In this document: piece by piece, positions 1 through 64,000 of the stretch
Layout: every line of letters begins with the position of its first letter
How positions within the stretch are numbered: the stretch's first letter is position 1
From: a virus
Virus record (IMG/VR): IMGVR_UViG_3300025834_000173
Direction: 5' to 3' (one strand)
DNA length: 64,000 nucleotides
Notes under the pieces: generated by a model
What the model was told of the DNA's origin: nothing
What the model saw: the letters and a program-made list of their open reading frames with translations, nothing else
Database searches by the model: none
Position numbers and translations under genes: made by a program

Positions 1-413
1 TCACCTAAACTATATTGCATACCGACCCTTATTTCTTGTGATAATATATCATTACTTACTCCTATTGATATATTAGCTTCTTTTTTCAATTTCAACCAGT
101 CTTCATTTAATAATGAACCATTTGATTGTAATGATTGTTCGAATTTTGTTTTATATCTATAATAAAATTCATCTTGTACATCTCTATAATACTGAGTTCC
201 TAATACTGTAGGTTCGCCACCGTGCCATATAAATTGTACGTTTTTAGTGTATTCTTCTAATAATTTTAATGTGTGTTTTAATAACTCATCAGGAGCCCTC
301 ATGTCTCCTACTCTTTCTCTATTTGACCTATCATGGCAATACTCACATTTAAAATTGCAAGCATGTGTAGGTTTAAATAATATAGAAAAATTCTCTCTTC
401 TTTTTTCGCTCAT
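1..413 (-). CDS. Radical SAM enzyme (anaerobic sulfatase maturase/SPASM-like), N-terminal part, truncated by the window edge
   Basis: Not in the ORF track; manually translated from the ATG at 413 (RBS GAGGAG): MSEKRRENFSILFKPTHACNFKCEYCHDR...IWHGGEPTVLG...LQSNG. Contains CxxxCxxC and GGEP motifs; the frame stays open to position 1. Confidence 0.9.
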   Translation of the reverse strand, partial: MSEKRRENFSILFKPTHACNFKCEYCHDRSNRERVGDMRAPDELLKHTLKLLEEYTKNVQFIWHGGEPTVLGTQYYRDVQDEFYYRYKTKFEQSLQSNGSLLNEDWLKLKKEANISIGVSNDILSQEIRVGMQYSLG

Positions 414-431
414 TTTTGTCTCCTCATAATT

Positions 432-1514
432 TTATGACTCTATACCTAAATATTTTATTTCTCCGTTTTCAACTACGTTTATATAATAAAAATTATTGCC
501 TATATATGAATAAGGAGTTCTTCCTTTTTTCCCCCCATAACCACCTAGCCCCACTACATTTTGTTTGTTTCCTTTATTAAATGGATATGAAGACGAATCG
601 TACCTGTCTTCAATTATGTTTTTACTTTTTTTCAATTTCAACACTATATTGTTTACAGCATCTTCTCTACTTATATTTCGTAAATCTAATTCTATTTTAT
701 CACTTGATATTTTGTACTCAGGATGTTTTCTAATTATTTTAAGTATTGTTTTATTTATATTGTATCTTAATTTAAAATCTTCTTCACTCTTATCTTCTAA
801 GAATCCTGAACTGTCAGTATAATTAAACATCTCCCATTTAGGATATATTGTTATAGTATCAGGTTTAATATTTTCAATCATTATTTTTATGTCGTTTGCA
901 GTATTTTTTAATGACGCTTTCACGTCTACTGTCTCACCTGCATATGCAGACTGTTCCGTAAATGTCAGTAAATCACAGTTTGTACTTATTCCATGTTCTC
1001 TACAGAAGTCAATTATACTTCTTAGTTTTTCTTGTTTAACAGGTATCCTGTTATTTTTAAATATTAAATCATTATTAAATGATTGAACACCCATTGATAT
1101 TTGATTAAACCCATATTCACTAAGTATCTCAAGTTTTTCTTTACTCAATATTGTTGGATTAGCTTCAAATTTCTTACTCTCTATCTTATCTATATTAGGT
1201 ATAAGGTCAAAAACTTTTCTCATTGTATGTGTATCCATCATTCCAGAAGTCCCTCCACCTAAATACAATGTATCAAATATCTTTAATCTTAGTATGTCAC
1301 TCTGCTGTTCGAAAAATTTAGGTAATATGTCATCAAAATATTCTTTGTATTCTTTTGAATTTACTCTAGATGCTATTTTACCTAAATTACAAAACTTACA
1401 TATTGAAATACAAAAAGGAACATCTATATATAAATTAAATGTATTTTTCTTATTGAATAATTCTTTCCATTTAGCTTTAATCTCTTCTATACTGTATTCT
1501 TTATATTCTAACAT
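432..1514 (-). CDS. HemN-like radical SAM protein (possible class C methyltransferase)
   Basis: DVPFCISICKFC motif, YLGGGT, FEANP, ISMGVQSF: the HemN/coproporphyrinogen oxidase-like pattern. The start overlaps the upstream stop. Confidence 0.8.
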   Translation of the reverse strand: MLEYKEYSIEEIKAKWKELFNKKNTFNLYIDVPFCISICKFCNLGKIASRVNSKEYKEYFDDILPKFFEQQSDILRLKIFDTLYLGGGTSGMMDTHTMRKVFDLIPNIDKIESKKFEANPTILSKEKLEILSEYGFNQISMGVQSFNNDLIFKNNRIPVKQEKLRSIIDFCREHGISTNCDLLTFTEQSAYAGETVDVKASLKNTANDIKIMIENIKPDTITIYPKWEMFNYTDSSGFLEDKSEEDFKLRYNINKTILKIIRKHPEYKISSDKIELDLRNISREDAVNNIVLKLKKSKNIIEDRYDSSSYPFNKGNKQNVVGLGGYGGKKGRTPYSYIGNNFYYINVVENGEIKYLGIES

Positions 1515-2551
1515 CCATTTAACCTCTCTATGAAAGATTTAACTGCTAAGGCTTTTTCAGTCGTAAATGATAAACACCCACCATTACATTGTTTATTTGT
1601 ACTTAATTTACAATCATTACACAAGAAGTTTATCTGCATGTTATAACATATTCCATCAATTCCATGTTTAAAATATTTATAAATTTCCATCATATCTTTG
1701 TAATCAAACATATTTACTTTTGCTAATCTTGACATTGCAAAACATCTTATAACTTGTAAATCTACTGTAACATCTAATACAGGTTCACAACCATATCTTT
1801 TATGATAATCAGTTCCACCTTTAGTTTCGTAAAATGCTAATAAACCTTCAAATCTTTCCTTATATTGTTCCATTACACAAACAGGTATTTTGGAGCAATC
1901 AAATGTTATCCTATCTACTAAATCTTTTGCTGTCTCCAATAATGTTAGTAATGACTCTGCCATTTCATTGTAATATACCAAATTTAATTTCTTATCTGAA
2001 TTTATGTTAGGAGCTACTGTAGATACTCTTAACACCCTTTCCTTTTTATTCTCTATATTCTGAAATATGTCTACTATATGAGACCAATCAGTATTTGTAT
2101 CAAATATATTAACGCCTATAGTCATCTTATCAGGACAAAGTTTATTAAATTTTATTATCTGCTCTCTAGCACTTTCAAATCTAACTTTTCCTAACTCTTC
2201 TCCAAATTGTCTCATCAACTCTTTTGGAGAATTGTAATTTAATAATATACCAACTTTTGAAGATGCTAGTACGTTCAGATGTTCCATAAGGCTACTTCCG
2301 TTCGTAAATACTGTTACATATTTTATGCCTTCTCTTTTTATTAAGTATTCTACTATTTTGTCGAATTCAGGATGTAATGTTGGTTCTCCACCTATCAACC
2401 CTACTCCATCGCTAGTTTGTAACAGAAAGTCTGTTACCCTTTTAAAATCTTCTAAACTCATTAATTTGTTGTTTCCATGTTCTGTAAATTCCTCTGCAAA
2501 ACAGTATTTACATTTATAATTACATGATTCTAATATTGCTACGTTTGACAT
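1508..2551 (-). CDS. Radical SAM enzyme with C-terminal SPASM/twitch-type Cys cluster
   Basis: CNYKCKYC, IGGEPTLHP, FTNG; C-terminal CEP...RCF...CNDC...CNGGC. Confidence 0.85.
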   Translation of the reverse strand: MSNVAILESCNYKCKYCFAEEFTEHGNNKLMSLEDFKRVTDFLLQTSDGVGLIGGEPTLHPEFDKIVEYLIKREGIKYVTVFTNGSSLMEHLNVLASSKVGILLNYNSPKELMRQFGEELGKVRFESAREQIIKFNKLCPDKMTIGVNIFDTNTDWSHIVDIFQNIENKKERVLRVSTVAPNINSDKKLNLVYYNEMAESLLTLLETAKDLVDRITFDCSKIPVCVMEQYKERFEGLLAFYETKGGTDYHKRYGCEPVLDVTVDLQVIRCFAMSRLAKVNMFDYKDMMEIYKYFKHGIDGICYNMQINFLCNDCKLSTNKQCNGGCLSFTTEKALAVKSFIERLNGC

Positions 2552-4651
2552 TTATTGTCCCCTTCCCAGTTCTCTCACTATATCATCTATACTATCTTTT
2601 GATTTATCTGTTATTTCATTTAATTGTTGTACTGACATTCTATGAAATTCTACGTATCTCTGCATTGAACTATAATTTTTATATGCTACTATTATATTAT
2701 ATTTAATGTGTAACATAAACTTTTTATATATAAACCAGTTCAGTTTTAAAATCTCATAGCATGTTATTTTACTATCTTCATCTTCGCACACATAATCTAT
2801 ATGATTTTCTATGTCATATATGTATTTAGGTTTATTTGATTCTATTATATAGTCATAAGTATAATTATCAATTCTTTTTTGTAATCCTCTGTATTCAAAT
2901 CTACTCTGTGCTTTTTTGATATATTTAGTGTAAACTTTATCTTTGTTATCTAATTGTTCTTTAGTTTTAAAAGTTTTATCTATCTTATTTAGCTCTCTTT
3001 TACTAAGTATTTTAAATATGTCATCTTCAAATGTATTTATAAACTGAGTATAACCGTTTTCTCCTTGTCTACCTGCTCTACCCCTTACTTGTAAATCAAT
3101 TCTTTTACTCATAAAATGTCCTAAGCACAGTACTATTAAACCCTTTTCTTTATTTATACTTTTCAGTATTATATCTGTTCCTCTACCCATTAATTGAGTT
3201 GATATTGTTACTGTTCCAGGTACTCCAACTTTGTCTATGATTTTGTCTTCTATTTCGTATGGTGTACTGTTATTAAATATAACTGCCTTCACATCATTAA
3301 AATATACAAAATTGTATAGCTTCTCGGCGTCAAAGTCAGACTGGCACACTATCAGTATTGGATTCTTGTTATAATTATTTTTTATTGTTTTAAGAGTGTA
3401 TTCGAAAGACTGTTCTTTTGTTTCAAACATCATGTCACTGAAATCTTCTCTTTGTGACTGTTTATTTTCAGGTATTATAGATATTCCTTTTCCAAATAAT
3501 AAATTCAATTCTTGTTCTATATCTTTTACTGTTCCACTAACGCCTACAAGATTGTTATACATATTGAAAAATATTTGATATGTCATATTATTCTCTAAAC
3601 GCATTTCTAATTGTTCGAATAAATTTTCCTTAACATGTATAGCTGCTTGTATATCTGATTCATATGATGAATTGTATAACAATCTACCGTTATTAATGTT
3701 TATCAATACTATATGACCATCTTTTACTGTGTATTCTATATCTTTTTTGTAAAATAACAATACTTTTAAATAACTTATTATATTTAAGTATATTTCAGAT
3801 ATCTCAAAAGTATCTGTTTTATTATGCAAAAATATGTTATGTATTAATTCAAATGTTTCATCAGATATACATAGAAATTTTGAACTTTCTTCATAGTAAT
3901 AATCATAAACTATTTCTTTAGATTTTAAGTCCCACATCATTTTTTCCATGTTTGTTAATTCATCTTTACTCATTTTATACCCTTGCATATCTTCTACGAA
4001 ACCTTTTACAGTTAGTAAGTTACTGTAATCTACTTCCCCTATAACTTGTCCACTTACTGAAAAACTTGATGTTGCGTTATCCACTAATACATAGTCTATC
4101 TCGTCTATAATTACATTTTCAAATGTAAATTTAAAATCTTTGTTATACTCATATTCTAAATAATCAAATATCAAGGATTCGCATGAGCTATACACAACAT
4201 CATTGTCATAAATATTGTTTATGTCTTTTCTACTGTCTCTATCATTAAAAACAGATTTAATATTTAAAAACTCAAATATATCCTTTGAGTTTTCATAATC
4301 TCTTTTTGAAAGATAGTCGTTAGTTGTTGCTATGTGTATTTTTTCATTTCTTCCTTTTATTAATACATAACACAGTATAACTAATGTCTTGCCTTCTCCT
4401 GTTTTCATTTCAGTTACATAACCTTTATTCAATGAAACTACAGCCCTTAACTGAGATTTAAATAATTTTATACCCTTAAACTTATGTATAGTAAAATATA
4501 CACCCGCTATAGATTCACATATATCTTTAGAATTAAACATGTCTATTATTTCAGTGTCACTTATATTTTTAGTATTAAATTTATCAACATTTCTTAATAT
4601 TTTATTTACAGTTTTATCTAGCTTTTTAATTCTAAACGTATTCTCTATCAC
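2552..4651 (-). CDS. SecA-like ATPase (short accessory paralogue)
   Basis: SecA signature motifs MKTGEGKT, TTNDYLSKRD, IIDEIDYVLVD, STQLMGRGTDI, QVRGRAGRQG. 699 aa with a shortened C-terminus and no Cys-rich tail; GTG start with GGGAGG RBS. Confidence 0.85.
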   Translation of the reverse strand: MIENTFRIKKLDKTVNKILRNVDKFNTKNISDTEIIDMFNSKDICESIAGVYFTIHKFKGIKLFKSQLRAVVSLNKGYVTEMKTGEGKTLVILCYVLIKGRNEKIHIATTNDYLSKRDYENSKDIFEFLNIKSVFNDRDSRKDINNIYDNDVVYSSCESLIFDYLEYEYNKDFKFTFENVIIDEIDYVLVDNATSSFSVSGQVIGEVDYSNLLTVKGFVEDMQGYKMSKDELTNMEKMMWDLKSKEIVYDYYYEESSKFLCISDETFELIHNIFLHNKTDTFEISEIYLNIISYLKVLLFYKKDIEYTVKDGHIVLININNGRLLYNSSYESDIQAAIHVKENLFEQLEMRLENNMTYQIFFNMYNNLVGVSGTVKDIEQELNLLFGKGISIIPENKQSQREDFSDMMFETKEQSFEYTLKTIKNNYNKNPILIVCQSDFDAEKLYNFVYFNDVKAVIFNNSTPYEIEDKIIDKVGVPGTVTISTQLMGRGTDIILKSINKEKGLIVLCLGHFMSKRIDLQVRGRAGRQGENGYTQFINTFEDDIFKILSKRELNKIDKTFKTKEQLDNKDKVYTKYIKKAQSRFEYRGLQKRIDNYTYDYIIESNKPKYIYDIENHIDYVCEDEDSKITCYEILKLNWFIYKKFMLHIKYNIIVAYKNYSSMQRYVEFHRMSVQQLNEITDKSKDSIDDIVRELGRGQ

Positions 4652-4669
4652 GTCTGCCTCCCACTAATG

Positions 4670-6421
4670 TTATTTTCCTGCCTCTATTCTTAATCTATTT
4701 ATAGTATTTATAAATTCTTTATATCTAGTTAAAAATTCAGGTATACATAAATTAAATTCACCTTGACCACCTCTGTCAAAAAATCCGAATGTCTCTATTA
4801 CTTTATCAGTATCCTTTAATATGTCAAAGCATTTTTTAATTTCTTCTTGACTATATACATTTTCAAGTAAGCTTATGACGATTTCTAAATTTAAGTTTTT
4901 AATTTTAAACGAGTATATATGAACTAAACACCTTAATAAACTTATTCCTTTTAAGTTATCTCCACTATAGTAATCTATAAAATAATTTGCATATTTTATA
5001 AACCCTTCAATATCCTCTACCTTTAATAACATAACTGCCATAAATAAATCATGTATATTATATATTTTTCCATCTTCAAAATCTCTACAGTTATTAACAC
5101 CTAATATGTCACATATTTTACCTGTTATTATTCTTGTTTTGAATAATTTATCTAATACATTGTCAGCATGCTCAAATGTTAAGTCTTTACTTCCTATGTT
5201 CTTATATATGTCCAGTTCATTTTTAAAATAATCACCGTTGTCTATTAATTTTATGAACCCAAGTTCAAATGATAATAATTTATAACAGTTCATACCTAAG
5301 AACGAATTATCAAAATAGTATATGTCTATATTTTGATTTTTTAATACTTTCATTATATTATTTAGTATCTCAACATTATTTTCACCTAAATTTAAGTTTC
5401 CTTCAAATTCATATGAATTTTCTAATCCGCACAAGAATTCTTCTGGCATATGTGCTATTCCTGCTATTTCCATATTTACCATATTATTTTTACTAGATGC
5501 ATCTAATGGATTAAATATGTCTAAAAATGGCATATCATTAATTTCTCTATTCTGTAATATTTCAGTTAAGCATCTTTCAAGTGCTATAGAATAATTATAA
5601 GATGCTCCAAATGAAGCTCTATACTTTTTCTTTAACTTATCAAATATCACTATACCTGCTATAGGTATTTTAAGTCCTAATGAACAATCTCTTACTACCA
5701 CCTTATATCTACCATTTTCATAGTTTTCAATTTTGTCTATTATTTTGTTGCTGTATGTATCTTCGTAAATTTCTCTAGGAAGTATTGGAGGAATTATTTT
5801 GTTTTCTATTATGTAATTATGTGAATATCTTTCAAATAGTTCAAATATTCCTTGACATAGTGCTTCTTCCTTTGTATTTCCTGCACACATACCATTTGTA
5901 TCGTTTATTAAATATGATAAAGGAACAAAACATTTATAATTATCTTTTATATTTGTTACTTCTACACAAATACTTTTGTCTTCTTCTATATATACTTCAT
6001 CAAAATATTTGAATGACTCTAGAAATTTCTTTCCATAATTTAATTTACATTTTCCTATGTACCCATCTAGTTTTGATACTTCTTTAAAACTAAGTATTTT
6101 CTCATTTGATGATATATATTTACCACTGTATTCATTTAATTTAAATCTCTCTAAATTTAACAACACTGCTAAATTAGATATTCTCTCAATCATTTCTGCA
6201 AATGCAGATGCCTCACTATATTCTTCTGTTATACCTTTACCATTTGTTTTATGTACTCTATATTCTGGAAATTCTTTAAAAAATATCTCTAATCCATGAG
6301 AATATGTATCTACACCACTGTATATTAAATTTATTTTATATGTTAAACCTAACTCTTCTAGTATATTCTTAGCACTATCTACTGTTTCTCTTGGTGTTAT
6401 CTCTTTTCCCCTTATATCCAT
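4670..6421 (-). CDS. YcaO-family ATP-dependent backbone-modifying enzyme
   Basis: TNGKG...ASAFAEMIER, DTNGMCAGNTKEEALCQGIFELFER, LERCLTEILQ motifs; no Pro-rich C-terminus. Confidence 0.88.
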   Translation of the reverse strand: MDIRGKEITPRETVDSAKNILEELGLTYKINLIYSGVDTYSHGLEIFFKEFPEYRVHKTNGKGITEEYSEASAFAEMIERISNLAVLLNLERFKLNEYSGKYISSNEKILSFKEVSKLDGYIGKCKLNYGKKFLESFKYFDEVYIEEDKSICVEVTNIKDNYKCFVPLSYLINDTNGMCAGNTKEEALCQGIFELFERYSHNYIIENKIIPPILPREIYEDTYSNKIIDKIENYENGRYKVVVRDCSLGLKIPIAGIVIFDKLKKKYRASFGASYNYSIALERCLTEILQNREINDMPFLDIFNPLDASSKNNMVNMEIAGIAHMPEEFLCGLENSYEFEGNLNLGENNVEILNNIMKVLKNQNIDIYYFDNSFLGMNCYKLLSFELGFIKLIDNGDYFKNELDIYKNIGSKDLTFEHADNVLDKLFKTRIITGKICDILGVNNCRDFEDGKIYNIHDLFMAVMLLKVEDIEGFIKYANYFIDYYSGDNLKGISLLRCLVHIYSFKIKNLNLEIVISLLENVYSQEEIKKCFDILKDTDKVIETFGFFDRGGQGEFNLCIPEFLTRYKEFINTINRLRIEAGK

Positions 6422-6447
6422 TTATTCATATCTCCTTTATTTTTAAC

Positions 6448-6510
6448 TCAAATTCAATTTCACATAGTTAATAGTATGTTCTTTTAATTACAGTTTAATA
6501 TATGTTTAAA
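6448..6510 (-). promoter_or_regulatory. Conserved ~63-bp upstream element, copy A (upstream of the YcaO operon)
   Basis: Ungapped alignment with 56953-57015, 59662-59724 and 63613-63675. Plus-strand core TCAAAT...ATAGTTAxTAGTAT...TTAAT...AG...GTTTAAA; 27/31 identical to copy B over the first 31 bp. Confidence 0.7.
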
Positions 6511-6624
6511 TACCTTATTAAAGTACTCTATTTATTTCATAATCATTATTAATCAATATCACTTTGTACTAAATTGTATGACTAAATAGTTTAACATCTT
6601 TACAATGCTAAACTATCTATATTT

Positions 6625-7437
6625 TTATTTATAATGTAAATAAGGTAATGGGTCTATCTTTGTTCGTTCATTTATTATTTCAAAATGTACATGAGGTCCT
6701 GTTGACATTCCTGTACTTCCCATCTTTGCTATAAGTTGTCCTTGCTGTACTTTATCTCCTGTTCTAACTAATATACCATCATAATCTATATGTCCGTAAA
6801 GAGTAAATATTCCGTTTCCGTGCATCAATATTATTGCATTTCCATAACTTTGGTTATATTGTGTGAATATAACTATACCATCTTCTGATGCATAAATATT
6901 TGTTCCTCTCTTATCTGCAAAGTCAGTTCCACCATGAAAATCAGATGTTCCAAATATAGGATGTGTTCTTTTTCCAAACCCAGAAGATACATTATGTATA
7001 TTAACAGGATATATAAAATTTAATGTATCTACTTTCATATCTTTATTTTGTTCTACCCACTTATCTACTACCTTTAATGTTGACTGTTCTTGACTATCAA
7101 ATAGTGTTGCATAAAACTCTTTACTCTTTTCCATTATCTCTATTGATAAAAACTTATTCTCTTGTGCATCTGTTAATTTTTTAAGTGACTCTTTATATAG
7201 TTTGGCTTGATTTCTGTCTAGTGCAGTTCCAAATATTAAATCTTCTTTTGTACAGTATTTATTATCTATCTGGTCTACTATATTATTTATTCTATTTATT
7301 TCTTTATCGTATTCCTCTATTTCTTTGTATATCCCCTCTATAATAGTATCAAAATCAGTATCTATTGTACTTCCATAGACTACACTTGTACTTAAAATCA
7401 ATGTCACTATTAATAACGTACATATTCTTTTTATCAT
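6625..7437 (-). CDS. Secreted M23-family peptidoglycan peptidase with N-terminal coiled coil
   Basis: Signal peptide; HGGTD, YGHID and STGPHVHFEI zinc-binding motifs. Confidence 0.9.
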   Translation of the reverse strand: MIKRICTLLIVTLILSTSVVYGSTIDTDFDTIIEGIYKEIEEYDKEINRINNIVDQIDNKYCTKEDLIFGTALDRNQAKLYKESLKKLTDAQENKFLSIEIMEKSKEFYATLFDSQEQSTLKVVDKWVEQNKDMKVDTLNFIYPVNIHNVSSGFGKRTHPIFGTSDFHGGTDFADKRGTNIYASEDGIVIFTQYNQSYGNAIILMHGNGIFTLYGHIDYDGILVRTGDKVQQGQLIAKMGSTGMSTGPHVHFEIINERTKIDPLPYLHYK

Positions 7438-7557
7438 CTCAAACCCCTTATAAATTCATATATTAATACCTACCCAAAACCCACTAATCAACTATTTTAA
7501 ATCGTTTTATTACTTCTAATAACCTAAACTCACATAATAACATATCTATCTTTAAAT

Positions 7558-7587
7558 CTCAATTAAATCCCTTAAAATTTAATTGAG
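7558..7587 (-). terminator. Inverted repeat / probable terminator after the minor pilin operon
   Basis: CTCAATTAAAT-8nt-ATTTAATTGAG, an 11-bp perfect stem just past the stop at 7597. Confidence 0.55.
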
Positions 7588-7596
7588 CTTTTGGTA

Positions 7597-8265
7597 TTAT
7601 TTAGTTTGTATTATTAATATTATATCATCTATTCTTTCTACCCCTGACGCATCTTTACCTTCTCCAAATTCTCTAGTCGTATATAACTCCGACTCATCTG
7701 TTTGGTCAGGACCCATACTCTGTACTATAACTATTCCGTGTCCGAGTATTTTATTTATATCACTTGTTCCAGTTTCTCTAGTATGGAATGTTAATATGTA
7801 TTTATTACCCCAAGGGTCTTTTTTATACATTGTTTTAACCTTAAAGTAATCATATATCCATGTATCAGGTGTACTGTCATCGTCTGTGTCAATTTGAATT
7901 TTATGAGGATTGTCTCTTCCTATCTCATCTTCAATTACTTGTATTGATGCTAAATCTAGTGTATTACCTATATACATTTCATTCAATGTATCTACAAATT
8001 CATATGTCCATTTTACATAAGTCTCGTCTTCTTCTAAAGGAGTGTTTTGTACTTCTGAATCATCTACTGTCATGGTTATTGCTCCATAATCTACTACGTA
8101 ATTATTTAAATCTAGTGCAAATGTTCTTAATTCTGCTTCTACTGTGTCTATTTTACTATTTAAGGTATATTTCGAAAGTCTAGGCACTAATATAACCATC
8201 AGTATTCCTACCAGAGCCACTACTGAAATTATTTCTAACATCGTAAATGCTTTTTTATTTATCAT
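7597..8265 (-). CDS. Type IV pilin-like protein
   Basis: Class III signal peptide KKA|FTMLE followed by a hydrophobic helix; DPWGNKY (GspG-like) motif. Confidence 0.88.
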   Translation of the reverse strand: MINKKAFTMLEIISVVALVGILMVILVPRLSKYTLNSKIDTVEAELRTFALDLNNYVVDYGAITMTVDDSEVQNTPLEEDETYVKWTYEFVDTLNEMYIGNTLDLASIQVIEDEIGRDNPHKIQIDTDDDSTPDTWIYDYFKVKTMYKKDPWGNKYILTFHTRETGTSDINKILGHGIVIVQSMGPDQTDESELYTTREFGEGKDASGVERIDDIILIIQTK

Positions 8266-9227
8266 TTGTTACCTCCATTTGGAATTATTTTGTAATCCAA
8301 TATGTTTACTTCCATATTATCTACATTTATCCAAGTTTCTGCTGTACCAAAATCTGCTATACCAAAATCTTCAGTTGCCCCTATGCTATGTTTGAATAAA
8401 TTTCTTTCAAAGTATATGTTATCTACTTCAAATAGTGCAACTATTTTTCCTCCCACATATGTTACTGTAGATTCAAATAATAGTTTATTTAATTTACCCT
8501 TTCTTGTTGAGTTATCATTTAATCCCCAATTATCTAAGTCTACCCAAAATTGTGTGTCTAAACACATATTCGATATTCTCAAACCTTCTTTAGTTGAAGG
8601 ATATATAAGTCTTAATTCACTATATAAGTTTTTTATAAAACTTTTCATGCCTAAGTCTTTTTCTTTCCTTAAAAATTCCATAGACTCTATGGCTATGTCC
8701 GTAAATACTATATGCCTTTCTCTGTACTCACTTTCAGGTATCCACTCTATACTTCCATCATTTCCAATATCTACAGGAACTAATTCTCCATTGTATCCAT
8801 CTATTATATTACTGAATCCATCAAGTATGTTATCCCCATTTTCATCTACAAATACTATTCCCTCAGTACTTCCTGTTCCTTCTACTATCTCTATGTCATA
8901 TCCATCAAATAAATAAACACTTGTTTGAGCTTCATATCCTGTTGCTACTTCAGTAGTTCCGTCTCCTGCAACATAATCATATTCTCCATCTATTCTTTTG
9001 AACATTACAGTTAATTTAGTATTCTCTAACTTTGTTTTAAGTAACGACCTCTGTATATCTACAAGTGATTCAGCTGAATACTGTTCTTTAATTTTGTTGT
9101 ACATTACCACACTTTGATATCTATTTGCCACTACTATTGCTGATGTAATATATATTGAAGTTAATATTAATATAACTACCATAAATGCAAATATAATGTT
9201 TCCTTGTCTATTTAGTTTCCATTTCAT
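8262..9227 (-). CDS. Minor pilin, PilX/ComGG-like (no Glu5)
   Basis: RQG|NIIFAF plus hydrophobic helix; lies within the pilin operon. Confidence 0.6.
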   Translation of the reverse strand: MKWKLNRQGNIIFAFMVVILILTSIYITSAIVVANRYQSVVMYNKIKEQYSAESLVDIQRSLLKTKLENTKLTVMFKRIDGEYDYVAGDGTTEVATGYEAQTSVYLFDGYDIEIVEGTGSTEGIVFVDENGDNILDGFSNIIDGYNGELVPVDIGNDGSIEWIPESEYRERHIVFTDIAIESMEFLRKEKDLGMKSFIKNLYSELRLIYPSTKEGLRISNMCLDTQFWVDLDNWGLNDNSTRKGKLNKLLFESTVTYVGGKIVALFEVDNIYFERNLFKHSIGATEDFGIADFGTAETWINVDNMEVNILDYKIIPNGGNK

Positions 9228-9246
9228 ACCCCTACCGCCTTCATGG

Positions 9247-10152
9247 TTATTCTATAACTTTACACTTTAATATAGGTTTATTTAATCTATTTGAAAGTGT
9301 TATATTTACCCTACTTCCTTCTTTTGCCCCATTATATTTTTCTATAACTAAGTTTATTTTTAATTGTTTAAAGTTGAAATACAATTCGTCTTCTTCTAAT
9401 AATTCTACTATTTCTTCTCTTGATACGTTTCCAACACCTTTTTCAATTTGTAATGCTTCAAAATTAGTTTGAAAGTCTGTTCCCTCTGTATATCCTAAAT
9501 ATACTAATTCGCTGTCCGTAAATTCAGTTGTATTATCTAGCACATAGTCTATTTCATCATGACCATACCCCTCTGTTGTTCCGTATGAATTATACCTTTC
9601 AATATCATTTAAATCTGTCTCATAATCTTCATAATACACTAAACTTGCTATAAATGAACCTATAGGAATATCATTATCATCTTCTATTCTATTATTTTTA
9701 GTTGGGCATATATACTTACCATCAACGTCTATTTCAGGTATTGTTCCCAAATCATTTTCATAACTATTCTTTTCTCCGTCATAATAGAATGTAGTGTCTT
9801 TTGTATCAAAGTTCTTTACTATTCTATATGATACGTATTTATATGGAGTTGATGTTCCAGGACTTGAAAATAATCTAGTTGTTTCTGTTGATGCCCCTAT
9901 ATTATTTAGTAATAAAGTTCCATTTGCATCTCTATACTCTTTATCTGACATAAATATCTTTTCTGCTGATTGAAAATCCCTCTGTAAAAATAACATACTT
10001 TCAGCTAAGTCTGACCTAGTTGTTGCTAGTTTCATCTCTGAAAAATTTGCCTGTGTTGTGAATTGAATTAATGATACACCTATACCTATCAATATACTTA
10101 ATATATACATAGATATTATTGTTTCCATTACCGTAAAACCTTTTCTATTCAT
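9247..10152 (-). CDS. Minor type IV pilin
   Basis: RKG|FTVME prepilin motif plus hydrophobic helix. Confidence 0.85.
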   Translation of the reverse strand: MNRKGFTVMETIISMYILSILIGIGVSLIQFTTQANFSEMKLATTRSDLAESMLFLQRDFQSAEKIFMSDKEYRDANGTLLLNNIGASTETTRLFSSPGTSTPYKYVSYRIVKNFDTKDTTFYYDGEKNSYENDLGTIPEIDVDGKYICPTKNNRIEDDNDIPIGSFIASLVYYEDYETDLNDIERYNSYGTTEGYGHDEIDYVLDNTTEFTDSELVYLGYTEGTDFQTNFEALQIEKGVGNVSREEIVELLEEDELYFNFKQLKINLVIEKYNGAKEGSRVNITLSNRLNKPILKCKVIE

Positions 10153-11108
10153 TAATTCATCTCCGTTCTTTGAGGTGTTATGAACATTGCCATCTCTGAA
10201 TCTTTTGTTTCTTTAAATTCATAAACTGTCTTTACTATTATTTTGTATATTGATGAATTGTTATTACTACTTATTAAATCATTCTTATATTCATATTCCA
10301 ATAATATATCATTAGGTTCTTCTGAAATATTTACTTTATATATTACTTTTAAACCTTTACCCTTTACATCAGGTAAAGTTAGTTCATAGTATGAATTAAC
10401 TACCTGTATATTTCCACTACCCATGTCAATATTATTTATTACGTCCTCAATATTTTTATAAGCTGATATATCTGCACAATATCCACTCACATTAGGAACT
10501 TTACATATTCTATCATATAATTTCATATCTACCTTATTTTCATCTGTTTCATTTAGTTTTATTTCTGATAAAAACCTACTGCTATATTTTACATAATCTG
10601 ATTTATTTACATCTACAATACTAGCACCATCATATCTCTGTATATTTTCTAAAAATGCTTTCTTATCCTCAGCTTCTGTAAATTCTCTATTTATTCCTAA
10701 ATCAATTGTTTCTACTGTAACATCTGTTGTATAATAAGGTCCTGTATCACTATTCTCAGGAGTTATTGATTTTGTATATTTCTCTTTTATAAATTTTATT
10801 AAAAACTCTTCCTCTGTAATACCAATATCTACTGCTTCTTCTAAATCAAATATGCCATTACTGTCTTTGTCTACTTTTTTCATTTCATCGTAAATTGTCC
10901 CATTGTAGAAGTTTGATTTTATTTCCTCTGTTACTGTTGTATTTAATGCTAATGTCTTTATTCTTATATCTTCGTTTTTTGATGCTACGTTTAATCTATC
11001 AAAGAATGTTAATGACATGTACATTGCTACACCGAGTATTATCATTGTCATTATTGATTCCATCATCGTAAATCCTGACCTATTTAACTTTCTTGTTTTA
11101 TACCCCAT
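10152..11108 (-). CDS. Minor type IV pilin
   Basis: RSG|FTMME prepilin motif plus hydrophobic helix. Confidence 0.85.
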   Translation of the reverse strand: MGYKTRKLNRSGFTMMESIMTMIILGVAMYMSLTFFDRLNVASKNEDIRIKTLALNTTVTEEIKSNFYNGTIYDEMKKVDKDSNGIFDLEEAVDIGITEEEFLIKFIKEKYTKSITPENSDTGPYYTTDVTVETIDLGINREFTEAEDKKAFLENIQRYDGASIVDVNKSDYVKYSSRFLSEIKLNETDENKVDMKLYDRICKVPNVSGYCADISAYKNIEDVINNIDMGSGNIQVVNSYYELTLPDVKGKGLKVIYKVNISEEPNDILLEYEYKNDLISSNNNSSIYKIIVKTVYEFKETKDSEMAMFITPQRTEMN

Positions 11109-11142
11109 ATTTATTCACCACCTTATTTACCCTCTTATAAAA

Positions 11143-11176
11143 AATTTACCTAGCAATTAATTTTGCTAGGTAAATT
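11143..11176 (-). terminator. Intrinsic terminator between major and minor pilin genes
   Basis: 14-bp perfect stem AATTTACCTAGCAA/TTGCTAGGTAAATT with a 6-nt loop and a T-run on the minus strand. Confidence 0.8.
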
Positions 11177-11190
11177 GCTTTACTTATTTC

Positions 11191-11874
11191 TTATTTATTT
11201 ACACAAGTCATATTTTTCACAGCTGCAACTGTTAAATAGTCAGGAACGTTTGTATCAGCTATAGTATTAGGTAACCAAATACCGTCAGCTCCAACTACTG
11301 TTGCAGTGTCGTCTTCGCTGAATCCTAATTTTTGACCTGTTCCCAATGTTATAACTTGTATATCGCCTTTAAAACCTGCGTTACATTTAGTAATTTTACC
11401 ATCTTTGTAAACTGCTAATGTTAAGAAGTCAGCCCTATCAGTTGTTAATGACTTACCACCTGAATAAACTAAAACTTTTTCTTCTATTCCAGATACTGCT
11501 CCATCATCACGACTAATTATTAAGCCATACTTTGCACCAAATGGGTCTTGTGCTTTTGTTTCAAACACACCAGGTACAACTGTAGCTGGTTGACCTATAG
11601 CAAAATAATCATCTATATAAGTGTTAAACTTAGTTGCAAATAATGCATCTGTAGTGCCAGGTAATCTTGAGTTCTCAGTGAATATTGTCTCAATAGAGTC
11701 TGAAAAATCTTTGAATTCTTTATTAACTCCTAACTCCTTAGCTTTGTCTGTTCCACTTGTTAAACGTGGCATTAATACCACCATCAAAATACCTAATACT
11801 ACAACTACTGCTATAACTTCTAACATTGTGAAACCTTTTCTATTGAGTTTACTATTTTTCCAAATTCTATCCAT
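11191..11874 (-). CDS. pilA: Major type IV pilin, copy 1
   Basis: RKG|FTMLEVIAVVVVLGILMVVLMPRL; paralogue of 11887-12672; followed by a strong terminator. Confidence 0.85.
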   Translation of the reverse strand: MDRIWKNSKLNRKGFTMLEVIAVVVVLGILMVVLMPRLTSGTDKAKELGVNKEFKDFSDSIETIFTENSRLPGTTDALFATKFNTYIDDYFAIGQPATVVPGVFETKAQDPFGAKYGLIISRDDGAVSGIEEKVLVYSGGKSLTTDRADFLTLAVYKDGKITKCNAGFKGDIQVITLGTGQKLGFSEDDTATVVGADGIWLPNTIADTNVPDYLTVAAVKNMTCVNK

Positions 11875-11886
11875 TTCTTCCTCCCG

Positions 11887-12672
11887 TTATTTATTTACAC
11901 AAATCATAGTTCTTATGGATGCTTCTGTTAAATAAGCTGCTACTGCTACATGATTAGGAAGGTTTATTCCATCTGTACTTGCTGTGCCTATTGTTTGAAC
12001 TGCTGCTGTGTCATCTTCTGAAAAACCCAATGCAATTTCAGCCGTATCTGCAACATCGTTTCCATTAGTATCTATTACTATTTTTTGTATATCACCTTTA
12101 AAACCTGCATTACATTTTGTTATTTTTCCATCTTTGTAAACTGCTAATGTTAAGTAGTCAGCTTTATTAGTTGTTAATGATTTACCTCTTGAGTAAACTA
12201 GTACTTTTTCAAGTATTCCAGAAGTTGTTCCACTGTCTCTACTAGTTATAACACCATATTTTGCCCCGAATGGGTCTTCTGCGTCTGTTGCATAATGTCC
12301 ACCTAAATCAGCTGTAACTGCTGCTGTAGCTGTTAAGTTTAATGATTCAGCATTAGCTGTGGCATTTGCCACATGTATCTTAAAGTAATCATCGATATAA
12401 GTATTAAATTTAGCTACAAAAACTGCATTTTTAGAAGCTGTTATGTCTGTTGCACCAGGTAATCTTGAGTTCTCAGTGAATATTGTCTCAATAGAGTCTG
12501 AAAAATCTTTGAATTCTTTATTAACTCCTAACTCCTTAGCTTTGTCTGTTCCACTTGTTAATCTCGGCATCAATACTACCATTAGAATTCCAAGTACGAC
12601 TACAACTGCTATAACTTCTAACATTGTGAAACCCTTTCTATTAAGGCTCCTTTTTTTCATAATTTTATTCAT
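11887..12672 (-). CDS. pilA: Major type IV pilin, copy 2
   Basis: First 59 mature residues identical to copy 1; variable central and C-terminal segments. Confidence 0.85.
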   Translation of the reverse strand: MNKIMKKRSLNRKGFTMLEVIAVVVVLGILMVVLMPRLTSGTDKAKELGVNKEFKDFSDSIETIFTENSRLPGATDITASKNAVFVAKFNTYIDDYFKIHVANATANAESLNLTATAAVTADLGGHYATDAEDPFGAKYGVITSRDSGTTSGILEKVLVYSRGKSLTTNKADYLTLAVYKDGKITKCNAGFKGDIQKIVIDTNGNDVADTAEIALGFSEDDTAAVQTIGTASTDGINLPNHVAVAAYLTEASIRTMICVNK

Positions 12673-12896
12673 TTCTTCCTCCGTGTTATTAAAATGTTTT
12701 GGTTTTATTTTTTTTGCTAAAGTTATACTTTAGACTTTTCTAGTTTTTCTTCCTTAAAAGAAAAGTTTATCTAACAACAGTTAACTTTAAATTAAAAGTT
12801 CCTCGCCCCCTTCTAAATGTAAACATACCCCACCTTAACAACCTAAACTTATATAAACTTCCGTAAAATATTTAAGTGTTAATTTGTACATATACT

Positions 12897-14132
12897 TTAT
12901 ATTTGTTCCATTAATGAGAACATAGGCAAGTACATTGCCAACATTACAAATCCTAATACTGCCATTATTAATAACATTAATATAGGTTCTATTGCTTTCG
13001 TAAGTGTGGTTACTTTAACTCTAAATTCTTTTTCCATCTGTATAGATGTTTTATATAGCATCTCAAACAATTTTCCTGATATTACTCCAACTTCACTCAG
13101 CTTTATTAATTTAGCTGGGAACATTTGAGTATCACCCATTGCTTGTCCGAGAGTTCTACCTTTATCTCTTACTATATCTCTAACTTCTGTAACTGCCTGC
13201 TTCATTACGTAATTTCCCATTGTATTTATTGATATTTCTACAGCTTCTGTAACAGTTATGCCTGTTTCCAATAACATTGCAACTGTACTTGAGAAATTTA
13301 TATAAGACATTTCTTTTATGAAAAAACCAACTATAGGCATTTTTATAAATGCCATATCCATATATTTTCTTGCCTTTGTCTTTTTATACAGTATTACAGG
13401 TGTTGTAGGAACAAATATCAGTATCAATAGCATTGTAATTTTACTATTATTTACAAAATCTGATAGTGTCAATAACATCAATGTTGGTGTAGGTAATTCA
13501 GCACCCATTTCAATAAACACTTCAGACAATACAGGTATTAAGAATATAACCATAAATGCCATAGCGCCTATAAGTGCTACTATCATCAATGCAGGATATG
13601 TTAATGCACCCCTTACTGCGCCCTTAAAATCATCGTCTCTAGCCATTTGTTCAGCTAACTTTTTAAATGTTGTCTCTAAGTTACCAGATGTTTCACCTGC
13701 TTTTAATTGATAAATATATGTTCCCTGTGGTATCCCTTTAGCTTGTTCTAAAGCTAAAGAGAACCCAAGTCCACCTAATACCTTTTCGTGAATCTCACCT
13801 ATTGCTTTTTTCAATCCATAATGTGCTGTATTTTCTTTTGCTATTTCTAGTGCGTCGGTTAAAGTTAATCCTGAACTAACTAAAAATGATAAGTTATCAA
13901 ATAATCCTACTAAATCTTTTTTAACTATTTTTGTCTTTTTATTAAATGAAATACTTAACTCTTGTTTACAATATACTATCTTTTCTCCAGGTTTAAATAA
14001 CTTTCTTATAGCATTATTTCTATTGTATGCTTCTATAGAACCCTTATATAATTTACCATCTTTTTCTTGTATCTTATAATTAAACTTCTTAAGTTCTTTT
14101 ACCTTAGGTTTTTTATTGAATAATTTTTCCAT
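12897..14132 (-). CDS. pilC: Type IV pilus platform protein (PilC/GspF family)
   Basis: LVSSGLTLTDAL, AGETSGNL, ALTYP and KAIEP repeats; three TM segments. Confidence 0.92.
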   Translation of the reverse strand: MEKLFNKKPKVKELKKFNYKIQEKDGKLYKGSIEAYNRNNAIRKLFKPGEKIVYCKQELSISFNKKTKIVKKDLVGLFDNLSFLVSSGLTLTDALEIAKENTAHYGLKKAIGEIHEKVLGGLGFSLALEQAKGIPQGTYIYQLKAGETSGNLETTFKKLAEQMARDDDFKGAVRGALTYPALMIVALIGAMAFMVIFLIPVLSEVFIEMGAELPTPTLMLLTLSDFVNNSKITMLLILIFVPTTPVILYKKTKARKYMDMAFIKMPIVGFFIKEMSYINFSSTVAMLLETGITVTEAVEISINTMGNYVMKQAVTEVRDIVRDKGRTLGQAMGDTQMFPAKLIKLSEVGVISGKLFEMLYKTSIQMEKEFRVKVTTLTKAIEPILMLLIMAVLGFVMLAMYLPMFSLMEQI

Positions 14133-14143
14133 ATTTCATCTCC

Positions 14144-15697
14144 CTAATTAACTGGCTTATAATCTAAATTATGTTTTTCTATAGTTTCTAAATAATCTAT
14201 AGCAACTTCAATTTTAAACCCGTCTTTATCTTCACCGCATTCTATTTTTAAGGGATTCCCTGTCTTACCTTTTAAATTAACTTCTTTAGTATTAAATTTA
14301 ATTATTGCTGAATAATCTATATCTTTCACTCCATCTACATTTAACTGTATATAACCATCTTTATAGTTTTTTTCATCTACACTCACTGTAAAATTCTTAT
14401 TTATTACTGATTCATACTCAGGTTTGTTAGATTTTAAGAACTCAAGATATTCTTCTAATTTAAATGTATTTCCACCGTCAGTTTTTAATTTTTCTACATA
14501 ACCCTCTACTTTTTTTATCTCACTATCTAAGAATGTTTCTGATAAATTAATTAATTCTTTTATCTCTTTCTTTGATAATGAAGCACCATCAGTGTTTATT
14601 ACATACCTGTAGTTGTCATCTTTGTCAGCAATTGCCTCTGCAAAATTGTATTCTGTAGCAGGATTCTTAAACATTACAAACTCTATGGTAAAGTGCATTC
14701 TCATTTTATCTAATTTATTACTTGCTTGTTTTACTTCAGGCACATCTTTGTCTCCTTCTTCATTAACGGATAAATCTATCTCAGGTATAATAATTGTATT
14801 TCCTTTATTACCTTCGTTTTTTCCATTTATAAGTAAGTCTAACATTTTATCTTGTTCAAATATATTTTCACTGTTTACATCTTTATCATTTAACTGTTTT
14901 ACTTTACTATTCAATAGATTTAATAATGTATATTGGGTACTTAAATCAGTTACTTGATTTATTGCTTCTTCAATTATATTTTTATTACTTGTGCCAGTCA
15001 TACCGTTTATAGCTTTTTGTATGTTAGACACCTGTTCTTGTAACTTTAATCTTTCTTCTTCTTTTTTCTGTATTTCCAACTCTTTTTGGTCTGATATACT
15101 CAAGTTACTTTTATCGTCAACAACCTTTGTTTTATCGTCTGTTACTTCAGCCCAATTATTCTTGTTTATGTCATCTATACTACGTATTAACCATTCTTTA
15201 TCATCGTTTCTTCTAATTGATATGTTTGATATATTATATCCTATACCCAACCCCTCAATTTCATTTACAATACTTTGTAAATCAGTAAGTAATCCGTATA
15301 AGTCCACTTCAAATTTTGCTCTGTATGAACCATTCTTTTCCTCTACACCCATGTCATTAAATCTTCGTAAATCCACACCATATTTGTTTGTTTTTTCACC
15401 TAAAAATATAAGAAAGTCCTGTCTATTTATAGTTTTTCCATTTCCGTCATTTATCATACTGTCTACTTGAGCATTTACTTTATCTAATGACTCCTGAGTC
15501 AGTGCTTTTTGCTGTTTTAACCCCTCTATATTAGCTACTGAATCTTCACTAGATATAGTCGTCTGTAATTGTGTTTCTTTATCTATTAAAGGAGTATATA
15601 CATACGAATAAGCTATATATGTGACTACTACAAATATCAGTAATAGTACTATTAATTTCTCTCTGGCACCTAAATTTTTAAACTGATTCATAATCAT
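14144..15697 (-). CDS. PilO-like assembly protein with large insertion and C-terminal extension
   Basis: REKLIVLLLIFVVV N-terminal TM, coiled coil, ferredoxin-like segment; positioned after pilN. Confidence 0.6.
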   Translation of the reverse strand: MIMNQFKNLGAREKLIVLLLIFVVVTYIAYSYVYTPLIDKETQLQTTISSEDSVANIEGLKQQKALTQESLDKVNAQVDSMINDGNGKTINRQDFLIFLGEKTNKYGVDLRRFNDMGVEEKNGSYRAKFEVDLYGLLTDLQSIVNEIEGLGIGYNISNISIRRNDDKEWLIRSIDDINKNNWAEVTDDKTKVVDDKSNLSISDQKELEIQKKEEERLKLQEQVSNIQKAINGMTGTSNKNIIEEAINQVTDLSTQYTLLNLLNSKVKQLNDKDVNSENIFEQDKMLDLLINGKNEGNKGNTIIIPEIDLSVNEEGDKDVPEVKQASNKLDKMRMHFTIEFVMFKNPATEYNFAEAIADKDDNYRYVINTDGASLSKKEIKELINLSETFLDSEIKKVEGYVEKLKTDGGNTFKLEEYLEFLKSNKPEYESVINKNFTVSVDEKNYKDGYIQLNVDGVKDIDYSAIIKFNTKEVNLKGKTGNPLKIECGEDKDGFKIEVAIDYLETIEKHNLDYKPVN

Positions 15698-15703
15698 ATC
15701 TCC

Positions 15704-16408
15704 TTAACTAAATTTCAATCTGAATTCAAACACATTTTGTCTGACTCCATCTATTGTTTTTTCTTCTATTGCTGTAATATTTGCTGATTTAACGTAAGGT
15801 AACACACTCACTTCGTAAAACAACTCTGCTATAGCACTATTATCTTGACTGTATCCTCTAATTATAATGTCTTGCAATGCCCCATCTGATACCACACCTG
15901 TGTAAAATCCCTCAGGCAATAATTTAGGGTCTACTGTTCCAATTATATTACCGTTAGCATCCTCTATCTCTGCATTTGAGTTAACCACTATTTTTTTATT
16001 AGCATCATTAGGGTCGGGTATAGTTGTTTTCTGCAACTCTGTTTTTGTATCTGGTGTTTTTAACATGTCTTCTGTATCTAATGATACTAATATAACTTCA
16101 TCAGGAAGCACATTAACTATTAAGTTCGTAAACTCGTAAAATGGAAATCTTATTTCTTCTATATTTTGAAGTACTGTTATTTGAGTTTGTTCCTCAATTT
16201 TCATACCATCTATAGATGATTTTAATTGTTTCACTTCTGCGTTATTTTCTTGTATTCCGCTTAACTCAAAGTATGACTTAGCTGTTTTTGCTCCCTGTAT
16301 TCCTATTAGTGCTACTAAAAATACTGAAATAACTATTAGCCCCTTAATTAAATTAGCAATAAGAAATTTATTCTTATCCTCTAATGGTATTAAATTTATT
16401 TTCCTCAT
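15704..16408 (-). CDS. pilN: PilN-like assembly protein
   Basis: The true start is probably MRKINLIP (ATG at 16408, RBS GGGGG). INLIP + TM + coiled coil + IIIRGYS pattern. Confidence 0.75.
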   Translation of the reverse strand: MRKINLIPLEDKNKFLIANLIKGLIVISVFLVALIGIQGAKTAKSYFELSGIQENNAEVKQLKSSIDGMKIEEQTQITVLQNIEEIRFPFYEFTNLIVNVLPDEVILVSLDTEDMLKTPDTKTELQKTTIPDPNDANKKIVVNSNAEIEDANGNIIGTVDPKLLPEGFYTGVVSDGALQDIIIRGYSQDNSAIAELFYEVSVLPYVKSANITAIEEKTIDGVRQNVFEFRLKFS

Positions 16409-16410
16409 TT

Positions 16411-17523
16411 TTATAATACCCCCTTGATTGCTAGTCCAACACAAGGCCCAAATGAACTATCTATTGTTTTGTCTGTATTATTTATAATTGTAACTTTATC
16501 TCCTGCTATTGATGACATTAGTTCCCAATTTTCAGTTTGTATATTAGTCAAACCTGATAACTTACTACTGAAACCCTTTAGTAAAGGTGTTCCTCCTAAT
16601 AATATTATATTGTTGATAGGTGTATGTAATATTTGACTACAGTGTGTTATACATCTATTTAATTCCTTTAAGTATGCTATGAATGCCTCATCTACAGCGT
16701 CCATATAGTCGTCGTCTACTATACCTGCTTTATCGAATATAGCGTCTACATCATGTGAAAAATAGTTTTTGTCTAATCCTATTCTTCTTATGTATTCACC
16801 AACTCTCCCTGTAGGAAAAGTTATTTCAGCAGATATGTCATTTATCAATGTACCAAGTCCATTTGTAAATTCCCTAAAGAATATAGGTTGGCCTCTATGT
16901 GTTACTGTTATTTTAGTTGATGCATTTCCTACGTCTACAAATGCTTTAGTCGGATTCTCATATTCAGAATCATATAGTGTCGATAAATAATATAATGATG
17001 TAGCATATGTATCTATTTCTGTTATTTTATATTTCCTTTTCGTAAATTCTAATACTACAGATTGTATTACCAGTTTTGATGCAGATGTTATTAACAAAGG
17101 TGTATATGTTTCACTTTCCTCATAAACATCTCCAAAATCTGACCAGTCTGATATATGTGTTAGTTGTTTACCCTCACCAAATTCAGAAACAATCAACTGT
17201 TCTGCATGTAACTTCATTTCTCTCTGTGCCATTAATGGAGATTTTATAATTTTAACTGCCACTGAAGGAGAAGAGAATAATAAACTTATTTTATTAGTCT
17301 TTATTCCATTTTCCTTGAATGACCTAATCAATACTTCTGCCAGACTGCTAAGATTTGTTAAATCTCTATTTTTAAAGAATTTACTAGCGTCTTTTAGTAC
17401 GTATGCTTTATTTACTTTTATTTTCCTTGCCCCGTATGACACTTCTATTACTTTTATTCTGGTTGTACCTATGTCTACAATTATCTTAGACTTACTAAAT
17501 AACTCTTTTGCCAAGTATTTCAC
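16411..17523 (-). CDS. pilM: PilM-like actin-fold ATPase
   Basis: VDIGTTRIK, VDVGNAST, LLGGTPLL; GTG start. Confidence 0.85.
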   Translation of the reverse strand: MKYLAKELFSKSKIIVDIGTTRIKVIEVSYGARKIKVNKAYVLKDASKFFKNRDLTNLSSLAEVLIRSFKENGIKTNKISLLFSSPSVAVKIIKSPLMAQREMKLHAEQLIVSEFGEGKQLTHISDWSDFGDVYEESETYTPLLITSASKLVIQSVVLEFTKRKYKITEIDTYATSLYYLSTLYDSEYENPTKAFVDVGNASTKITVTHRGQPIFFREFTNGLGTLINDISAEITFPTGRVGEYIRRIGLDKNYFSHDVDAIFDKAGIVDDDYMDAVDEAFIAYLKELNRCITHCSQILHTPINNIILLGGTPLLKGFSSKLSGLTNIQTENWELMSSIAGDKVTIINNTDKTIDSSFGPCVGLAIKGVL

Positions 17524-17529
17524 CGACCT

Positions 17530-19200
17530 TTACATATATTTACGTATTTCGTCAAAAGTTGTTGTTCCCTCTATTGCTTTTCTTTTAGCATCAACTTGTA
17601 TTGTTGCCATTCCGTGTGTCGTCGCATGTTTTTTAATTCCTATAGATGATTCACCCTTATAAATAAGGTCTTTTATTTCATCTGTTATCATAAGTAATTC
17701 AGATATTGTAGTTCTACCTTTATACCCTACATTCTTACATTCAGGGCAACCTACTGCTTCATAAACTTCTCTTTCATTAGGAAAAAGATTAAATTCATTT
17801 ACTAACGGGTCACCATCTGTCAAATTTACTTTTCTCTTACAGTGTGGGCATAATTTTCTAACAAGTCTCTGACTTAGAACAGCTAATACTGATTCAGCAA
17901 CCATGAAAGGTCTTACCCCCATATCCACAAGTCTTGTTATTGAACTTGCTGCATCATTAGCATGTACTGTTGCAAATACTAAGTGACCTGTGTTAGCTGC
18001 TTGTACTGCCATATCTGCTGTCTCTCTATCACGAATTTCTCCTATCATTATAATGTCAGGGTCTTGTCTCAACATTGCTCTTAATATATCCATAAACTTC
18101 AATCCTGCTTTTTCATTTACCTGTGACTGAGCTATATTATTCATATAATACTCGACAGGGTTTTCAGCAGTTGTTATATTTTTTGTACCATCGTCTATAT
18201 GATATAGTGATGAATACAATGTTGTTGATTTACCAGAACCTGTAGGTCCAGTTATTAAAATTATACCTTGGCTCTTATTAATCAATTTCTTATATGTTTC
18301 CAATTCCTTATGAGGAAAACCTAATACGTCTAAGTTTACCATATTCTCAGAACTGTCCATAAGACGTGCAACTATTTTTTCTCCCTGTACTGTAGGTAAT
18401 GTGCTGACACGCATGTCTAACTTCTTACCCTTTACAGAAGCAAATATTTTACCATCTCCAGGAATTAACCTGTTTGATATATCCATTTTAGCCATAGTCT
18501 TAATTCTTGAAACTATATTTTCAGATATACTTTTAGGTAATGTCTGTGCTGTTCTTAAATGTCCGTCTACTCTATATTTAACTATCACATCATCTTTTCT
18601 AGGTAATATGTGAACGTCAGATGCCCCTTCATTAAATGCGTCAAAGAATATTTGGTTTACTGTTCCAACAAGTCCAGGTGCATTTGTTTCTGATATCTCA
18701 AACGCCTCTTCGCTTTTCTCTTCTTCTCTGTTAATCTTAGCTAATTCTTTATTTCTTAATTCAGGTTCAATATATTTCTTTAATAGACCAGTCATATCAC
18801 TTGTAGTTATGAATGCATATTCAACCATTTTACCATAAGTATTTCTTATCAAGTCATCAGCGTCCATATTTGGTTCATCGTCTATTAACATATAAGCTGT
18901 TATGTCATCTTCTTTTGTAGGTATAAATCTATACTTTATCATATCAGCTAATTTAGCTTTTTTAAGCATTTCGATATTTACTTCTATTTCATCACTTTGA
19001 AGGAATGAATAATTTTTCTGAGCTGCCAATGCTTCCATTTTTTGAAATTCGTTTATAGCATCCATTCCTATGAGTATATCAGCTAATTTAGTTTCTTGTT
19101 TTATCTTTTGCATATCTATAGCTTTCAGAAGCGTATCGTCATTTATGAAACCTTTAGATATAAGTATTTCCCCAATTTTCTTTTTAGTATTTATAGACAT
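17530..19200 (-). CDS. pilB: Type IV pilus extension ATPase
   Basis: GASDVHI, GPTGSGKSTT, LRQDPDIIMIGEIRD, ANTGHLVFATVH, tetracysteine CPHC/CPEC. Confidence 0.95.
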   Translation of the reverse strand: MSINTKKKIGEILISKGFINDDTLLKAIDMQKIKQETKLADILIGMDAINEFQKMEALAAQKNYSFLQSDEIEVNIEMLKKAKLADMIKYRFIPTKEDDITAYMLIDDEPNMDADDLIRNTYGKMVEYAFITTSDMTGLLKKYIEPELRNKELAKINREEEKSEEAFEISETNAPGLVGTVNQIFFDAFNEGASDVHILPRKDDVIVKYRVDGHLRTAQTLPKSISENIVSRIKTMAKMDISNRLIPGDGKIFASVKGKKLDMRVSTLPTVQGEKIVARLMDSSENMVNLDVLGFPHKELETYKKLINKSQGIILITGPTGSGKSTTLYSSLYHIDDGTKNITTAENPVEYYMNNIAQSQVNEKAGLKFMDILRAMLRQDPDIIMIGEIRDRETADMAVQAANTGHLVFATVHANDAASSITRLVDMGVRPFMVAESVLAVLSQRLVRKLCPHCKRKVNLTDGDPLVNEFNLFPNEREVYEAVGCPECKNVGYKGRTTISELLMITDEIKDLIYKGESSIGIKKHATTHGMATIQVDAKRKAIEGTTTFDEIRKYM

Positions 19201-19234
19201 TAGTTGCCTCCTTAACTACGTATTATCTTATACT

Positions 19235-20374
19235 TTATTTCTTTTTAAATTTACTGAATAAACTTTTTTCTTCTTTTATTTCTATTCCCAGAAGTTCTAA
19301 TATACTTCTGAATACAATTGATTCTTTAGAAAAATATATCTTACTATTTCTATCTTTTTTAATATTGTTATCAAACCCTATATTCATTATATGATTTATA
19401 TAAGCCAATTTAAATTTATTCTTATCCGCTTCAGTATATTTATTATACACTGTAACAAACTTATCCTTATCTAATTCGGATACATTTATTATTTTTTCAA
19501 AGAAATTAGAATGATTATTTATATTGTCTGCTATATCATCACAAATAACGTAAACTTCATCACTTATTTCGAATAAAATATCTTTTTCCTTATTGTATAA
19601 ACTATCAGTGTCAATTATAATTACATCAAATTGTCCTTTAATCAAATACAACATATTTACTAGACTAGCTTCATCATAACTGATTGAGTTTAGTGAAACT
19701 TCATCTTCTGATACAAAATAATGTATGTTTCTTTCATCATCTCTGTACATTAACTTACCTATACTTCCAAGAGAAGATGTAGTTGAATCAATCTTTTTAA
19801 CCGTAGGTGTATTTTTTATAAATCCCTGTAGAAATGTGTACTGTTTATCTAAATCTAATACAGCCACTCTTTTATCAGTATACTTCAATGTTATAGCATT
19901 CGCAAAACTTAAAGCAAAAGTTGATTTCCCTACCCCTGCACTAATTCCGTAAACAGTTACTATATCTAATTCTTCACTATCTATAGCACTCTTTATTTCA
20001 GATTTTTGCATTTCTAATAACCTTATCTGATTTGAACTATATGGTTTATTAACATCGCTTGTAACATCTATTAAATACCCCTTTAAACTATTATAACTGT
20101 CTTTACAATTAAAAATCTTCACCCCTTTTAAATTTAGTGTTTTCCAATCTTTAAAAGGTACTTCTTCATATGTAATTATTATTTCCCCAGGTTTAACTAT
20201 CTTCAATATCTCAGACACATACTTATAAAGATATACACCTATTCCATATGACTCTTTTATTTTATCGTAGTCATTTACTGTACGCCTTATTCTTATACCT
20301 GTGTCTGCGTATATCCTATCTCTCACTATTTTCTGTTCTTCAAAATCCTTGCACATTAGGAATACTTCGCTCAT
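19235..20374 (-). CDS. ParA/MinD (TadZ/CpaE-like) ATPase with N-terminal extension
   Basis: VTVYGISAGVGKSTFA, VAVLDLD, DVIIIDT. Confidence 0.7.
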   Translation of the reverse strand: MSEVFLMCKDFEEQKIVRDRIYADTGIRIRRTVNDYDKIKESYGIGVYLYKYVSEILKIVKPGEIIITYEEVPFKDWKTLNLKGVKIFNCKDSYNSLKGYLIDVTSDVNKPYSSNQIRLLEMQKSEIKSAIDSEELDIVTVYGISAGVGKSTFALSFANAITLKYTDKRVAVLDLDKQYTFLQGFIKNTPTVKKIDSTTSSLGSIGKLMYRDDERNIHYFVSEDEVSLNSISYDEASLVNMLYLIKGQFDVIIIDTDSLYNKEKDILFEISDEVYVICDDIADNINNHSNFFEKIINVSELDKDKFVTVYNKYTEADKNKFKLAYINHIMNIGFDNNIKKDRNSKIYFSKESIVFRSILELLGIEIKEEKSLFSKFKKK

Positions 20375-20391
20375 TGTATAGTCTAACCTCC

Positions 20392-21621
20392 TTATACATT
20401 TAATCTTTTATTGACTAAATCGTTTATCTTTGTTATTACTTCAGTGTCTACTAATGCTGATAAATCTTTTATATCATTTAGTAATGATTTTTCATAAATC
20501 TTACTATCATAGTTTATAACTAAATCTAACCCTGTGTCCAATAAAGTATTATAGTCAAATGATAAATTATCTCCCCACAAGTTAACTATTTTAATTATTC
20601 TATTCCCACCATACTTAGTTATATTTTCTTTTAATTTAACTATACTTTCAAATGATGGAACTCCTATTACTATAGCTAAATCACATTCAACAGGTTCATC
20701 TAATACTTTAAAACTTCCTGTTTCTCTTATTAGTGATTTTATAAAACTTCTTGTATTTCCATAAACACCTACTACCTTATATCCCTCAAGTCTAGTTCTT
20801 GATACTTCTTTATATTTATCTACAGAGCCTGTATCAGAACTTCCAGAGCTACTTCCTGTTCCATCTCTTAATTCATTTTTATAATATTCTATTATATGTT
20901 CATACTTCTCTTTTTCAGCTTGTACAGCTGCTTCTTTTAATTCATTACTTAAATCTATTTTACTAGTTAAACTTGTTACAGAGTCTTTTAATTTATTTAT
21001 TTCAGCTTCTTTTTCATTTAGCAATTCTTTAGTAGCGTCCAATTTATTTCTCATTTCAGTTATCATGCTATCACTTGACTTAGCATCTCCACCGACATTT
21101 TCCAACTGTTCTCTTAATGATTTACTAGTTTCTGATAAGTCTTTATACTTATTTTTAACGAATTCCAAATCACCTTGTAATTTTAATACTCTATTTTCAC
21201 TATCTTTTAGTTGTTCAGCTAACTCATTTTTATCTACCATTAAGTTATTAATGTTAGTTTCAAGTCTACCTATCTTCTTTTCAGGTGTTTCAGAAACATT
21301 GAGTTCTTCAGCAACTTTATTCATTCTGCTTTCTCTTTGTTCTTGTTCAACTCCACTAAGTACTTCTGATAAATCTTTATCTGATTCTATCATTCCAAAC
21401 TCTTTCATACAGTTAAATAGTTTCTCTTTTATATCATCTCGTAAGTCTAGATTTAATAAATCTTGATAATCAACTGTATTTGTCTGAACAAAATATTCTA
21501 CTGGAAATTTTCCTTCGTCTAAAGCATATGTTATTTTAGATGTCATGTTAGCCATTGGCGGAAGTTCTATTAATTGTCTGCCATATTTCTTTATTTCGTG
21601 ACTTTCTAATTTATTATACAT
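20392..21621 (-). CDS. Coiled-coil protein with C-terminal alpha/beta domain
   Basis: Long heptad-rich central region; no catalytic motif recognised. Confidence 0.6.
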   Translation of the reverse strand: MYNKLESHEIKKYGRQLIELPPMANMTSKITYALDEGKFPVEYFVQTNTVDYQDLLNLDLRDDIKEKLFNCMKEFGMIESDKDLSEVLSGVEQEQRESRMNKVAEELNVSETPEKKIGRLETNINNLMVDKNELAEQLKDSENRVLKLQGDLEFVKNKYKDLSETSKSLREQLENVGGDAKSSDSMITEMRNKLDATKELLNEKEAEINKLKDSVTSLTSKIDLSNELKEAAVQAEKEKYEHIIEYYKNELRDGTGSSSGSSDTGSVDKYKEVSRTRLEGYKVVGVYGNTRSFIKSLIRETGSFKVLDEPVECDLAIVIGVPSFESIVKLKENITKYGGNRIIKIVNLWGDNLSFDYNTLLDTGLDLVINYDSKIYEKSLLNDIKDLSALVDTEVITKINDLVNKRLNV

Positions 21622-21635
21622 ATTTCCTCCTATGT

Positions 21636-22781
21636 CTATGACTTATATTCTTCAGGTATTTCTACTCTTAACATATCTGCCAATATTTTTAAGTCAGGAC
21701 CCGTTATTCTCCCAAGTATATCTTCAAATGCTAATCTCTTATTAACTATATGGTCATAAGCATTATCTACTATATGAACTGAACCTCTTATTTTATTATC
21801 TGGATTACGTAAGTTTTCTCTTATTTGTGCTATTGCTCTATTTTCTTTAATCATGTTTCTAAATACATCTGTCATCATTAATACTTCACACAATGCGACA
21901 TAATCTTTTGTTATACTACTCTTAATTAATTGTTGAGAAACTACTGCTCTAAGTACTGATGCTATTTGGGTTCTAGCCATATTCTTAGATTCATCAGGAA
22001 ATACATCAACCATACGACTTATTGCCTCTATAACACTGTTTGAGTGCAATGTACCAAATACTAAGTGACCTGTTTCAGCCATTGTCAGTGCATTACCTAT
22101 TGTTTCATAATCTCTCATTTCACCTATTAGTAATATGTCAGGGTCTTGTCTCATTGCTGCTACAACTGCATTTTCAAATGATATACAATCCTTACCCACT
22201 TCTTTTTGACTTATAAGTGCTTTCTTATCTTCATAAACATATTCTATAGGATGCTCTACTGTAATTATATGAACTGGCTGTCTTTCATTTATATCATCTA
22301 TTATTGATGCTAGTGTTGTTGACTTACCAGAACCTGTAGCCCCTACTATCAATACCATTCCCTCATTAAAATTACTAACTCTTAATACTGATGGAGGCAT
22401 TCCTAATTTTTCTAATGGTAATATTGTATCACCTAACATACGTAAAACTGTTGATACACCTTTTCTTGAGTGTGATACGTTTGCTCTAAATCTTCTTCCT
22501 TTATAAGTAAATGCTGTGTCTACTGGTTTCATTCCTTCACTAACTAATGCCATAACACCTTCTGTTGATGAATTATCATATTCTCTAAAGAAATCAACTA
22601 AGTCTACGTCAGATATTTTTAAATCTGTTAATTTAGTTATGTCACCTTTAATTCTTATTGATATTGTTTCTCTAGCGTTTGTCGTAAAATGTACATCTGA
22701 TACTTTACTCTCTATCGCTATATCCAATAGTTTACACACACTATTATTATCGCTGTCAATTTTAATTGTCATATCTTCCAA
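21636..22781 (-). CDS. pilT: Type IV pilus retraction ATPase
   Basis: SDVHF, GATGSGKSTT, HIITVEHPIEY, MRQDPD, AETGHLVFGTLH, and an AIRNLIRE-like VFRNMIKE. Confidence 0.93.
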   Translation of the reverse strand: MEDMTIKIDSDNNSVCKLLDIAIESKVSDVHFTTNARETISIRIKGDITKLTDLKISDVDLVDFFREYDNSSTEGVMALVSEGMKPVDTAFTYKGRRFRANVSHSRKGVSTVLRMLGDTILPLEKLGMPPSVLRVSNFNEGMVLIVGATGSGKSTTLASIIDDINERQPVHIITVEHPIEYVYEDKKALISQKEVGKDCISFENAVVAAMRQDPDILLIGEMRDYETIGNALTMAETGHLVFGTLHSNSVIEAISRMVDVFPDESKNMARTQIASVLRAVVSQQLIKSSITKDYVALCEVLMMTDVFRNMIKENRAIAQIRENLRNPDNKIRGSVHIVDNAYDHIVNKRLAFEDILGRITGPDLKILADMLRVEIPEEYKS

Positions 22782-22816
22782 CTCTTTTTCCTCCTGTAAT
22801 AAAAAATTACTTAATA

Positions 22817-24802
22817 CTAAATTTCCAGTATTCTTAGTAATTCTTCTTCGTATATTATCCTTGTTCCAAATCCTTCTGCTTTAGTCAATTTTGAACCAGG
22901 GTCTTCACCACAAACTAATATGTCAGTTTTAGTTGATATACTTGTTTTTACTGCTGCGCCCATTGCCTCAAGTCTTTCAGATAATTCAGTTCTCTTGAAC
23001 TTACTAAATCCTCCTGTTATTACAATTGACTTACCATTAAAATCTGTACTTTCGGTTGTTTCATATTTCCCTATATATGATAGATTAATTCCAAAATTTG
23101 AGAATGTTTCAATCATATCTAGCACGTCTTCTCTTTCAAAGAATTTATGAATTGATGTTGCTGTTTCATAACCTATTCCTTCAATTTGAACTAGGTTTAT
23201 TACTGAAGCTGTTATTAAATTACCTATGTGTTTAAAATGTTTAGCTAAATCCTTAGCTGTTCTTTTACCTACTAAGGGAATTCCTAAACCAGTTATCAAT
23301 CTTTCTAATGAACGACCTTTACTATTTTCTATTGCGTTTAATGTATTAGCTATACTTTGTAAACCCATTCCTTCGACTTCCATGAATTGTTCAGGCTGCA
23401 ATTCATAGATATTAGCATAGTTCTTAATAAAACCACCGCTGTATAATTTCTCCACAAGTTTTTCACCCATACCATCTATATCCATACAATCTTTAGATAC
23501 AAAATAACTAATTCCTCTTATAGCTTGTGCTGGACATAAGTTATTTACACATCTCTTAGCTGATTCACCACTTACTCTTATTACTTCCCCACCACATTCA
23601 GGACATATATCAGGTATCACTATTTCTTTCTCTGAACCGTCTCTAACAGTTATATCAACTCCAACTATCTCTGGAATTATGTCCCCTGCTTTTTGAACTA
23701 TTGCTATATCGCCTATTCGTAAATCTAATTCGTTTATAAAGTCCTGATTGTTTCCTGTTGCATATGTTACTGTTGAACCTGCTAATCTTAATGGCTCAAA
23801 TTTAAATCTAGGTGCTAATACTCCAGTTCTGCCAACTCTAAACTCTACATCAACTATTTTAGTTCTTCCTTGTTCGGGAGGAAATTTATAAGCTGTTGCC
23901 CACTTAGGAGCCTTAGAACCTTCACCTAATTTTCTTCTTGATTTTAAACTGTTTAATTTTATAACTGCACCGTCTACATCACATTCCATTGAATTTCTGT
24001 TTATAATCATGTTATTAACAAATCTTTGCATATCATTGAAATCCGATGTAACTATGAAATCTTTTTGTACTTTAAATCCTGCTTCGTCTAAGAAGTTTAA
24101 TAATTCCTCTTGTGTTTCTATTCCATACTCGTTAGCATCTACTATGTCATAAACGAACATGCTCAGTTCTCTTTCATCTAATATGGATGAATCTAAACTT
24201 CGCATTGTTCCAGATGCTGTATTTCTTGTATTTGCAAATAATTTTTCTCCGCGAGATTCACGTATTTTATTTAAATTCTCAAAGGCTGATTTCTTCATGT
24301 AGACTTCTCCTCTACATTTGAAATTTTCTATGCCCTCTAATTTTTTACTGAACTTTGGAACATCTTTTATTTTAAGAGCATTATGAGTTACGTTCTCACC
24401 TGTTTCTCCGTTTCCTCTTGTTGTTGCTAGGTATAATTTTCCATACCTATATCTTAACTCACAAGATAAACCATCTAGCTTGTGTTCGAAACAGTATTTA
24501 CCACTATCATCTACAGTTTTTACTATAAAATCTGCAAGTTCTCCCATTTCGAACACGTTATCTAAACTTAACATCGGAGGATTCAATTGAACCTTTTCAA
24601 ATGCGCTACTCTCCATAAATCCTACATTTATTGTAGGTGAATCCTCATGTACAATACCTGTTTTTTCTTCCAACCCTTTTAACTCTTTGTAAAGTTTATC
24701 ATATTCGTAATCACTTATCTTAGATTCATTTAAATTATAATAACTAAAACTATAATCGTTTAATAAGTTTACTAGTTCATCTATTCTTTGTTGTTCTCCC
24801 AT
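22817..24802 (-). CDS. ligA: NAD+-dependent DNA ligase
   Basis: MLSLDN, EHKLDG (active Lys), DGAVIK, AYKFP, Zn finger, HhH repeats and C-terminal BRCT. Confidence 0.97.
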   Translation of the reverse strand: MGEQQRIDELVNLLNDYSFSYYNLNESKISDYEYDKLYKELKGLEEKTGIVHEDSPTINVGFMESSAFEKVQLNPPMLSLDNVFEMGELADFIVKTVDDSGKYCFEHKLDGLSCELRYRYGKLYLATTRGNGETGENVTHNALKIKDVPKFSKKLEGIENFKCRGEVYMKKSAFENLNKIRESRGEKLFANTRNTASGTMRSLDSSILDERELSMFVYDIVDANEYGIETQEELLNFLDEAGFKVQKDFIVTSDFNDMQRFVNNMIINRNSMECDVDGAVIKLNSLKSRRKLGEGSKAPKWATAYKFPPEQGRTKIVDVEFRVGRTGVLAPRFKFEPLRLAGSTVTYATGNNQDFINELDLRIGDIAIVQKAGDIIPEIVGVDITVRDGSEKEIVIPDICPECGGEVIRVSGESAKRCVNNLCPAQAIRGISYFVSKDCMDIDGMGEKLVEKLYSGGFIKNYANIYELQPEQFMEVEGMGLQSIANTLNAIENSKGRSLERLITGLGIPLVGKRTAKDLAKHFKHIGNLITASVINLVQIEGIGYETATSIHKFFEREDVLDMIETFSNFGINLSYIGKYETTESTDFNGKSIVITGGFSKFKRTELSERLEAMGAAVKTSISTKTDILVCGEDPGSKLTKAEGFGTRIIYEEELLRILEI

Positions 24803-24922
24803 AATTTTGCGTACCTATCCTTAACAAATTTAATATTTATTTTCACAAATTATATCTACATTTTTGACACTTAATTTAGTTATTATTCATTTAAATAGTG
24901 CTAAAAAGTACCATATAATTTA

Positions 24923-26509
24923 TTAGTTTTCCAACCAAGGTTGCTCAGCATTACTCATAAATAATTCGTATGCTTTTCTACCTTCAGGCAAGCCCGTCTT
25001 TATAATATTTCCAAGTAATATTATATTTGTATAATGTGATAATCTATTTTCAGGAGGATTAAACTTACTGTCTGCATAAGCATGCACTATTTTATGACAG
25101 TTTGAACATACTGTTAATAAATTGTTATCATCATCATTTCCATGATTATGTACTGGAACAACATGATGTGTTTCAAATACTGATGTTAATTCTGGTTGAT
25201 AAAATCCTAAACCACATGATTGACATGTATGTCCATCTCTTGCTCTTATTCTATCTACAACATGTCTTGGCAACGGTTGTCTGTCTTTAGTAGTTTGCTC
25301 GTTAGCTGGCTCAAGTTGTAATGAGTTGTAATCATATGTTCCATCAGGATTTGTCTCTATATGTTTTTCTGCTTGCTCCATCTTTTCTTTATCCAATTTA
25401 GCTAGCTCCTTTTCTATTTTCTTAAACCCCTCTTTTATTGACTTCTTACCTAATATAACTTCCCCTAAAACTCCGAACTCATCCATAGTCTGAATATATT
25501 TAGCTTTTAAATAATCTCCAGGTTCCATTCCTAAAATATTTTCTATTACTTCACTTTTAAGAATAGGCTGCTTTTTTTCTATATATGCACCAAAGTCCAT
25601 TAACTCTAAAAACTTGTATCTCTTTACTCCGTTACTTATTACTTCCACATATCTTATAATATCTTTCTTTCTTGTAGTGTCTATTATACAAGGAGCTTCT
25701 TCCATTCGTAAATTCGTCATAGCTATATATCTTCTAACTCCACTAGCTATTATGTATTTACCTTTGTAAGGAATAACATGTAAGGGTTCTATTAAACCCC
25801 ACTGTTGAATTGATTTTTCAAGTTCAATCATTTCTTCCTTATCATTTTTTCTTGTTCTTGGAGGTATGAAAATATCAGCAAGCTTCAATATCTCTATGCT
25901 TAATGTTCCATTTATTTGCAATTCAATAGGATTTCCTGTGGTATCAAATAATGTTTCAGTATCTCTTTCACTTTCTGAAAGACCTACGTTATTCATTTCC
26001 TTAATTACTTTTTCAGGTGTTACATCACCTATTTGTTTCTTTGCTTCTTCCTCGTCTTGCTTCATATCTGCTAGAAGTTTTTCTAAATCTTCTAAAGGCA
26101 TATTGTTTAAATCGTCTATTTCAGGTCCATCTTCTTCTTCATACTCTTCATCGTATTCCTCATTGTCAAAGTCTTTATCTAAAACTTCTTCTGATTCAGT
26201 ATGATTTTCTTCTACTACTTCTTCTACTTGTTGTACTTCAGTAGGTTTATTGAACTTTATCTTCCCAAAGTCCATATCTCCTAAATCTACTTCTTTGTCA
26301 TCATCTTCTTCTACTTGTTCTTTTTCATCTTCGTCGTAGAACTCATGTTCTATATCAGTTCTATCTTCGAAATATGTTACTATTTCCCCATTGTTGTCAA
26401 CCAAATTTCCGTCTTCATCTTCCAATAGTTTTGATTCGTCTACTGCCTCTTCAATCTCTATACCAAGAGCCTTAAGTTGCTCTATAGACATGCTAGAAAA
26501 TCTATTCAT
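24923..26509 (-). CDS. ParB/Srx-like domain fused to a C-terminal HNH nuclease, with acidic N-terminus
   Basis: GLIEPLHV...IASGVRRYIA (ParB GxxR box); RARDGHTCQSCG...HHVVP...NLLTVCSNCH (HNH); ~150 aa D/E-rich N-terminus. Confidence 0.8.
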   Translation of the reverse strand: MNRFSSMSIEQLKALGIEIEEAVDESKLLEDEDGNLVDNNGEIVTYFEDRTDIEHEFYDEDEKEQVEEDDDKEVDLGDMDFGKIKFNKPTEVQQVEEVVEENHTESEEVLDKDFDNEEYDEEYEEEDGPEIDDLNNMPLEDLEKLLADMKQDEEEAKKQIGDVTPEKVIKEMNNVGLSESERDTETLFDTTGNPIELQINGTLSIEILKLADIFIPPRTRKNDKEEMIELEKSIQQWGLIEPLHVIPYKGKYIIASGVRRYIAMTNLRMEEAPCIIDTTRKKDIIRYVEVISNGVKRYKFLELMDFGAYIEKKQPILKSEVIENILGMEPGDYLKAKYIQTMDEFGVLGEVILGKKSIKEGFKKIEKELAKLDKEKMEQAEKHIETNPDGTYDYNSLQLEPANEQTTKDRQPLPRHVVDRIRARDGHTCQSCGLGFYQPELTSVFETHHVVPVHNHGNDDDNNLLTVCSNCHKIVHAYADSKFNPPENRLSHYTNIILLGNIIKTGLPEGRKAYELFMSNAEQPWLEN

Positions 26510-26527
26510 ATTTCACCTCGTTATAGT

Positions 26528-27430
26528 TTAACTATTTTTTCTTGTTGCTATTGCTAGCATAAATCCCTCACCCAATTCAGATGGAGATATATTATGCAAG
26601 AACATTATCTGTCCTTTATATCTATGCTCTGGTATTAGAGATACAGCTAATACGCTATAGTTAGTCAATATATATTTAAAATTTGTTTCCAAATCCAATG
26701 TTGGGTCATAATCGAAAACCTGTACTTCCAATTTATTGAGCTTTCTTCCTTGCTTACTTCCTTCAATAGCTTCGTAAATTTCTTCTATATTTTTCAGAAT
26801 CACTATTTCTATGTTTATAGGTAAGTTCTTATCTAAACGCATTTCCAAAGGTCTCAATTTTTCACCTGTTTTAAACATTACTGCTATACCCATACCTAAT
26901 GAATCTATTATATCTTCAGGTAATGACACCAAATTAGGATAATACTCAAAAACATATTTTCTTACTTGTATTTTATCGTTTACACTCTGTTTCCAAGTAC
27001 TAGGGCTACTTAATCTTGATTTCCATTTTGTATTTTCTATTGGATATCCCTTAATTCCTAAATCACTGCACATATCCTCTATTGTATGTTTTATACTTAG
27101 CAGAACATCCACTGTATCAAAATTTTGACCTCCGAATACTCCTTCGTAAAATACCTTTTCTATTTTGAACCATTCAACCAGTTCTTCCAATTTATTTCTT
27201 AGTTTTTTTCTAAATTTTACTACTTCTGTTGTTTTCTTTTTCTCTATGTACACTGTTGTTATCAAACTTCTATTTGAATCAAATATACTACATCCAGTAT
27301 GTGTTGCTTGGTCTAAGAACATATAACATGGATATTTAATTAAATGTGTACTTAAATAGTTTTTTTCTTTTACTGATTTAGTATAGGATGCATCTTTGTT
27401 TATAGTGTAATATTTTTGTGTCACTTTCAT
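26528..27430 (-). CDS. RuvC-like (RNase H fold) Holliday junction resolvase/nuclease
   Basis: FLDQATHTGCSIF, VFYEG, WK, DIIDSLGMG: an acidic catalytic pattern. Confidence 0.65.
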   Translation of the reverse strand: MKVTQKYYTINKDASYTKSVKEKNYLSTHLIKYPCYMFLDQATHTGCSIFDSNRSLITTVYIEKKKTTEVVKFRKKLRNKLEELVEWFKIEKVFYEGVFGGQNFDTVDVLLSIKHTIEDMCSDLGIKGYPIENTKWKSRLSSPSTWKQSVNDKIQVRKYVFEYYPNLVSLPEDIIDSLGMGIAVMFKTGEKLRPLEMRLDKNLPINIEIVILKNIEEIYEAIEGSKQGRKLNKLEVQVFDYDPTLDLETNFKYILTNYSVLAVSLIPEHRYKGQIMFLHNISPSELGEGFMLAIATRKNS

Positions 27431-27437
27431 ACTTCTA

Positions 27438-28103
27438 TCACATCCCTAACCCTTTTATTTCAGTAAGTATTTCTTCGTATTTTTCTCTTAAGTTGAAACT
27501 TAATACTTCTAAAGTATCTATCCTATGAGCAAACTCCACATACTTGTTTATATCTTTTTTTCTCATTTGTTTTAATCTCTTTTCAACGTCCATTTTAATT
27601 GTCTTCAAAGGCAATTCACCTTTTACACTAACTTTCTTTTGTGTCACTTCTTTATTTCCGTAATTACTAACTTTCTTCATTTCATTTTGTTTTTCTATCT
27701 TAGCAAACAATTTACTATTATCTTTCTTTATATTAGGAATTTTTACTTTAAATATATTAGCTAAATCTAATACTGATTGTATCAATGTATATTTAGGAAA
27801 ATCCCTCTTTTTATAGTTATAATGTAACTCAACTATTGTTCCAGTCCTACCACAACCGAAACAATGATATTTTTTAGTATTGTCGTAATATCTAAATGAA
27901 GGAGTTGTTTCATCATGTAATATACAACAAGTTAATGGTTTTTCCTCTAAATCTACTCTACTATCAACCATTATTCTGAAGTAATCAGGAATTTCTATTG
28001 TGTCTATTAACATCTGACGAGCTTCTTCAAATGCTTCCGAATTTATATTATTTTGGTCTAAATACTGCTCAAACGTTGCTCTCTTACTATCTGAACCCAT
28101 CAT
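27438..28103 (-). CDS. Stand-alone CHC2 zinc-finger (primase zinc-binding domain) protein
   Basis: CILHDETTPSF...YHCFGCG; no TOPRIM domain recognised. Confidence 0.82.
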   Translation of the reverse strand: MMGSDSKRATFEQYLDQNNINSEAFEEARQMLIDTIEIPDYFRIMVDSRVDLEEKPLTCCILHDETTPSFRYYDNTKKYHCFGCGRTGTIVELHYNYKKRDFPKYTLIQSVLDLANIFKVKIPNIKKDNSKLFAKIEKQNEMKKVSNYGNKEVTQKKVSVKGELPLKTIKMDVEKRLKQMRKKDINKYVEFAHRIDTLEVLSFNLREKYEEILTEIKGLGM

Positions 28104-28123
28104 AAATTACCTCCTTATCTTGT

Positions 28124-29620
28124 TTATTCATCTTCATCAACCTCTAAATCAGCAAACTCACAAACACCCAACATTGCCAACACATTTCTTGGAGGAAAAC
28201 CTGCCGAGTTTCTTGACTTAGTGCAATATATTCTTGCCATGTCTTTTGCCTTTAAATCGTCATCTGTAAATATTGTTATTGCTGTATGTGCTGATTTCAT
28301 TACTGCTGTTGAATCAGCTGCTCCGACTATTGTTTCATTACTATTCTTCAGCAAACCTTTTATAGCTTCTTTTGTTAACTGATGAGGTAATAATATCAAT
28401 AACCCCTTACCTCTATATGATTGTGCCATCGTCTCAAGTTTAGGCATCAAGTTTGTCAATGTATCTGTAATATTTATATATTTTCTACTTTGAACTAATG
28501 AGGTATGGTCTATACATATCCAATCAAATTCAAAACCATCTCCATCTCTATTATCCCAAATGGCATCTAGAATTCCTTCTATTTCATCATCGTATAAAGG
28601 AGACGGAATTAATTTTAATTTTCCGTATTCCTCATTATGATACAAGTCATATGTTGCTGCTTGTACTGCATCTGCTCTATCAGATTCATATGTTTTACCG
28701 AATACTGCATCTGCATCTACGTCTAATATTCCGAACTTATTAGCTAAATGTTTAGCTATGAACAATGCTTCAGTTCTTTCTAGCTTGCTCTCTAGTGCAA
28801 AGTATAATCCACTGTGTCCATTTACAAGTGCGTTATAAGCTATATTAACGTTTAATCTTGTTTTACCTCCTCCAGGAGGTCCCAATGTTACAACAACTTC
28901 GTTTCGTAAAAATCCACCCAATCTTTCATCAATAAATTCCATACCAGTATAAGATATTTTTTCAAGTCTCATAGGGTCTTTCTGTCTTTCCAAGTAATCT
29001 GCATAACCTTCTTTTGAAATTGTTATAGTTGGTATCTTTTGTTCTTCAAATTCAGATGTTCTTAATATCTCAGCTGCTTTTTTATTATAATATTCATATG
29101 AATCTTTTGGTCCTTGCAAAAATGTTTTACCTATTTGCAACCCCTCAGTTGTTATTTTAAATGCCTTAGCATATAAATCTCTAAACTGTTCAGAGGCCCA
29201 TTCTTGTAAATATAAATATAAGTTATATTTAAATCTATTTGATTCAACTGTCATTTGCTGTAACTCTTCATATCTTGTACAACATAACTCTATAAATTCT
29301 TCCTTAACCATCTGTAAGTCATTTTCATCTGATGCAAAGTCAGTAACTATAACATTAGGTGATTTTAATAACTTCTCTATATTTGAAATCATTATCTGAT
29401 TAAAGTGCTTTGAATTAAGTATTACGTTAAATCTTTTTGCATCTTTTATTGCTTGGAATATTGCAAAGTATTCATTCGTAAATATGTTCTGAGATAATGA
29501 GCCGAATAATGAATTTATATTTCCCATCACTTCTTTTGCTGTTTCATTATCCAAATCGTCAGGTGCTATAATTGACGCAAATATCTCATTTTCTGTTATT
29601 ACTGTATTTTCTAAACCCAT
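28124..29620 (-). CDS. DnaB-like replicative helicase
   Basis: Probable start MGLENT (ATG at 29620, RBS GGAG). GMEFIDERLGGF, GPPGGGKT, FALE, CIDH, PHQL, KSRN motifs. Confidence 0.82.
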   Translation of the reverse strand: MGLENTVITENEIFASIIAPDDLDNETAKEVMGNINSLFGSLSQNIFTNEYFAIFQAIKDAKRFNVILNSKHFNQIMISNIEKLLKSPNVIVTDFASDENDLQMVKEEFIELCCTRYEELQQMTVESNRFKYNLYLYLQEWASEQFRDLYAKAFKITTEGLQIGKTFLQGPKDSYEYYNKKAAEILRTSEFEEQKIPTITISKEGYADYLERQKDPMRLEKISYTGMEFIDERLGGFLRNEVVVTLGPPGGGKTRLNVNIAYNALVNGHSGLYFALESKLERTEALFIAKHLANKFGILDVDADAVFGKTYESDRADAVQAATYDLYHNEEYGKLKLIPSPLYDDEIEGILDAIWDNRDGDGFEFDWICIDHTSLVQSRKYINITDTLTNLMPKLETMAQSYRGKGLLILLPHQLTKEAIKGLLKNSNETIVGAADSTAVMKSAHTAITIFTDDDLKAKDMARIYCTKSRNSAGFPPRNVLAMLGVCEFADLEVDEDE

Positions 29621-29624
29621 TATC

Positions 29625-30419
29625 TCAACTCCAGTTTTTCTTAGTATTAGTATTCTTCTCAGTCTTCTTGAATAAGAAAGGTGCTTCAACTACTCTTAAT
29701 CTATCATAGTCTACTCTACTTTCTCCGTAGTTTCCTTTTATTATGAATTCGGTTATATAAGGGTCGATTTTTTCTAAATAACTTAATCCACTTCTAGTAA
29801 CTACAAATGTAGGTAAACCGTTTCGTGCTCTTCTGTCTACTATAACTTTTATTCCTTGCATACTCACTTTTGAATCTGTATATCCTGTTGAATGCTTTAT
29901 AAAACATATATCTGCATTCTCTAATTTGTTTACTATGCCATCATTCTGTTCCCAATAATTATAAATCATTCCGTATATTTTTAAAGAATCTAAATATGGT
30001 GCTATTGTCTTTCCTATCTTTAAAGCCGATTCTAAACATGCGTAAACTAAGTGATTCTTACCCATATTTTGAGGTGAGCTTATAAATAAACTATAATTTG
30101 ATTTATTCCCTATTACCATCATACTATATAGTTTCTGCATAGTATTTAAGAAATTTATAACTTCAGGATTTTTCTTATACTCTGGAGGTAATAAGTTACT
30201 ATTCAAAACTAATTTCATGTCGTAAGTGGTATTTCTGTACTGTTCAGGAACATACTTGTCTATCTTTCCTTCAAATACTATTTCATCAATTAACTCAGGT
30301 AATTTGTTTCTTTTACATTCGCAATCAACTATTTTACCGTTTTTCTTAACTTTTCCGATATCTCTACAAATATCACATTTGTATTCTTTTTTATTTAGTC
30401 CGAAATCTTCTTGTCCCAC
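29625..30419 (-). CDS. DnaC/DnaI-like helicase loader (degenerate AAA+)
   Basis: N-terminal CDIC...CEC zinc motif, SPQNMGKNH Walker A-like, DRRARNGLPTFVVT; adjacent to the helicase. Confidence 0.6.
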   Translation of the reverse strand: MGQEDFGLNKKEYKCDICRDIGKVKKNGKIVDCECKRNKLPELIDEIVFEGKIDKYVPEQYRNTTYDMKLVLNSNLLPPEYKKNPEVINFLNTMQKLYSMMVIGNKSNYSLFISSPQNMGKNHLVYACLESALKIGKTIAPYLDSLKIYGMIYNYWEQNDGIVNKLENADICFIKHSTGYTDSKVSMQGIKVIVDRRARNGLPTFVVTRSGLSYLEKIDPYITEFIIKGNYGESRVDYDRLRVVEAPFLFKKTEKNTNTKKNWS

Positions 30420-30448
30420 CGTTTTCCTCCGTTTTCCTCTGCTTTATT

Positions 30449-32083
30449 TTACAAGTAGTTCTCTATCTGTTTAATTAACTGTTTATATACATCTTCATAT
30501 TGTCCAGTAAATTTACTACTGTGTTCTTCTCTGAAACATGCTAACTCTGCTATGTTCTGCATTTCAGGTGAATTCATATAAACCATGAAATAATATGACT
30601 TATCGTCTTTATAATTATTTCTATCTATACGTCCCATAACTTGATAAGTTATTTGAGGATTTGTTGGTATATCGTAAAATACCATAGCGTTTGAACCATA
30701 AATACTAACTGCTTTTTTGATGTTTGTTACTAACACATCATAATAACCATCTTTAAAGTCATCTAATATTTGAAGTCTGTCTTTCTCAGATACTGTAAAT
30801 TTATCTTCACTATTAGTTTCTTCATATTCTCCGTCTAACTGTCCACTTATTATTGCTACTCTTAAATTTAACTTCTTTAACTCTGTTGATATTGCTTTTT
30901 GAGCTTCTGTATTATAAACATATATTACAGGTCTCTCAGCATATATAGCTTGAACTAAATCTACTAATTCTGCTAACTTTGGAACTGTTGTAGTTGTTAT
31001 TTTATTTGCTTTATTTAATGTTGCTGGACTATTTAATATTTCTCTATAATTATGATGACTGTCACCCAACTCTTTATTCATCTTGCCTGTCATAGTTACT
31101 GGACATAATCTGTAAATCTTATCAGGTAAATTATCACTATAGTCTGCTTTTGTTCTTGCTATGTAGTGATATTTCAATTTCTGTCTTAATTCCTCTTGAT
31201 TTTTGTAATCAGATAATCTATAAGCTGTTTTTCTAACTCTCTGAGGTGTATATACACCACCAGTGTTTACATACTCTGTTACAAACCAACTATCTTGTCC
31301 CATTACTGTATATCTATCATAAACAAATTTCTTAGTAGGAATTATAGTTGGATTTAATATCGCAAACTGATTCCACATATCCATTATACTTGTTTCGAAT
31401 GGTGAAGCATTTAAAAATACTCCATTATCCATACTAGCTGCCATCTTATCAGCTACAGGATATAATTTAGTAGATGTACTTTTTAATGTGCTTGTTTCAT
31501 CCCATATTCCGTATCTCAGTGCCCATGCGTATTCCATATAAAATTCTAGAAATGAATTTACTTTTAGTGAATCCCAAGATGTTACTATTCCATCAACTGT
31601 TGGGTCTAATAAATTAAAATTCTTTAAATCCTTTGCTATCTTAGCTGAGCCTCCATAAAGAGGTATGAGGTTTATTCCGCATTGTCTGTATTCTCTTTCC
31701 ATACCTAGTGTATGGTTATTGTCTGTTACTACAAGTAACTTAGACATATTCATTAATTTTCCACCATTCTCCATATGTTTAAGTCTGTACTGAGCATATG
31801 AAGCTGCACTCATTATTGTCTTACCCAAACCAGGTTTATCTCCGATAAATGAGTATGGATTTAAAAAAGACAGTCCAACCGCAATAGTTTGCTTATCCAA
31901 TAATACTATATCATCACAATCTCTTTTAAACACTTCTGCCGAACGAGGTATAATATCTTTCAGTTTATATACCTTGTCCATCTGTAATAATTTATCTATA
32001 TACTTAATTTGCTGGTCTGTTAATGACCCTCTCAAATAAAAATTGTTATACAATTCAACTTCTCTTTTTCTTTTTGGTCTCAA
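30449..32083 (-). CDS. SNF2-like superfamily 2 helicase
   Basis: GDKPGLGKT, WDETS, LNASP, QVMGRIDR. Confidence 0.82.
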   Translation of the reverse strand: MRPKRKREVELYNNFYLRGSLTDQQIKYIDKLLQMDKVYKLKDIIPRSAEVFKRDCDDIVLLDKQTIAVGLSFLNPYSFIGDKPGLGKTIMSAASYAQYRLKHMENGGKLMNMSKLLVVTDNNHTLGMEREYRQCGINLIPLYGGSAKIAKDLKNFNLLDPTVDGIVTSWDSLKVNSFLEFYMEYAWALRYGIWDETSTLKSTSTKLYPVADKMAASMDNGVFLNASPFETSIMDMWNQFAILNPTIIPTKKFVYDRYTVMGQDSWFVTEYVNTGGVYTPQRVRKTAYRLSDYKNQEELRQKLKYHYIARTKADYSDNLPDKIYRLCPVTMTGKMNKELGDSHHNYREILNSPATLNKANKITTTTVPKLAELVDLVQAIYAERPVIYVYNTEAQKAISTELKKLNLRVAIISGQLDGEYEETNSEDKFTVSEKDRLQILDDFKDGYYDVLVTNIKKAVSIYGSNAMVFYDIPTNPQITYQVMGRIDRNNYKDDKSYYFMVYMNSPEMQNIAELACFREEHSSKFTGQYEDVYKQLIKQIENYL

Positions 32084-32194
32084 AACTTTAAATCCCCCTT
32101 AAAATAAAAAATGTGTATAATTTTATCAATCGTACAAAAAAGTACAACTAAATTCAAACTATACACACAAATACTAATTCGTAAACTTCTTTAG

Positions 32195-35170
32195 TTACGC
32201 CATATAATAATCGTCTTCTTCAAGTATTTCTAAGTTAGCGAGTGCATCTTTTATTTCAGGTGCTGTATAGTATTTCTTCAATTCATCCTTTTTCACTTTG
32301 TTGCTGTGAGGTCCTTCCCCTATTTCTAACACAAATTGACTTATAGGTTTCTTTTTAGTTCCCTTAGGAGTTTCTACAAACACTTTGTTTATTTCATCTT
32401 CTATGCTTAATTCAGGTACTATAACCTTTTCTTTTACAGGTTCTTTTTTATCTTCTATCTTCTTAACAGGCTTACTTCCTCCAAATCCCATCATAGGAGA
32501 TACTTTACTACTTCCTGTTTCTTGACTTTTCTTTATGTCTTCTACTATAGCACGTCTTCTTTCATATCTTCCGTCTATAACATTAACACGTTCACCTGTT
32601 CCTCTTATTTCTAATCCTTGTTCTGGCTCTACATTTTCATTATTTTTAACTACGTTTCCTTTTCTTATACTTACTAGTATATCCTTTTCATTACTGTTTG
32701 TGTTTTGTTTAAATACTTGATTACTTCCGTTACTTACCACTTTATTATTATTCTTTTGTGGTACTGTATCACCGTCAATTTCACCTATTGCAGATATAAC
32801 TCTGTCTCCGTCTATATCTTTTTCAAAATATTCTTTATTCATTAAATCATTTAATACTTCTTCTCTTCTAGGTGCTCTGTTATCTGTGTATTTAAATGAT
32901 ACCATAGTTCGTAAAGCTTCTTCATCTGTAAGTCTTGATTGCCACTCAAATGCTAGCATTCTTGTTAAGTTCAATATCTGTCTATCGTCCTTACCCCCTA
33001 TACCTAATGCTTTAATTGATACAGGTTGTTTACCAGTTTCTTCTGATGCAAATAATGACATACCTATTTTGTTCGGAGGACTTATTGTTGAGTTATACAT
33101 TTCAACTTTTTCTAAGTCCCTAATATCAAGTCTAAATGTCCACCTAACACTACACTCTGATACAATTGCTCTCGGTAATTCATTATCTGTTGTTCTCTGT
33201 GCTATGACTACTAATCTTATTCCACAAGAACGACCTTGCTTTGCTATTTCAACTAAACTACTTATAAACTCTTCTCTAGGTTCTTTTTTCTTACTTGCTA
33301 ATTCCAATCCTGCAAGTGTTGCTGCCATTTCCTCTATTACAACAAATAACCAAGGTAATTTGTGTAATGCTTCAGCATCATCTTTTACTGACTTTCGTAA
33401 ATCTTGCCATTTAGATACTCCAACTCTATCCATTATGTTCTTACGACGTTCTAGTTCTATTTTAACTTCTTTTATAACATCTATATAATGTTGTTCGTCA
33501 CTGTGTAATCCTATAACATGAGGTAATCTCGCCAATGTTTTGTACTGAACATCTTTCTTACGGTCCAGTATAATAAAGTTTACATCTCCAGGATGTGATT
33601 GTATTATTATATTAAATATTAAGTTATAAACAGCCCATGACTTACCAGAACCCGATGAACCTGCTATCATTATATTTGTATTATTACCAACATCAAATAT
33701 AAATGGAACTTCTTCGTTCTGTAGACCAACCATTATTGGTAAATCATACTTCTCTCTTAAATATTCATCAAAAGTTCCTTTATCTTTTTCTGTATCATAG
33801 TATCTTATAACGTCTCCCCAAGTTATTATTGTATTATCAACTTTCATTATTTTTAATATAATAGAGTCTGAATAAAATGATGCACTTATACTAACATCAT
33901 TGTCTGCTTCATGTGCTTTAAATATGTTCATTATAGTTATCATGTTTGACATTATGTCATTCTCTTTAATATTTATACCAGGTCCAGTGATTGAAAATTC
34001 TATTCTATAATATATCTGACTTTCTTTTACGGATTTAACGTTCATTTTATAATCTCCCGTAAATGTTAATTGAGGTTTTATTTTTCTCATTCCCTCCCAA
34101 GTCAAATATGATATATTTTTATAAAGTATGCTATCTTTTGAAATTGATTTCAAATCTGAGAAGTCAGGATTATTACAGAATACATATTCTCTCATTGAAT
34201 ATATTATGTCTTCTCTATCTGTAGAATCTTCATCTCTCAAACTAGATGAATTTTTATATGCTTTCAACAGTATCTTATTAAATTCTTTTTCAGATGAATC
34301 TGCATTTATTATCTTTTGAGGTATTGCTAATTTTTCAGAGTATTCTTTTCTACGTTTTTCTTCAGATAATTCTTTATCATCTACTACGTATTCTTCATCC
34401 TCACACTCTTCTTCTTCATCGTCATAGTATTCTCCCTCTTCTTCACATTCCTCTTCAGGAACTTCTTCATCTTCATCTATTTCTATTTTGTCTATTTCAC
34501 CAAGTAATTCGTCAGGGTCTGGCTCTTCTACAGTATTTTTAATTATATAAAATTTACTTACCCCTGCCATTATTATAGAAACTAAGAATAATGCTGACAT
34601 AGATGCTATGAATTTTAAATCATAAATTAACCAACCTATTAATGATACTAAAGAAGTTATTGCTGACACCAAAAACAGTTTATTAAAATAAACTGTTAAA
34701 TCAGGTTTGTTATCTGATGAACGTCTTTTAATAGATTCTGCTGTAAACCATACTAAATAATAAGGTGCCATTACTAAATTTTTAAAAAAGTCTTCTGTTT
34801 CAAACTTAGGAATTATTGGTTGAAGTCTAGCATCTTTCTTTATCCACCACCCATCTTCAAACCCATATTTTTCGTAGAATTCTCTTTTCCTTGCTTCTGA
34901 TTCTTCTCTTTCTTCAGGTTCTTCTGTTGTAGCTATATTCATTCCTTCTGTACTTGCCACATTACTTTCTTTCATATTCGAGGTATCAAGTACGTTATAT
35001 CCACTTGTGTCAGCTCCACCCATTTCAGCAAGCATTGCTTCCAGTTCTTCAACGTCTAAATCTTGTAAATCTTCTATACCGTTAATATCAGACACATCAG
35101 TCTTATTTAATACTTTTTCTAGAAACTGTTTTCTAATAGGTTTTGGTAATTCTCTAGTTAAATCTATCAC
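32195..35170 (-). CDS. Membrane-anchored FtsK/SpoIIIE-type ATPase, probable coupling protein (TcpA-like)
   Basis: Two to three TM helices, acidic linker, IAGSSGSGKS, VVIEE, GRSCGIRLVVIAQR. Confidence 0.75.
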   Translation of the reverse strand: MIDLTRELPKPIRKQFLEKVLNKTDVSDINGIEDLQDLDVEELEAMLAEMGGADTSGYNVLDTSNMKESNVASTEGMNIATTEEPEEREESEARKREFYEKYGFEDGWWIKKDARLQPIIPKFETEDFFKNLVMAPYYLVWFTAESIKRRSSDNKPDLTVYFNKLFLVSAITSLVSLIGWLIYDLKFIASMSALFLVSIIMAGVSKFYIIKNTVEEPDPDELLGEIDKIEIDEDEEVPEEECEEEGEYYDDEEEECEDEEYVVDDKELSEEKRRKEYSEKLAIPQKIINADSSEKEFNKILLKAYKNSSSLRDEDSTDREDIIYSMREYVFCNNPDFSDLKSISKDSILYKNISYLTWEGMRKIKPQLTFTGDYKMNVKSVKESQIYYRIEFSITGPGINIKENDIMSNMITIMNIFKAHEADNDVSISASFYSDSIILKIMKVDNTIITWGDVIRYYDTEKDKGTFDEYLREKYDLPIMVGLQNEEVPFIFDVGNNTNIMIAGSSGSGKSWAVYNLIFNIIIQSHPGDVNFIILDRKKDVQYKTLARLPHVIGLHSDEQHYIDVIKEVKIELERRKNIMDRVGVSKWQDLRKSVKDDAEALHKLPWLFVVIEEMAATLAGLELASKKKEPREEFISSLVEIAKQGRSCGIRLVVIAQRTTDNELPRAIVSECSVRWTFRLDIRDLEKVEMYNSTISPPNKIGMSLFASEETGKQPVSIKALGIGGKDDRQILNLTRMLAFEWQSRLTDEEALRTMVSFKYTDNRAPRREEVLNDLMNKEYFEKDIDGDRVISAIGEIDGDTVPQKNNNKVVSNGSNQVFKQNTNSNEKDILVSIRKGNVVKNNENVEPEQGLEIRGTGERVNVIDGRYERRRAIVEDIKKSQETGSSKVSPMMGFGGSKPVKKIEDKKEPVKEKVIVPELSIEDEINKVFVETPKGTKKKPISQFVLEIGEGPHSNKVKKDELKKYYTAPEIKDALANLEILEEDDYYMA

Positions 35171-35369
35171 TTACCTTTACCCCCTTTCTGTCAATTTATA
35201 ATCCCGTAAATATTAATATTATTGCTTTCAATATTATTCTAACATTTAATATGGCCAGAATAAACAATATACTAACTAAAGACCTAGTTAATATTACTTT
35301 TGGAAAGTCTTCTTTAAATGCTAAAGCATATGATAATGATAACATAAATATTGTTACAACTATTATCAA

Positions 35370-37382
35370 TTATTCTTCACCGTCCTTTTCTTCTAGGTCC
35401 TCAACTATATCCTTTGTCTTTATTTTACTTTTTATTCCTTCTTCCTTTATTAACCTCTTTAATTCTTCTTTCTTAGCTTTATCTCTTTTCTCAAATTCTG
35501 CAAAGAATTTCTCTATTCCTTTGTTTATTTTTATATATATTTTTTTTGCCACACTATTTTTCTTATTGTATACTTTTTCATCAAATTTAATATCTATGAA
35601 TGAATCATCTGTAGGAGATATCAATATATTATTGTATCCAAGTTTTTCTTGTCTTTTCTTATTCTTAACTACATCATAAATATCTGTTTCTGTACTTTTT
35701 ATAAACATTCTATCTTCACAAGCGTAGTCTAAAGCAATTATATAATCATATTCCTTGCTTATGTCCTCTATTAATTTTACTGCTTTTATATCTATTTCCT
35801 TAATTAATATTTTATCCTTAGGATTTTCCAATGTTCCCCAGTCTGAATAATCCTCTCTCTCAATAGGTCGTAAATCCTTTATTAAGATAATTAACACTTT
35901 ACTTTTTGATTTTAACTTAGAGTAAAGTGCTGATATAATTGTATTAAAATATAATAACTCATCTATCATATTAAAATATATGATTTTAGTTTCAACTGTA
36001 GTCAAATAATTTACAAGTTTACTTGGCTCTCTAGCATTAGACACTAAAATTAGTTTATCATATTCTTCCTTTATTTCAGCTATATCTTTTTCGTAGTTCC
36101 CTATTAATTCTGTGTATCCATTTATCTTCTCTGTATAATCGTTTATTATCTCATCTATCTTATTTTCGTTTTCTTTCTCATAACTAATTAGTCTTCTATA
36201 ATCTCCGATTATTCTGTCATATTCAACTTTAGTTTCTTTCAAGTATGCATTAGCTTCTCTTGTTTCATTTATTTCTTTCTTTATCTCCTGCATCTTATCT
36301 CGTAAATCTTTATTCTTTTCTAACTCATCGTTATAATTAGTTATCGTTGTTTTAAGTCTATTATTTAAACTATCTATATTTTTTAATTTTAACTGTATTT
36401 CTTCTTCTAAGCTGTTTATTTGTCTTTCGTATTTAGTTTTTAATTCATTTCTTACAGCTTCTAATATTGCTTCTCCATTTTCCTTTTCCTGCTGTAGTTC
36501 TTCCTCTGTTTTATTTTTTGCTAATGCTAAATCTTTATTTTCTACAGTTTCATGCACTTCAACAGTTTCTTCAATAACTTTTTCTACATTTTCTTCTTGG
36601 ATTTCTCCTGTAACTTCTCCTGTAACTTCTCCTGTATTTTCCTTTTCATCTGAACTTGAATCATCACCGTTTTTATCTATCTCTATTATTTTTTCTCCAG
36701 AATTTGTTTCACTATCATCACTTATATTTCTAAGTACAGTATATTTTTCATTTTGTATAAGTTTACTAATTTTATCGGTGTATTCATGTAATTTGAATAC
36801 ACCTTCTGTTATATTTAATATTCCCATCAAATCTATAAACGTAAACTTCAGTTCTGCCTCTAGTAAACTTTTATGCAATTCCCTTGTAATTTCCACAAGT
36901 TCTGTGCTTATATTTTCTGTTATTACAAAGTTTAATGGTTTTTCAACTAGTGATTCATCAGACAATATTTCGTCTAAATCATCACTACCTGTAACATATC
37001 CAAATTCTACTTTTTCTACACTTAATTTTTCAGTGAACGATTGTAATTCATCTAAATCATTTGTTATTACGTAAACCATTACTTTTTCTAAGGATTTAGG
37101 GTTTTTCTTATATCTTATGTAATCACCTATTTCTAATGCCCCATCAGTTGATATGCTCAATCTTCCCACATCATCTTTATCTATTATTATACCTGTATCC
37201 ACAAGATATTCAAAAGGTATGCCTTCAGCAAGTGCCATATTTGCTCTATCTATTTTATTATTAGCAGGAGGTAATGACGTTAATTTAGAATCACATCTTC
37301 TTATATCGTTTTCATCTAATTCTAAGAATCTCCCTAATATTAACTTTCTTCCATTCCTATTTATAATATCCAATGCGTTCAC
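35370..37382 (-). CDS. Large coiled-coil protein
   Basis: Open 670-aa frame, GTG start, long heptad region, short TGEV repeats. Confidence 0.7.
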   Translation of the reverse strand: MNALDIINRNGRKLILGRFLELDENDIRRCDSKLTSLPPANNKIDRANMALAEGIPFEYLVDTGIIIDKDDVGRLSISTDGALEIGDYIRYKKNPKSLEKVMVYVITNDLDELQSFTEKLSVEKVEFGYVTGSDDLDEILSDESLVEKPLNFVITENISTELVEITRELHKSLLEAELKFTFIDLMGILNITEGVFKLHEYTDKISKLIQNEKYTVLRNISDDSETNSGEKIIEIDKNGDDSSSDEKENTGEVTGEVTGEIQEENVEKVIEETVEVHETVENKDLALAKNKTEEELQQEKENGEAILEAVRNELKTKYERQINSLEEEIQLKLKNIDSLNNRLKTTITNYNDELEKNKDLRDKMQEIKKEINETREANAYLKETKVEYDRIIGDYRRLISYEKENENKIDEIINDYTEKINGYTELIGNYEKDIAEIKEEYDKLILVSNAREPSKLVNYLTTVETKIIYFNMIDELLYFNTIISALYSKLKSKSKVLIILIKDLRPIEREDYSDWGTLENPKDKILIKEIDIKAVKLIEDISKEYDYIIALDYACEDRMFIKSTETDIYDVVKNKKRQEKLGYNNILISPTDDSFIDIKFDEKVYNKKNSVAKKIYIKINKGIEKFFAEFEKRDKAKKEELKRLIKEEGIKSKIKTKDIVEDLEEKDGEE

Positions 37383-37394
37383 CTCTGTTTAACT

Positions 37395-37772
37395 TTAGCT
37401 TTTCGTAAATACGTACCCCATTGTTCTAAGTATTTCGTCTGCTATGTCGTGTTTCTTTTCTTTAATTATTTTTTCTCTCATTTCAAATAATTCCTTATCT
37501 TTGAAACTATCTAAAAATTTATCTACTTGTTTCTTATGACTGTTTATATCATTTAAATATGCCTGTATTGTTCCTTCTCCTGCACCGTCCCAATCGTAAT
37601 AATATTTCCAATATTCTGAAAATGATACTACACTAGAATTATCTATTATAAATCTTTTTATTGATTTTAATGTTTTTTCTTCATTGTAACTTATTACAAC
37701 ATCGTAAATCCTACCACATTTTTGACATTCTTCAGTATTAACCATATTCCCACATTCACATTCTCTAAACAT
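37395..37772 (-). CDS. Hypothetical protein with N-terminal zinc ribbon
   Basis: CECG...CQKCG. Confidence 0.65.
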   Translation of the reverse strand: MFRECECGNMVNTEECQKCGRIYDVVISYNEEKTLKSIKRFIIDNSSVVSFSEYWKYYYDWDGAGEGTIQAYLNDINSHKKQVDKFLDSFKDKELFEMREKIIKEKKHDIADEILRTMGYVFTKS

Positions 37773-37818
37773 ATCATGCTCTCCTTAGAATTTTATTGTG
37801 TCCCCCAACACTTTTATT

Positions 37819-39291
<1,473 letters not shown>

Positions 39292-39385
39292 ATCAGTTCT
39301 CCTTTAAAATTAGTTATTATTTTGCTAAATAAAAATACAAATATCATTACAAACTTGTAAATTAATTTAGTACAGTTTTGTACAA

Positions 39386-39880
39386 CTATAATACTATCTG
39401 AAAGTCTGTTAATTTACCGTTTGAAAATACAAACTTGTTTAATTTACCTACTTCAAACACATCACTACCACTTTCTATTACTCCTTCAGGTGCCCTTAAT
39501 GACATACTATATGCCACATATACGTTTACTATTACTTTTCCTTCTTCATCTTGTGTTTGATTTACTATCGTTTCAATTACTTCATAACCTACTTTTTCGT
39601 ACCCTTCTATTAGAAATGTACTTGCTGTATAAGACACACTTAAATCAAAACTGTTATCATAAACCTTATCTGTCATATTCCCTTTTAAATTATCGAATTC
39701 GAACTTTAATTGTTCGAAGTCATTGTTATTACCTATTTGAGTATTTATCTCATTTGCCATATTTATATATTCATCTGTACTAACTTCTGCTTCTTCTTTA
39801 TCTCCATTTTCTGTTGTACCATTACACCCAGTAATTGTTAACATCAATGTCAATATTAATAATATTATTTTCTTATTCAT
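39386..39880 (-). CDS. Lipoprotein
   Basis: MNKK + hydrophobic stretch + ITGC lipobox. Confidence 0.75.
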   Translation of the reverse strand: MNKKIILLILTLMLTITGCNGTTENGDKEEAEVSTDEYINMANEINTQIGNNNDFEQLKFEFDNLKGNMTDKVYDNSFDLSVSYTASTFLIEGYEKVGYEVIETIVNQTQDEEGKVIVNVYVAYSMSLRAPEGVIESGSDVFEVGKLNKFVFSNGKLTDFQIVL

Positions 39881-39901
39881 TTGTTCCCTCTCTATGTTAT
39901 T

Positions 39902-40966
39902 TTAGTTTCCGTAATAAATGTATTTCTCAGGATTTAATGTTTGTCCACTCTGACTTTTTGACCTTATTTCAAAGTGCAAATGAGGTCCAGTTGATGCTCC
40001 AGTATTTCCTGCTATTGCAATAACATCATTGTTTCCTACACTATCTCCAACATCTACGTTTATTCTGTATAGATGCATGTAAATTGTATATATTTTAAAA
40101 TCTTCTACGTTATGCTCTATAACTACATATTGTCCTTTACTTGCCTCTCCTTCAAGTTTTCTATTTCCTCCAACACCTATACTTGAAGGTGGATTTGACC
40201 ATCTAACTACTTTAACTACTGTTCCAGGTAATGCTGAATATACATCTGTTCCAGGAGATGTTCTCTGTACTCCAAAGTCTACACCATTATGAAAGTTCAT
40301 TCCCAAATCTTTGACATACCTTAAACCATATTTAGATGTCATACTTGTTGATTCTTTTATTGGCATATTTACTTTGTACTTACCATCTATATAAGGTATT
40401 GTACCTGTCCCATTTGATATATTAGCACTAGCTGTATAATCTTCTGAATATTCTCCAGTTGTTTCACCTATTGCTGTCAATACTGCCATCATCATAAATA
40501 CTGTGATTATTCCTACAATTAATGTGAATACTAAATGTGTAGCCATAAATACTATTGCAACTTTAATTGCTGTTGATGTATTTATTACAGCTAAAGCTGT
40601 ATTTTTTGCTTTCTTTTGTTTCTCTTTCTTTCTTTTACCCCTATCCCTTTTTTCTTCTTTCTTAGTTTTACCCTGTTTATTTTTATTTTCTTTTTCTGTA
40701 TCACTTTTTTTATTTTTATCTTTCTTCTTACCTATCTTTTTATTTGAAGTTGTAAATTCTTTCTTATCTTTGTCTGTTTTTTTATCATTCAGAATATTTC
40801 CGTATTTATCTTTTTCAACATAAGTTTCATTACCGTCAGCACCTGTAGTCCATTGTCTACTAGTTATTCTATTTCCACAATCATCATATTTTGCATTGTC
40901 TTTATTTATGTTTCTAAGCTTATCCTCACGCTCTTTGTTTATATGCTCATTTTCCATGTTGTCCAT
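39902..40966 (-). CDS. Membrane-anchored M23 peptidase (conjugation-associated hydrolase)
   Basis: Lys-rich N-terminus, TM helix, HNGVD, YMHL, STGPHLHFEI. Confidence 0.88.
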   Translation of the reverse strand: MDNMENEHINKEREDKLRNINKDNAKYDDCGNRITSRQWTTGADGNETYVEKDKYGNILNDKKTDKDKKEFTTSNKKIGKKKDKNKKSDTEKENKNKQGKTKKEEKRDRGKRKKEKQKKAKNTALAVINTSTAIKVAIVFMATHLVFTLIVGIITVFMMMAVLTAIGETTGEYSEDYTASANISNGTGTIPYIDGKYKVNMPIKESTSMTSKYGLRYVKDLGMNFHNGVDFGVQRTSPGTDVYSALPGTVVKVVRWSNPPSSIGVGGNRKLEGEASKGQYVVIEHNVEDFKIYTIYMHLYRINVDVGDSVGNNDVIAIAGNTGASTGPHLHFEIRSKSQSGQTLNPEKYIYYGN

Positions 40967-40993
40967 ATGTCCACAACCTTTACTTTAATCATT

Positions 40994-43108
40994 TTACTCT
41001 TCATCTTCTTGGTCTTTTCTTGTTACATACAGAGGTGAATCCCATAAATCTACAGGAATTTCAAACTTAACTATGTTATACTCATTCTTGTAATTTAATA
41101 AGAAACAATGTTTAAATGAGTCATCTGTATTTATTAATCTCATTTCATCTGCACATACTTGAAGTTGTGGAACACATTTAATAATCTTTTCTGTTATTTC
41201 ATTAGGATATCTTCCTACTATATACCCCTTAATATTTGACTTAATAGCTTTTGTATGAGCTGACAATTCTGATGTATCATCTTCTGCTATGTCTAATATC
41301 TGCAATGGTGAGTTTGTAATTAAGAATACTATCATACCTCTCTTACGTCCACCAGATACTATATCATTGATTATTTTTCCAGAAGCTTCGTTATTTAAGT
41401 AACGTTGTAACTCTTCCCAAGCAACATATGTTAATTTGTTTAATACTGTTTTATTATAATTACAAATCAATATTGTTATATATCCAACGAATAACTGTCT
41501 TAATGCTAATGAACGAGCATCTATAGTATTTTCTGTCTTACCTCTCATACCGAATGAGAATACTATATTTTTATGACCTAACAAGTCATTTATAGATATT
41601 CTGTTCTTAAATATTCCTGAGTAAATGTTACCATCAAAGTATAGTCTTAATTTAATTATGAATTCTTCTATGTTATCTCTTATGTGTTCATACTCTTCTT
41701 CATCTTTCATTATTGTAAGTTCTCTGTATAAATCTTCATATGAACAACCCTTAGAATTTTTCCAAGTTTCAGGGTCATCTGTTACCCCTCTACTAGCGTA
41801 AACTCGTAAAATCATATCATTAAACAGTGATACTTCGAAATGATTCATACCATTTTTATAATCAGTTAACACATCAAATACTAACTTTGTTGTACTTATA
41901 GCTTCTGATTTTAATGCTTCGTCTATTAATTCATTTCCTGTTAAATCACCTATTTCAGTAGTATCAAAATAATATGAACTACCGTCACTCATACTAACAA
42001 ACTGAGCATCATGTTCTTGTCCTATTGCTGTGTATTCATCACCTTCATAGTCAACTATTATTGTACATAAATTTTCTATTTCAAGATGTGTTAATAATGT
42101 TTTACTTGCGCCGGACTTTCCTTCACCTGTTGATGCTGTTAATAAGAATACTACAGCATCTGAACCAGACTTCACATCATATGTTATAGGTAAATTTGTT
42201 ATAACATCTGTTCCCATGTATAGACCATTTGTATCTCCTGATAATCCTGCTTGTGTATCTGCGAACCGACTTATTATTCTATCTGATAATATCATACCTT
42301 TACTTCTTTTCTTTAACATATTGTTTTCGTTTCTTCCTGCTACAGAAAATGCTTTGTAGTACTCGTTTGTCTGAATAAATATTGTTCCGGTTTTTACCCC
42401 ATTATTTTCCATATAATTTTTGAATATTCCTTCAGCTTTCTGTAAATCTAATATGTTACTTGCAACAAGTTCAACTGTTAAAAAAAACCTACAGAAGTTA
42501 TCTCTGTCCTTCTCTGTGTCATTTACCCATTGCCAAGACTTAATCATACGTTTGTTTCTATCAAAATATTCTTCACCTTTGTTTCCGTTAAATAACTCTT
42601 CTAAGGAGTCTCTATTAGATTCTTCTTCTAAATATGCATCAGTTCTTTGTTTCCATATGTTTATTCTTCTTTTTACTGCATATGAGTTTCTATCAAAGTA
42701 ATAAGGCTCTGCACGTTCTATTACTGTTATTTCGCATAAACCCTTTAATTCAAACTTTAAATCTTTTACAAAGTCTTGGCTAACTCCTCCAGGAAATTCG
42801 TCTATAAAGAAAACTTTTTTAACTTTGTCTTTCGTAAATATCTTATTAGTTGAGTAGTAAAAATATCCTTCAGGAATTACTACTTCTGGTTTAGGATTGT
42901 TTAAGTTACCTTTACTAATAAGAGCAAACAACAGCTCTATATAGAACTCAAATATACCTAACTTTTTATTATTTCTTTTATGATTATCTCTTATCTCATC
43001 TATCTCATTTATTTCTTTTGATTTCTTCTTATTTTTTCTTATTATATCTATTTCGCTATCTAATTTCTCTTTCTTAGGTTCTTTGTCTTTCTTTTTTAAT
43101 AAACCCAT
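40994..43108 (-). CDS. VirB4/TcpF-like conjugative ATPase
   Basis: TASTGEGKS, IIVDYEGDEY, WEELQRY, GRKRG; lies in the T4SS-like cluster. Confidence 0.78.
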   Translation of the reverse strand: MGLLKKKDKEPKKEKLDSEIDIIRKNKKKSKEINEIDEIRDNHKRNNKKLGIFEFYIELLFALISKGNLNNPKPEVVIPEGYFYYSTNKIFTKDKVKKVFFIDEFPGGVSQDFVKDLKFELKGLCEITVIERAEPYYFDRNSYAVKRRINIWKQRTDAYLEEESNRDSLEELFNGNKGEEYFDRNKRMIKSWQWVNDTEKDRDNFCRFFLTVELVASNILDLQKAEGIFKNYMENNGVKTGTIFIQTNEYYKAFSVAGRNENNMLKKRSKGMILSDRIISRFADTQAGLSGDTNGLYMGTDVITNLPITYDVKSGSDAVVFLLTASTGEGKSGASKTLLTHLEIENLCTIIVDYEGDEYTAIGQEHDAQFVSMSDGSSYYFDTTEIGDLTGNELIDEALKSEAISTTKLVFDVLTDYKNGMNHFEVSLFNDMILRVYASRGVTDDPETWKNSKGCSYEDLYRELTIMKDEEEYEHIRDNIEEFIIKLRLYFDGNIYSGIFKNRISINDLLGHKNIVFSFGMRGKTENTIDARSLALRQLFVGYITILICNYNKTVLNKLTYVAWEELQRYLNNEASGKIINDIVSGGRKRGMIVFLITNSPLQILDIAEDDTSELSAHTKAIKSNIKGYIVGRYPNEITEKIIKCVPQLQVCADEMRLINTDDSFKHCFLLNYKNEYNIVKFEIPVDLWDSPLYVTRKDQEDEE

Positions 43109-43134
43109 AATTTTCCCCTGTCTTTATTTTAATT

Positions 43135-43174
43135 TGATATAATAGACTTCTAATTAAAGAAGTCTATTATATCA
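43135..43174. other. Perfect 16-bp inverted repeat (hairpin/cruciform)
   Basis: TGATATAATAGACTTC-TAATTAAA-GAAGTCTATTATATCA; no U-tract in the direction of transcription. Confidence 0.85.
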
Positions 43175-43183
43175 TTTCGTAAA

Positions 43184-43984
43184 TTATAAACTTTCTATTA
43201 TTTCTAATAAACCCTTTTCATTATCTGCAATTTTATTCGCTTTTAACGTTATTATCTCATTCTTCATAGTTACTAGTATAGCGTTTCCAACTCCGTCAAC
43301 TTTGTGTTTAACATCTATACCCATTCTTTCTAAATCATTGTCAGGTAGCTTAAACAATAGTTTTACTGAACACTCATTTAACAACGTCATTGGTAAATCT
43401 CTTTCTATCGCTCTTTGTGTTATCAATATAAACTTTATACCTGCACATCTACACAGTTTCGTTAAACTTGTTAGTGTTGATACAAATTCTTTGTTCAATC
43501 CTTTATCTCTAAGTGTGTTTATTACAGTCCCTAATTCCTCTATTACTATGAATGTGACGTGATGGTTTTTCATTACTTCTTTGTTATTAGCTAATTCGCC
43601 CCATCTACATACCCCCAGTTCTTTCATTATACCATATCTTTTTTCTAATTCAACTTCTATTCCTATTAATACGTTTATATATTTTGATGGTTCTGTATAG
43701 TAACCTAATGAATGGTTAAGTTCAGACAACTTACTGTTAATGTAATCTTTCTTGTAGTCCATTATTATATACTTATTCTTATTCAATACTGCATTATATA
43801 ATATATTGTATAATGCCCAACTTTTACCTGTTCCAGTCATCCCACATATCAACATACTTGTTATGTCATCATTATCTAATATTACATGACTGTTGTTTCT
43901 AACTTCGTTGCCTAAGTATATAGGTGCTTTAAATCTTCCTTCTTCTTTCAACTGTTGTGTACTCTTAAATACCTCTATATTCAT
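43184..43984 (-). CDS. Soluble FtsK/SpoIIIE-type ATPase, paralogue of the 32195-35170 ATPase domain
   Basis: ICGMTGTGKSWALYN, IVIEEL, CRCAGIKFILITQR, ECSV; no TM segment. Confidence 0.78.
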   Translation of the reverse strand: MNIEVFKSTQQLKEEGRFKAPIYLGNEVRNNSHVILDNDDITSMLICGMTGTGKSWALYNILYNAVLNKNKYIIMDYKKDYINSKLSELNHSLGYYTEPSKYINVLIGIEVELEKRYGIMKELGVCRWGELANNKEVMKNHHVTFIVIEELGTVINTLRDKGLNKEFVSTLTSLTKLCRCAGIKFILITQRAIERDLPMTLLNECSVKLLFKLPDNDLERMGIDVKHKVDGVGNAILVTMKNEIITLKANKIADNEKGLLEIIESL

Positions 43985-44005
43985 TTCTTTTCCTTCAAAT
44001 TTTAT

Positions 44006-45211
44006 TTATTCTTTCTCTTGTTCTATCTCTTGTTCTTTCTCTTCTTCTATCTCGTTGTCGTCTTCCTTGCTGTCTTCATCTTCGTCCTCATCTTCATCTT
44101 CGTCGAAATATGCGTTTATTCTATCCATTCTACCTTTACTCAACTTATTGTGTACTTTCTTAGCTTTCTTAGATTGCTTAGCTTCTTCTTTTTTCATTTC
44201 CTCAGAAATTTCATTTTCTATGTTTTGTTCTTCTTCAACAAGTTTACCAAATTTTGTACCTTTATATTCTTTTATTTGTTTATATATTAATTCTTTATCA
44301 AACCACTCTTCATTTCCATCACTGTCATACAATGATTCAACAGTACAATAATTATCAAATGGTTTAATTTCACTAGGAAACTCAAAAGATTTAATTCCCC
44401 TTATTGCTAAATAGTCTTCTATGAAATTTTCTACTTCATACTTTTCAATTTGTTTAGCTATTTTGAAAAACCCAGAAGACTTTGCTATAGATACTATGGT
44501 CTGTGACATACTTTCCATAAATTTGAACTTTAATGCGTCTTCAAATATTATCACTAAATACACTGTCTCTAGTTGTTTACTATGTCTTGCCATGAATGCT
44601 ATATTATTAACGTGGTCTTGTGCTAATTCTTTAGCTTTCTGATTTTTTATCTTCTTAACGTTTCTATACATATGTTTTATATTTTCAGGTGTTCCTTTAT
44701 TTGAAGACAATTGTATTTCTTCTACTATAACTCCCTTACCTAATATGAATGACTTTATTTTTCTCATTGTTTCTCTAAAGTCTCTAGCATATGATGAGCC
44801 TTTACCTACTATATTACCCCTTATTAATTTTATTACAAAAGCCTTTCTTATACTGTCTTTTCCTTCATAACTGTAGTGTATAATACCATTATCGTCTATT
44901 CTATCAATTCCCCAAAAGTATTTATAACTACTTACTTTGTTCTCATTCAAACTGTAAAATATTTGTCTAAATCTTCCCTCTTCAAATATAGTGAATCTCA
45001 GTACAAAACTGAATACTATCAGGTATGATAGTGTTCCCAATATCATACCCATTATACTTCCCTTTGTTAAAGAGGTTAAATATGGAATCCATATAAATGC
45101 TGGTACTATTGATAATACCAATATTAACCCCTTAGACCCCGATGTAAAGTAATTCTGTCTTTTTACTGAAGTACTCTCAATAGACAAAGGAATAAAAACT
45201 TTATCATCCAT
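44006..45211 (-). CDS. TcpE/PrgI(VirB3)-like membrane protein with acidic tail
   Basis: Two N-terminal TM helices followed by a soluble domain; located upstream of the VirB4-like gene. Confidence 0.45.
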   Translation of the reverse strand: MDDKVFIPLSIESTSVKRQNYFTSGSKGLILVLSIVPAFIWIPYLTSLTKGSIMGMILGTLSYLIVFSFVLRFTIFEEGRFRQIFYSLNENKVSSYKYFWGIDRIDDNGIIHYSYEGKDSIRKAFVIKLIRGNIVGKGSSYARDFRETMRKIKSFILGKGVIVEEIQLSSNKGTPENIKHMYRNVKKIKNQKAKELAQDHVNNIAFMARHSKQLETVYLVIIFEDALKFKFMESMSQTIVSIAKSSGFFKIAKQIEKYEVENFIEDYLAIRGIKSFEFPSEIKPFDNYCTVESLYDSDGNEEWFDKELIYKQIKEYKGTKFGKLVEEEQNIENEISEEMKKEEAKQSKKAKKVHNKLSKGRMDRINAYFDEDEDEDEDEDSKEDDNEIEEEKEQEIEQEKE

Positions 45212-45213
45212 GA

Positions 45214-48200
45214 CTATTCTCCTTTATTCTTCTTATTTAGCTCTGCTAATTCTTGTATTCTGTTTTTAAATGATGTTTTTACTTCTTCTCCAACACTATT
45301 TATAGTACTGTTTATTTTATTTTTAATGTAATCTTTTTTCTCTAACTCTATTTCTTCAGCTGTTTTTATTGGGTTGTTTCGTAAAATACTATCTATTATG
45401 TATTTCTTTTCTCCCAATATACTTTCTGAACCATTACCCACATTATTTATTTTTTCTTTAATCTTGTTATAGTCGCTACTAGACAACTCTAACTCACCAG
45501 AATCACAGTTTGCTCTAATCATATTAGCTAACTCTTGCTCTCCTGCTGTTTCAGCCATATAAGCTACACTCTTCAACTCACGACTAGTTCCTTTAAATGT
45601 CACAGCTTCTTCACTAGTGTCTAGTTTTAACTTAGATGCCTCTTCATTTATTATTCTCGTGTATTCATGTTTATCTTGTGCTAATGTACTTGAATCGTCA
45701 TCAATACCTTTTCTTATTGTCATAGTATTGTCATCATTTTCAATTAAAGTATCATTTTCACCTAACCAGTTCTTAGATGACTTTATAAGTTTCTTATCAT
45801 ATTTAACTGTCATATCTCTATATCCATTCTGTTCTACTCCCTCGATTTCTGAGTAGTTATTATTTTCAGGTAATGCACTAGTTTTAACTTTAATTGTTGA
45901 TTTATTGTCTTTATTCCTTTTTACTTCATATTCAACTTTATTTCTTCCTAAATCTCTTGCTATTGTTTCTATGTTATCTGAGTTACCTTCAAATATTGTA
46001 GTATCCTCAGCTGACATATCCGTAAATACTTTCTTCTCTTTTGTTCCTGCTTTTAATTTCTCAATATTATTGAAGTTTCTAGCTAACTCTTTACCTAGTG
46101 ATTTATTTTCTGCACCGAATTCTTCTTCTACATCCATTGCATCTTTTGCACTTAATTCTGTAAGCGCTTCTGTCTTTATCTTACCGTCTGGCTGTACTAC
46201 ATCAACTTTATCACCTTTTATTGTTCTACCCTTTCCAGTATTTTTAAGAATCTTAGCGTCGTCTAATCTTTGTTTTAATTTTTCTGCCAACACTGACTCA
46301 GCTATTTCTTTAGATGTTTTAATTGTATTTTTAGGTTTTACTGTGCCTTCAACTGTATCTGTTTTAATTGGTTTAGTTCCTTTAGTACCTCCCTTTCTTG
46401 ATGCCCCTGCTTTAGCTATATCTTCTGCTACTCCGCCTTCTTTAACTTCACCAGTTCCTTCAACTTCGCCTTCCTTAGTTACTCTGTTAACTAACTCTTT
46501 GTTACTCTTATATTTTTCTCCAGTTTCTGTATTACTGCCTAAACCTAAATCTTTCTTCTTATCTTTAAGTGCTTCTTCTTTTGTTTTAGGTTTATTTTCA
46601 TCTCTAGACTTCATAAATCCTTTGTATGCATATGATGCTGCCCTACCTGCTACTGAATCTTTAACTCTATCTGTAACATTCTTAGCTATGTTGTTAAATT
46701 GTGATGCGCCTAAGTCACCCATATTTTGTGCTGCTATTTTAACTGTAGGAACTAATATAAATTTGAATGTTACTGTCATATATGCTAGTGTCACTATTAC
46801 AGTTACAAATGAACTAAACATATTCATACCACCTGATAAATCTGATGATACTGTTGTATTAAGCCCTTGTATTAATACTGTCATTATTCCAATTAACCCT
46901 AAATTTACTGCTCCAAATATACCTAATATGTACCCTGCTCCTATCCAAGCTGCCATATAATCATCGTTCTCTTTATGCCTTATAAACTTAAATATTGTCA
47001 TAAAAATTGCTATTGGCACAATTGCTATACTTACTACTCCAAACTTTAACAACCCGTATAAAGCCAGTATAATTATCAATGCTATGAAGAATACGTGTGT
47101 AAATGCACTCTTTGTTGTGGTTACATATAAAGCTGCTGTATCTGTTGACCTATTACTAGGGTCTAACTCATTTATTGGAATAACTAATGATTTTAAGTAT
47201 ACGTCACCTTGTACTCTTCCAAAATCTATATTCGTAGGCATTCTATCTTGATATGAGTATTTTCCATATCCTGATGACAATCTTTCCGTAATCTCAAAAC
47301 TTATTTTAAGTTTCAGTAAATCATTTAGTGCTGTTTTATATAAGTTATCTCCAACTGAACCGTCTGCTATTCTTGTATTTTCTATATCCCAGAAATTATT
47401 TAAATAGTAATCATAAACTTCATTATTTATTTCTTCTGCCATCTTACCTATATTTATTTTATCAGCTTTGTTTATAGTTTCTGTGCTAGAATAAGCCATT
47501 GAATACAACAAGTTATATATCATAAATGTATCAGAAGCTGCTTGACTACTGTCTTTTGAATTTGGATTAATCATATCCTGCATTAACAATGTAGTATCTT
47601 TCAATCTCTCACTTTCTGCTTCATCTACTGTTACTCCAGATTCTAATAATTCTGTATAGTCATATATTATATTTCCGTCTTCATCATATTCTATCAAACC
47701 ATCATGTAATCTGCTTAATATTTCATCTTTGTTTTGCCCTGTCTTAGTTTGGTCGAATACAATTTTCTCTGTTATTATTCTTCCTCTTTCAGATATATCG
47801 TTAGGATTAAATGAATTAGTTGGTGTTAAACTTTCACCTTGTTCTATATCATCATAATACTCAAATACCTTTTTACCTATTTCAGAAGCTTTTATAAACC
47901 CTTCTGTTTCTATGCTATCTTTATTCAATGCTGAATATTTAAATGTTGAATAATCTTTAGATTTAGAATCACTTGTTACATACATCTCAAATTCAGCAAA
48001 TCCAGTTATTCCGCTGTAATCTCCAGAATATTTATTCAATAAGAAATCAAATAATGTGTAAGTTGAATCTCCACTGCTTTCATTTTCAGATGTATTATAT
48101 TTATAATAGTCTATAAGATGACCTAATTCTACGTTAACTGTGTATCTGTCGTCACCTGTTTTACTAGCTTTTGTTTTAGCTTCTGTCTCTCCAAAATTAT

Positions 48201-49953
48201 TTATTTGACTTAAATTCTGAGTATCCCCGTATAAATTTCCTATATGTTCTCTTGTTCTAAATGCTATACTATAGTTGAAATCTGATTTTCTAAATACTCT
48301 ACTCTGTTGTACTAACTCTATAGGTAATAATTCTTTTCTTGAATCAAATCTTTCTTTGTCTAAGTATAACCATCTATCCATCAACATTATCTGATTTATC
48401 TGCTCATTTAGTATATTTTCAACTGGTTTATTCATAGCTACATTAGTCAGTATAGGATATACTTGAAATGGAATAAAAAATATCAGTATTACCATGGCTA
48501 CCTGGCCTAAAGTTTTTCTTATTGTGGATTCTCCACCTAAAAATCTATATAACGATATTATGAATAACAATAATATAAGTGCTATAGATATAGCCGAATA
48601 CATATTCCTTATCATATAATAACTTCCAGTATCTCGCAAAGTTGACGTATTAAATACGTATCTTGATGAAAAATCTATAAATAACTCTTGATAAGCTACG
48701 TTTACTAAATATGCCCAAGTAAGAGTTATTAATTCTCCGAATCCGCCTTCTAATACAGTCATTATCATACTTTTAAGCTTAAAATCTAATTGTGCCATAG
48801 GGTCTTCATTTAAGTTCGGATAATCATAATCTGATTCTCCTTCAAATAATTCTCTTTTTTCAGGGTTGTCTTCAGCGTTTCTAAACACTGTACCGTTATA
48901 CTCTTCTATTGCCCCTTTAAAATTTTCGTAAATGAAATCCACCATCTCTTGAGTTTTACCTTCTTCAGAACCAAGAGTTTCAGCTGCTTTAGATGTTTCT
49001 ATTGTAACTTTTTCTGTTTCTCCACTATCTTTTAATAATGCTACTTCTAATTCAACTGGTCCGCCATCATAACTAGAAAACCCTTTGAATTTACTTATCA
49101 TTGTATCATCTTTTAGTCTATCTACAACCAATGAATCAGTGCCATCTGCTTTATCAATCTGGTCTATGAAATAAGTATTCATATAAAATGGTACTATTAT
49201 ATCGCCTTTATTTGTTATTATATTTCCGTAGTTATCCATTCCTACTGCATTAGTACTTTTATCATATCCCATTGCATAATACTTAGCGTTTATGTAATAG
49301 TTCATGTACGTATAAAAATCTTTGTCTTCAGCACTAGTTGCTGATTCAGGTGTATTAGAATTAGGATTTTTTATTTTAAATTCGTCTTCTAAATACTGTG
49401 AATACAATGTTGCTACCCCTAACTTCCAAGGTACAATTACAATTAACCCTGTTTTCTTAGTGTCTACTCTGATAAAATCTTCCCCTAAAACTGCTATTGA
49501 TGAAGCGTCAAGATTATCTTTCACATGAAGTGGAAAATGAGCTATTCTAGATTCCCCTGTTGTATCTTTAAACATTTTAGAGTAAGAATCCTCTTTATTC
49601 AATGTCTCATCATTTAACATTTCTTCAATCATCTTTTTGAATATTTCATCATTGTAAACATATTCATCATACCCAACTATTTTATCATTTTTGCCGCTTA
49701 GTTGGTCTATCAAATTCTGTATTGCTGTTATTAAAGGTGTAAGAAAACCATATTCTGCTTTCTTTTTTTCAGGTGTTTCTGTTGCAGGTGTTTCTGTTGC
49801 AGGTGTTTCCTTTGTAGTTGTCTGTGATATAGGTGTTTTTATTAAAGGTGTTTCTACTCTATTTATACCAGGTGTTAATGCTATTCCGTAAATGATGCCT
49901 TGAAATAATATTATAAATATCAGTAAAAAACACAAAACGCGTTTTCCATGCAT
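45214..49953 (-). CDS. Very large polytopic membrane protein, VirB6/TcpH-like mating-channel component
   Basis: Probable start MHGKRV (ATG at 49953, RBS GGGAGG). Signal peptide, two TM clusters, long charged C-terminal tail, ETPAT repeats. Confidence 0.55.
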   Translation of the reverse strand: MHGKRVLCFLLIFIILFQGIIYGIALTPGINRVETPLIKTPISQTTTKETPATETPATETPEKKKAEYGFLTPLITAIQNLIDQLSGKNDKIVGYDEYVYNDEIFKKMIEEMLNDETLNKEDSYSKMFKDTTGESRIAHFPLHVKDNLDASSIAVLGEDFIRVDTKKTGLIVIVPWKLGVATLYSQYLEDEFKIKNPNSNTPESATSAEDKDFYTYMNYYINAKYYAMGYDKSTNAVGMDNYGNIITNKGDIIVPFYMNTYFIDQIDKADGTDSLVVDRLKDDTMISKFKGFSSYDGGPVELEVALLKDSGETEKVTIETSKAAETLGSEEGKTQEMVDFIYENFKGAIEEYNGTVFRNAEDNPEKRELFEGESDYDYPNLNEDPMAQLDFKLKSMIMTVLEGGFGELITLTWAYLVNVAYQELFIDFSSRYVFNTSTLRDTGSYYMIRNMYSAISIALILLLFIISLYRFLGGESTIRKTLGQVAMVILIFFIPFQVYPILTNVAMNKPVENILNEQINQIMLMDRWLYLDKERFDSRKELLPIELVQQSRVFRKSDFNYSIAFRTREHIGNLYGDTQNLSQINNFGETEAKTKASKTGDDRYTVNVELGHLIDYYKYNTSENESSGDSTYTLFDFLLNKYSGDYSGITGFAEFEMYVTSDSKSKDYSTFKYSALNKDSIETEGFIKASEIGKKVFEYYDDIEQGESLTPTNSFNPNDISERGRIITEKIVFDQTKTGQNKDEILSRLHDGLIEYDEDGNIIYDYTELLESGVTVDEAESERLKDTTLLMQDMINPNSKDSSQAASDTFMIYNLLYSMAYSSTETINKADKINIGKMAEEINNEVYDYYLNNFWDIENTRIADGSVGDNLYKTALNDLLKLKISFEITERLSSGYGKYSYQDRMPTNIDFGRVQGDVYLKSLVIPINELDPSNRSTDTAALYVTTTKSAFTHVFFIALIIILALYGLLKFGVVSIAIVPIAIFMTIFKFIRHKENDDYMAAWIGAGYILGIFGAVNLGLIGIMTVLIQGLNTTVSSDLSGGMNMFSSFVTVIVTLAYMTVTFKFILVPTVKIAAQNMGDLGASQFNNIAKNVTDRVKDSVAGRAASYAYKGFMKSRDENKPKTKEEALKDKKKDLGLGSNTETGEKYKSNKELVNRVTKEGEVEGTGEVKEGGVAEDIAKAGASRKGGTKGTKPIKTDTVEGTVKPKNTIKTSKEIAESVLAEKLKQRLDDAKILKNTGKGRTIKGDKVDVVQPDGKIKTEALTELSAKDAMDVEEEFGAENKSLGKELARNFNNIEKLKAGTKEKKVFTDMSAEDTTIFEGNSDNIETIARDLGRNKVEYEVKRNKDNKSTIKVKTSALPENNNYSEIEGVEQNGYRDMTVKYDKKLIKSSKNWLGENDTLIENDDNTMTIRKGIDDDSSTLAQDKHEYTRIINEEASKLKLDTSEEAVTFKGTSRELKSVAYMAETAGEQELANMIRANCDSGELELSSSDYNKIKEKINNVGNGSESILGEKKYIIDSILRNNPIKTAEEIELEKKDYIKNKINSTINSVGEEVKTSFKNRIQELAELNKKNKGE

Positions 49954-50029
49954 AATTAGTCCTCCCAATCAAATTTATTTTTTAAAATTTATTAAAACAT
50001 CAAATAATTTATACATTAAAGATAATAAA

Positions 50030-50055
50030 AAGGGACACATTTGTATGTGTCCCTT
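50030..50055 (-). terminator. Intrinsic terminator
   Basis: AAGGGACACAT-TTGT-ATGTGTCCCTT flanked by A/T runs. Confidence 0.85.
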
Positions 50056-50068
50056 ATTTTTGTTTTTA

Positions 50069-50938
50069 TTAATTAGCAGGTTTTTTAGCTACAGTTCCCT
50101 CTTTTATAGTACTATAATCCTTACCATTTTGAAGTAATAAATTATCTACGTTTTTATTGTGTGAATTATAGTCGTATTCTCTAAGTGTTTGTTCATCATC
50201 AGATAACTTTGTATTTCCTGCGTCTACCTTACCTTTTAATACTTCTAATTGTGCTTTTATTTCTACTGAATACTGTTCTGCCGCCCAGTATGCATTCCAA
50301 TAAGATATTGCTATTTTTTTATATTCATCATTAGATATCTCTTCTGTACTACTTAATCTCTGTAATGCTGCTGTCATATATGAAGTATATCTAGTATGAC
50401 CTTCCATTAAGTTTTTAGCGCTACTTTTCGTAAATGCTGCTCCTATTGCATCTGGTGAAATATCCAATGCTTCTACATAAGGTACTGGATTTATATTTGC
50501 TATTTTAGCTATTACTGCACCACTTGTTGCTGTTAATGTACCTGCTAGTGGGAACAATTGACCTGAAATCATCAAACCTATGAATGCTATCATTATCAAA
50601 TGTTTAACAGCATATTTTGAAAGATAACTTGCTGCATCTGGAGGTAATTCTCCGCCATTTTTGAATGATGAGAATGAGAAGAACCCACCCTTTGCTCTAC
50701 CTATTGCCCCTGTGTCTTTAGTATTTGAAATTATACTTCCTAAGCCTGCCATTAATACTACGTCGGCACCTATTCTTAAAAGAACGAACACCAATGCTGC
50801 TATTCCTAAATAAGCTACTATCGATGATGCAAATGATAGTATTGGACTCATTAAGAATCCTGCCCCTGCTATATCAGGGTACATCTCTGGAGAATTAAGT
50901 ATTTGTAAAAAATCATATAGACCTTGTTGAGCTAGCAT
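50069..50938 (-). CDS. Membrane protein, possibly VirB2/pilin-like mating-pair subunit
   Basis: Ala/Gly-rich hydrophobic helices in the N-terminal half; own terminator; the VirB2-like call is inference. Confidence 0.4.
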   Translation of the reverse strand: MLAQQGLYDFLQILNSPEMYPDIAGAGFLMSPILSFASSIVAYLGIAALVFVLLRIGADVVLMAGLGSIISNTKDTGAIGRAKGGFFSFSSFKNGGELPPDAASYLSKYAVKHLIMIAFIGLMISGQLFPLAGTLTATSGAVIAKIANINPVPYVEALDISPDAIGAAFTKSSAKNLMEGHTRYTSYMTAALQRLSSTEEISNDEYKKIAISYWNAYWAAEQYSVEIKAQLEVLKGKVDAGNTKLSDDEQTLREYDYNSHNKNVDNLLLQNGKDYSTIKEGTVAKKPAN

Positions 50939-50976
50939 AATTTTTTTCCTCCTTATTTTTATTTTGTTATATTATA

Positions 50977-52179
50977 TTATGTTATTGTCATTATCCACAG
51001 TGTTATGTGTGTTACTATTGACTGTAAAAATCCTGTTATTATTAAAGCTATTGATACAGCAACAAATGCTGTTACTATTAGCAATTCTTTAACTATATCT
51101 TCGTCTGAACAATCTAGTTTTCCCCGTGTGATTTTCTTCATTATCTTATTTACTTGAAATACCCCTAAAAAATAGAATAGGTACAATACCCATGTTGTTA
51201 CCATAAGAATAATTAATCCGTAAACTAGTATTGATATCAAAGTAAATATTGCCTTTATTACTGCTCTAGTTATTTTATAAGATGAATAATCTAATTTTTG
51301 ATTATATTCACTTGTTCCAGTTACTGTAGTTGAATACTCAGTATCTGTATCTACATCACTAAATTCAGGTGTCTCTTTTACCCAAGACGCTGTACCCAAT
51401 GCATTACCTAAAATACCACCATAGCGGTTTGCAGTAGGTATACTCATATCACTGTAATCTTCATCTTCAAATTTTATACCTGTATATTTCTCATAATTGT
51501 CATTCAACTTTGTGTAAAAATCAATGTATTTTGTAGTACCTATTTCTACCAATGATTGTGGAGGTAACATTATACTTGCTGATACAGACTTATAATTTGA
51601 ATTTGTAGATAGTCCTCTTTTTATTGTGCTAAGTTGAGTATTTTGAATATATTCATCATTTGTAGGTATTACATACGTTGGTAGATTCTTTCCACTACTA
51701 TAACCGTTATAAAACCACAATATTGAAAATGCATCTTCCTTTACTGTTTCTCCGTATTTACTGTCTCCTACAAAATCACCATTTTTTATATTGGCTAGTT
51801 TTCCTTTTATTACTTGTGTTGATAACCAAACATTCAATGCTGCATTTTTATTACGTTCTTCTTTACTATATCCTTGACCGCTAACATCATTTATTTGCAT
51901 TATGCCTGCATCAAAAGTACCATTACTATTAGGTGATATTTGAGGTACTCCCTTGCTTTCCTTACACATTATAATTTTTAAAAATGCAGGGTCTATATCA
52001 GCTATTATTCCAGAAACATATAATAAATTGTTATATGTATTTACACACCCGAAATCTAAATCTTCAGGTCCACTTAATCCAAATGTTTCTGTGGCGTATA
52101 CTTCTGTAAAATTCCCAAATATTATTAATACACTTAATATTAATACCAGTATTCTATTTTTATTTTTAAGTTTTTCCAT
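50977..52179 (-). CDS. Lytic transglycosylase (SLT/VirB1-like) with C-terminal TM helices
   Basis: Signal peptide, IIMCKES (catalytic Glu), DAGIMQIN, WFYNG. Confidence 0.82.
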   Translation of the reverse strand: MEKLKNKNRILVLILSVLIIFGNFTEVYATETFGLSGPEDLDFGCVNTYNNLLYVSGIIADIDPAFLKIIMCKESKGVPQISPNSNGTFDAGIMQINDVSGQGYSKEERNKNAALNVWLSTQVIKGKLANIKNGDFVGDSKYGETVKEDAFSILWFYNGYSSGKNLPTYVIPTNDEYIQNTQLSTIKRGLSTNSNYKSVSASIMLPPQSLVEIGTTKYIDFYTKLNDNYEKYTGIKFEDEDYSDMSIPTANRYGGILGNALGTASWVKETPEFSDVDTDTEYSTTVTGTSEYNQKLDYSSYKITRAVIKAIFTLISILVYGLIILMVTTWVLYLFYFLGVFQVNKIMKKITRGKLDCSDEDIVKELLIVTAFVAVSIALIITGFLQSIVTHITLWIMTIT

Positions 52180-52193
52180 ATCCTCATCACCAC

Positions 52194-52511
52194 CTAAAAA
52201 GATACAGGTGATATCTCAAGTAATTTGTTTACTACATTACAATTGTATATTCTCGTAAATTCCTTATCAGTAACCAATATACTAAATAGCTGTGTGCTAT
52301 CTTTATTGGGTTTAACTACTATTTTTGATTTACCTTCTTCAAATACTTTTTCTAGCATGTAAACTACGGATTTCTTAAAGTCTAAGTATTCTTGATTTGT
52401 CTTACTCTTGTCTTTGTATCTCTCAATTAAATTTCTAGATACTTGATTTTCATTGACATACATATTCTTATAATCATTTAATTCTTTTAACCTATCTTTT
52501 ATTATCCCCAT
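52194..52511 (-). CDS. Hypothetical protein
   Basis: Open frame with GGGG RBS; fits the operon. Confidence 0.6.
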   Translation of the reverse strand: MGIIKDRLKELNDYKNMYVNENQVSRNLIERYKDKSKTNQEYLDFKKSVVYMLEKVFEEGKSKIVVKPNKDSTQLFSILVTDKEFTRIYNCNVVNKLLEISPVSF

Positions 52512-52635
52512 TTCAACCCCCTGCTGTCTGACACTATTTCCAGAATTTTACATCCTTTACTTAAGCATAAAATTCCCGACTTACCAACATATAAATTTCG
52601 GTTCAACTAATCGGTTCCAACAATCATTTTTAGAC

Positions 52636-52674
52636 AAAAAAAGAATAACAATCTGTATAGGTTGCTATTCTTTT
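52636..52674 (-). terminator. Intrinsic terminator ending the accessory gene block
   Basis: AAAAGAATAACAATCT...AGGTTGCTATTCTTTT imperfect stem with an A-run (U-tract on the minus strand). Confidence 0.65.
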
Positions 52675-52693
52675 ACTTTTGTTATTCACTTAT

Positions 52694-52915
52694 TTAAATA
52701 TAAAATGCTTCTGATAAAAATATGTTCTTACCTTCATTATATTCCCGTGCGTAAATACCTCTGTACCAATCACCGCTATCATTGTAACTCCAAATAACAT
52801 AAGGAGTAACTTTATTATCTGTTTCACAAAATACTACCTTATTATCATCATTTATAGCTATTATCTTTATGTCTGCTTCTTCCATTCTTGTTACTAAATT
52901 TAATAATCTAGACAT
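52694..52915 (-). CDS. Small hypothetical protein (paralogue of 59326-59547)
   Basis: GGAGG RBS; shared V-x-W-x-Y...Y-x-G-x-Y...REY motif. Confidence 0.65.
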   Translation of the reverse strand: MSRLLNLVTRMEEADIKIIAINDDNKVVFCETDNKVTPYVIWSYNDSGDWYRGIYAREYNEGKNIFLSEAFYI

Positions 52916-52934
52916 TTTGATTCCTCCATTTATT

Positions 52935-53249
52935 TTAAATTATATAAGGTTTAACATATTCTAATATTTCGTTTGAATCTTCTTCACTGCATCTTATTAT
53001 ATAATATTCAGTGTTCTTTTGCACTATTTCATCAGCTAAGAATCTTCCATACATTAGTTGCTCTTTTTCTGTGTATCTCTGTTTTGCTCTTTCTATTTCA
53101 AATATGTTATGTTCATTCTTCAGTACGGATATTATTTTTCCGAAATATTCTTCTTTATCTCCCAATAATTTTATAACTTCTTTAGGTATATTCTTGCCTA
53201 TTTTAATTTCTTTATACTTCCCAATACCCTCTTCCATATCTTTCTCCAC
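52935..53249 (-). CDS. Hypothetical protein
   Basis: Open frame in the operon; the start may be at 53237. Confidence 0.6.
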   Translation of the reverse strand: MEKDMEEGIGKYKEIKIGKNIPKEVIKLLGDKEEYFGKIISVLKNEHNIFEIERAKQRYTEKEQLMYGRFLADEIVQKNTEYYIIRCSEEDSNEILEYVKPYII

Positions 53250-53254
53250 TTTAT

Positions 53255-53410
53255 CTAAGGTAATATTATTTTGAGTCCGTAATCTTCTTCATATTCTTTA
53301 TAGTTAATCGGTTCTAAATTCAAACTTTCTGTATATGTCCTAAATTCCTCATCTGTCATACTATCCATAAATTCTAAACATCTATCTAATATGTCATTTT
53401 CTTTACCCAT
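53255..53410 (-). CDS. Small acidic hypothetical protein
   Basis: Probable start MGKENDIL right after the thyX stop. Confidence 0.45.
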   Translation of the reverse strand: MGKENDILDRCLEFMDSMTDEEFRTYTESLNLEPINYKEYEEDYGLKIILP

Positions 53411-53412
53411 GA

Positions 53413-54591
53413 TTATATCTCTCTTGTAAGTGATTCTTTTCTTCCCCATATGCAAGGTTCTTTACAGCTCAATAACTGACACTTGGTTTTAGGCTTGTCC
53501 TCATCTACATATGATTCAATTAGTTTTCTAATGTATTTTGATGTATTTATTCTATTTCTGTACATCTTCATTAATGTGTCTTGAGTTTGTTTTGTTACTT
53601 CTATCTGAGCTCGCCCACAAAGTCTTTCTTTTGCTTTCAAGAAGAAATCTTCTGTATCTCCTCTTTCTAATACTGCTACAGATGTTCCTTGAGGCACATA
53701 CTGTAACACCTTTTGCATATCTGTTAACCATTCTTCTTCTAACTTATTCCCTCTTATAATTTGAGGTACATAAAACCTTATTGATTTACCATTAAACCCT
53801 AAATTATATTTCAATGTTCTGTGTCTTTGTAATTGTGCATACCCTACAAATGTAACTTCGTATTTAACCGCATATGTTTCACCAAATTGCTCTTTTGCAT
53901 AATATATTCTGTCATTATCTATTAAGTTTAATTTTCTATTCTTATTTTCTCTTAAACTGCTTATTCTTACTATTTCAATTTCTTTTCTTAGTTCAGTAAA
54001 CTCTCTTTTCAAATTATCCTTGAAATATCCATCTTCAAATTGTTCGTAGTCATACTTCTCTAACCAATCCATTATATAGTTCCACTGTTTTAATGAAGTT
54101 GTATAACTCATAGTAGTTGGCGTAAATACACTTAATATATATCTAGCATTTTCTTTTGCTAGCTTGTCAACTGTCTTAATATCAATTCTTTCTCCGTAAA
54201 CTTCTATTATTCTTTCTGAAAATATTTTGTTCCATTTTTCATATAATTCTCGTTCAATCTCTGAATTTCCTGTCATTTCAGTATATCTTCCAGACTTCTC
54301 AGATGTTTCATAGCAATTCAAATTGTTCATGTATATTGCACCTATCTTTGAAATACCCTCTAATAATAATGTTATTTGAACATGGTCAGCTATTGAATGA
54401 TGCCCTGTTGGTATTATCGTATCAAATCTTTTTACTGCTTTCTCAAAGTCTGTCACATATGTTCCGAAATATTTATCTTTCATGTAGCATATTCCTGCCT
54501 GTGCTCCTGAGAATGCCTTAAAGTTTTCTAATAAATCTTTTTCCTTATCTTCTAAATGATTTGTAGTATATCCTATTATTGTTGCCTTCAT
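53413..54591 (-). CDS. thyX: Flavin-dependent thymidylate synthase, long (two-domain) form
   Basis: GHHSIADH, SEKSGRY, AQLQRHRT, RLCGRAQ motifs; 392 aa. Confidence 0.75.
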   Translation of the reverse strand: MKATIIGYTTNHLEDKEKDLLENFKAFSGAQAGICYMKDKYFGTYVTDFEKAVKRFDTIIPTGHHSIADHVQITLLLEGISKIGAIYMNNLNCYETSEKSGRYTEMTGNSEIERELYEKWNKIFSERIIEVYGERIDIKTVDKLAKENARYILSVFTPTTMSYTTSLKQWNYIMDWLEKYDYEQFEDGYFKDNLKREFTELRKEIEIVRISSLRENKNRKLNLIDNDRIYYAKEQFGETYAVKYEVTFVGYAQLQRHRTLKYNLGFNGKSIRFYVPQIIRGNKLEEEWLTDMQKVLQYVPQGTSVAVLERGDTEDFFLKAKERLCGRAQIEVTKQTQDTLMKMYRNRINTSKYIRKLIESYVDEDKPKTKCQLLSCKEPCIWGRKESLTREI

Positions 54592-54607
54592 CTTTTGTTA
54601 TTTCTCC

Positions 54608-54829
54608 TTAATATTTAGTTATGTTATTGAATATTTTCCAAAATCTACTTAAATCCTTTTGTTTTGATGTATACAATGCTCCTGAGGTAATATCTTCTTT
54701 ACCGTTATTTAAAAAAGCTTTATCAGATACAATCAAACAATCTTCTCCAGTTTCTTTATAATACTTCTCTACTGCCTTTATGTATTTATTTTTATATTTA
54801 TTCGTGAATTTTGTTACTAACTTGTACAT
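54608..54829 (-). CDS. Small hypothetical protein
   Basis: Open frame abutting its neighbours. Confidence 0.55.
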   Translation of the reverse strand: MYKLVTKFTNKYKNKYIKAVEKYYKETGEDCLIVSDKAFLNNGKEDITSGALYTSKQKDLSRFWKIFNNITKY

Positions 54830-55306
54830 TTAAACTATTTTCCTTTTTGTTAGTTTGCTTAATTCCTCAATGTCTTGTTCACTTACATCTAGTAAATCTA
54901 TTCTATAATAATGATTATCGTCTACTAAACCATCAAATAAACTATCTTTAAATAGGAAGCAATATCTCCCATCTGTTAGTATTCTATATGATGTCTTCAA
55001 TTTTGAGTTGTATTCCCTATTACCTATCCCCTCAAATCTTCGTAAACTCGTATCAAATATTTTAGCTTCTACTGTTAATACTTGTGAATCTCTTGTATCA
55101 TGTAATACGAAATCTATTCCACCGTCATCGTTAAATCTATAGTCAGTACTAAAATTTATTTTAACGTCTTTATTTAAATCATATCCCAGCATTTCTATAA
55201 AAGGTACAACCAAGTCTCTAATTGTATCTATCCCACGTTGTTTTTTAAATATCATTTCTTTAATTCTTTCCTGTATTATGTCTAATTTTATTAAGTCTAC
55301 TAGCAT
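54830..55306 (-). CDS. Stand-alone type I restriction enzyme HsdR N-terminal-like PD-(D/E)xK domain
   Basis: LVVPFIEMLGYD, IDFVL, TVEAK, ILTDG pattern. Confidence 0.65.
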   Translation of the reverse strand: MLVDLIKLDIIQERIKEMIFKKQRGIDTIRDLVVPFIEMLGYDLNKDVKINFSTDYRFNDDGGIDFVLHDTRDSQVLTVEAKIFDTSLRRFEGIGNREYNSKLKTSYRILTDGRYCFLFKDSLFDGLVDDNHYYRIDLLDVSEQDIEELSKLTKRKIV

Positions 55307-55319
55307 TAAGTACTTCCTC

Positions 55320-56102
55320 CTATTGTATCTTTAATCTTGCTCTTAATATGTCTTCATTACAATTTAAAATGTTCTCTTTATTATAACCTACTTCATTTAA
55401 CAATTCTATTGCTTTATCAAATTTTCCCACTCTATCACAATAGTGTGAGTCTGTTCCTAAATATATTTCACAACCTATGTCCTTTGCTACAGTTAACCAG
55501 TATCTCATTCTTTCCACTGTGCCATCTCCCTTTTTTCGTAAACTACTTTCATTTACTTCTAAAGGTATTCCAAAGTCATAAGCCATTTGTACCATGTTTT
55601 CTAAATACTCCAATACTTCATCAGCTAACCACATTTCTTCTGTACTGTACTTATTATTTTTTACTCTGTGCAACTCTCTTTCAGGGTGTGCAAATGCTGT
55701 AGCTAAACCTGTTCCAAGTATGTTCTCATACTCATTAAGCAAGTCTTTAAATGAAATACTTTCTATGTCTACAAAATAATCGTGTAAACTCATTAGTCTC
55801 CAATTAAGTGTATTTTTGAATGATAATGCTTCTTTGTTATTATGAAACATATTAAGTTCTACTCCACCTATAATGTTAATATATTTTTCTATGTCTACTA
55901 CACTTTCTAAGGAATTAAACATATTAAGTTCTTCTTTTCTTTCTAATTCTCCACTTCTTCCATAGAAATGGTCTGTTAATGCTATGTACTTTAATCCGTT
56001 ATTTTTAGCTTCTGTTACATTTTCTTTTACTGTTGAATAAGCATGCCCAGATGCTACACTATGAATATGTAAATCTGCTAATATATCTTCTCTTTTTATC
56101 AA
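55320..56102 (-). CDS. PHP-family phosphoesterase (YcdX-like)
   Basis: DLHIHSVASGHAYST, LTDH, GVELN, AHP, EVNES, GTDSH. Confidence 0.9.
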   Translation of the reverse strand: MIKREDILADLHIHSVASGHAYSTVKENVTEAKNNGLKYIALTDHFYGRSGELERKEELNMFNSLESVVDIEKYINIIGGVELNMFHNNKEALSFKNTLNWRLMSLHDYFVDIESISFKDLLNEYENILGTGLATAFAHPERELHRVKNNKYSTEEMWLADEVLEYLENMVQMAYDFGIPLEVNESSLRKKGDGTVERMRYWLTVAKDIGCEIYLGTDSHYCDRVGKFDKAIELLNEVGYNKENILNCNEDILRARLKIQ

Positions 56103-56191
56103 AATTGACCCCCAACCTACTACTTATTTTTCTTTCCTACTCCGTAAACATCTTGACCGTTCATTGATATAAATTTTAGTTCACATTCCAT

Positions 56192-56422
56192 TTACATCTC
56201 TTCTACTTCATATTCATAGAGTAAATATCCAATTGACTCTCCATCTTCTGTTTCTAAACTATACAAAGGTTTGCCTCCCATTGTATTGCCATAAGCTGGA
56301 TTTTCATCTGTATTTACTGCTATACCTGTTACTGTTAATACTTCATCTTTCCAATCATATTATTTATATGTAATTCTTCTTGCCTGTCCTGCTAAAATTA
56401 CTCTGTCTCCTACTTCAACTAT
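56192..56422 (-). pseudogene. Small SH3/KOW-like gene with in-frame TAA and non-canonical ATA start
   Basis: After RBS AAGGGAG: ATA GTT GAA GTA GGA GAC AGA... = (I)VEVGDRVILAGQARRITYK*YDWKDEVLTVTG...YEVEEM*; the stop at 56360-56362 is codon 21 of 77. Confidence 0.65.
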
Positions 56423-56439
56423 ATCTTGCTCCCTTATTC

Positions 56440-56934
56440 TTAATATACTTCCCAAAAGTAATTATAAACTTTTCTGTATTCGCCATTCTGTAGATTTATA
56501 CTTTGTTTACTTTGTCTTATTATTTTGTTAGTCATCTTTTTTGCAAGTTTTCTTCTTCCACAATAGTATACCATTTTTAAATATCTGTTACCTGTTTCTT
56601 TGTCTTCTTTTTCGTAAACTTGATATACATTTTTGCTCTGTAAATCTCTTAGTATTTTCTTTCTAATACCTTTTCTTATGTATTTATTATCCCTAACTTT
56701 TCTACTGACCCTTAAATTCTCATGCTGTGGTTCTAAATCCCCATACCATGGTTTCAAATAATCTCCAAGTAGAAGTTCTAAATCTTGTTCCCTCATTTCA
56801 TAATAAGCGTCTTCACTTTCTTCACAATCGTTAGTAATTAGACCTTTACCAAAATCAAAATGTTCAGATTGTAAATCTCTGTATGCCCTTACTTCCTCTA
56901 AATCTCCCCAAAGCATTCCTATTCTTTTACTCAT
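56440..56934 (-). CDS. Hypothetical basic protein
   Basis: AAGGTGG RBS; 164-aa open frame. Confidence 0.65.
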   Translation of the reverse strand: MSKRIGMLWGDLEEVRAYRDLQSEHFDFGKGLITNDCEESEDAYYEMREQDLELLLGDYLKPWYGDLEPQHENLRVSRKVRDNKYIRKGIRKKILRDLQSKNVYQVYEKEDKETGNRYLKMVYYCGRRKLAKKMTNKIIRQSKQSINLQNGEYRKVYNYFWEVY

Positions 56935-56952
56935 AGTTCAACCACCTTATCA

Positions 56953-57015
56953 TCAAATTTCATTTTACATAGTTACTAGTATGCTAAATTAATATCAGTT
57001 AAAAATTAGTTTAAA
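56953..57015 (-). promoter_or_regulatory. Conserved ~63-bp upstream element, copy B
   Basis: Minus strand TTTAAAC-N10-CTG-N2-ATTAA-N5-CATACTAGTAACTATGT...ATTTGA, upstream of the RBS of 56934. Confidence 0.7.
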
Positions 57016-57082
57016 TCACATATATCTAATAGTATTAAGTTTTTTATTACATGTTTCAATTAATTAATTGTTCATCTCCTAT

Positions 57083-57979
57083 TTAAGCATGTTTATACAT
57101 ATATTCTTCTGATGTATTTATAAATTTAACTGGTATATAAGGAATACCTAACTGTTTAGCAATATCTAATACTGATGTACATCCTATTATACACCTAGAT
57201 TTAATATATACAGGTTCTTCAAAAAATCCAAATTCTAAAAAGAAATTTAAATTATTTAAATAATCTTCTGTGTCTCTACAATATTCGCCTCTATGCATTG
57301 TATTAACATAGTCTGTTGCTAATAAAGTATCGCTCTTTAATGGAACTCTACAAGACTTCTTATTTTTCTTACGTACAAAGAATGCCCCTCCAGTTATATT
57401 TTTAACTGGCAAATAATTTATCCCGTATTCTTTAGCCATAGCGTATATTGTAAATCCTCTTATAATTGTGTTATTTCTTGATATATGTATTACCCCATTT
57501 AATATTTTTGTTTCCATATATTCATTGTATATCTTTTCTAATACTCTATCATGTCTTAGATTATCCAACATCTTTTGAGTTTTTAAATTAATCTCAATTT
57601 GTGATATTGGCATTACTTCGTCTGCATTTCCTAGATAATATATAGTTTGTCCAAATCCAGTTATTTTATTTACTTCTTTTTCCCTAATCTTCTTTATTGC
57701 ATTTTTAATTAATTTTGTTCTTTCCTCTTTATTTTTAGACTTTTGAATTATTTCTTTGTACTCCCCGTGTGTTAAGCAATTTTTCTCTTTGTTGCAATCG
57801 CAACAAGATTCCGTAAAATTACTGAATACTGATTTACCCCCTCTAATCAAAGGTGTTTTGTGTTCTATTGTAATCGTTTCCAATGTTAATTCTTTCCCAC
57901 AGTACTCACATTTTATTGGAAATACTATCTTATTCCTGTAACTTCTCATTATTGCTTTGTCAATTCCATCTCTACTCAT
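57083..57979 (-). CDS. HNH endonuclease fused to two degenerate ParB/Srx-like repeats
   Basis: CEYCG...IEHKTPLIRGG...CCDCNKEK; then two similar segments ending AKEYGINYLPVK and AKQLGIPYIPVK. Confidence 0.7.
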   Translation of the reverse strand: MSRDGIDKAIMRSYRNKIVFPIKCEYCGKELTLETITIEHKTPLIRGGKSVFSNFTESCCDCNKEKNCLTHGEYKEIIQKSKNKEERTKLIKNAIKKIREKEVNKITGFGQTIYYLGNADEVMPISQIEINLKTQKMLDNLRHDRVLEKIYNEYMETKILNGVIHISRNNTIIRGFTIYAMAKEYGINYLPVKNITGGAFFVRKKNKKSCRVPLKSDTLLATDYVNTMHRGEYCRDTEDYLNNLNFFLEFGFFEEPVYIKSRCIIGCTSVLDIAKQLGIPYIPVKFINTSEEYMYKHA

Positions 57980-58076
57980 TTTCTCTACACCCCGTTTATC
58001 TTTAGTCTATTATAGTTTTATTCCCCTATACAATTTTTATGCTGTTATTGCTTAAACATTTAGTTTACTATTTTTA

Positions 58077-58823
58077 TTATCCTATAAGTCCTCTTACTAC
58101 GTTTATTAAAGCTGTAAATATGTTTATATTGAATATTATCATCCCTATTGAGAATGCTATACTTACCGGTACAAATACTTTTGAAAGTTTTCTTAATATT
58201 ATTTCTCCACCTTTATCGTTTCCAGTTCTGAAGAAATCACCTTTTGCTATGAATATATGTTTTTGCCAGAAGAATAATCTAATTCCACCACCTAAATCTG
58301 CAAATAAGTGAGACCATGCACCGACCATCGTAAACATTATAGTTGATAATATCAAACTATTAAGTATTCCATCCTCTAAAAACTGACCCATTATTAATTG
58401 TCCTGCTCCACCTAAGAAGTCCAATGCTCCCATTAAATTATTATCAACTATTATAGGAAACACTTTACACATCAACAATGCAAATAATATAAATGTCATT
58501 GTTATTGTGTCAAAACTATGTGAATATTTTCCTCTATGAACTGTTCCAAATGACCTAATGAATCTCCCTAATATTGGGTGGTCATTTGATGGTGTTGTGT
58601 TAGATTTATCTAAATCCGGATATCCTGCTCCTAATTCTGAACAAGCTTTGTAACCTACTGCTAATGAAGCTGCTGCTAAACCTGTTGCAACTACTGTTGA
58701 ACTAAAGTTTCCTGTATTTTGATAAACTTCTATAGGATTAACCACTACACCTGTACTAAACATAAGTGGTAAACTTAACCAAAAAGCATTTTCTCCGACT
58801 AATTTATGGGTTTCATATAACAT
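58077..58823 (-). CDS. Membrane-bound metal-dependent hydrolase (YdjM/DUF457-like)
   Basis: N-terminal ETH, PDLD, HRGKYSHS and SHLFAD motifs with TM helices. Confidence 0.82.
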   Translation of the reverse strand: MLYETHKLVGENAFWLSLPLMFSTGVVVNPIEVYQNTGNFSSTVVATGLAAASLAVGYKACSELGAGYPDLDKSNTTPSNDHPILGRFIRSFGTVHRGKYSHSFDTITMTFILFALLMCKVFPIIVDNNLMGALDFLGGAGQLIMGQFLEDGILNSLILSTIMFTMVGAWSHLFADLGGGIRLFFWQKHIFIAKGDFFRTGNDKGGEIILRKLSKVFVPVSIAFSIGMIIFNINIFTALINVVRGLIG

Positions 58824-58876
58824 TTTTTCTGTCCTCCAAATTTTTTTATTTATTTTCTACCCCTTAACCATGATTT

Positions 58877-58905
58877 ATTATAACATAACTCATAACTTTT
58901 GTCAA
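58877..58905 (-). promoter_or_regulatory. Consensus sigma-A promoter with extended -10
   Basis: TTGACA-17 bp-TATAAT with TG at -15/-14, upstream of 58823. Confidence 0.85.
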
Positions 58906-59027
58906 TACTTTTTTTATACTTTTTTTAATAATTTTTAAAAAATTACATATACTAATAATTTAACCACATTTTATTTAATTATAAACACTTAACCATCGTA
59001 AATTATGTATGTTAAGTGTTTATAATT

Positions 59028-59303
59028 TTATTTTATATTCTTTTCTATAAATTTCTTATTATATTCATTATCACTAGTTTCTACTATACTTATTGAAGCT
59101 ACTGATATATCAAGCATCGTTCCTCTTGCTCCACCCCACTCATCATCTGCTTTTATTTCCACGTAATTACTACCGTCTCTTACATAGTCACTGTGAATTA
59201 ATCCCTTACATACTCTGTATCCTTCTCCGTATGATTCAACCCCTATTAGATAATCACCGTATTGTATCTTTTTTAAATCTTCAACTGTTTCTAATAGTAT
59301 CAT
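59028..59303 (-). CDS. Small hypothetical protein
   Basis: GGAGGGG RBS; open frame. Confidence 0.6.
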   Translation of the reverse strand: MILLETVEDLKKIQYGDYLIGVESYGEGYRVCKGLIHSDYVRDGSNYVEIKADDEWGGARGTMLDISVASISIVETSDNEYNKKFIEKNIK

Positions 59304-59325
59304 TTTCCCCTCCGTAAAAATCTAT

Positions 59326-59547
59326 TTAGTTTCCGCTGTATTGTCCGTTTTCTTTCTTATTAAAACACCCATAAACATACTCTCTAGTTCCATATCTTCC
59401 CCAGTAATATTCTACTTCTCCATCTCTAATTGAATAGTTCCACGCTACCCATTCGTCTTTTCCTCTAGTATAACCTACTACCGATTGTTCCCCTTGTGTC
59501 ACTATTTCATACCCTGCATTTACTTCACCTTTTAAGTCTAACATCAT
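59326..59547 (-). CDS. Small hypothetical protein (paralogue of 52694-52915)
   Basis: Probable start MMLDLK with GGAGG RBS (alternative ATG at 59592). Confidence 0.6.
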   Translation of the reverse strand: MMLDLKGEVNAGYEIVTQGEQSVVGYTRGKDEWVAWNYSIRDGEVEYYWGRYGTREYVYGCFNKKENGQYSGN

Positions 59548-59661
59548 AAATACCTCCGTAAATTCTATTTTTGAACGAATTTTACCCCACATTCATAAAT
59601 ACAATTTAGTTCAATTCTCATGAAACATATTTTATACACTATAGTTTTTATTAAATTAATC

Positions 59662-59724
59662 TCAAATCTCAATCTATATAGTTACTAGTATATCCTTTTA
59701 ATAATAGATTTATTATAGTTTAAA
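59662..59724 (-). promoter_or_regulatory. Conserved ~63-bp upstream element, copy C
   Basis: Same register as copies A and B: TCAAAT, ATAGTTACTAGTAT, TTAAT, AG, GTTTAAA. Confidence 0.7.
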
Positions 59725-59735
59725 CACAAAATAAA

Positions 59736-59762
59736 AGTGGTAAAACATATAGTTTTACCACT
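59736..59762 (-). terminator. Intrinsic terminator
   Basis: AGTGGTAAAAC-ATATA-GTTTTACCACT with an adjacent A-run. Confidence 0.8.
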
Positions 59763-59807
59763 CATAAGTATGATATTTGAATCAGGCTTTAATCATGCCC
59801 TGTAATA

Positions 59808-60143
59808 TTATTCTAAATCTTCGTCTGTTATTCTATTTTTGTCTACTTTAGATGTAGGAGATTCTTCTAACTTTAATGTCCTTATTATTGCTGGTCTAAC
59901 AACAGCTTGAGATACTATTCCTACTAAAGCTATTTCTCCTGCTTTATCTTTAGGTAATATTTTTACTATCCCTTTAATGTTATACCCCCTACCTAATCGT
60001 AAAATCTGTTGAGCATGTCTTCTTTGTGCTATCAACACTTTCTTTACGTTAGTCATGGATATACCAGACATTTTTGAAATCTCATTTACTTGTTCCTCTA
60101 GTTCGCAAACTTCTATATTTTTAATATCATCTAAATTTGCCAT
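59808..60143 (-). CDS. HU/IHF-like DNA-binding protein (divergent)
   Basis: EISKMSGISMTNVKKVL...GYNIKGIVKI matches the HU helix-helix-strand pattern; family call is by eye. Confidence 0.5.
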   Translation of the reverse strand: MANLDDIKNIEVCELEEQVNEISKMSGISMTNVKKVLIAQRRHAQQILRLGRGYNIKGIVKILPKDKAGEIALVGIVSQAVVRPAIIRTLKLEESPTSKVDKNRITDEDLE

Positions 60144-60235
60144 TCCCTATTCCTCCTGTTCTATTTCCTTCTTATTCTTCAATATTTTATTTTTGCCTTG
60201 CCCCTCAGCCATAAATCACTTTCCCCTCGTACTAA

Positions 60236-61558
60236 TTAATTATCTAAATCAATTTCGTTCGAACCCCCATCCTCTATATACTCTATATCATCATCAACTC
60301 GGAACGAATCTTCAAATAATTCTAATATATCATTTCCGGTTAACTCATCACTTTCTATTTTACTTTTATTAATTTCTTCTTTATTTCTCAAGTACTCCTT
60401 AGTACTTCTGTCTTTTTCTTTTTGAATGTCTTCTGCTACATTTCTATGTGTTACTCCCGCAAAATGCTCAGGAAATCCGAATTTCATCGTCAACATAAAT
60501 AATGCGAACCTTGGATTACTTTTGAATCTTAATGCGTCTTCAAGATAATTTAATAGCCTTATCATATCTTCCGTAGTTATTTCTTTAAATGTTCTAGCCA
60601 TTTCTTTTGCTTCGTCTTCTGTATAATTCTCTAATGACGAACCCATCTTTAATTGAAATGCATCTATCGTAAAATCTACTAAGCTATCTAAGAAATCTAT
60701 GTAGTTAGTATTATATTTTTCAGTTAATCCTTCTATATATGCGTTAGCCCCGAATATATCCCCTTTCAAACTTTTGAAATAGTTTATAAACATGTCTATT
60801 TTAGCTATATTGAATTCCTTTAATACTGCTTCATATAAAACTTCTCCAGAAGAAGCTACTCTTTCTAAGTTCTTTAAACATAGCCTTGGTGATTTCTCAC
60901 TTACCTTTATTATTACATCCAATGCTGCTTTATCATATTTTATTTTCTCTTCTAAACAAACATCTATTAGCCTTTTTCTAAGTTCTTCTTTACTTGGCTG
61001 TCTGATTTTAAATGAAGTTAATCTTGTTTTTATTGCGTCTAATAATGCATCTGGATGTGTTGTACATAAAATTATATATAACCACTCACTAGGTTCTTCT
61101 AATACTTTTAATAATGAAGACTGTGCTTTTGCACTCATTGTTTGAACCTCATCAAGTATGTATATTTTCTTTTGTTTACCTAATGGTTTTGTCTTCATTT
61201 CATCTATTAACTGTGTTATGCTATCTTTGCTACCATCTAAGTTTACGTCTACTTCTTGTATTGGTAATCCTGGAACTTTTCCACCTGTTAAAATAAATTT
61301 CTCATTTATTCTAGTACAGTTCTCACATTTTTCGCAAGGTGTACCGTCTTCTTTTGGACTTTTACAAGATAAAACCTTGGCTACTATACGCGCCATGGTT
61401 GTTTTGCCTGTCCCACTCGGACCTTCAAATAATATACTGTGAGGTAGATTATCCTTTTTAATCATGTTCTTTAACTTTTCTTTTACCGTTGTGTTTCCTA
61501 TGTAACTTTCAAAATCCTGTGGTCTATACTTTCTATCAAATTCTAATTCCTGTGCCAC
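60236..61558 (-). CDS. dnaX: DNA polymerase III gamma/tau clamp-loader subunit
   Basis: RKYRPQDF, GPSGTGKTT, CEKCENC zinc motif, YILDEVQ, ALLKVLEEP. Confidence 0.92.
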   Translation of the reverse strand: MAQELEFDRKYRPQDFESYIGNTTVKEKLKNMIKKDNLPHSILFEGPSGTGKTTMARIVAKVLSCKSPKEDGTPCEKCENCTRINEKFILTGGKVPGLPIQEVDVNLDGSKDSITQLIDEMKTKPLGKQKKIYILDEVQTMSAKAQSSLLKVLEEPSEWLYIILCTTHPDALLDAIKTRLTSFKIRQPSKEELRKRLIDVCLEEKIKYDKAALDVIIKVSEKSPRLCLKNLERVASSGEVLYEAVLKEFNIAKIDMFINYFKSLKGDIFGANAYIEGLTEKYNTNYIDFLDSLVDFTIDAFQLKMGSSLENYTEDEAKEMARTFKEITTEDMIRLLNYLEDALRFKSNPRFALFMLTMKFGFPEHFAGVTHRNVAEDIQKEKDRSTKEYLRNKEEINKSKIESDELTGNDILELFEDSFRVDDDIEYIEDGGSNEIDLDN

Positions 61559-61626
61559 TTTGTACCCTCCATAAGTTTTTCTATTTGGGATTGCCTAAAT
61601 GCATAAAATCCCCATAAATTCTATCT

Positions 61627-62322
61627 TTATATAAATAAACTTTGGCTTAAGTTTTCAGCATTAACATTATTCAAAAGAATATTTTGAACATATATAGTAT
61701 AATGTGTCTTCATACCTTCTTTTTCTTTAATGTCTTTTATGTACATACTTCCAACTATTTTAATCTTGTCCCCTTTTTTAATTTGAGGAAGACCGTCTAT
61801 TGTGTCCCAAATCATACAAGCCATTGTTCTACTATTTTCTTTTTCATCCGTAAATAGTATTTTAAAACTTTTAAACTTTCTGTCACCTTTTTTAGATGTC
61901 TTTTCAACTGTATCACTATAAACTTCACAGTCTAAAACTATTCTATTGTATTTAGTATACTCTAAACAGAAGTCTTTTAATTTCTCTGTTTCAAAATCTT
62001 TCTCTAATATTTTAACTACATTTGGTTTTATAAACACATGCTTAACAGCATTTGTATTAAATCCGAATGTAGCTACTAAAATACCTTGTGCAAATACCAA
62101 TTCGTTGTTATTAATTTTCTCTAGTGATATTTCTGAATCAGGTAATATTATATGAGTGCAAGCAACGCTTGTCTTATCTTTGAGTGACTTAACTTCTACT
62201 AGTAAATATTTAACTCCTTCGTAAATTCCTCTATCCAGTATTTTGTTTAATGTTCCTACTGTGTAGGCCATATTCTTTATTCCACTATATTCAGTGGATT
62301 TTATTATATCAAGTAACTCCAT
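61627..62322 (-). CDS. Tandem OB-fold, SSB-like protein
   Basis: C-terminal half has an SSB pattern (MACMIWD...IKKGDKIKIVGSM...TIYVQNI); the N-terminal half is similarly beta-rich. Confidence 0.55.
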   Translation of the reverse strand: MELLDIIKSTEYSGIKNMAYTVGTLNKILDRGIYEGVKYLLVEVKSLKDKTSVACTHIILPDSEISLEKINNNELVFAQGILVATFGFNTNAVKHVFIKPNVVKILEKDFETEKLKDFCLEYTKYNRIVLDCEVYSDTVEKTSKKGDRKFKSFKILFTDEKENSRTMACMIWDTIDGLPQIKKGDKIKIVGSMYIKDIKEKEGMKTHYTIYVQNILLNNVNAENLSQSLFI

Positions 62323-62363
62323 TTTATCCTCCGATTAATTTCTGTATTAAGTTGCAAATAAAT

Positions 62364-62392
62364 AAAAAAAGACAGCCTCGTTAGGCTGTCTT
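62364..62392 (-). terminator. Intrinsic terminator
   Basis: AAGACAGCCT-CGTT-AGGCTGTCTT with an A7 tract (U-tract on the minus strand). Confidence 0.9.
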
Positions 62393-62424
62393 CTATATTC
62401 GGTTCTTTAAATAATTCGGTCGAA

Positions 62425-62925
62425 TTATTTAATGCCTCTTTTTTGTTTAATAAGTTCAGCTAATTGGTCAGCTGTGAACTTAGGTTCAGCTGCTTTTCTT
62501 CCGTTTCCAGGAGTTCTAACTCTCTTCTGATTAGCTGCTGCGTATTCAGGAGATACTGAAATTCCGTTTTCTTTTACATATTCATCTAATGCTACCATTG
62601 ATTCATCCTGTAAAGAAACACCAACACCTACGATGAATATTGAAACGTCGCTAGTTCCGTCAGCTTTATTAACTGTCTTACCTGCGATTTTAACGTTTGT
62701 AGCGCCGAATACTGAAACTGCTTCAGTAGCTTCGTCTTTTGCAAGAGCTACAGTGTTCTTACCATCAGTTACTACATAACCAAAAGGTTTTCCATAAAGA
62801 GAAACTGTCTCTTTATTATCTTTTGATACGTTTTTCTTAGCTGCTTGTTTTCCCCTAAGAATAGTCTTTACTACTGTTAATTCCCCTGTGAATGCTTTGT
62901 TTAATACAAATTCTTTTGCTGCCAT
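62425..62925 (-). CDS. Orphan protein, probably highly expressed
   Basis: Perfect promoter, GGAGG RBS, own terminator, and apparent use of optimal codons (TTC, AAC, ATC, GCT). Confidence 0.8.
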   Translation of the reverse strand: MAAKEFVLNKAFTGELTVVKTILRGKQAAKKNVSKDNKETVSLYGKPFGYVVTDGKNTVALAKDEATEAVSVFGATNVKIAGKTVNKADGTSDVSIFIVGVGVSLQDESMVALDEYVKENGISVSPEYAAANQKRVRTPGNGRKAAEPKFTADQLAELIKQKRGIK

Positions 62926-62989
62926 GATTTTTTTCCTCCGATAAATTTTTTTATTTTTATTTTTATTTTCTCTTTATTCTTATATTATT

Positions 62990-63018
62990 ATTATACACTA
63001 TCTAATAGGTTTTGTCAA
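62990..63018 (-). promoter_or_regulatory. Consensus sigma-A promoter
   Basis: TTGACA-17 bp-TATAAT with an AT-rich upstream tract. Confidence 0.88.
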
Positions 63019-63612
63019 TAGCCTTTTTAAATTTTTTATAGATTTTTTTATTAAATCTATGTAACAATTTCTCATCAACTATTTTTTTTTAAATCTCTAC
63101 TCGCATTAAAGACCCAAAACTTCTTAAATCAATATACCTATAATAATACTTAAATAAATTTTATATAGCAATTTCTACATAATCAATGTAAAAATTAATC
63201 TAACAACTTATAAATTTAGGTTCAAGTTTGTGGTGCAAATTTTACCTTTTTTCCAAAAATTTTAAAGAAATTTTTCAATTAATTTCGCCTAAAAATTATA
63301 CTCAATAATTCATTTAAAATTTCAAAATCAAACTAAACACTATTAAAAATTGGTACAAGTTTTAGGTTTAATTTCAATCCTTTGATAAAAATATTTTTGT
63401 ATCGGTTATAGACTGACTCTATAATTTTTATAAAATCCAAAATTCATTGTTAAATTTTGTAAACCTTTGTTACTACGCTCTTATTTTAGACACATCTTTT
63501 TAAATCACTCAAAAAACCCATCAAAATTAGATATTTCAAAATTTATCTATTATTTTTTAACTCTAATCTTCTAATTTTCAATATTTTTCTTACGATTTAT
63601 ACTCAAATCATC

Positions 63613-63675
63613 CAATGTTTAAATCTCTATGCTTACTAGTATACTCAAATTTTCAAAGTTTAACATCTGTTTAAT
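63613..63675 (-). promoter_or_regulatory. Conserved upstream element, copy D (more diverged)
   Basis: TTACTAGTATA followed, in the same register as copies A-C, by AGTTTAA and GTTTAA. Confidence 0.5.
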
Positions 63676-63792
63676 AACTTTCAATTCGTAAATCTTATGC
63701 ACTTATTGTAGACTGTTTTTAATTAGTTATTCATACTTTTTAAACTTTTTTCATTTATTTTTAACTAACTCTTTAACTCTTATCTACATTTT

Positions 63793-63933
63793 TATTATAG
63801 ACTGTTTTAAAGTTATTATACATTAATTGGAAAAATATTTTTAATTTCTTTTTAACTTCTATATTCTTTTTCCCAACTAATCCTTACAAACATATTATAG
63901 ACTGTTTTAAAGTTATTATACATTAATTGGAAA
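63793..63933. repeat. 41-bp exact direct repeat, two copies at a 100-bp period (partial copies at ~63704 and ~63406)
   Basis: TATTATAGACTGTTTTAAAGTTATTATACATTAATTGGAAA at 63793-63833 and 63893-63933. Confidence 0.92.
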
Positions 63934-63943
63934 CTTTTTTCAA
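63915..63943 (-). promoter_or_regulatory. Sigma-A-like promoter overlapping the repeat
   Basis: TTGAAA-17 bp-TATAAT on the minus strand. Confidence 0.55.
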
Positions 63944-64000
63944 GTTATTTTTTAAATTATACTATGAATTACACCTTGCTCTATTAAATGTTTTGTTATT

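Follow-up and report, generated by a model that had tools for sequence, protein, structure and literature searches.

Gene content of the operon

The window analysed here is a stretch of 64,000 nucleotides from a virus (IMG/VR record IMGVR_UViG_3300025834_000173), the left end of which carries five minus-strand genes encoding a YcaO protein, a short SecA-like protein, a 347-residue radical SAM (rSAM) enzyme, a HemN-like rSAM enzyme and the start of a SPASM-type rSAM enzyme (Table 1). The genes are tightly packed: 18 nt separate the YcaO gene from the SecA-like gene, no gap separates the latter from the 347-residue rSAM gene, this gene overlaps the HemN-like gene by 7 nt, and 18 nt lie between the HemN-like gene and the rSAM gene cut by the window edge. 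The coordinates and Pfam matches bear out the first-pass annotation, which had described five tightly packed co-directional genes. Domain calls were made against the gathering score for Pfam and against the curated cut-off for NCBIfam.

Table 1. Features of the cluster and its neighbourhood in the window.
Feature	Coordinates	Strand	Basis and remarks
Core SPASM rSAM enzyme, first 137 codons	1..413 (called 413..3)	-	Pfam Radical_SAM; runs off edge
HemN-like (class C-like) rSAM enzyme, 360 aa	432..1514	-	Pfam Radical_SAM; CISICKFC motif; accessory gene
rSAM enzyme, 347 aa	1508..2551	-	Pfam Radical_SAM, 66.2 bits; accessory gene
Short SecA paralogue, 699 aa	2552..4651	-	Pfam SecA_DEAD, P-loop_SecA, SecA_PP_bind; AF2 model
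YcaO, 583 aa	4670..6421	-	Pfam YcaO, TIGR00702; stand-alone E. coli-type architecture
M23 peptidoglycan peptidase	6625..7437	-	Pfam Peptidase_M23, 109.9 bits; directly upstream of YcaO
Type IV pilus gene set	7597..22781	-	Pilin-like genes, PilC, PilN, PilM, PilB, ParA-like ATPase, PilT

Metagenome contigs that match the window at 100% identity over 11,514 nt and 6,497 nt carry the operon onward. This leftward extension, which the first-pass annotation had proposed, supplied the remainder of the SPASM rSAM gene (470 residues in full; L002:6085-7497) followed, in order, by five further genes encoding an 83-residue protein, a fourth rSAM enzyme of 321 residues, a 263-residue protein, a fifth rSAM enzyme and a protein of more than 1,311 residues, the likely substrate, whose gene lies about 4 kb beyond the window edge. 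All five rSAM enzymes of the operon contain the CX3CX2C motif. In the lineage of the window an in-frame TAG interrupts the gene for the fifth, which may leave one or more steps inactive there. The best explanation of the five window genes, and one towards which we lean modestly, is that they make up the first half of an operon of ten genes with the giant-protein gene at its end. The earlier count of three rSAM genes holds for the window but not for the operon, and the earlier statement that no precursor was visible is correct for the window itself but missed the likely substrate gene because the window stops too soon.

The combination of genes is not due to chance. It recurs in a second lineage (L007/L008) at protein identities of 56–64%, and its core, consisting of the short SecA, the SPASM rSAM enzyme and the large-protein family, is found as adjoining genes in both cultured bacteria and metagenomes, at 12 loci in total; the large-protein gene is adjacent in 12 of 12, with stop and start codons often overlapping. 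Searching from the substrate side, we found the short SecA and SPASM rSAM genes directly upstream in L009, L015, L016, L018, L019, L021, L022 and L023. Searching from the SecA side, we found that L026, L027 and L028 all encode the SPASM rSAM enzyme and a leader-bearing H-x-[D/N] protein, with 29/30, 32/36 and 22/23 histidines in the motif, respectively. Absence of the genes from each other's company elsewhere, which the first-pass annotation had named as counting against its proposal, is not what other genomes display. Cultured hosts, namely Alkaliphilus transvaalensis ATCC 700919 and Thermoanaerobacterium butyriciformans DSM 101588, carry simpler versions, so experiments are feasible; Wukongibacter baidiensis also has a simpler version.

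No terminator-like site was found between the M23 peptidase gene and the YcaO gene, and a third lineage (L013) has the same gene order, with minor pilin-like genes followed by M23 and then YcaO; the peptidase may belong to the same surface-assembly module. Type IV filament genes adjoin the cluster in most related loci, and Tad-type genes flank it in L009/L018, L019/L022, L016 (via L024), L026 and L027. The type of pilus differs among loci (T4aP or Tad), and none is in view at L028.

A giant protein with a leader and H-x-[D/N] repeats

The large protein at the end of the operon has a conserved N-terminal leader of about 45 residues and, further on, Ig-like β-sandwich modules. Between residues 52 and 214, 25 of 25 histidines are followed at +2 by aspartate or asparagine, against a mean of 5.7 and a maximum of 12 in 2,000 shuffles of the sequence, and the motifs are spaced roughly six residues apart; H-x-S does not occur. 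The family has about 60 representatives among 1.84 billion proteins, ranging from 500 to more than 2,000 residues and carrying the leader and 20–45 H-x-[D/N] motifs. In the pooled family, 82% of 1,093 pre-domain histidines have D or N at +2, some members have Y-x-[DNQR] in place of the histidine motif, and the leader is conserved family-wide, with constant spacing to the first motif.

The strongest 15-residue hydrophobic window at the N terminus reaches a value of only 0.3–1.1, and the large protein therefore has no signal-peptide-like core. The Alkaliphilus orthologue ends in C-terminal SLH domains that anchor proteins to the cell wall. Because the protein is extracellular and without a signal peptide, some dedicated export step is needed.

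A leader followed by repeated aromatic-X-X3 motifs is, judged from sequence, the pattern of a triceptide substrate. We infer that the large protein is the likely substrate of the rSAM system and that its repeats are what the rSAM enzymes act on. By analogy, the crosslink in the repeats is probably triceptide-like and would join His to Asx.

A SecA paralogue without a wing domain

The SecA-like protein belongs to the SecA superfamily, having a DEAD-like NBD1/NBD2 motor with an inserted preprotein cross-linking domain (PPXD). It scores above the gathering score for SecA_DEAD (156 bits), P-loop_SecA (98.4) and SecA_PP_bind (40.3), and its AF2 model (pLDDT 84.4) and alignment with canonical SecA contain NBD1, PPXD, NBD2, the scaffold helix and the two-helix finger. 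Neither the helical wing domain nor the zinc-binding C-terminal tail of housekeeping SecA is present: PF07516 and PF02810 give no match, and in the alignment the wing segment is deleted and no CPCGSGKKYKNCHG-type tail is present. The best Foldseek matches of the model were B. subtilis SecA, SecY-bound forms included (TMq 0.74–0.78), with M. tuberculosis SecA2 (4uaq) also among the fold matches. No NCBIfam equivalog cut-off was reached, the best score being 318 bits versus 862 (PRK09200), and the SecA2 models gave 224–279 bits versus cut-offs of 725–1,100. Both host genomes searched (G001 and G002) encode a separate housekeeping SecA of about 900 residues and a single SecY, with no SecY2 or other dedicated channel, and nothing SecY-like was found among the called genes of the loci.

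These data suggest that the SecA-like protein is a SecA2-like motor that would export the large protein through the single housekeeping SecY. A purely cytoplasmic role as an unfoldase or chaperone is possible, given the missing wing domain and C-terminal tail. The protein might be an ATP-driven clamp that binds the leader and feeds the repeats motif by motif to the rSAM enzymes, a feeding role that the first-pass annotation had already raised as an alternative, replacing an RRE or PqqD domain, with export by another route, for example one linked to type IV filaments. The lack of a second SecY in either host, the failure to detect an RRE or PqqD domain in any cluster protein and the Tad or T4P genes beside the cluster in most loci would suit such a clamp, but the protein keeps the SecY-inserting two-helix finger and the PPXD clamp, its model lies nearest to SecY-engaged SecA and an extracellular substrate would still require its export step. 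Moreover, in M. tuberculosis, C. difficile and B. anthracis the SecA2-only systems are not known to have a SecY2 yet export proteins, S-layer proteins included. We regard a solely cytoplasmic clamp as unlikely. Export by the SecA-like protein has a difficulty of its own, as a domain with about 25 small macrocycles would have to cross SecYEG; three-residue rings are small and could conceivably pass.

Radical SAM enzymes and small operon proteins

The SPASM rSAM enzyme is found at every locus with the large-protein gene. At full length it exceeds the cut-offs of PF13186 (23.9 bits versus 21.5) and TIGR04085 (46.1 versus 27), and its family profile matches anSME (4k36) across the full length (3.8e-49); anSME, its best structural relative, is an enzyme that abstracts a Cβ hydrogen. 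The next-best NCBIfam matches were DynA, the cyclophane-forming AmcB, GrrM and YhhB, all below cut-off. Of the models for characterised 3-CyFE families (XyeB, GrrM, FxsB, YhhB and AmcB), the best was AmcB at 90.7 bits versus 425, with GrrM at 80.5 versus 310 and YhhB at 65.4 versus 445. By sequence, the enzyme is related to the triceptide synthases yet lies outside every curated family, and it carries a unique conserved C-terminal extension of about 120 residues.

The 347-residue rSAM enzyme has a CNYKCKYC motif at residue 10 and cysteines at 302–326, and its NCBIfam matches, to HxsC4 and viperin/MoaA-like models, are weak and all below cut-off; orthologues in L021 and L023 share 30–33% identity. 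It had been called SPASM-type at first pass, and the C-terminal cysteine cluster is there, but Pfam gives no SPASM match for it; the SPASM enzyme proper is encoded by the gene that runs off the window edge. The HemN-like enzyme, whose gene is also present in L016, L021 and L023, has NCBIfam matches of the HemW/HemN/ChuW type, all below cut-off, and PDB sequence matches to HemN (1olt, 1.8e-13) and the methyltransferase NocN (9p2u, 1.3e-9); its supposed kinship with the NosN/TbtI thiopeptide type comes down to general family resemblance. YcaO and every rSAM enzyme fall far short of all the NCBIfam equivalog cut-offs, and the chemistry of the named enzymes can therefore not be transferred to them.

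Alternatively, the His-X-Asp/Asn region could be an unmodified metal-binding or low-complexity stalk, with the rSAM enzymes, YcaO and SecA acting on pilins or a cofactor nearby. Segments rich in His, Asp and Asn are able to bind Ni, Zn or Cu unmodified, and pilus genes are close by in most loci. However, the strict three-residue register and the Tyr-for-His variants fit aromatic-X-X3 enzyme motifs better, constant spacing between a conserved leader and the first motif is a usual mark of maturation guided by enzymes, and the cluster always adjoins the large protein, whereas the pilus type varies or is out of view. An unmodified stalk is in our estimate improbable.

The 83-residue and 263-residue proteins have no NCBIfam match even at an E value of 10. 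The ORF for the former, which has an rSAM gene on either side, is also conserved in L007 and has counterparts of 57–68 residues in L016, L023 and L026; what is conserved in it is a basic, helix-like KAKAKLRRL segment. Wherever it is found, the small ORF sits directly upstream of the gene for the 321-residue rSAM enzyme, a position that suits a helper subunit comparable to HxsD beside HxsC. A conventional small-peptide RiPP pathway, in which this or another small ORF would be the precursor, YcaO and the rSAM enzymes (a typical RiPP enzyme set) would modify it, SecA would replace the ABC exporter as the first-pass annotation had supposed and the large gene would be a mere neighbour, is very improbable, since the small ORF is absent from L021, L027, L028 and the minimal Thermoanaerobacterium-type systems, all of which keep the SecA-like protein, the SPASM enzyme and the large protein, no repeated core, nor one rich in Cys, Ser or Thr, is seen in its variable centre, and the leader-plus-repeat signature expected of a substrate sits in the conserved partner of 500 to more than 2,000 residues.

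YcaO as a lineage-specific component

YcaO of the window is a member of the YcaO superfamily, matching Pfam YcaO (PF02624; 137.7 bits versus 25.7) and TIGR00702 (103 versus 75.65), and its ATP-binding domain has the conserved Mg/ATP motifs, which align to E. coli YcaO (4q84) as AEMIERIS, GNT..EA..QG..ELFERY and SFGAS..ALER..TE..Q.R. It misses the cut-off for SagD-type cyclodehydratases (TIGR03604; 45.8 bits versus 219), and no E1-like, ThiF, TfuA or flavin dehydrogenase partner is encoded among the ten operon genes, which extends to the whole operon the absence of E1-like, TfuA and flavin dehydrogenase genes reported earlier for the window. Its close relatives are confined to L007/L008, with three tandem copies, and L013; YcaO is missing from most loci with the core system and from the whole genomes of two core-system hosts, against the emphasis first placed on it. 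Its presence has no clean correlation with the residue at X2. YcaO is best read as an enzyme of lineage-specific tailoring, as the additional rSAM enzymes also appear to be, and not as the centre of the system; a role in Asx modification would be pure conjecture from analogy.

A model for maturation and export

Together, our results favour, at somewhat better than even confidence, an operon that matures and exports one giant cell-surface protein by means of rSAM chemistry and a SecA2-like motor. In the proposed mechanism, the anSME/DynA/triceptide-like SPASM rSAM enzyme would bind the leader in the cytoplasm, take the Cβ hydrogen from the Asp or Asn at motif position 3 and link that residue to the His at position 1 as a three-residue crosslink. 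YcaO, in the lineage of the window, would add ATP-dependent backbone or Asx chemistry, the HemN-like enzyme would add a modification, probably methylation, and two or three further rSAM enzymes with the 83-residue and 263-residue helpers might add others. The short SecA paralogue would then thread the leader-bearing protein through the single SecYEG channel in the manner of SecA2, and the neighbouring type IV filament and M23 peptidase may work with the protein at the cell surface. More tentatively, the system may represent a new class of surface-protein biogenesis, in which dozens of His/Tyr-X-Asx motifs of a giant adhesin are stapled by leader-directed rSAM chemistry, with YcaO and methyl tailoring as options, before a wing-less SecA2-like motor exports the protein without a signal peptide. 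The adhesin would act jointly with a type IV filament encoded alongside it on mobile elements of anaerobic Firmicutes.

The YcaO, short SecA and rSAM genes are real, and the system they belong to is rare and apparently undescribed. The first-pass proposal that a SecA paralogue is physically coupled to its own pathway of post-translational modification is supported. Its further point, that no characterised cluster matches, also stands: no NCBIfam equivalog cut-off was reached, no NCBIfam model that describes the system was found, and our literature search found no paper combining SecA with rSAM or RiPP chemistry.

If the model is true, a giant protein with a structural or adhesive role undergoes, on a large scale, leader-guided rSAM crosslinking and YcaO tailoring, the chemistry of peptide natural products, and a SecA paralogue has been recruited as its dedicated exporter. 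The substrate range of triceptide-type enzymes would widen from peptides to proteins of 500–2,000 residues, and accessory Sec systems would gain a third kind, coupled to rSAM enzymes rather than to glycosyltransferases or S-layer export. The system would also offer a directly testable case of the export of a covalently stapled polypeptide, and the defined leader and short motif might serve to staple recombinant proteins.

Comparison with known systems

The HXS system (HxsA/B/C/D), Haft's His-Xaa-Ser system, is an antiphage system with an exported protein effector that carries His-X-Ser repeats and is matured by rSAM enzymes (PMC13128918). In HXS as in the system described here, the substrate is a protein and not a small peptide and bears tandem His-X-polar motifs; cytoplasmic maturation by a SPASM-type rSAM enzyme, a smaller rSAM enzyme and a small helper, followed by export and wall anchoring, is proposed alike here; and HxsC or HxsC4 is among the better NCBIfam matches of the 321-residue, 347-residue and fifth rSAM enzymes. 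The scores are far from family membership, however (HxsB, 41.5 bits versus 370; HxsC, 47.4 versus 268; HxsC4, 54.2 versus 500; no HxsD match). The motif here is H-x-[D/N] and never H-x-S, with 20–45 copies versus five in HXS, on a much longer substrate with Ig-like modules; a SecA paralogue, and in the lineage of the window YcaO too, is present here and in neither case in HXS; and the hosts here are Gram-positive Clostridia-type bacteria.

In triceptides, the aromatic ring is joined to the Cβ of residue 3 by a C–C or C–N bond, and each motif loses 2 Da. Triceptide crosslinks of the His-X-X type are well documented, with His at position 1 in HAA, HNR and HTK motifs (PMC11499958). The triceptide, darobactin and dynobactin maturases (HaaB, YhhB, HtkB, XyeB, GrrM, AmcB, DynA and DarE) share with the present system an anSME-clade SPASM rSAM enzyme, and a leader-bearing substrate with repeated aromatic-X-X3 motifs is common to both. 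Their substrate is a peptide that is cleaved and released, whereas the putative one here is a giant secreted protein, with a SecA paralogue in place of a protease or ABC exporter, and the SPASM enzyme here is set apart by its C-terminal extension and by reaching no family cut-off. anSME itself oxidises and does not crosslink, unlike what is proposed for the SPASM enzyme here.

E. coli YcaO acts with RimO in the β-methylthiolation of Asp89 of ribosomal protein S12, assisting an rSAM enzyme at an Asp Cβ. It is the best NCBIfam and PDB match of the window YcaO, nearly full length, and has the same stand-alone architecture of about 580 residues; Asp/Asn are also the invariant motif residues of the present system. 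The match nevertheless reaches only 149.7 of the 700 bits that the cut-off demands and has an identity of about 30%, and the cluster has no RimO-type methylthiotransferase.

Accessory Sec systems, whether SecA2/SecY2 for serine-rich-repeat glycoproteins or SecA2-only, differ in that their modifying enzymes are glycosyltransferases rather than rSAM enzymes and YcaO, that the SecA2/SecY2 type has a dedicated SecY2 and Asp accessory proteins, whereas no SecY2 was found in G001 or G002, and that the substrate here has a RiPP-like leader instead of a signal peptide. The likeness lies in a shorter second SecA whose gene neighbours those for a large surface protein with repeats and for its modifying enzymes, putative ones here, in a host that retains its housekeeping SecA, and in modification in the cytoplasm ahead of export, which is proposed alike here; M. 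tuberculosis SecA2 has likewise lost the helical wing domain.

The operon extends past the window edge

As the first-pass annotation had described, five co-directional genes are tightly packed on the minus strand in the window's first 6.4 kb, a region of about 27% G+C with strongly negative GC skew. None of the five reached an NCBIfam equivalog cut-off. By exact-protein look-up we extended the operon leftwards onto metagenome contigs 100% identical to the window (L001 over 11,514 nt and L002 over 6,497 nt), both of which run further left. The suspected continuation of the operon was borne out: it reaches the gene of a giant surface protein (the large protein), whose assembled sequence in the window lineage stops before the C-terminus (>1,311 codons). 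One assignment had to be moved, as the 347-aa radical SAM (rSAM) enzyme previously called SPASM-type has no SPASM match, though it carries a C-terminal Cys cluster, and the true SPASM enzyme is the one truncated at the window edge.

Genes of the operon and of the small protein at related loci
Feature	Position	Strand	Length	Remarks
YcaO	window 6421..4670	minus	583 aa	Pfam above gathering score
SecA paralogue	window 4651..2552	minus	699 aa	18-nt gap; Pfam above gathering score
rSAM	window 2551..1508	minus	347 aa	no gap; Pfam above gathering score
HemN-like rSAM	window 1514..432	minus	360 aa	7-nt overlap; Pfam above gathering score
Edge-truncated rSAM	window 413..3	minus		18-nt gap; Pfam above gathering score; start of the SPASM rSAM in the next row
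SPASM rSAM	beyond left edge		470 aa	full length of the edge-truncated rSAM; next after HemN-like gene
83-aa protein	beyond left edge		83 aa	after SPASM rSAM; same gene as the small protein at L002:7499-7750
Fourth rSAM	beyond left edge		321 aa	after 83-aa protein
263-aa protein	beyond left edge		263 aa	after fourth rSAM
Fifth rSAM	L002:9511-10461		316 codons	CNVRCKFC motif; split by in-frame TAG
Large-protein gene	operon end			after fifth rSAM; open past 1,311 codons on L011
Small protein	L016:6497-6697		57-83 aa
Small protein	L023:7122-7295		57-83 aa
Small protein	L026:14004-14210		57-83 aa
Small protein	L002:7499-7750		57-83 aa
Small protein	L007:11024-11275		57-83 aa

A short SecA, a SPASM enzyme and a repeat protein form a conserved triad

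The SecA–rSAM part of the gene association pointed out in the first-pass annotation recurs elsewhere, with short SecA, SPASM rSAM and repeat protein forming a triad in 12/12 loci with enough sequence. Pairwise identities across these loci are only 32–40%, so the triad is not one recent element spread by copying. In searches seeded with the large protein, the plainest form of the triad, a short SecA, a secreted 279-aa protein, a SPASM rSAM and a large protein, turned up in L009 (Thermoanaerobacterium sp. RBIITD), L015 (T. butyriciformans) and, from metagenomes, L018, L019 and L022. Reached from the same side, the Alkaliphilus transvaalensis locus (L016) encodes a short SecA, HemN-like and SPASM enzymes, a 66-aa protein, orthologues of the 321-aa rSAM and the 263-aa protein, a fifth rSAM and a large protein. 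Intermediate gene sets, the 347-type rSAM among them, occur at L021 and L023. Searching in a second direction, from the short SecA subfamily (33–35% identity), we found a SPASM rSAM and a leader-bearing His-X-Asp/Asn protein adjoining the short SecA in L026 (Wukongibacter baidiensis), L027 and L028 (metagenome/MAG), with 29/30, 32/36 and 22/23 His, respectively, lying in the motif.

The large protein carries a conserved leader and a His-X-Asp/Asn array

No hydrophobic signal-peptide core is present at the N-terminus of the large protein. Residues 1–50 form a family-conserved leader, with a consensus of roughly FA..A.F....F..WK......E....QT.D.T, and the first H.D/N motif follows immediately. 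Between residues 52 and 214, Asp or Asn occupies position +2 of every His (25/25), mostly with a period of six residues, whereas 2,000 shuffles gave a mean of 5.7 and a maximum of 12 H-x-[D/N] motifs; the same repeat region contains zero H-x-S motifs. The approximately 330 residues after the repeats are conserved and were modelled (pLDDT 84.7) as tandem Ig/Fn3-like sandwiches, comparable to the stalks of Gram-positive surface proteins, with OmpL47/Big-like repeats C-terminal to them. A fold search with this domain returned only generic tandem Ig/Fn3-like sandwiches at low TM (C5a peptidase stalk, Cpe0147 and BspA), matches that indicate no enzymatic function. SLH domains make up the end of the 2,073-aa A. 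transvaalensis orthologue, which is therefore wall-anchored and extracellular.

An exhaustive HMMER search of 1.84 billion proteins recovered about 60 representatives of the family, nearly all with the leader–repeat–domain layout; the metagenome scan for the family used a six-sequence alignment. The family is rare and patchy among the genomes searched: of the 399 Clostridia species genomes scored, one carried its domain, that of the query's own host. Across the family, the +2 residue after a pre-domain His (n = 1,093) is Asp or Asn in 82% and Gln in 8% of cases. In a few representatives Tyr-X-[DNQR] replaces the His motif (37/40 Tyr in P0272, 32/38 in P0274, 50/60 in P0298 and 29/30 in P0300), a variation that fits an aromatic-X-X3 enzyme motif.

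Modification enzymes and small proteins

A family profile of the SPASM enzyme matched anSME over its full length (3.8e-49), and its next NCBIfam matches, all below cut-off, were DynA and the cyclophane-forming AmcB, GrrM and YhhB. The enzyme also has a conserved, family-specific C-terminal extension of about 120 aa. Matches to HemN and to the methyltransferase NocN were found for the HemN-like enzyme, and the remaining rSAMs are MoaA/viperin/HxsC-like with low scores. In the window YcaO, the ATP/Mg motifs of the E. coli protein are conserved, and no E1-like, TfuA or dehydrogenase partner was found for it.

Pfam and NCBIfam searches with the 83/66-aa and 263/278-aa proteins returned nothing, even at an E of 10. 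An ESM Atlas search with the 263-aa protein yielded a low-confidence model (pLDDT 0.48) and weak TIM-barrel-like neighbours with TM below 0.4. Wherever the 57–83-aa protein, which has a basic AKLR..L segment, is encoded, its gene directly precedes that of the 321-type rSAM. No separate small ORF occurs in L027 and L028, whose 321-type enzymes are longer (393 and 465 aa). The 66-aa protein has a C-terminal KLRDYLSRE that presumably resembles the HxsD signature, a likeness for which a model search gave no support.

The SecA paralogue retains a motor and lacks the wing

The AlphaFold2 model of the SecA paralogue (pLDDT 84.4) best matches B. subtilis SecA in its SecY-engaged forms (TMq 0.74–0.78), and the SecA2 proteins of M. 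tuberculosis and C. difficile also match. Aligned with canonical SecAs, the paralogue still has the motor and PPXD clamp as well as the long scaffold helix and a two-helix finger that carries an aromatic tip, but the zinc tail and all of the helical wing domain are gone; in the Alkaliphilus copy a weak wing/scaffold match remains. Both cultured hosts encode a separate housekeeping SecA of about 900 aa and a single SecY, and the arrangement is therefore of the SecA2-only type.

Lineage differences and genomic context

Three YcaO genes stand in tandem before the SecA-like gene in the sister lineage (L007:81-5363 and L008:77-5359), compared with one in the window lineage; these paralogues, of 583–584 aa, are 49–56% identical to the window YcaO. 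Among the loci compared, YcaO is restricted to these two lineages and a third, L013, and none could be detected in G001 and G002, the complete genomes of two hosts.

The in-frame TAG that splits the fifth rSAM (L002:9706-9708) lies about 3.2 kb left of the window edge, and the gene is also called as 65-aa and 184-aa products on L001/L010, L011 and L012. The codon is TGG (Trp) in L007, and the gene is intact in A. transvaalensis. Every gene of the window is open under code 11, and no tRNA genes, hence no suppressor tRNA, were found there; we therefore read the TAG as a probable nonsense mutation rather than recoding. Separately, DNA identity between the window and L007 operon lineages is about 75% but rises to 100%, TAG/TGG excepted, over a stretch that starts midway through the fifth rSAM and runs to where the L007 contig ends (compared stretch L002:~9620-9840 versus L007:~13200-13413). 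This suggests either a downstream module that is shared or was recently exchanged, or two cassettes with a common repeat that breaks the assemblies.

Directly upstream of the operon lies a T4aP-like set that looks complete (window 7597-22781), with several pilin-like genes, PilC, PilN, PilM, PilB, a ParA-like ATPase and PilT, with an M23 peptidase between it and YcaO; the order minor-pilin-like gene, M23, YcaO is retained in L013. A promoter/terminator scan found no terminator between M23 and YcaO, and fewer promoter-like sites there than in shuffles. Most of the other loci also have Tad-type or T4P genes beside the related cluster. Tad genes lie downstream in Thermoanaerobacterium-type loci, with TadZ-like or TadZABC genes following the large protein in L009, L018, L019 and L022, the loci compared for this; RcpC, TadZ and TadA lie upstream of the Alkaliphilus cluster, and Tad genes with prepilin peptidases occur at L026 and L027. 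Conjugative T4SS genes take their place beside the L028 cluster.

In the rest of the window, PHROGs and Pfam searches matched FtsK/SpoIIIE, ParA, SLT, M23, ThyX, clamp loader, DnaB-like, SNF2 and ligase proteins, with no match to a capsid or terminase. Such gene content points to a large mobile-element-like or small-genome context, and several contexts look mobile-element-like (ParB, TraX, FtsK/SpoIIIE, SLT/M23 and replication genes). The replication and segregation genes of this element-like replicon, at window 22817-35170 and 50977-61558, encode an NAD-dependent ligase, a ParB–HNH fusion, DnaB-like and SNF2 helicases, a clamp loader, an FtsK/SpoIIIE protein of 991 aa, ThyX and an SLT-domain protein. 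DNA of window 432-6421 was present in four public runs, all DNA only and labelled glacier metagenome (2017); none of the runs listed for it was an RNA run.

Proposed mechanism

From gene content and motifs, we infer both modification of the large protein and its SecA-driven export. The SecA paralogue would act as a dedicated export motor for the large protein, through the housekeeping SecYEG. Because rSAM chemistry takes place in the cytoplasm and the large protein lies outside the cell but lacks a signal peptide, export is the simplest role for the co-conserved SecA; a cytoplasmic unfoldase or leader-binding scaffold is unlikely. The SPASM enzyme, of the anSME/3-CyFE type (3-CyFEs form three-residue cyclophanes), would carry out leader-guided C-beta hydrogen abstraction at Asp/Asn, followed by crosslinking to His. 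We propose this chemistry because an aromatic-X-X3 motif, a leader and such an enzyme occur together; the alternative, unmodified repeats that bind metal and enzymes with another target, is quite improbable. It is very improbable that the 83-aa ORF is the precursor of a small-peptide RiPP; the 57–83-aa proteins may be a helper subunit or fused domain. Add-on tailoring that varies between lineages would come from YcaO, the HemN-like enzyme and the additional rSAMs.

Comparison with known systems

The proposed crosslink would correspond to His-type triceptide chemistry, described on HAA, HNR and HTK motifs (PMC11499958) and also that of dynobactin. For the short SecA, we propose an analogy with accessory Sec systems, whose adhesin cargo is modified in the cytoplasm before export. 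The order of the small-protein and 321-type rSAM genes recalls the HxsD–HxsC pair of the His-Xaa-Ser (HXS) system (PMC13128918), with no sequence match supporting homology, and by analogy an HXS-like role for the large protein, in which a His array anchored to the wall would guard DNA entry, would be compatible with the mechanism proposed. Every component family is already known, and there are precedents for two of the concepts, rSAM-matured exported repeat proteins and modified adhesins with a SecA2 of their own. As first suspected, the combination itself matches no characterised cluster, neither an NCBIfam model nor a paper in the literature searched, and has a fair chance of being a class of its own.

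Follow-up and report, generated by a model that had tools for sequence, protein, structure and literature searches.

The word TTTACG, which reads CGTAAA on the complementary strand, is almost certainly a real, selected and DNA-strand-specific signal of a giant plasmid-like, conjugative element from glacier metagenomes, which is at least 104 kb long and has nearly all its genes in one direction. Most likely it marks the starts of primers for the second strand and is read by the DnaG-type zinc finger encoded on the element; we assign to this reading a probability of roughly one in three.

In the window (the whole stretch of 64 kb analyzed here), an exact count yielded 70 copies of CGTAAA on the + strand and four on the - strand, at 17539, 34026, 60043 and 61242. 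The original prediction had put these numbers at about 68 and about 4, with the same four inverse positions, and its figures for one-mismatch controls (CGTAAG, 5; CGTAAT, 10) and for the spacing (about 1 kb, compared with a mean of 913 bp) were likewise borne out. The word and its notable copies are located as follows:

679..63692, + strand: the CGTAAA set (TTTACG on the coding strand), 70 copies with a mean spacing of 913 bp
17539..17544, - strand: an inverse-orientation copy, one of the four in the window by exact count
16127..16142, + strand: a tandem doublet, two copies 8 bp apart within a 16-nt string
41797..41812, + strand: a second tandem doublet, its 16-nt string identical to that at 16127..16142

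The doublet at 41797..41812 is not kept in the sister lineage described below.

CGTAAA ranks first among hexamers with each null model used. Dinucleotide-preserving shuffles give 19.1 ± 3.9 copies with the strands pooled (maximum 28), while 74 are observed. Strand-specific Markov models of orders 0 to 3 predict 12.0, 8.5, 11.6 and 16.4 copies on the + strand, where 70 are found, and between 27 and 9 copies of the reverse word, which is found four times. Such Markov models had been called for in the original prediction, and with them the word is the most over-represented of the 4096 hexamers in the window (z 13.2); the runner-up (z 6.9) overlaps it. The claim that codon use is insufficient to explain the word was borne out by codon-preserving shuffles, set beforehand as the decisive comparison: 1000 synonymous-codon, protein-preserving shuffles contain 11.8 ± 3.0 coding copies (maximum 21) and miss the observed 62 by 17 standard deviations. 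All three coding frames are enriched, as had been claimed (25, 22 and 15 copies, with 2.9, 7.4 and 1.5 expected from the synonymous shuffles), and the intergenic copies at 12862, 35205, 43178 and 58997 indeed fall outside called genes. The inverse word is mildly depleted in the coding DNA of the window (4 copies, 10.6 ± 3 expected).

On the 103.7-kb source contig, CGTAAA is found 121 times on one strand and 10 times on the other (polarity 92%), and TTTACG, with 100 copies and 19.4 expected (z 19.5), again tops the 4096 hexamers, which corresponds to a 5-fold enrichment. Its density of one per 863 bp is equal in coding and non-coding DNA. Non-ORF DNA holds 18 copies, with 3–7 expected, and 38 of the 83 Phe-Thr dipeptides are written TTT-ACG, with 3.8 expected. 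The extended coding-strand consensus is a-TTTACG-R-a, a purine and then A being preferred on the 3' side, and all six positions of the hexamer are specific, with none of the 18 one-mismatch variants enriched. The sites repel each other, with eight gaps shorter than 200 bp where 25 are expected (P < 2e-4). Neither a flip of polarity nor a GC-skew switch was found along the 103.7 kb; the replicon is not closed, and its missing part may contain a flip.

Neither a promoter nor a hairpin was seen in the surroundings of the word. Within 45 nt of TTTACG we found no information content past +8 and no -10-like partner; a sigma-70 -35 element, which would have its -10 partner about 17 bp downstream, was rejected on this ground and on the ground that the orientation of the word ignores gene direction. 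On either strand, 66-nt windows around the sites have the same folding energy as windows around one-mismatch controls (P = 0.30 and 0.28), which speaks against a structured ssi/sso signal set in a stable hairpin.

The only genes on the opposite strand form a ParM-like block, and in this block three copies follow the orientation of the whole replicon while none follows the block's own sense orientation, giving a likelihood ratio of about 1800 for DNA-strand over transcript orientation. TTTACG is a property of the DNA strand, independent of the transcript. The base asymmetry is tied to the DNA strand too, because the skew at four-fold sites (GC/AT), which is +0.53/+0.25 in the bulk of the genes, is reversed in the ParM genes on their own sense strand (-0.29/-0.41); a one-directional DNA transaction is therefore implied. 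As defined by this skew, TTTACG sits on the G-rich strand. If replication runs along transcription, as the skew suggests, the lagging-strand template would be the coding (-) strand, read as TTTACG. The original reading of a DNA-level, strand-polarised signal beyond codon use stands, but its assignment of the lagging-strand template to the + strand (CGTAAA) has to be corrected.

The same observations bear on the idea that the word is simply a consequence of codon or dipeptide choice or of strand-asymmetric mutation, or that it serves as a signal in transcripts or promoters. Extreme base skew and the location of genes on one strand do inflate many words on the element. However, the protein-preserving, codon-order and Markov nulls all miss the observed count by 13–20 standard deviations, one-mismatch neighbours are not enriched, the sites repel each other, opposite-strand genes keep the DNA-strand orientation and a -10-like partner is lacking within 45 nt. 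Moreover, in a comparable 216-kb unidirectional Bacillus plasmid no word comes near z = 19, GGGGTA occurring there at 26:1. Either reading is hardly credible.

Relatives of the element were collected with the DnaB-like helicase as a query. In a sister lineage (80.5% nucleotide identity) TTTACG is again the top word (18 copies, 3.7 expected), with a polarity of 20:3. The sister lineage shares eight of 20 sites, about 60% of positions having turned over, and ten sites are new, with at most 4.2 expected. Since positions turn over and TTTACG is still the top word, selection acts on density and polarity and not on individual sites; both are kept by selection while the individual sites come and go. 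Related lineages at about 50% protein identity are without TTTACG, and the word is specific to this lineage and its sister, in agreement with the element-specific signal proposed originally. One distant lineage carries candidate words of its own, GCTTACG-R and ATAGAAAA, the former having TTACGR in common with TTTACG-R. Scanning GTDB genomes with the helicase family and LigA produced no match to a host.

Enrichment and turnover are also informative about evasion of Type III or Type ISP restriction, in which only the orientation of sites would be selected. Enzymes of these types cut only between head-to-head sites, and the EcoP15I sites of phage T7, all in one orientation, resemble the near-uniform 121:10 orientation seen here. 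Evasion predicts no enrichment, or avoidance, whereas TTTACG is enriched 5-fold, in non-coding DNA as well as in every reading frame, and the loss of old sites is accompanied by the gain of new ones. We consider this explanation very improbable.

The genes most relevant to the function of the word, all on the - strand, are the following:

24923..26509, - strand: ParB N-terminal domain fused to an HNH nuclease, candidate nicking enzyme
26528..27430, - strand: 300-aa protein with a RuvC-like fold in its N-terminal half (TM 0.72-0.78 with RuvC structures)
27438..28103, - strand: 221-aa stand-alone protein, its CHC2 zinc-binding domain of DnaG type (Pfam Zn_ribbon_DnaG, E 3e-12)
28124..29689, - strand: DnaB-like replicative helicase, its gene immediately upstream of that for the zinc finger
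30449..32083, - strand: SNF2-family helicase of the replication module
32195..35170, - strand: 991-aa FtsK/SpoIIIE-family motor, candidate coupling protein or translocase

This confirms the neighbours named in the original prediction, namely the DnaG-type CHC2 finger, the RuvC-like fold, the SNF2 helicase and the FtsK-like motor. The CHC2 protein shows a profile match to the DnaG zinc-binding domains 1d0q and 2au3. The finger recurs in all related lineages (31-40% identity); lineages with fingers this divergent are without TTTACG, and the finger gene adjoins that of a DnaB-like helicase in every lineage. Every lineage likewise has a gene for an FtsK-family motor, and the element also encodes a second FtsK/HerA-like ATPase and, in addition to the ParB-HNH fusion, a second HNH protein. 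A TOPRIM primase domain in the 300-aa protein was ruled out, its fold being RuvC-like. Searches with Pfam and PHROGs found no primase catalytic domain (TOPRIM or AEP) on the 104 kb. Nor did we recognise a DNA methyltransferase or any other modification enzyme there, or a recombinase (SSAP or RecA) on the element.

For the priming reading we propose the following scheme. The element would be copied or transferred in one direction, and TTTACG, on the G-rich strand, would lie on the lagging-strand template or on a displaced or transferred single strand, where the primers of the second strand would begin at the word. The stand-alone CHC2 zinc-binding domain is the candidate reader of TTTACG on the single-stranded template and may act in trans on the catalytic domain of another primase, either host DnaG or an unrecognised enzyme of the element. 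In known primases the zinc-binding domain sets the trinucleotide specificity and acts in trans, and Firmicute primases initiate at d(TTA)/d(CTA) (PMC2978363). Initiation trinucleotides of the DnaG/T7 type have a central pyrimidine; TTTACG contains d(TTA) and d(ACG), on a template strand assigned from skew and gene orientation alone; d(TTA) may be the initiation trinucleotide as in Firmicute DnaG, and the flanking CGR-a may be extra context read by the zinc finger. A precedent for such reading is the T7 primase, which reads flanking context via its zinc-binding domain, the recognition site of gp4 being 5'-(G/T)(G/T)GTC-3' with flank context, and which makes Okazaki fragments of 1-6 kb (PMC12839067). 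The density of one site per about 860 bp and the even spacing fit an Okazaki-type use.

Several observations speak against priming. TOPRIM and AEP domains are lacking on the 104 kb, the neighbour of the finger being RuvC-like, and d(TTA) is weak evidence because it is frequent in any AT-rich word. Known DnaG-type sites are trinucleotides, abundant by chance; we know of no precedent for a strict hexamer as such a site, and to our knowledge selected genome-wide enrichment of primase sites is not established for model systems. The mild depletion of the inverse word is not predicted by priming, and the direction of replication is deduced from skew only, on a replicon that is not closed and has no mapped origin. 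Furthermore, polarity, over-representation, turnover and even spacing are equally expected from a Chi-like or a translocase-guiding word; all three readings, which the original prediction had already named, are candidates.

Over-representation, leading-strand polarity and site turnover are the classic statistics of Chi. In a Chi-like role, a RecBCD- or AddAB-type helicase-nuclease of the host would recognise TTTACG on the 3'-ending strand and stop degrading, and an element saturated with oriented copies would protect its linear or rolling-circle intermediates and recruit host recombination. This agrees with the rank of the word as top oligomer, with its 92% polarity on the G-rich strand, which has the leading-strand sequence, and with turnover of sites at constant density. 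That no SSAP or RecA was recognised on the element also favours this reading, and distant lineages could have lost the word simply because their hosts differ. We know of no Chi sequence to which TTTACG is related. Chi-saturated mobile elements do exist, such as coliphage LLS (Chi 20:3, one per 1.86 kb), P1 (one per 1.9 kb) and Pseudomonas phage MD8 (32:0), but Chi-rich phages cluster their sites near the entry end (PMC12315714), whereas the sites of TTTACG are uniform and mutually repelling, at one per 0.86 kb twice as dense as in these phages. Known Chi sequences are G-rich (PMC3384302). The TTACGR within the word of the distant lineage is a weak, post hoc hint at a homologous, element-encoded reader, which also argues against Chi. 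A Chi-like role is a serious contender, with odds we would put well short of even.

Alternatively, a motor of the element working on double- or single-stranded DNA may read TTTACG to load or to move one way in segregation or conjugative transfer; the FtsK-like protein of 991 aa, the second FtsK/HerA-like ATPase and the SNF2 helicase are candidates. With 92%, the word is at least as polarised as KOPS (0.79-0.91), and the lineage specificity matches guide words, which co-evolve with their motors and vary among related taxa, the FtsK-orienting heptamer of L. lactis being GAAGAAG (PMC3384302). The mild depletion of inverse copies is what one would expect if sites pointing the wrong way did harm, and every lineage encodes an FtsK-family motor. 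On the other hand, no FtsK gamma-type domain, the winged-helix part through which FtsK reads KOPS, was detected at the sequence level in the C-terminal 331 aa of the 991-aa motor (Pfam E <= 0.1), and the 104 kb contain no convergence point or flip. Guide words are 7-8-mers occurring once per 2 to once per 20 kb (PMC3384302), thus longer and sparser than a hexamer found once per 0.86 kb. On balance, translocase guidance seems unlikely.

Because the hexamer is exact and asymmetric and each of its positions is specific, it could also be where an enzyme nicks or modifies one DNA strand, leaving interruptions or marks on that strand only; candidates would be the ParB-HNH fusion and the other HNH protein. 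Site-specific nicks on one strand do occur in T5-like and some Pseudomonas phages. However, some 120 nicks in each copy would be an extreme number, nothing ties the two HNH proteins to TTTACG, and no modification enzyme was recognised on the 104 kb; we think this decidedly unlikely.

Returning to priming, the distribution of words among lineages leads us to a tentative extension, a private priming code. The stand-alone finger, possibly acting in trans on the host primase, would reset the primer starts, so that each lineage would have its own 6-8-letter word at about kilobase intervals on the strand copied discontinuously, and word and finger would co-evolve. This lineage and its sister would use TTTACG-R, and for another lineage GCTTACG-R and ATAGAAAA are the candidates.

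TTTACG shares features with several known systems. It resembles primase sites in the DnaG-type zinc domain encoded beside a DnaB-like helicase, in d(TTA), in its location on the putative lagging-strand template and in Okazaki-scale spacing, but it is a strict hexamer plus purine and not a trinucleotide, and the finger stands alone, with no TOPRIM found. Like Chi in the saturated elements LLS, P1 and MD8, it is short, asymmetric and over-represented more than any other oligomer; the Chi sites are clustered at one end, whereas those of TTTACG are evenly spread. Like KOPS/SRS, it has a polarity above 90%, differs between lineages and accompanies an FtsK-family motor; unlike them, it is a dense hexamer with a preferred purine and shows no dif-like convergence in 104 kb. 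Finally, architecture-imparting sequences, reportedly described by Hendrickson and Lawrence in 2006, are likewise replicon-wide skewed oligomers with selection on orientation, but they are said to be chromosomal octamers that flip at ori and ter, whereas TTTACG resides on a mobile element and keeps a single polarity throughout.

The hexamer CGTAAA (TTTACG on the coding strand) occurs in the window 70 times on the + strand and four times on the - strand. This exact count agrees with the original prediction in every coordinate listed there and in the one-mismatch controls (5 CGTAAG and 10 CGTAAT). The window is highly skewed in base composition (T 42%, A 28%, C 19%, G 10.5%; GC 29.5%) and its real genes, which cover 93% of it, all lie on the - strand, so that the choice of the null model matters. 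Dinucleotide shuffles yielded 19.1 +/- 3.9 copies on both strands, compared with 74 observed, while zero- to third-order strand-specific Markov models predicted 8.5-16.4 copies of CGTAAA on the + strand and 9-27 copies of the reverse word, which is seen there four times. By the Markov models, CGTAAA was the most over-represented hexamer of the window (z 13.2), and the second-ranked hexamer overlaps it.

In the protein-preserving null model, synonymous codons were shuffled 1000 times inside each gene, every protein and the codon usage of every gene being kept. The suspicion that codon use alone would be insufficient was borne out: the genes contain 62 copies, compared with 11.8 +/- 3.0 in the shuffles (maximum 21 in 1000, z = 16.7), and the excess is present in all three frames (25, 22 and 15 copies versus 2.9, 7.4 and 1.5 expected). 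The count is therefore not explained by codon use and the amino-acid sequence.

Exact-protein look-ups placed the window at positions 5832-69831 of a 103,682-bp metagenomic contig, in which 38 of 83 Phe-Thr dipeptides are spelled TTT-ACG (3.8 expected), ACG being only 6% of the threonine codons. The non-ORF DNA of the contig has 18 copies of the word versus 3-7 expected, with the inverse word about as frequent as expected. The 18 variants with one mismatch all lack enrichment (z from -3.2 to +2.8), showing that all six positions are read; TTTACG is followed preferentially by a purine (103 of 120 sites) and then by A (77 of 120), and preceded by a weak A. When all 4096 hexamers of the contig were compared with protein-preserving shuffles, TTTACG ranked first (100 versus 19.4 +/- 4.1, z 19.5), and the next unrelated hexamer had z below 9. 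TTTACG is a real, exact and DNA-strand-specific signal, and its density, polarity and spacing are maintained by selection.

Two further words were seen on the coding strand. GATTTA (TAAATC on the + strand) has a weaker polar excess throughout the window (171 versus 118, z 6.6, 44 antisense) and is also the top word, about two-fold, in two relatives with about 50% protein identity (L019 and L021); this could be a codon-pair effect or an older shared signal. AGACCC is over-represented as well (15 versus 4; GGGTCT on the + strand at window 18059 and 22141). At least two of its copies lie inside an identical stretch of about 18 nt common to the PilB and VirB11-like ATPase genes, so that a part of this excess reflects a conserved peptide motif and not a DNA signal.

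On the + strand of the whole contig, CGTAAA is found 121 times and its inverse 10 times, with 3-8 copies per 5 kb throughout, and neither the polarity nor the base skew flips anywhere in the available 103.7 kb. The sole opposite-strand genes of the 104-kb contig lie outside the window, in the part denoted L017:

contig 93348-94637 (L017:9046-10335, - strand of L017): a 73-aa gene and a ParM/ALP-like actin gene, transcribed opposite to all other genes

In this ParM block the word stands three times in the orientation that prevails across the replicon and never in the sense orientation of the block; with a likelihood ratio of about 1800, this favors an orientation tied to the DNA strand over one tied to the transcript. 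At four-fold degenerate sites, the bulk genes have a GC skew of +0.53 and an AT skew of +0.25 on the sense strand, whereas the genes of the ParM block have -0.29 and -0.41 on theirs (resampling sd 0.24 and 0.09), and the skew of non-ORF DNA has the same sign as in the bulk genes. The neutral-site asymmetry therefore belongs to the DNA strand. Codon, mutational or transcript-level explanations of the word are highly improbable. TTTACG is carried by the G-rich strand, in line with the replicon-wide neutral-site asymmetry; by the usual rules, the G-rich strand has the leading-strand sequence and serves as the lagging-strand template or the displaced strand. The neutral-site asymmetry suggests that the DNA is processed in one direction along all 104 kb, either by unidirectional or rolling-circle replication or by single-strand transfer. 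The ParM block is a plausible partition or origin region, because it is flanked by non-coding stretches of 300-800 bp.

Within 45 nt of the sites, information content ends at position +8, which leaves no -10 partner, and the promoter reading was rejected; a test for an ssi/sso-type hairpin context was also negative, no excess hairpin potential being found around the sites on either strand. The word is equally dense inside and outside ORFs (17% of the sites are in the non-ORF 16% of the sequence) and uniformly distributed along genes. Its spacing is more even than random (CV 0.81 versus 0.99, P = 0.01), with 8 gaps below 200 bp compared with 25 expected (P < 2e-4). An identical 16-nt string with two copies of the word 8 bp apart occurs at window 16127-16142 and 41797-41812, in two unrelated genes (the pilM/N region and the gene of a 704-aa protein); the second doublet is not kept in the sister lineage.

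The function of the word is an inference, and three classical readings fit its statistics. The word could be Chi-like and read by the host's helicase-nuclease, which we regard as possible though doubtful: phages saturated with Chi are a close precedent, but their sites cluster at one end (PMC12315714), and known Chi words are G-rich. It is unlikely that the word guides an FtsK-like or another motor; its polarity would suit this role, as would the mild depletion of the inverse word in the coding DNA of the contig (8 versus 14.3), but word length and density do not fit, no gamma domain was detected at the sequence level in the C-terminal 331 aa of the FtsK-like motor, and the 104-kb contig has no convergence point (PMC3384302). 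Outside these classical readings, strand-specific nicking or modification appears slightly less probable than motor guidance, and evasion of restriction by orientation of the sites is very hard to credit.

A candidate reader is encoded by the element itself:

window 27438-28103, - strand: stand-alone 221-aa CHC2 zinc finger protein, beside the DnaB-like helicase

This protein matches the DnaG zinc-binding domains of G. stearothermophilus and Aquifex, and in all lineages its gene comes after that of the helicase; the proteins of different lineages are 31-40% identical. The gene after it is RuvC-like by fold (TM 0.72-0.78), as had been guessed from the sequence, and was rejected as the missing TOPRIM domain; elsewhere, large unannotated proteins included, no TOPRIM, AEP or FtsK-gamma domain was detected. 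The template specificity of primases is set by the zinc-binding domain, which is able to act in trans on the catalytic domain of another primase, and d(TTA) and d(CTA) are initiation sites of Firmicute primases (PMC2978363). T7 primase reads the flank context through its zinc-binding domain, with Okazaki fragments 1-6 kb apart (PMC12839067). The word, T-TTA-CG-R, contains d(TTA).

Our leading, still tentative reading, with a probability of about 0.35, is that the word primes lagging or complementary strands under the direction of this private zinc finger, which would read TTTACG on the strand copied as the lagging or complementary strand. The conserved finger-helicase module, the kilobase and mutually repelling spacing, the d(TTA) core and a hint that another lineage, whose finger is homologous, has related words favor such priming, but no catalytic domain was found and the hexamer stringency has no known precedent.

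Near-identical copies of the contig (at least 99.9%) occur in several independent assemblies, and since all variants are that similar, they give no power for a test of site conservation; a shift caused by indels had made the window and the ENA contig look 5.7% divergent. Homologs of the DnaB-like helicase with 86% and 45-51% identity lie on contigs that keep the gene order. Two sister-lineage loci from other samples, L024 and L035, have 82% nucleotide identity over 3.5 kb and 80.5% over 18.8 kb, respectively. In L035 an unbiased scan again put TTTACG first (18 versus 3.7, z 8.3), with a polarity of 20:3 and about one copy per kb; in L024 the polarity is 4:1. The main element and L035 share 8 sites, while 12 are found only in the former and 10 only in the latter, and none of four sites is shared with L024 in either direction. 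Site conservation between the main element and L035 (0.40) is not above that of arbitrary hexamer windows (0.33) but exceeds that of other CpG-containing words (0.20), and chance would account for at most 4.2 of the 10 gains (P about 0.01). Sites are replaced, with gains above chance and density kept, which indicates that selection acts on density and orientation and only weakly on individual sites, as for Chi or KOPS.

The relatives with about 50% protein identity (L019/L021, L026 and L027) and L023, a more remote lineage with 26% helicase identity, are without the word, its observed numbers being close to expected, and the TTTACG signal is confined to one lineage and its sister. L027, a 20-kb contig of Logan ERR3486052 with higher GC, has two polar candidates of its own, (A)TAGAAA(A), ATAGAAAA (24 versus 5.0, p 9e-10), and GCTTACG-R (8 versus 0.94, p 7e-6), neither with an antisense copy; TTACGR is common to the latter and TTTACG-R, a likeness noticed post hoc. 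L019 has only a weak AGATTTA (25 versus 10), and its seemingly polar TAGACG (23:2) is explained by codon and dipeptide use. The candidates of the L027 and L019 type come from single samples of 13-21 kb. In a co-directional Bacillus amyloliquefaciens plasmid of 216 kb that carries FtsK-like and LigA genes, every word stays at z of about 6 or less, so such a word is not a generic by-product of this genome architecture; GGGGTA has a polarity of 26:1 on that plasmid, with no z-score of similar size. A literature search on oligomer skew in pXO16 found nothing relevant.

The sequencing runs containing the element are glacier metagenomes from four studies. The contig ends have no terminal overlap, and the contig is not closed; walking outward by exact-protein look-ups added only 594 nt, several assemblies breaking upstream of the Fic gene. 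The contig encodes:

a type IV pilus set: pilins, PilC, PilM/N and PilB
type IV secretion-like parts: VirB11-like ATPase, FtsK/HerA-like ATPases, SLT and M23 hydrolases
ParA-like ATPases and two ParM-like actins
a replication module: SNF2 helicase, possible loader, DnaB-like helicase, stand-alone CHC2 zinc finger, RuvC-like protein, ParB-HNH and LigA
DnaX, ThyX, a PHP protein and a flap endonuclease
a YcaO/radical-SAM/SecA-like operon

No tRNAs were found on the element and no capsid- or terminase-like genes in any annotation of the contig; there was neither a phage DNA match nor an exact match in viral contigs. The element is a giant plasmid-like conjugative one. As a lead only, LigA and PilB look-alikes in the Atlas are mostly from Bacillota. 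The best plasmid matches of the FtsK-like motor are giant Bacillus plasmids (27-31% identity), and GTDB genomes gave no match, either to the helicase alignment or to LigA.

LigA (window 22817-24802) is a full-length 661-aa NAD-dependent ligase with OB, zinc-finger, HhH and BRCT domains, and in a relative with 50% identity the same position holds only an adenylation-domain ligase of 301 aa (L019:14563-15468). Outside the window and close to the ParM block, L017:12228-14627 (contig about 89056-91455) encodes a 799-aa protein that could be an unrecognized replication enzyme; its entire length matches phrog_5156, a phage family of unknown function (E 2e-91), and its sequence has no match in Pfam or PDB. 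A 569-aa protein (L017:5476-7185, also outside the window) has two RNA polymerase alpha C-terminal-domain repeats and a weak sigma-70 region-4/HTH match, and may be an element-encoded transcription factor mimicking or recruiting RNA polymerase parts. An intergenic repeat of about 45-90 nt, 75-89% identical between copies, lies upstream of several genes:

window 6441-6515: repeat copy
window 56947-57036: repeat copy
window 59646-59727: repeat copy
contig 83284-83326: repeat copy
contig 95373-95443: repeat copy

An uncultured giant mobile element thus carries a very clean polar signal (z about 20, 92% polarity), for which nearly half of the Phe-Thr dipeptides are recoded and whose sites can be seen being replaced between sister lineages. 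Were the word read by the zinc finger that the element encodes, this would be the first example of a replicon whose sequence is tuned to a primase specificity of its own, and it would offer a direct way to study how the choice of priming sites affects the spacing of Okazaki fragments. Were it read by a host nuclease or motor, the word would reveal which Chi or guide sequence an uncultured glacier bacterium uses and serve as a sequence tag linking the plasmid family to its host. Either way, it is a simple computational marker of strand identity and of the direction of replication or transfer in this element family.

Polar selected oligomers such as Chi, KOPS and the replichore-skewed octamers are central to chromosome repair and segregation; to our knowledge, nearly all of them lie on chromosomes and have host machines as their readers. 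The signal described here is of this already known kind, and TTTACG itself is unrelated to any known signal; what is new is the sequence of the word, the undescribed family of giant elements that carries it, its exceptional statistics and the visible turnover of its sites.
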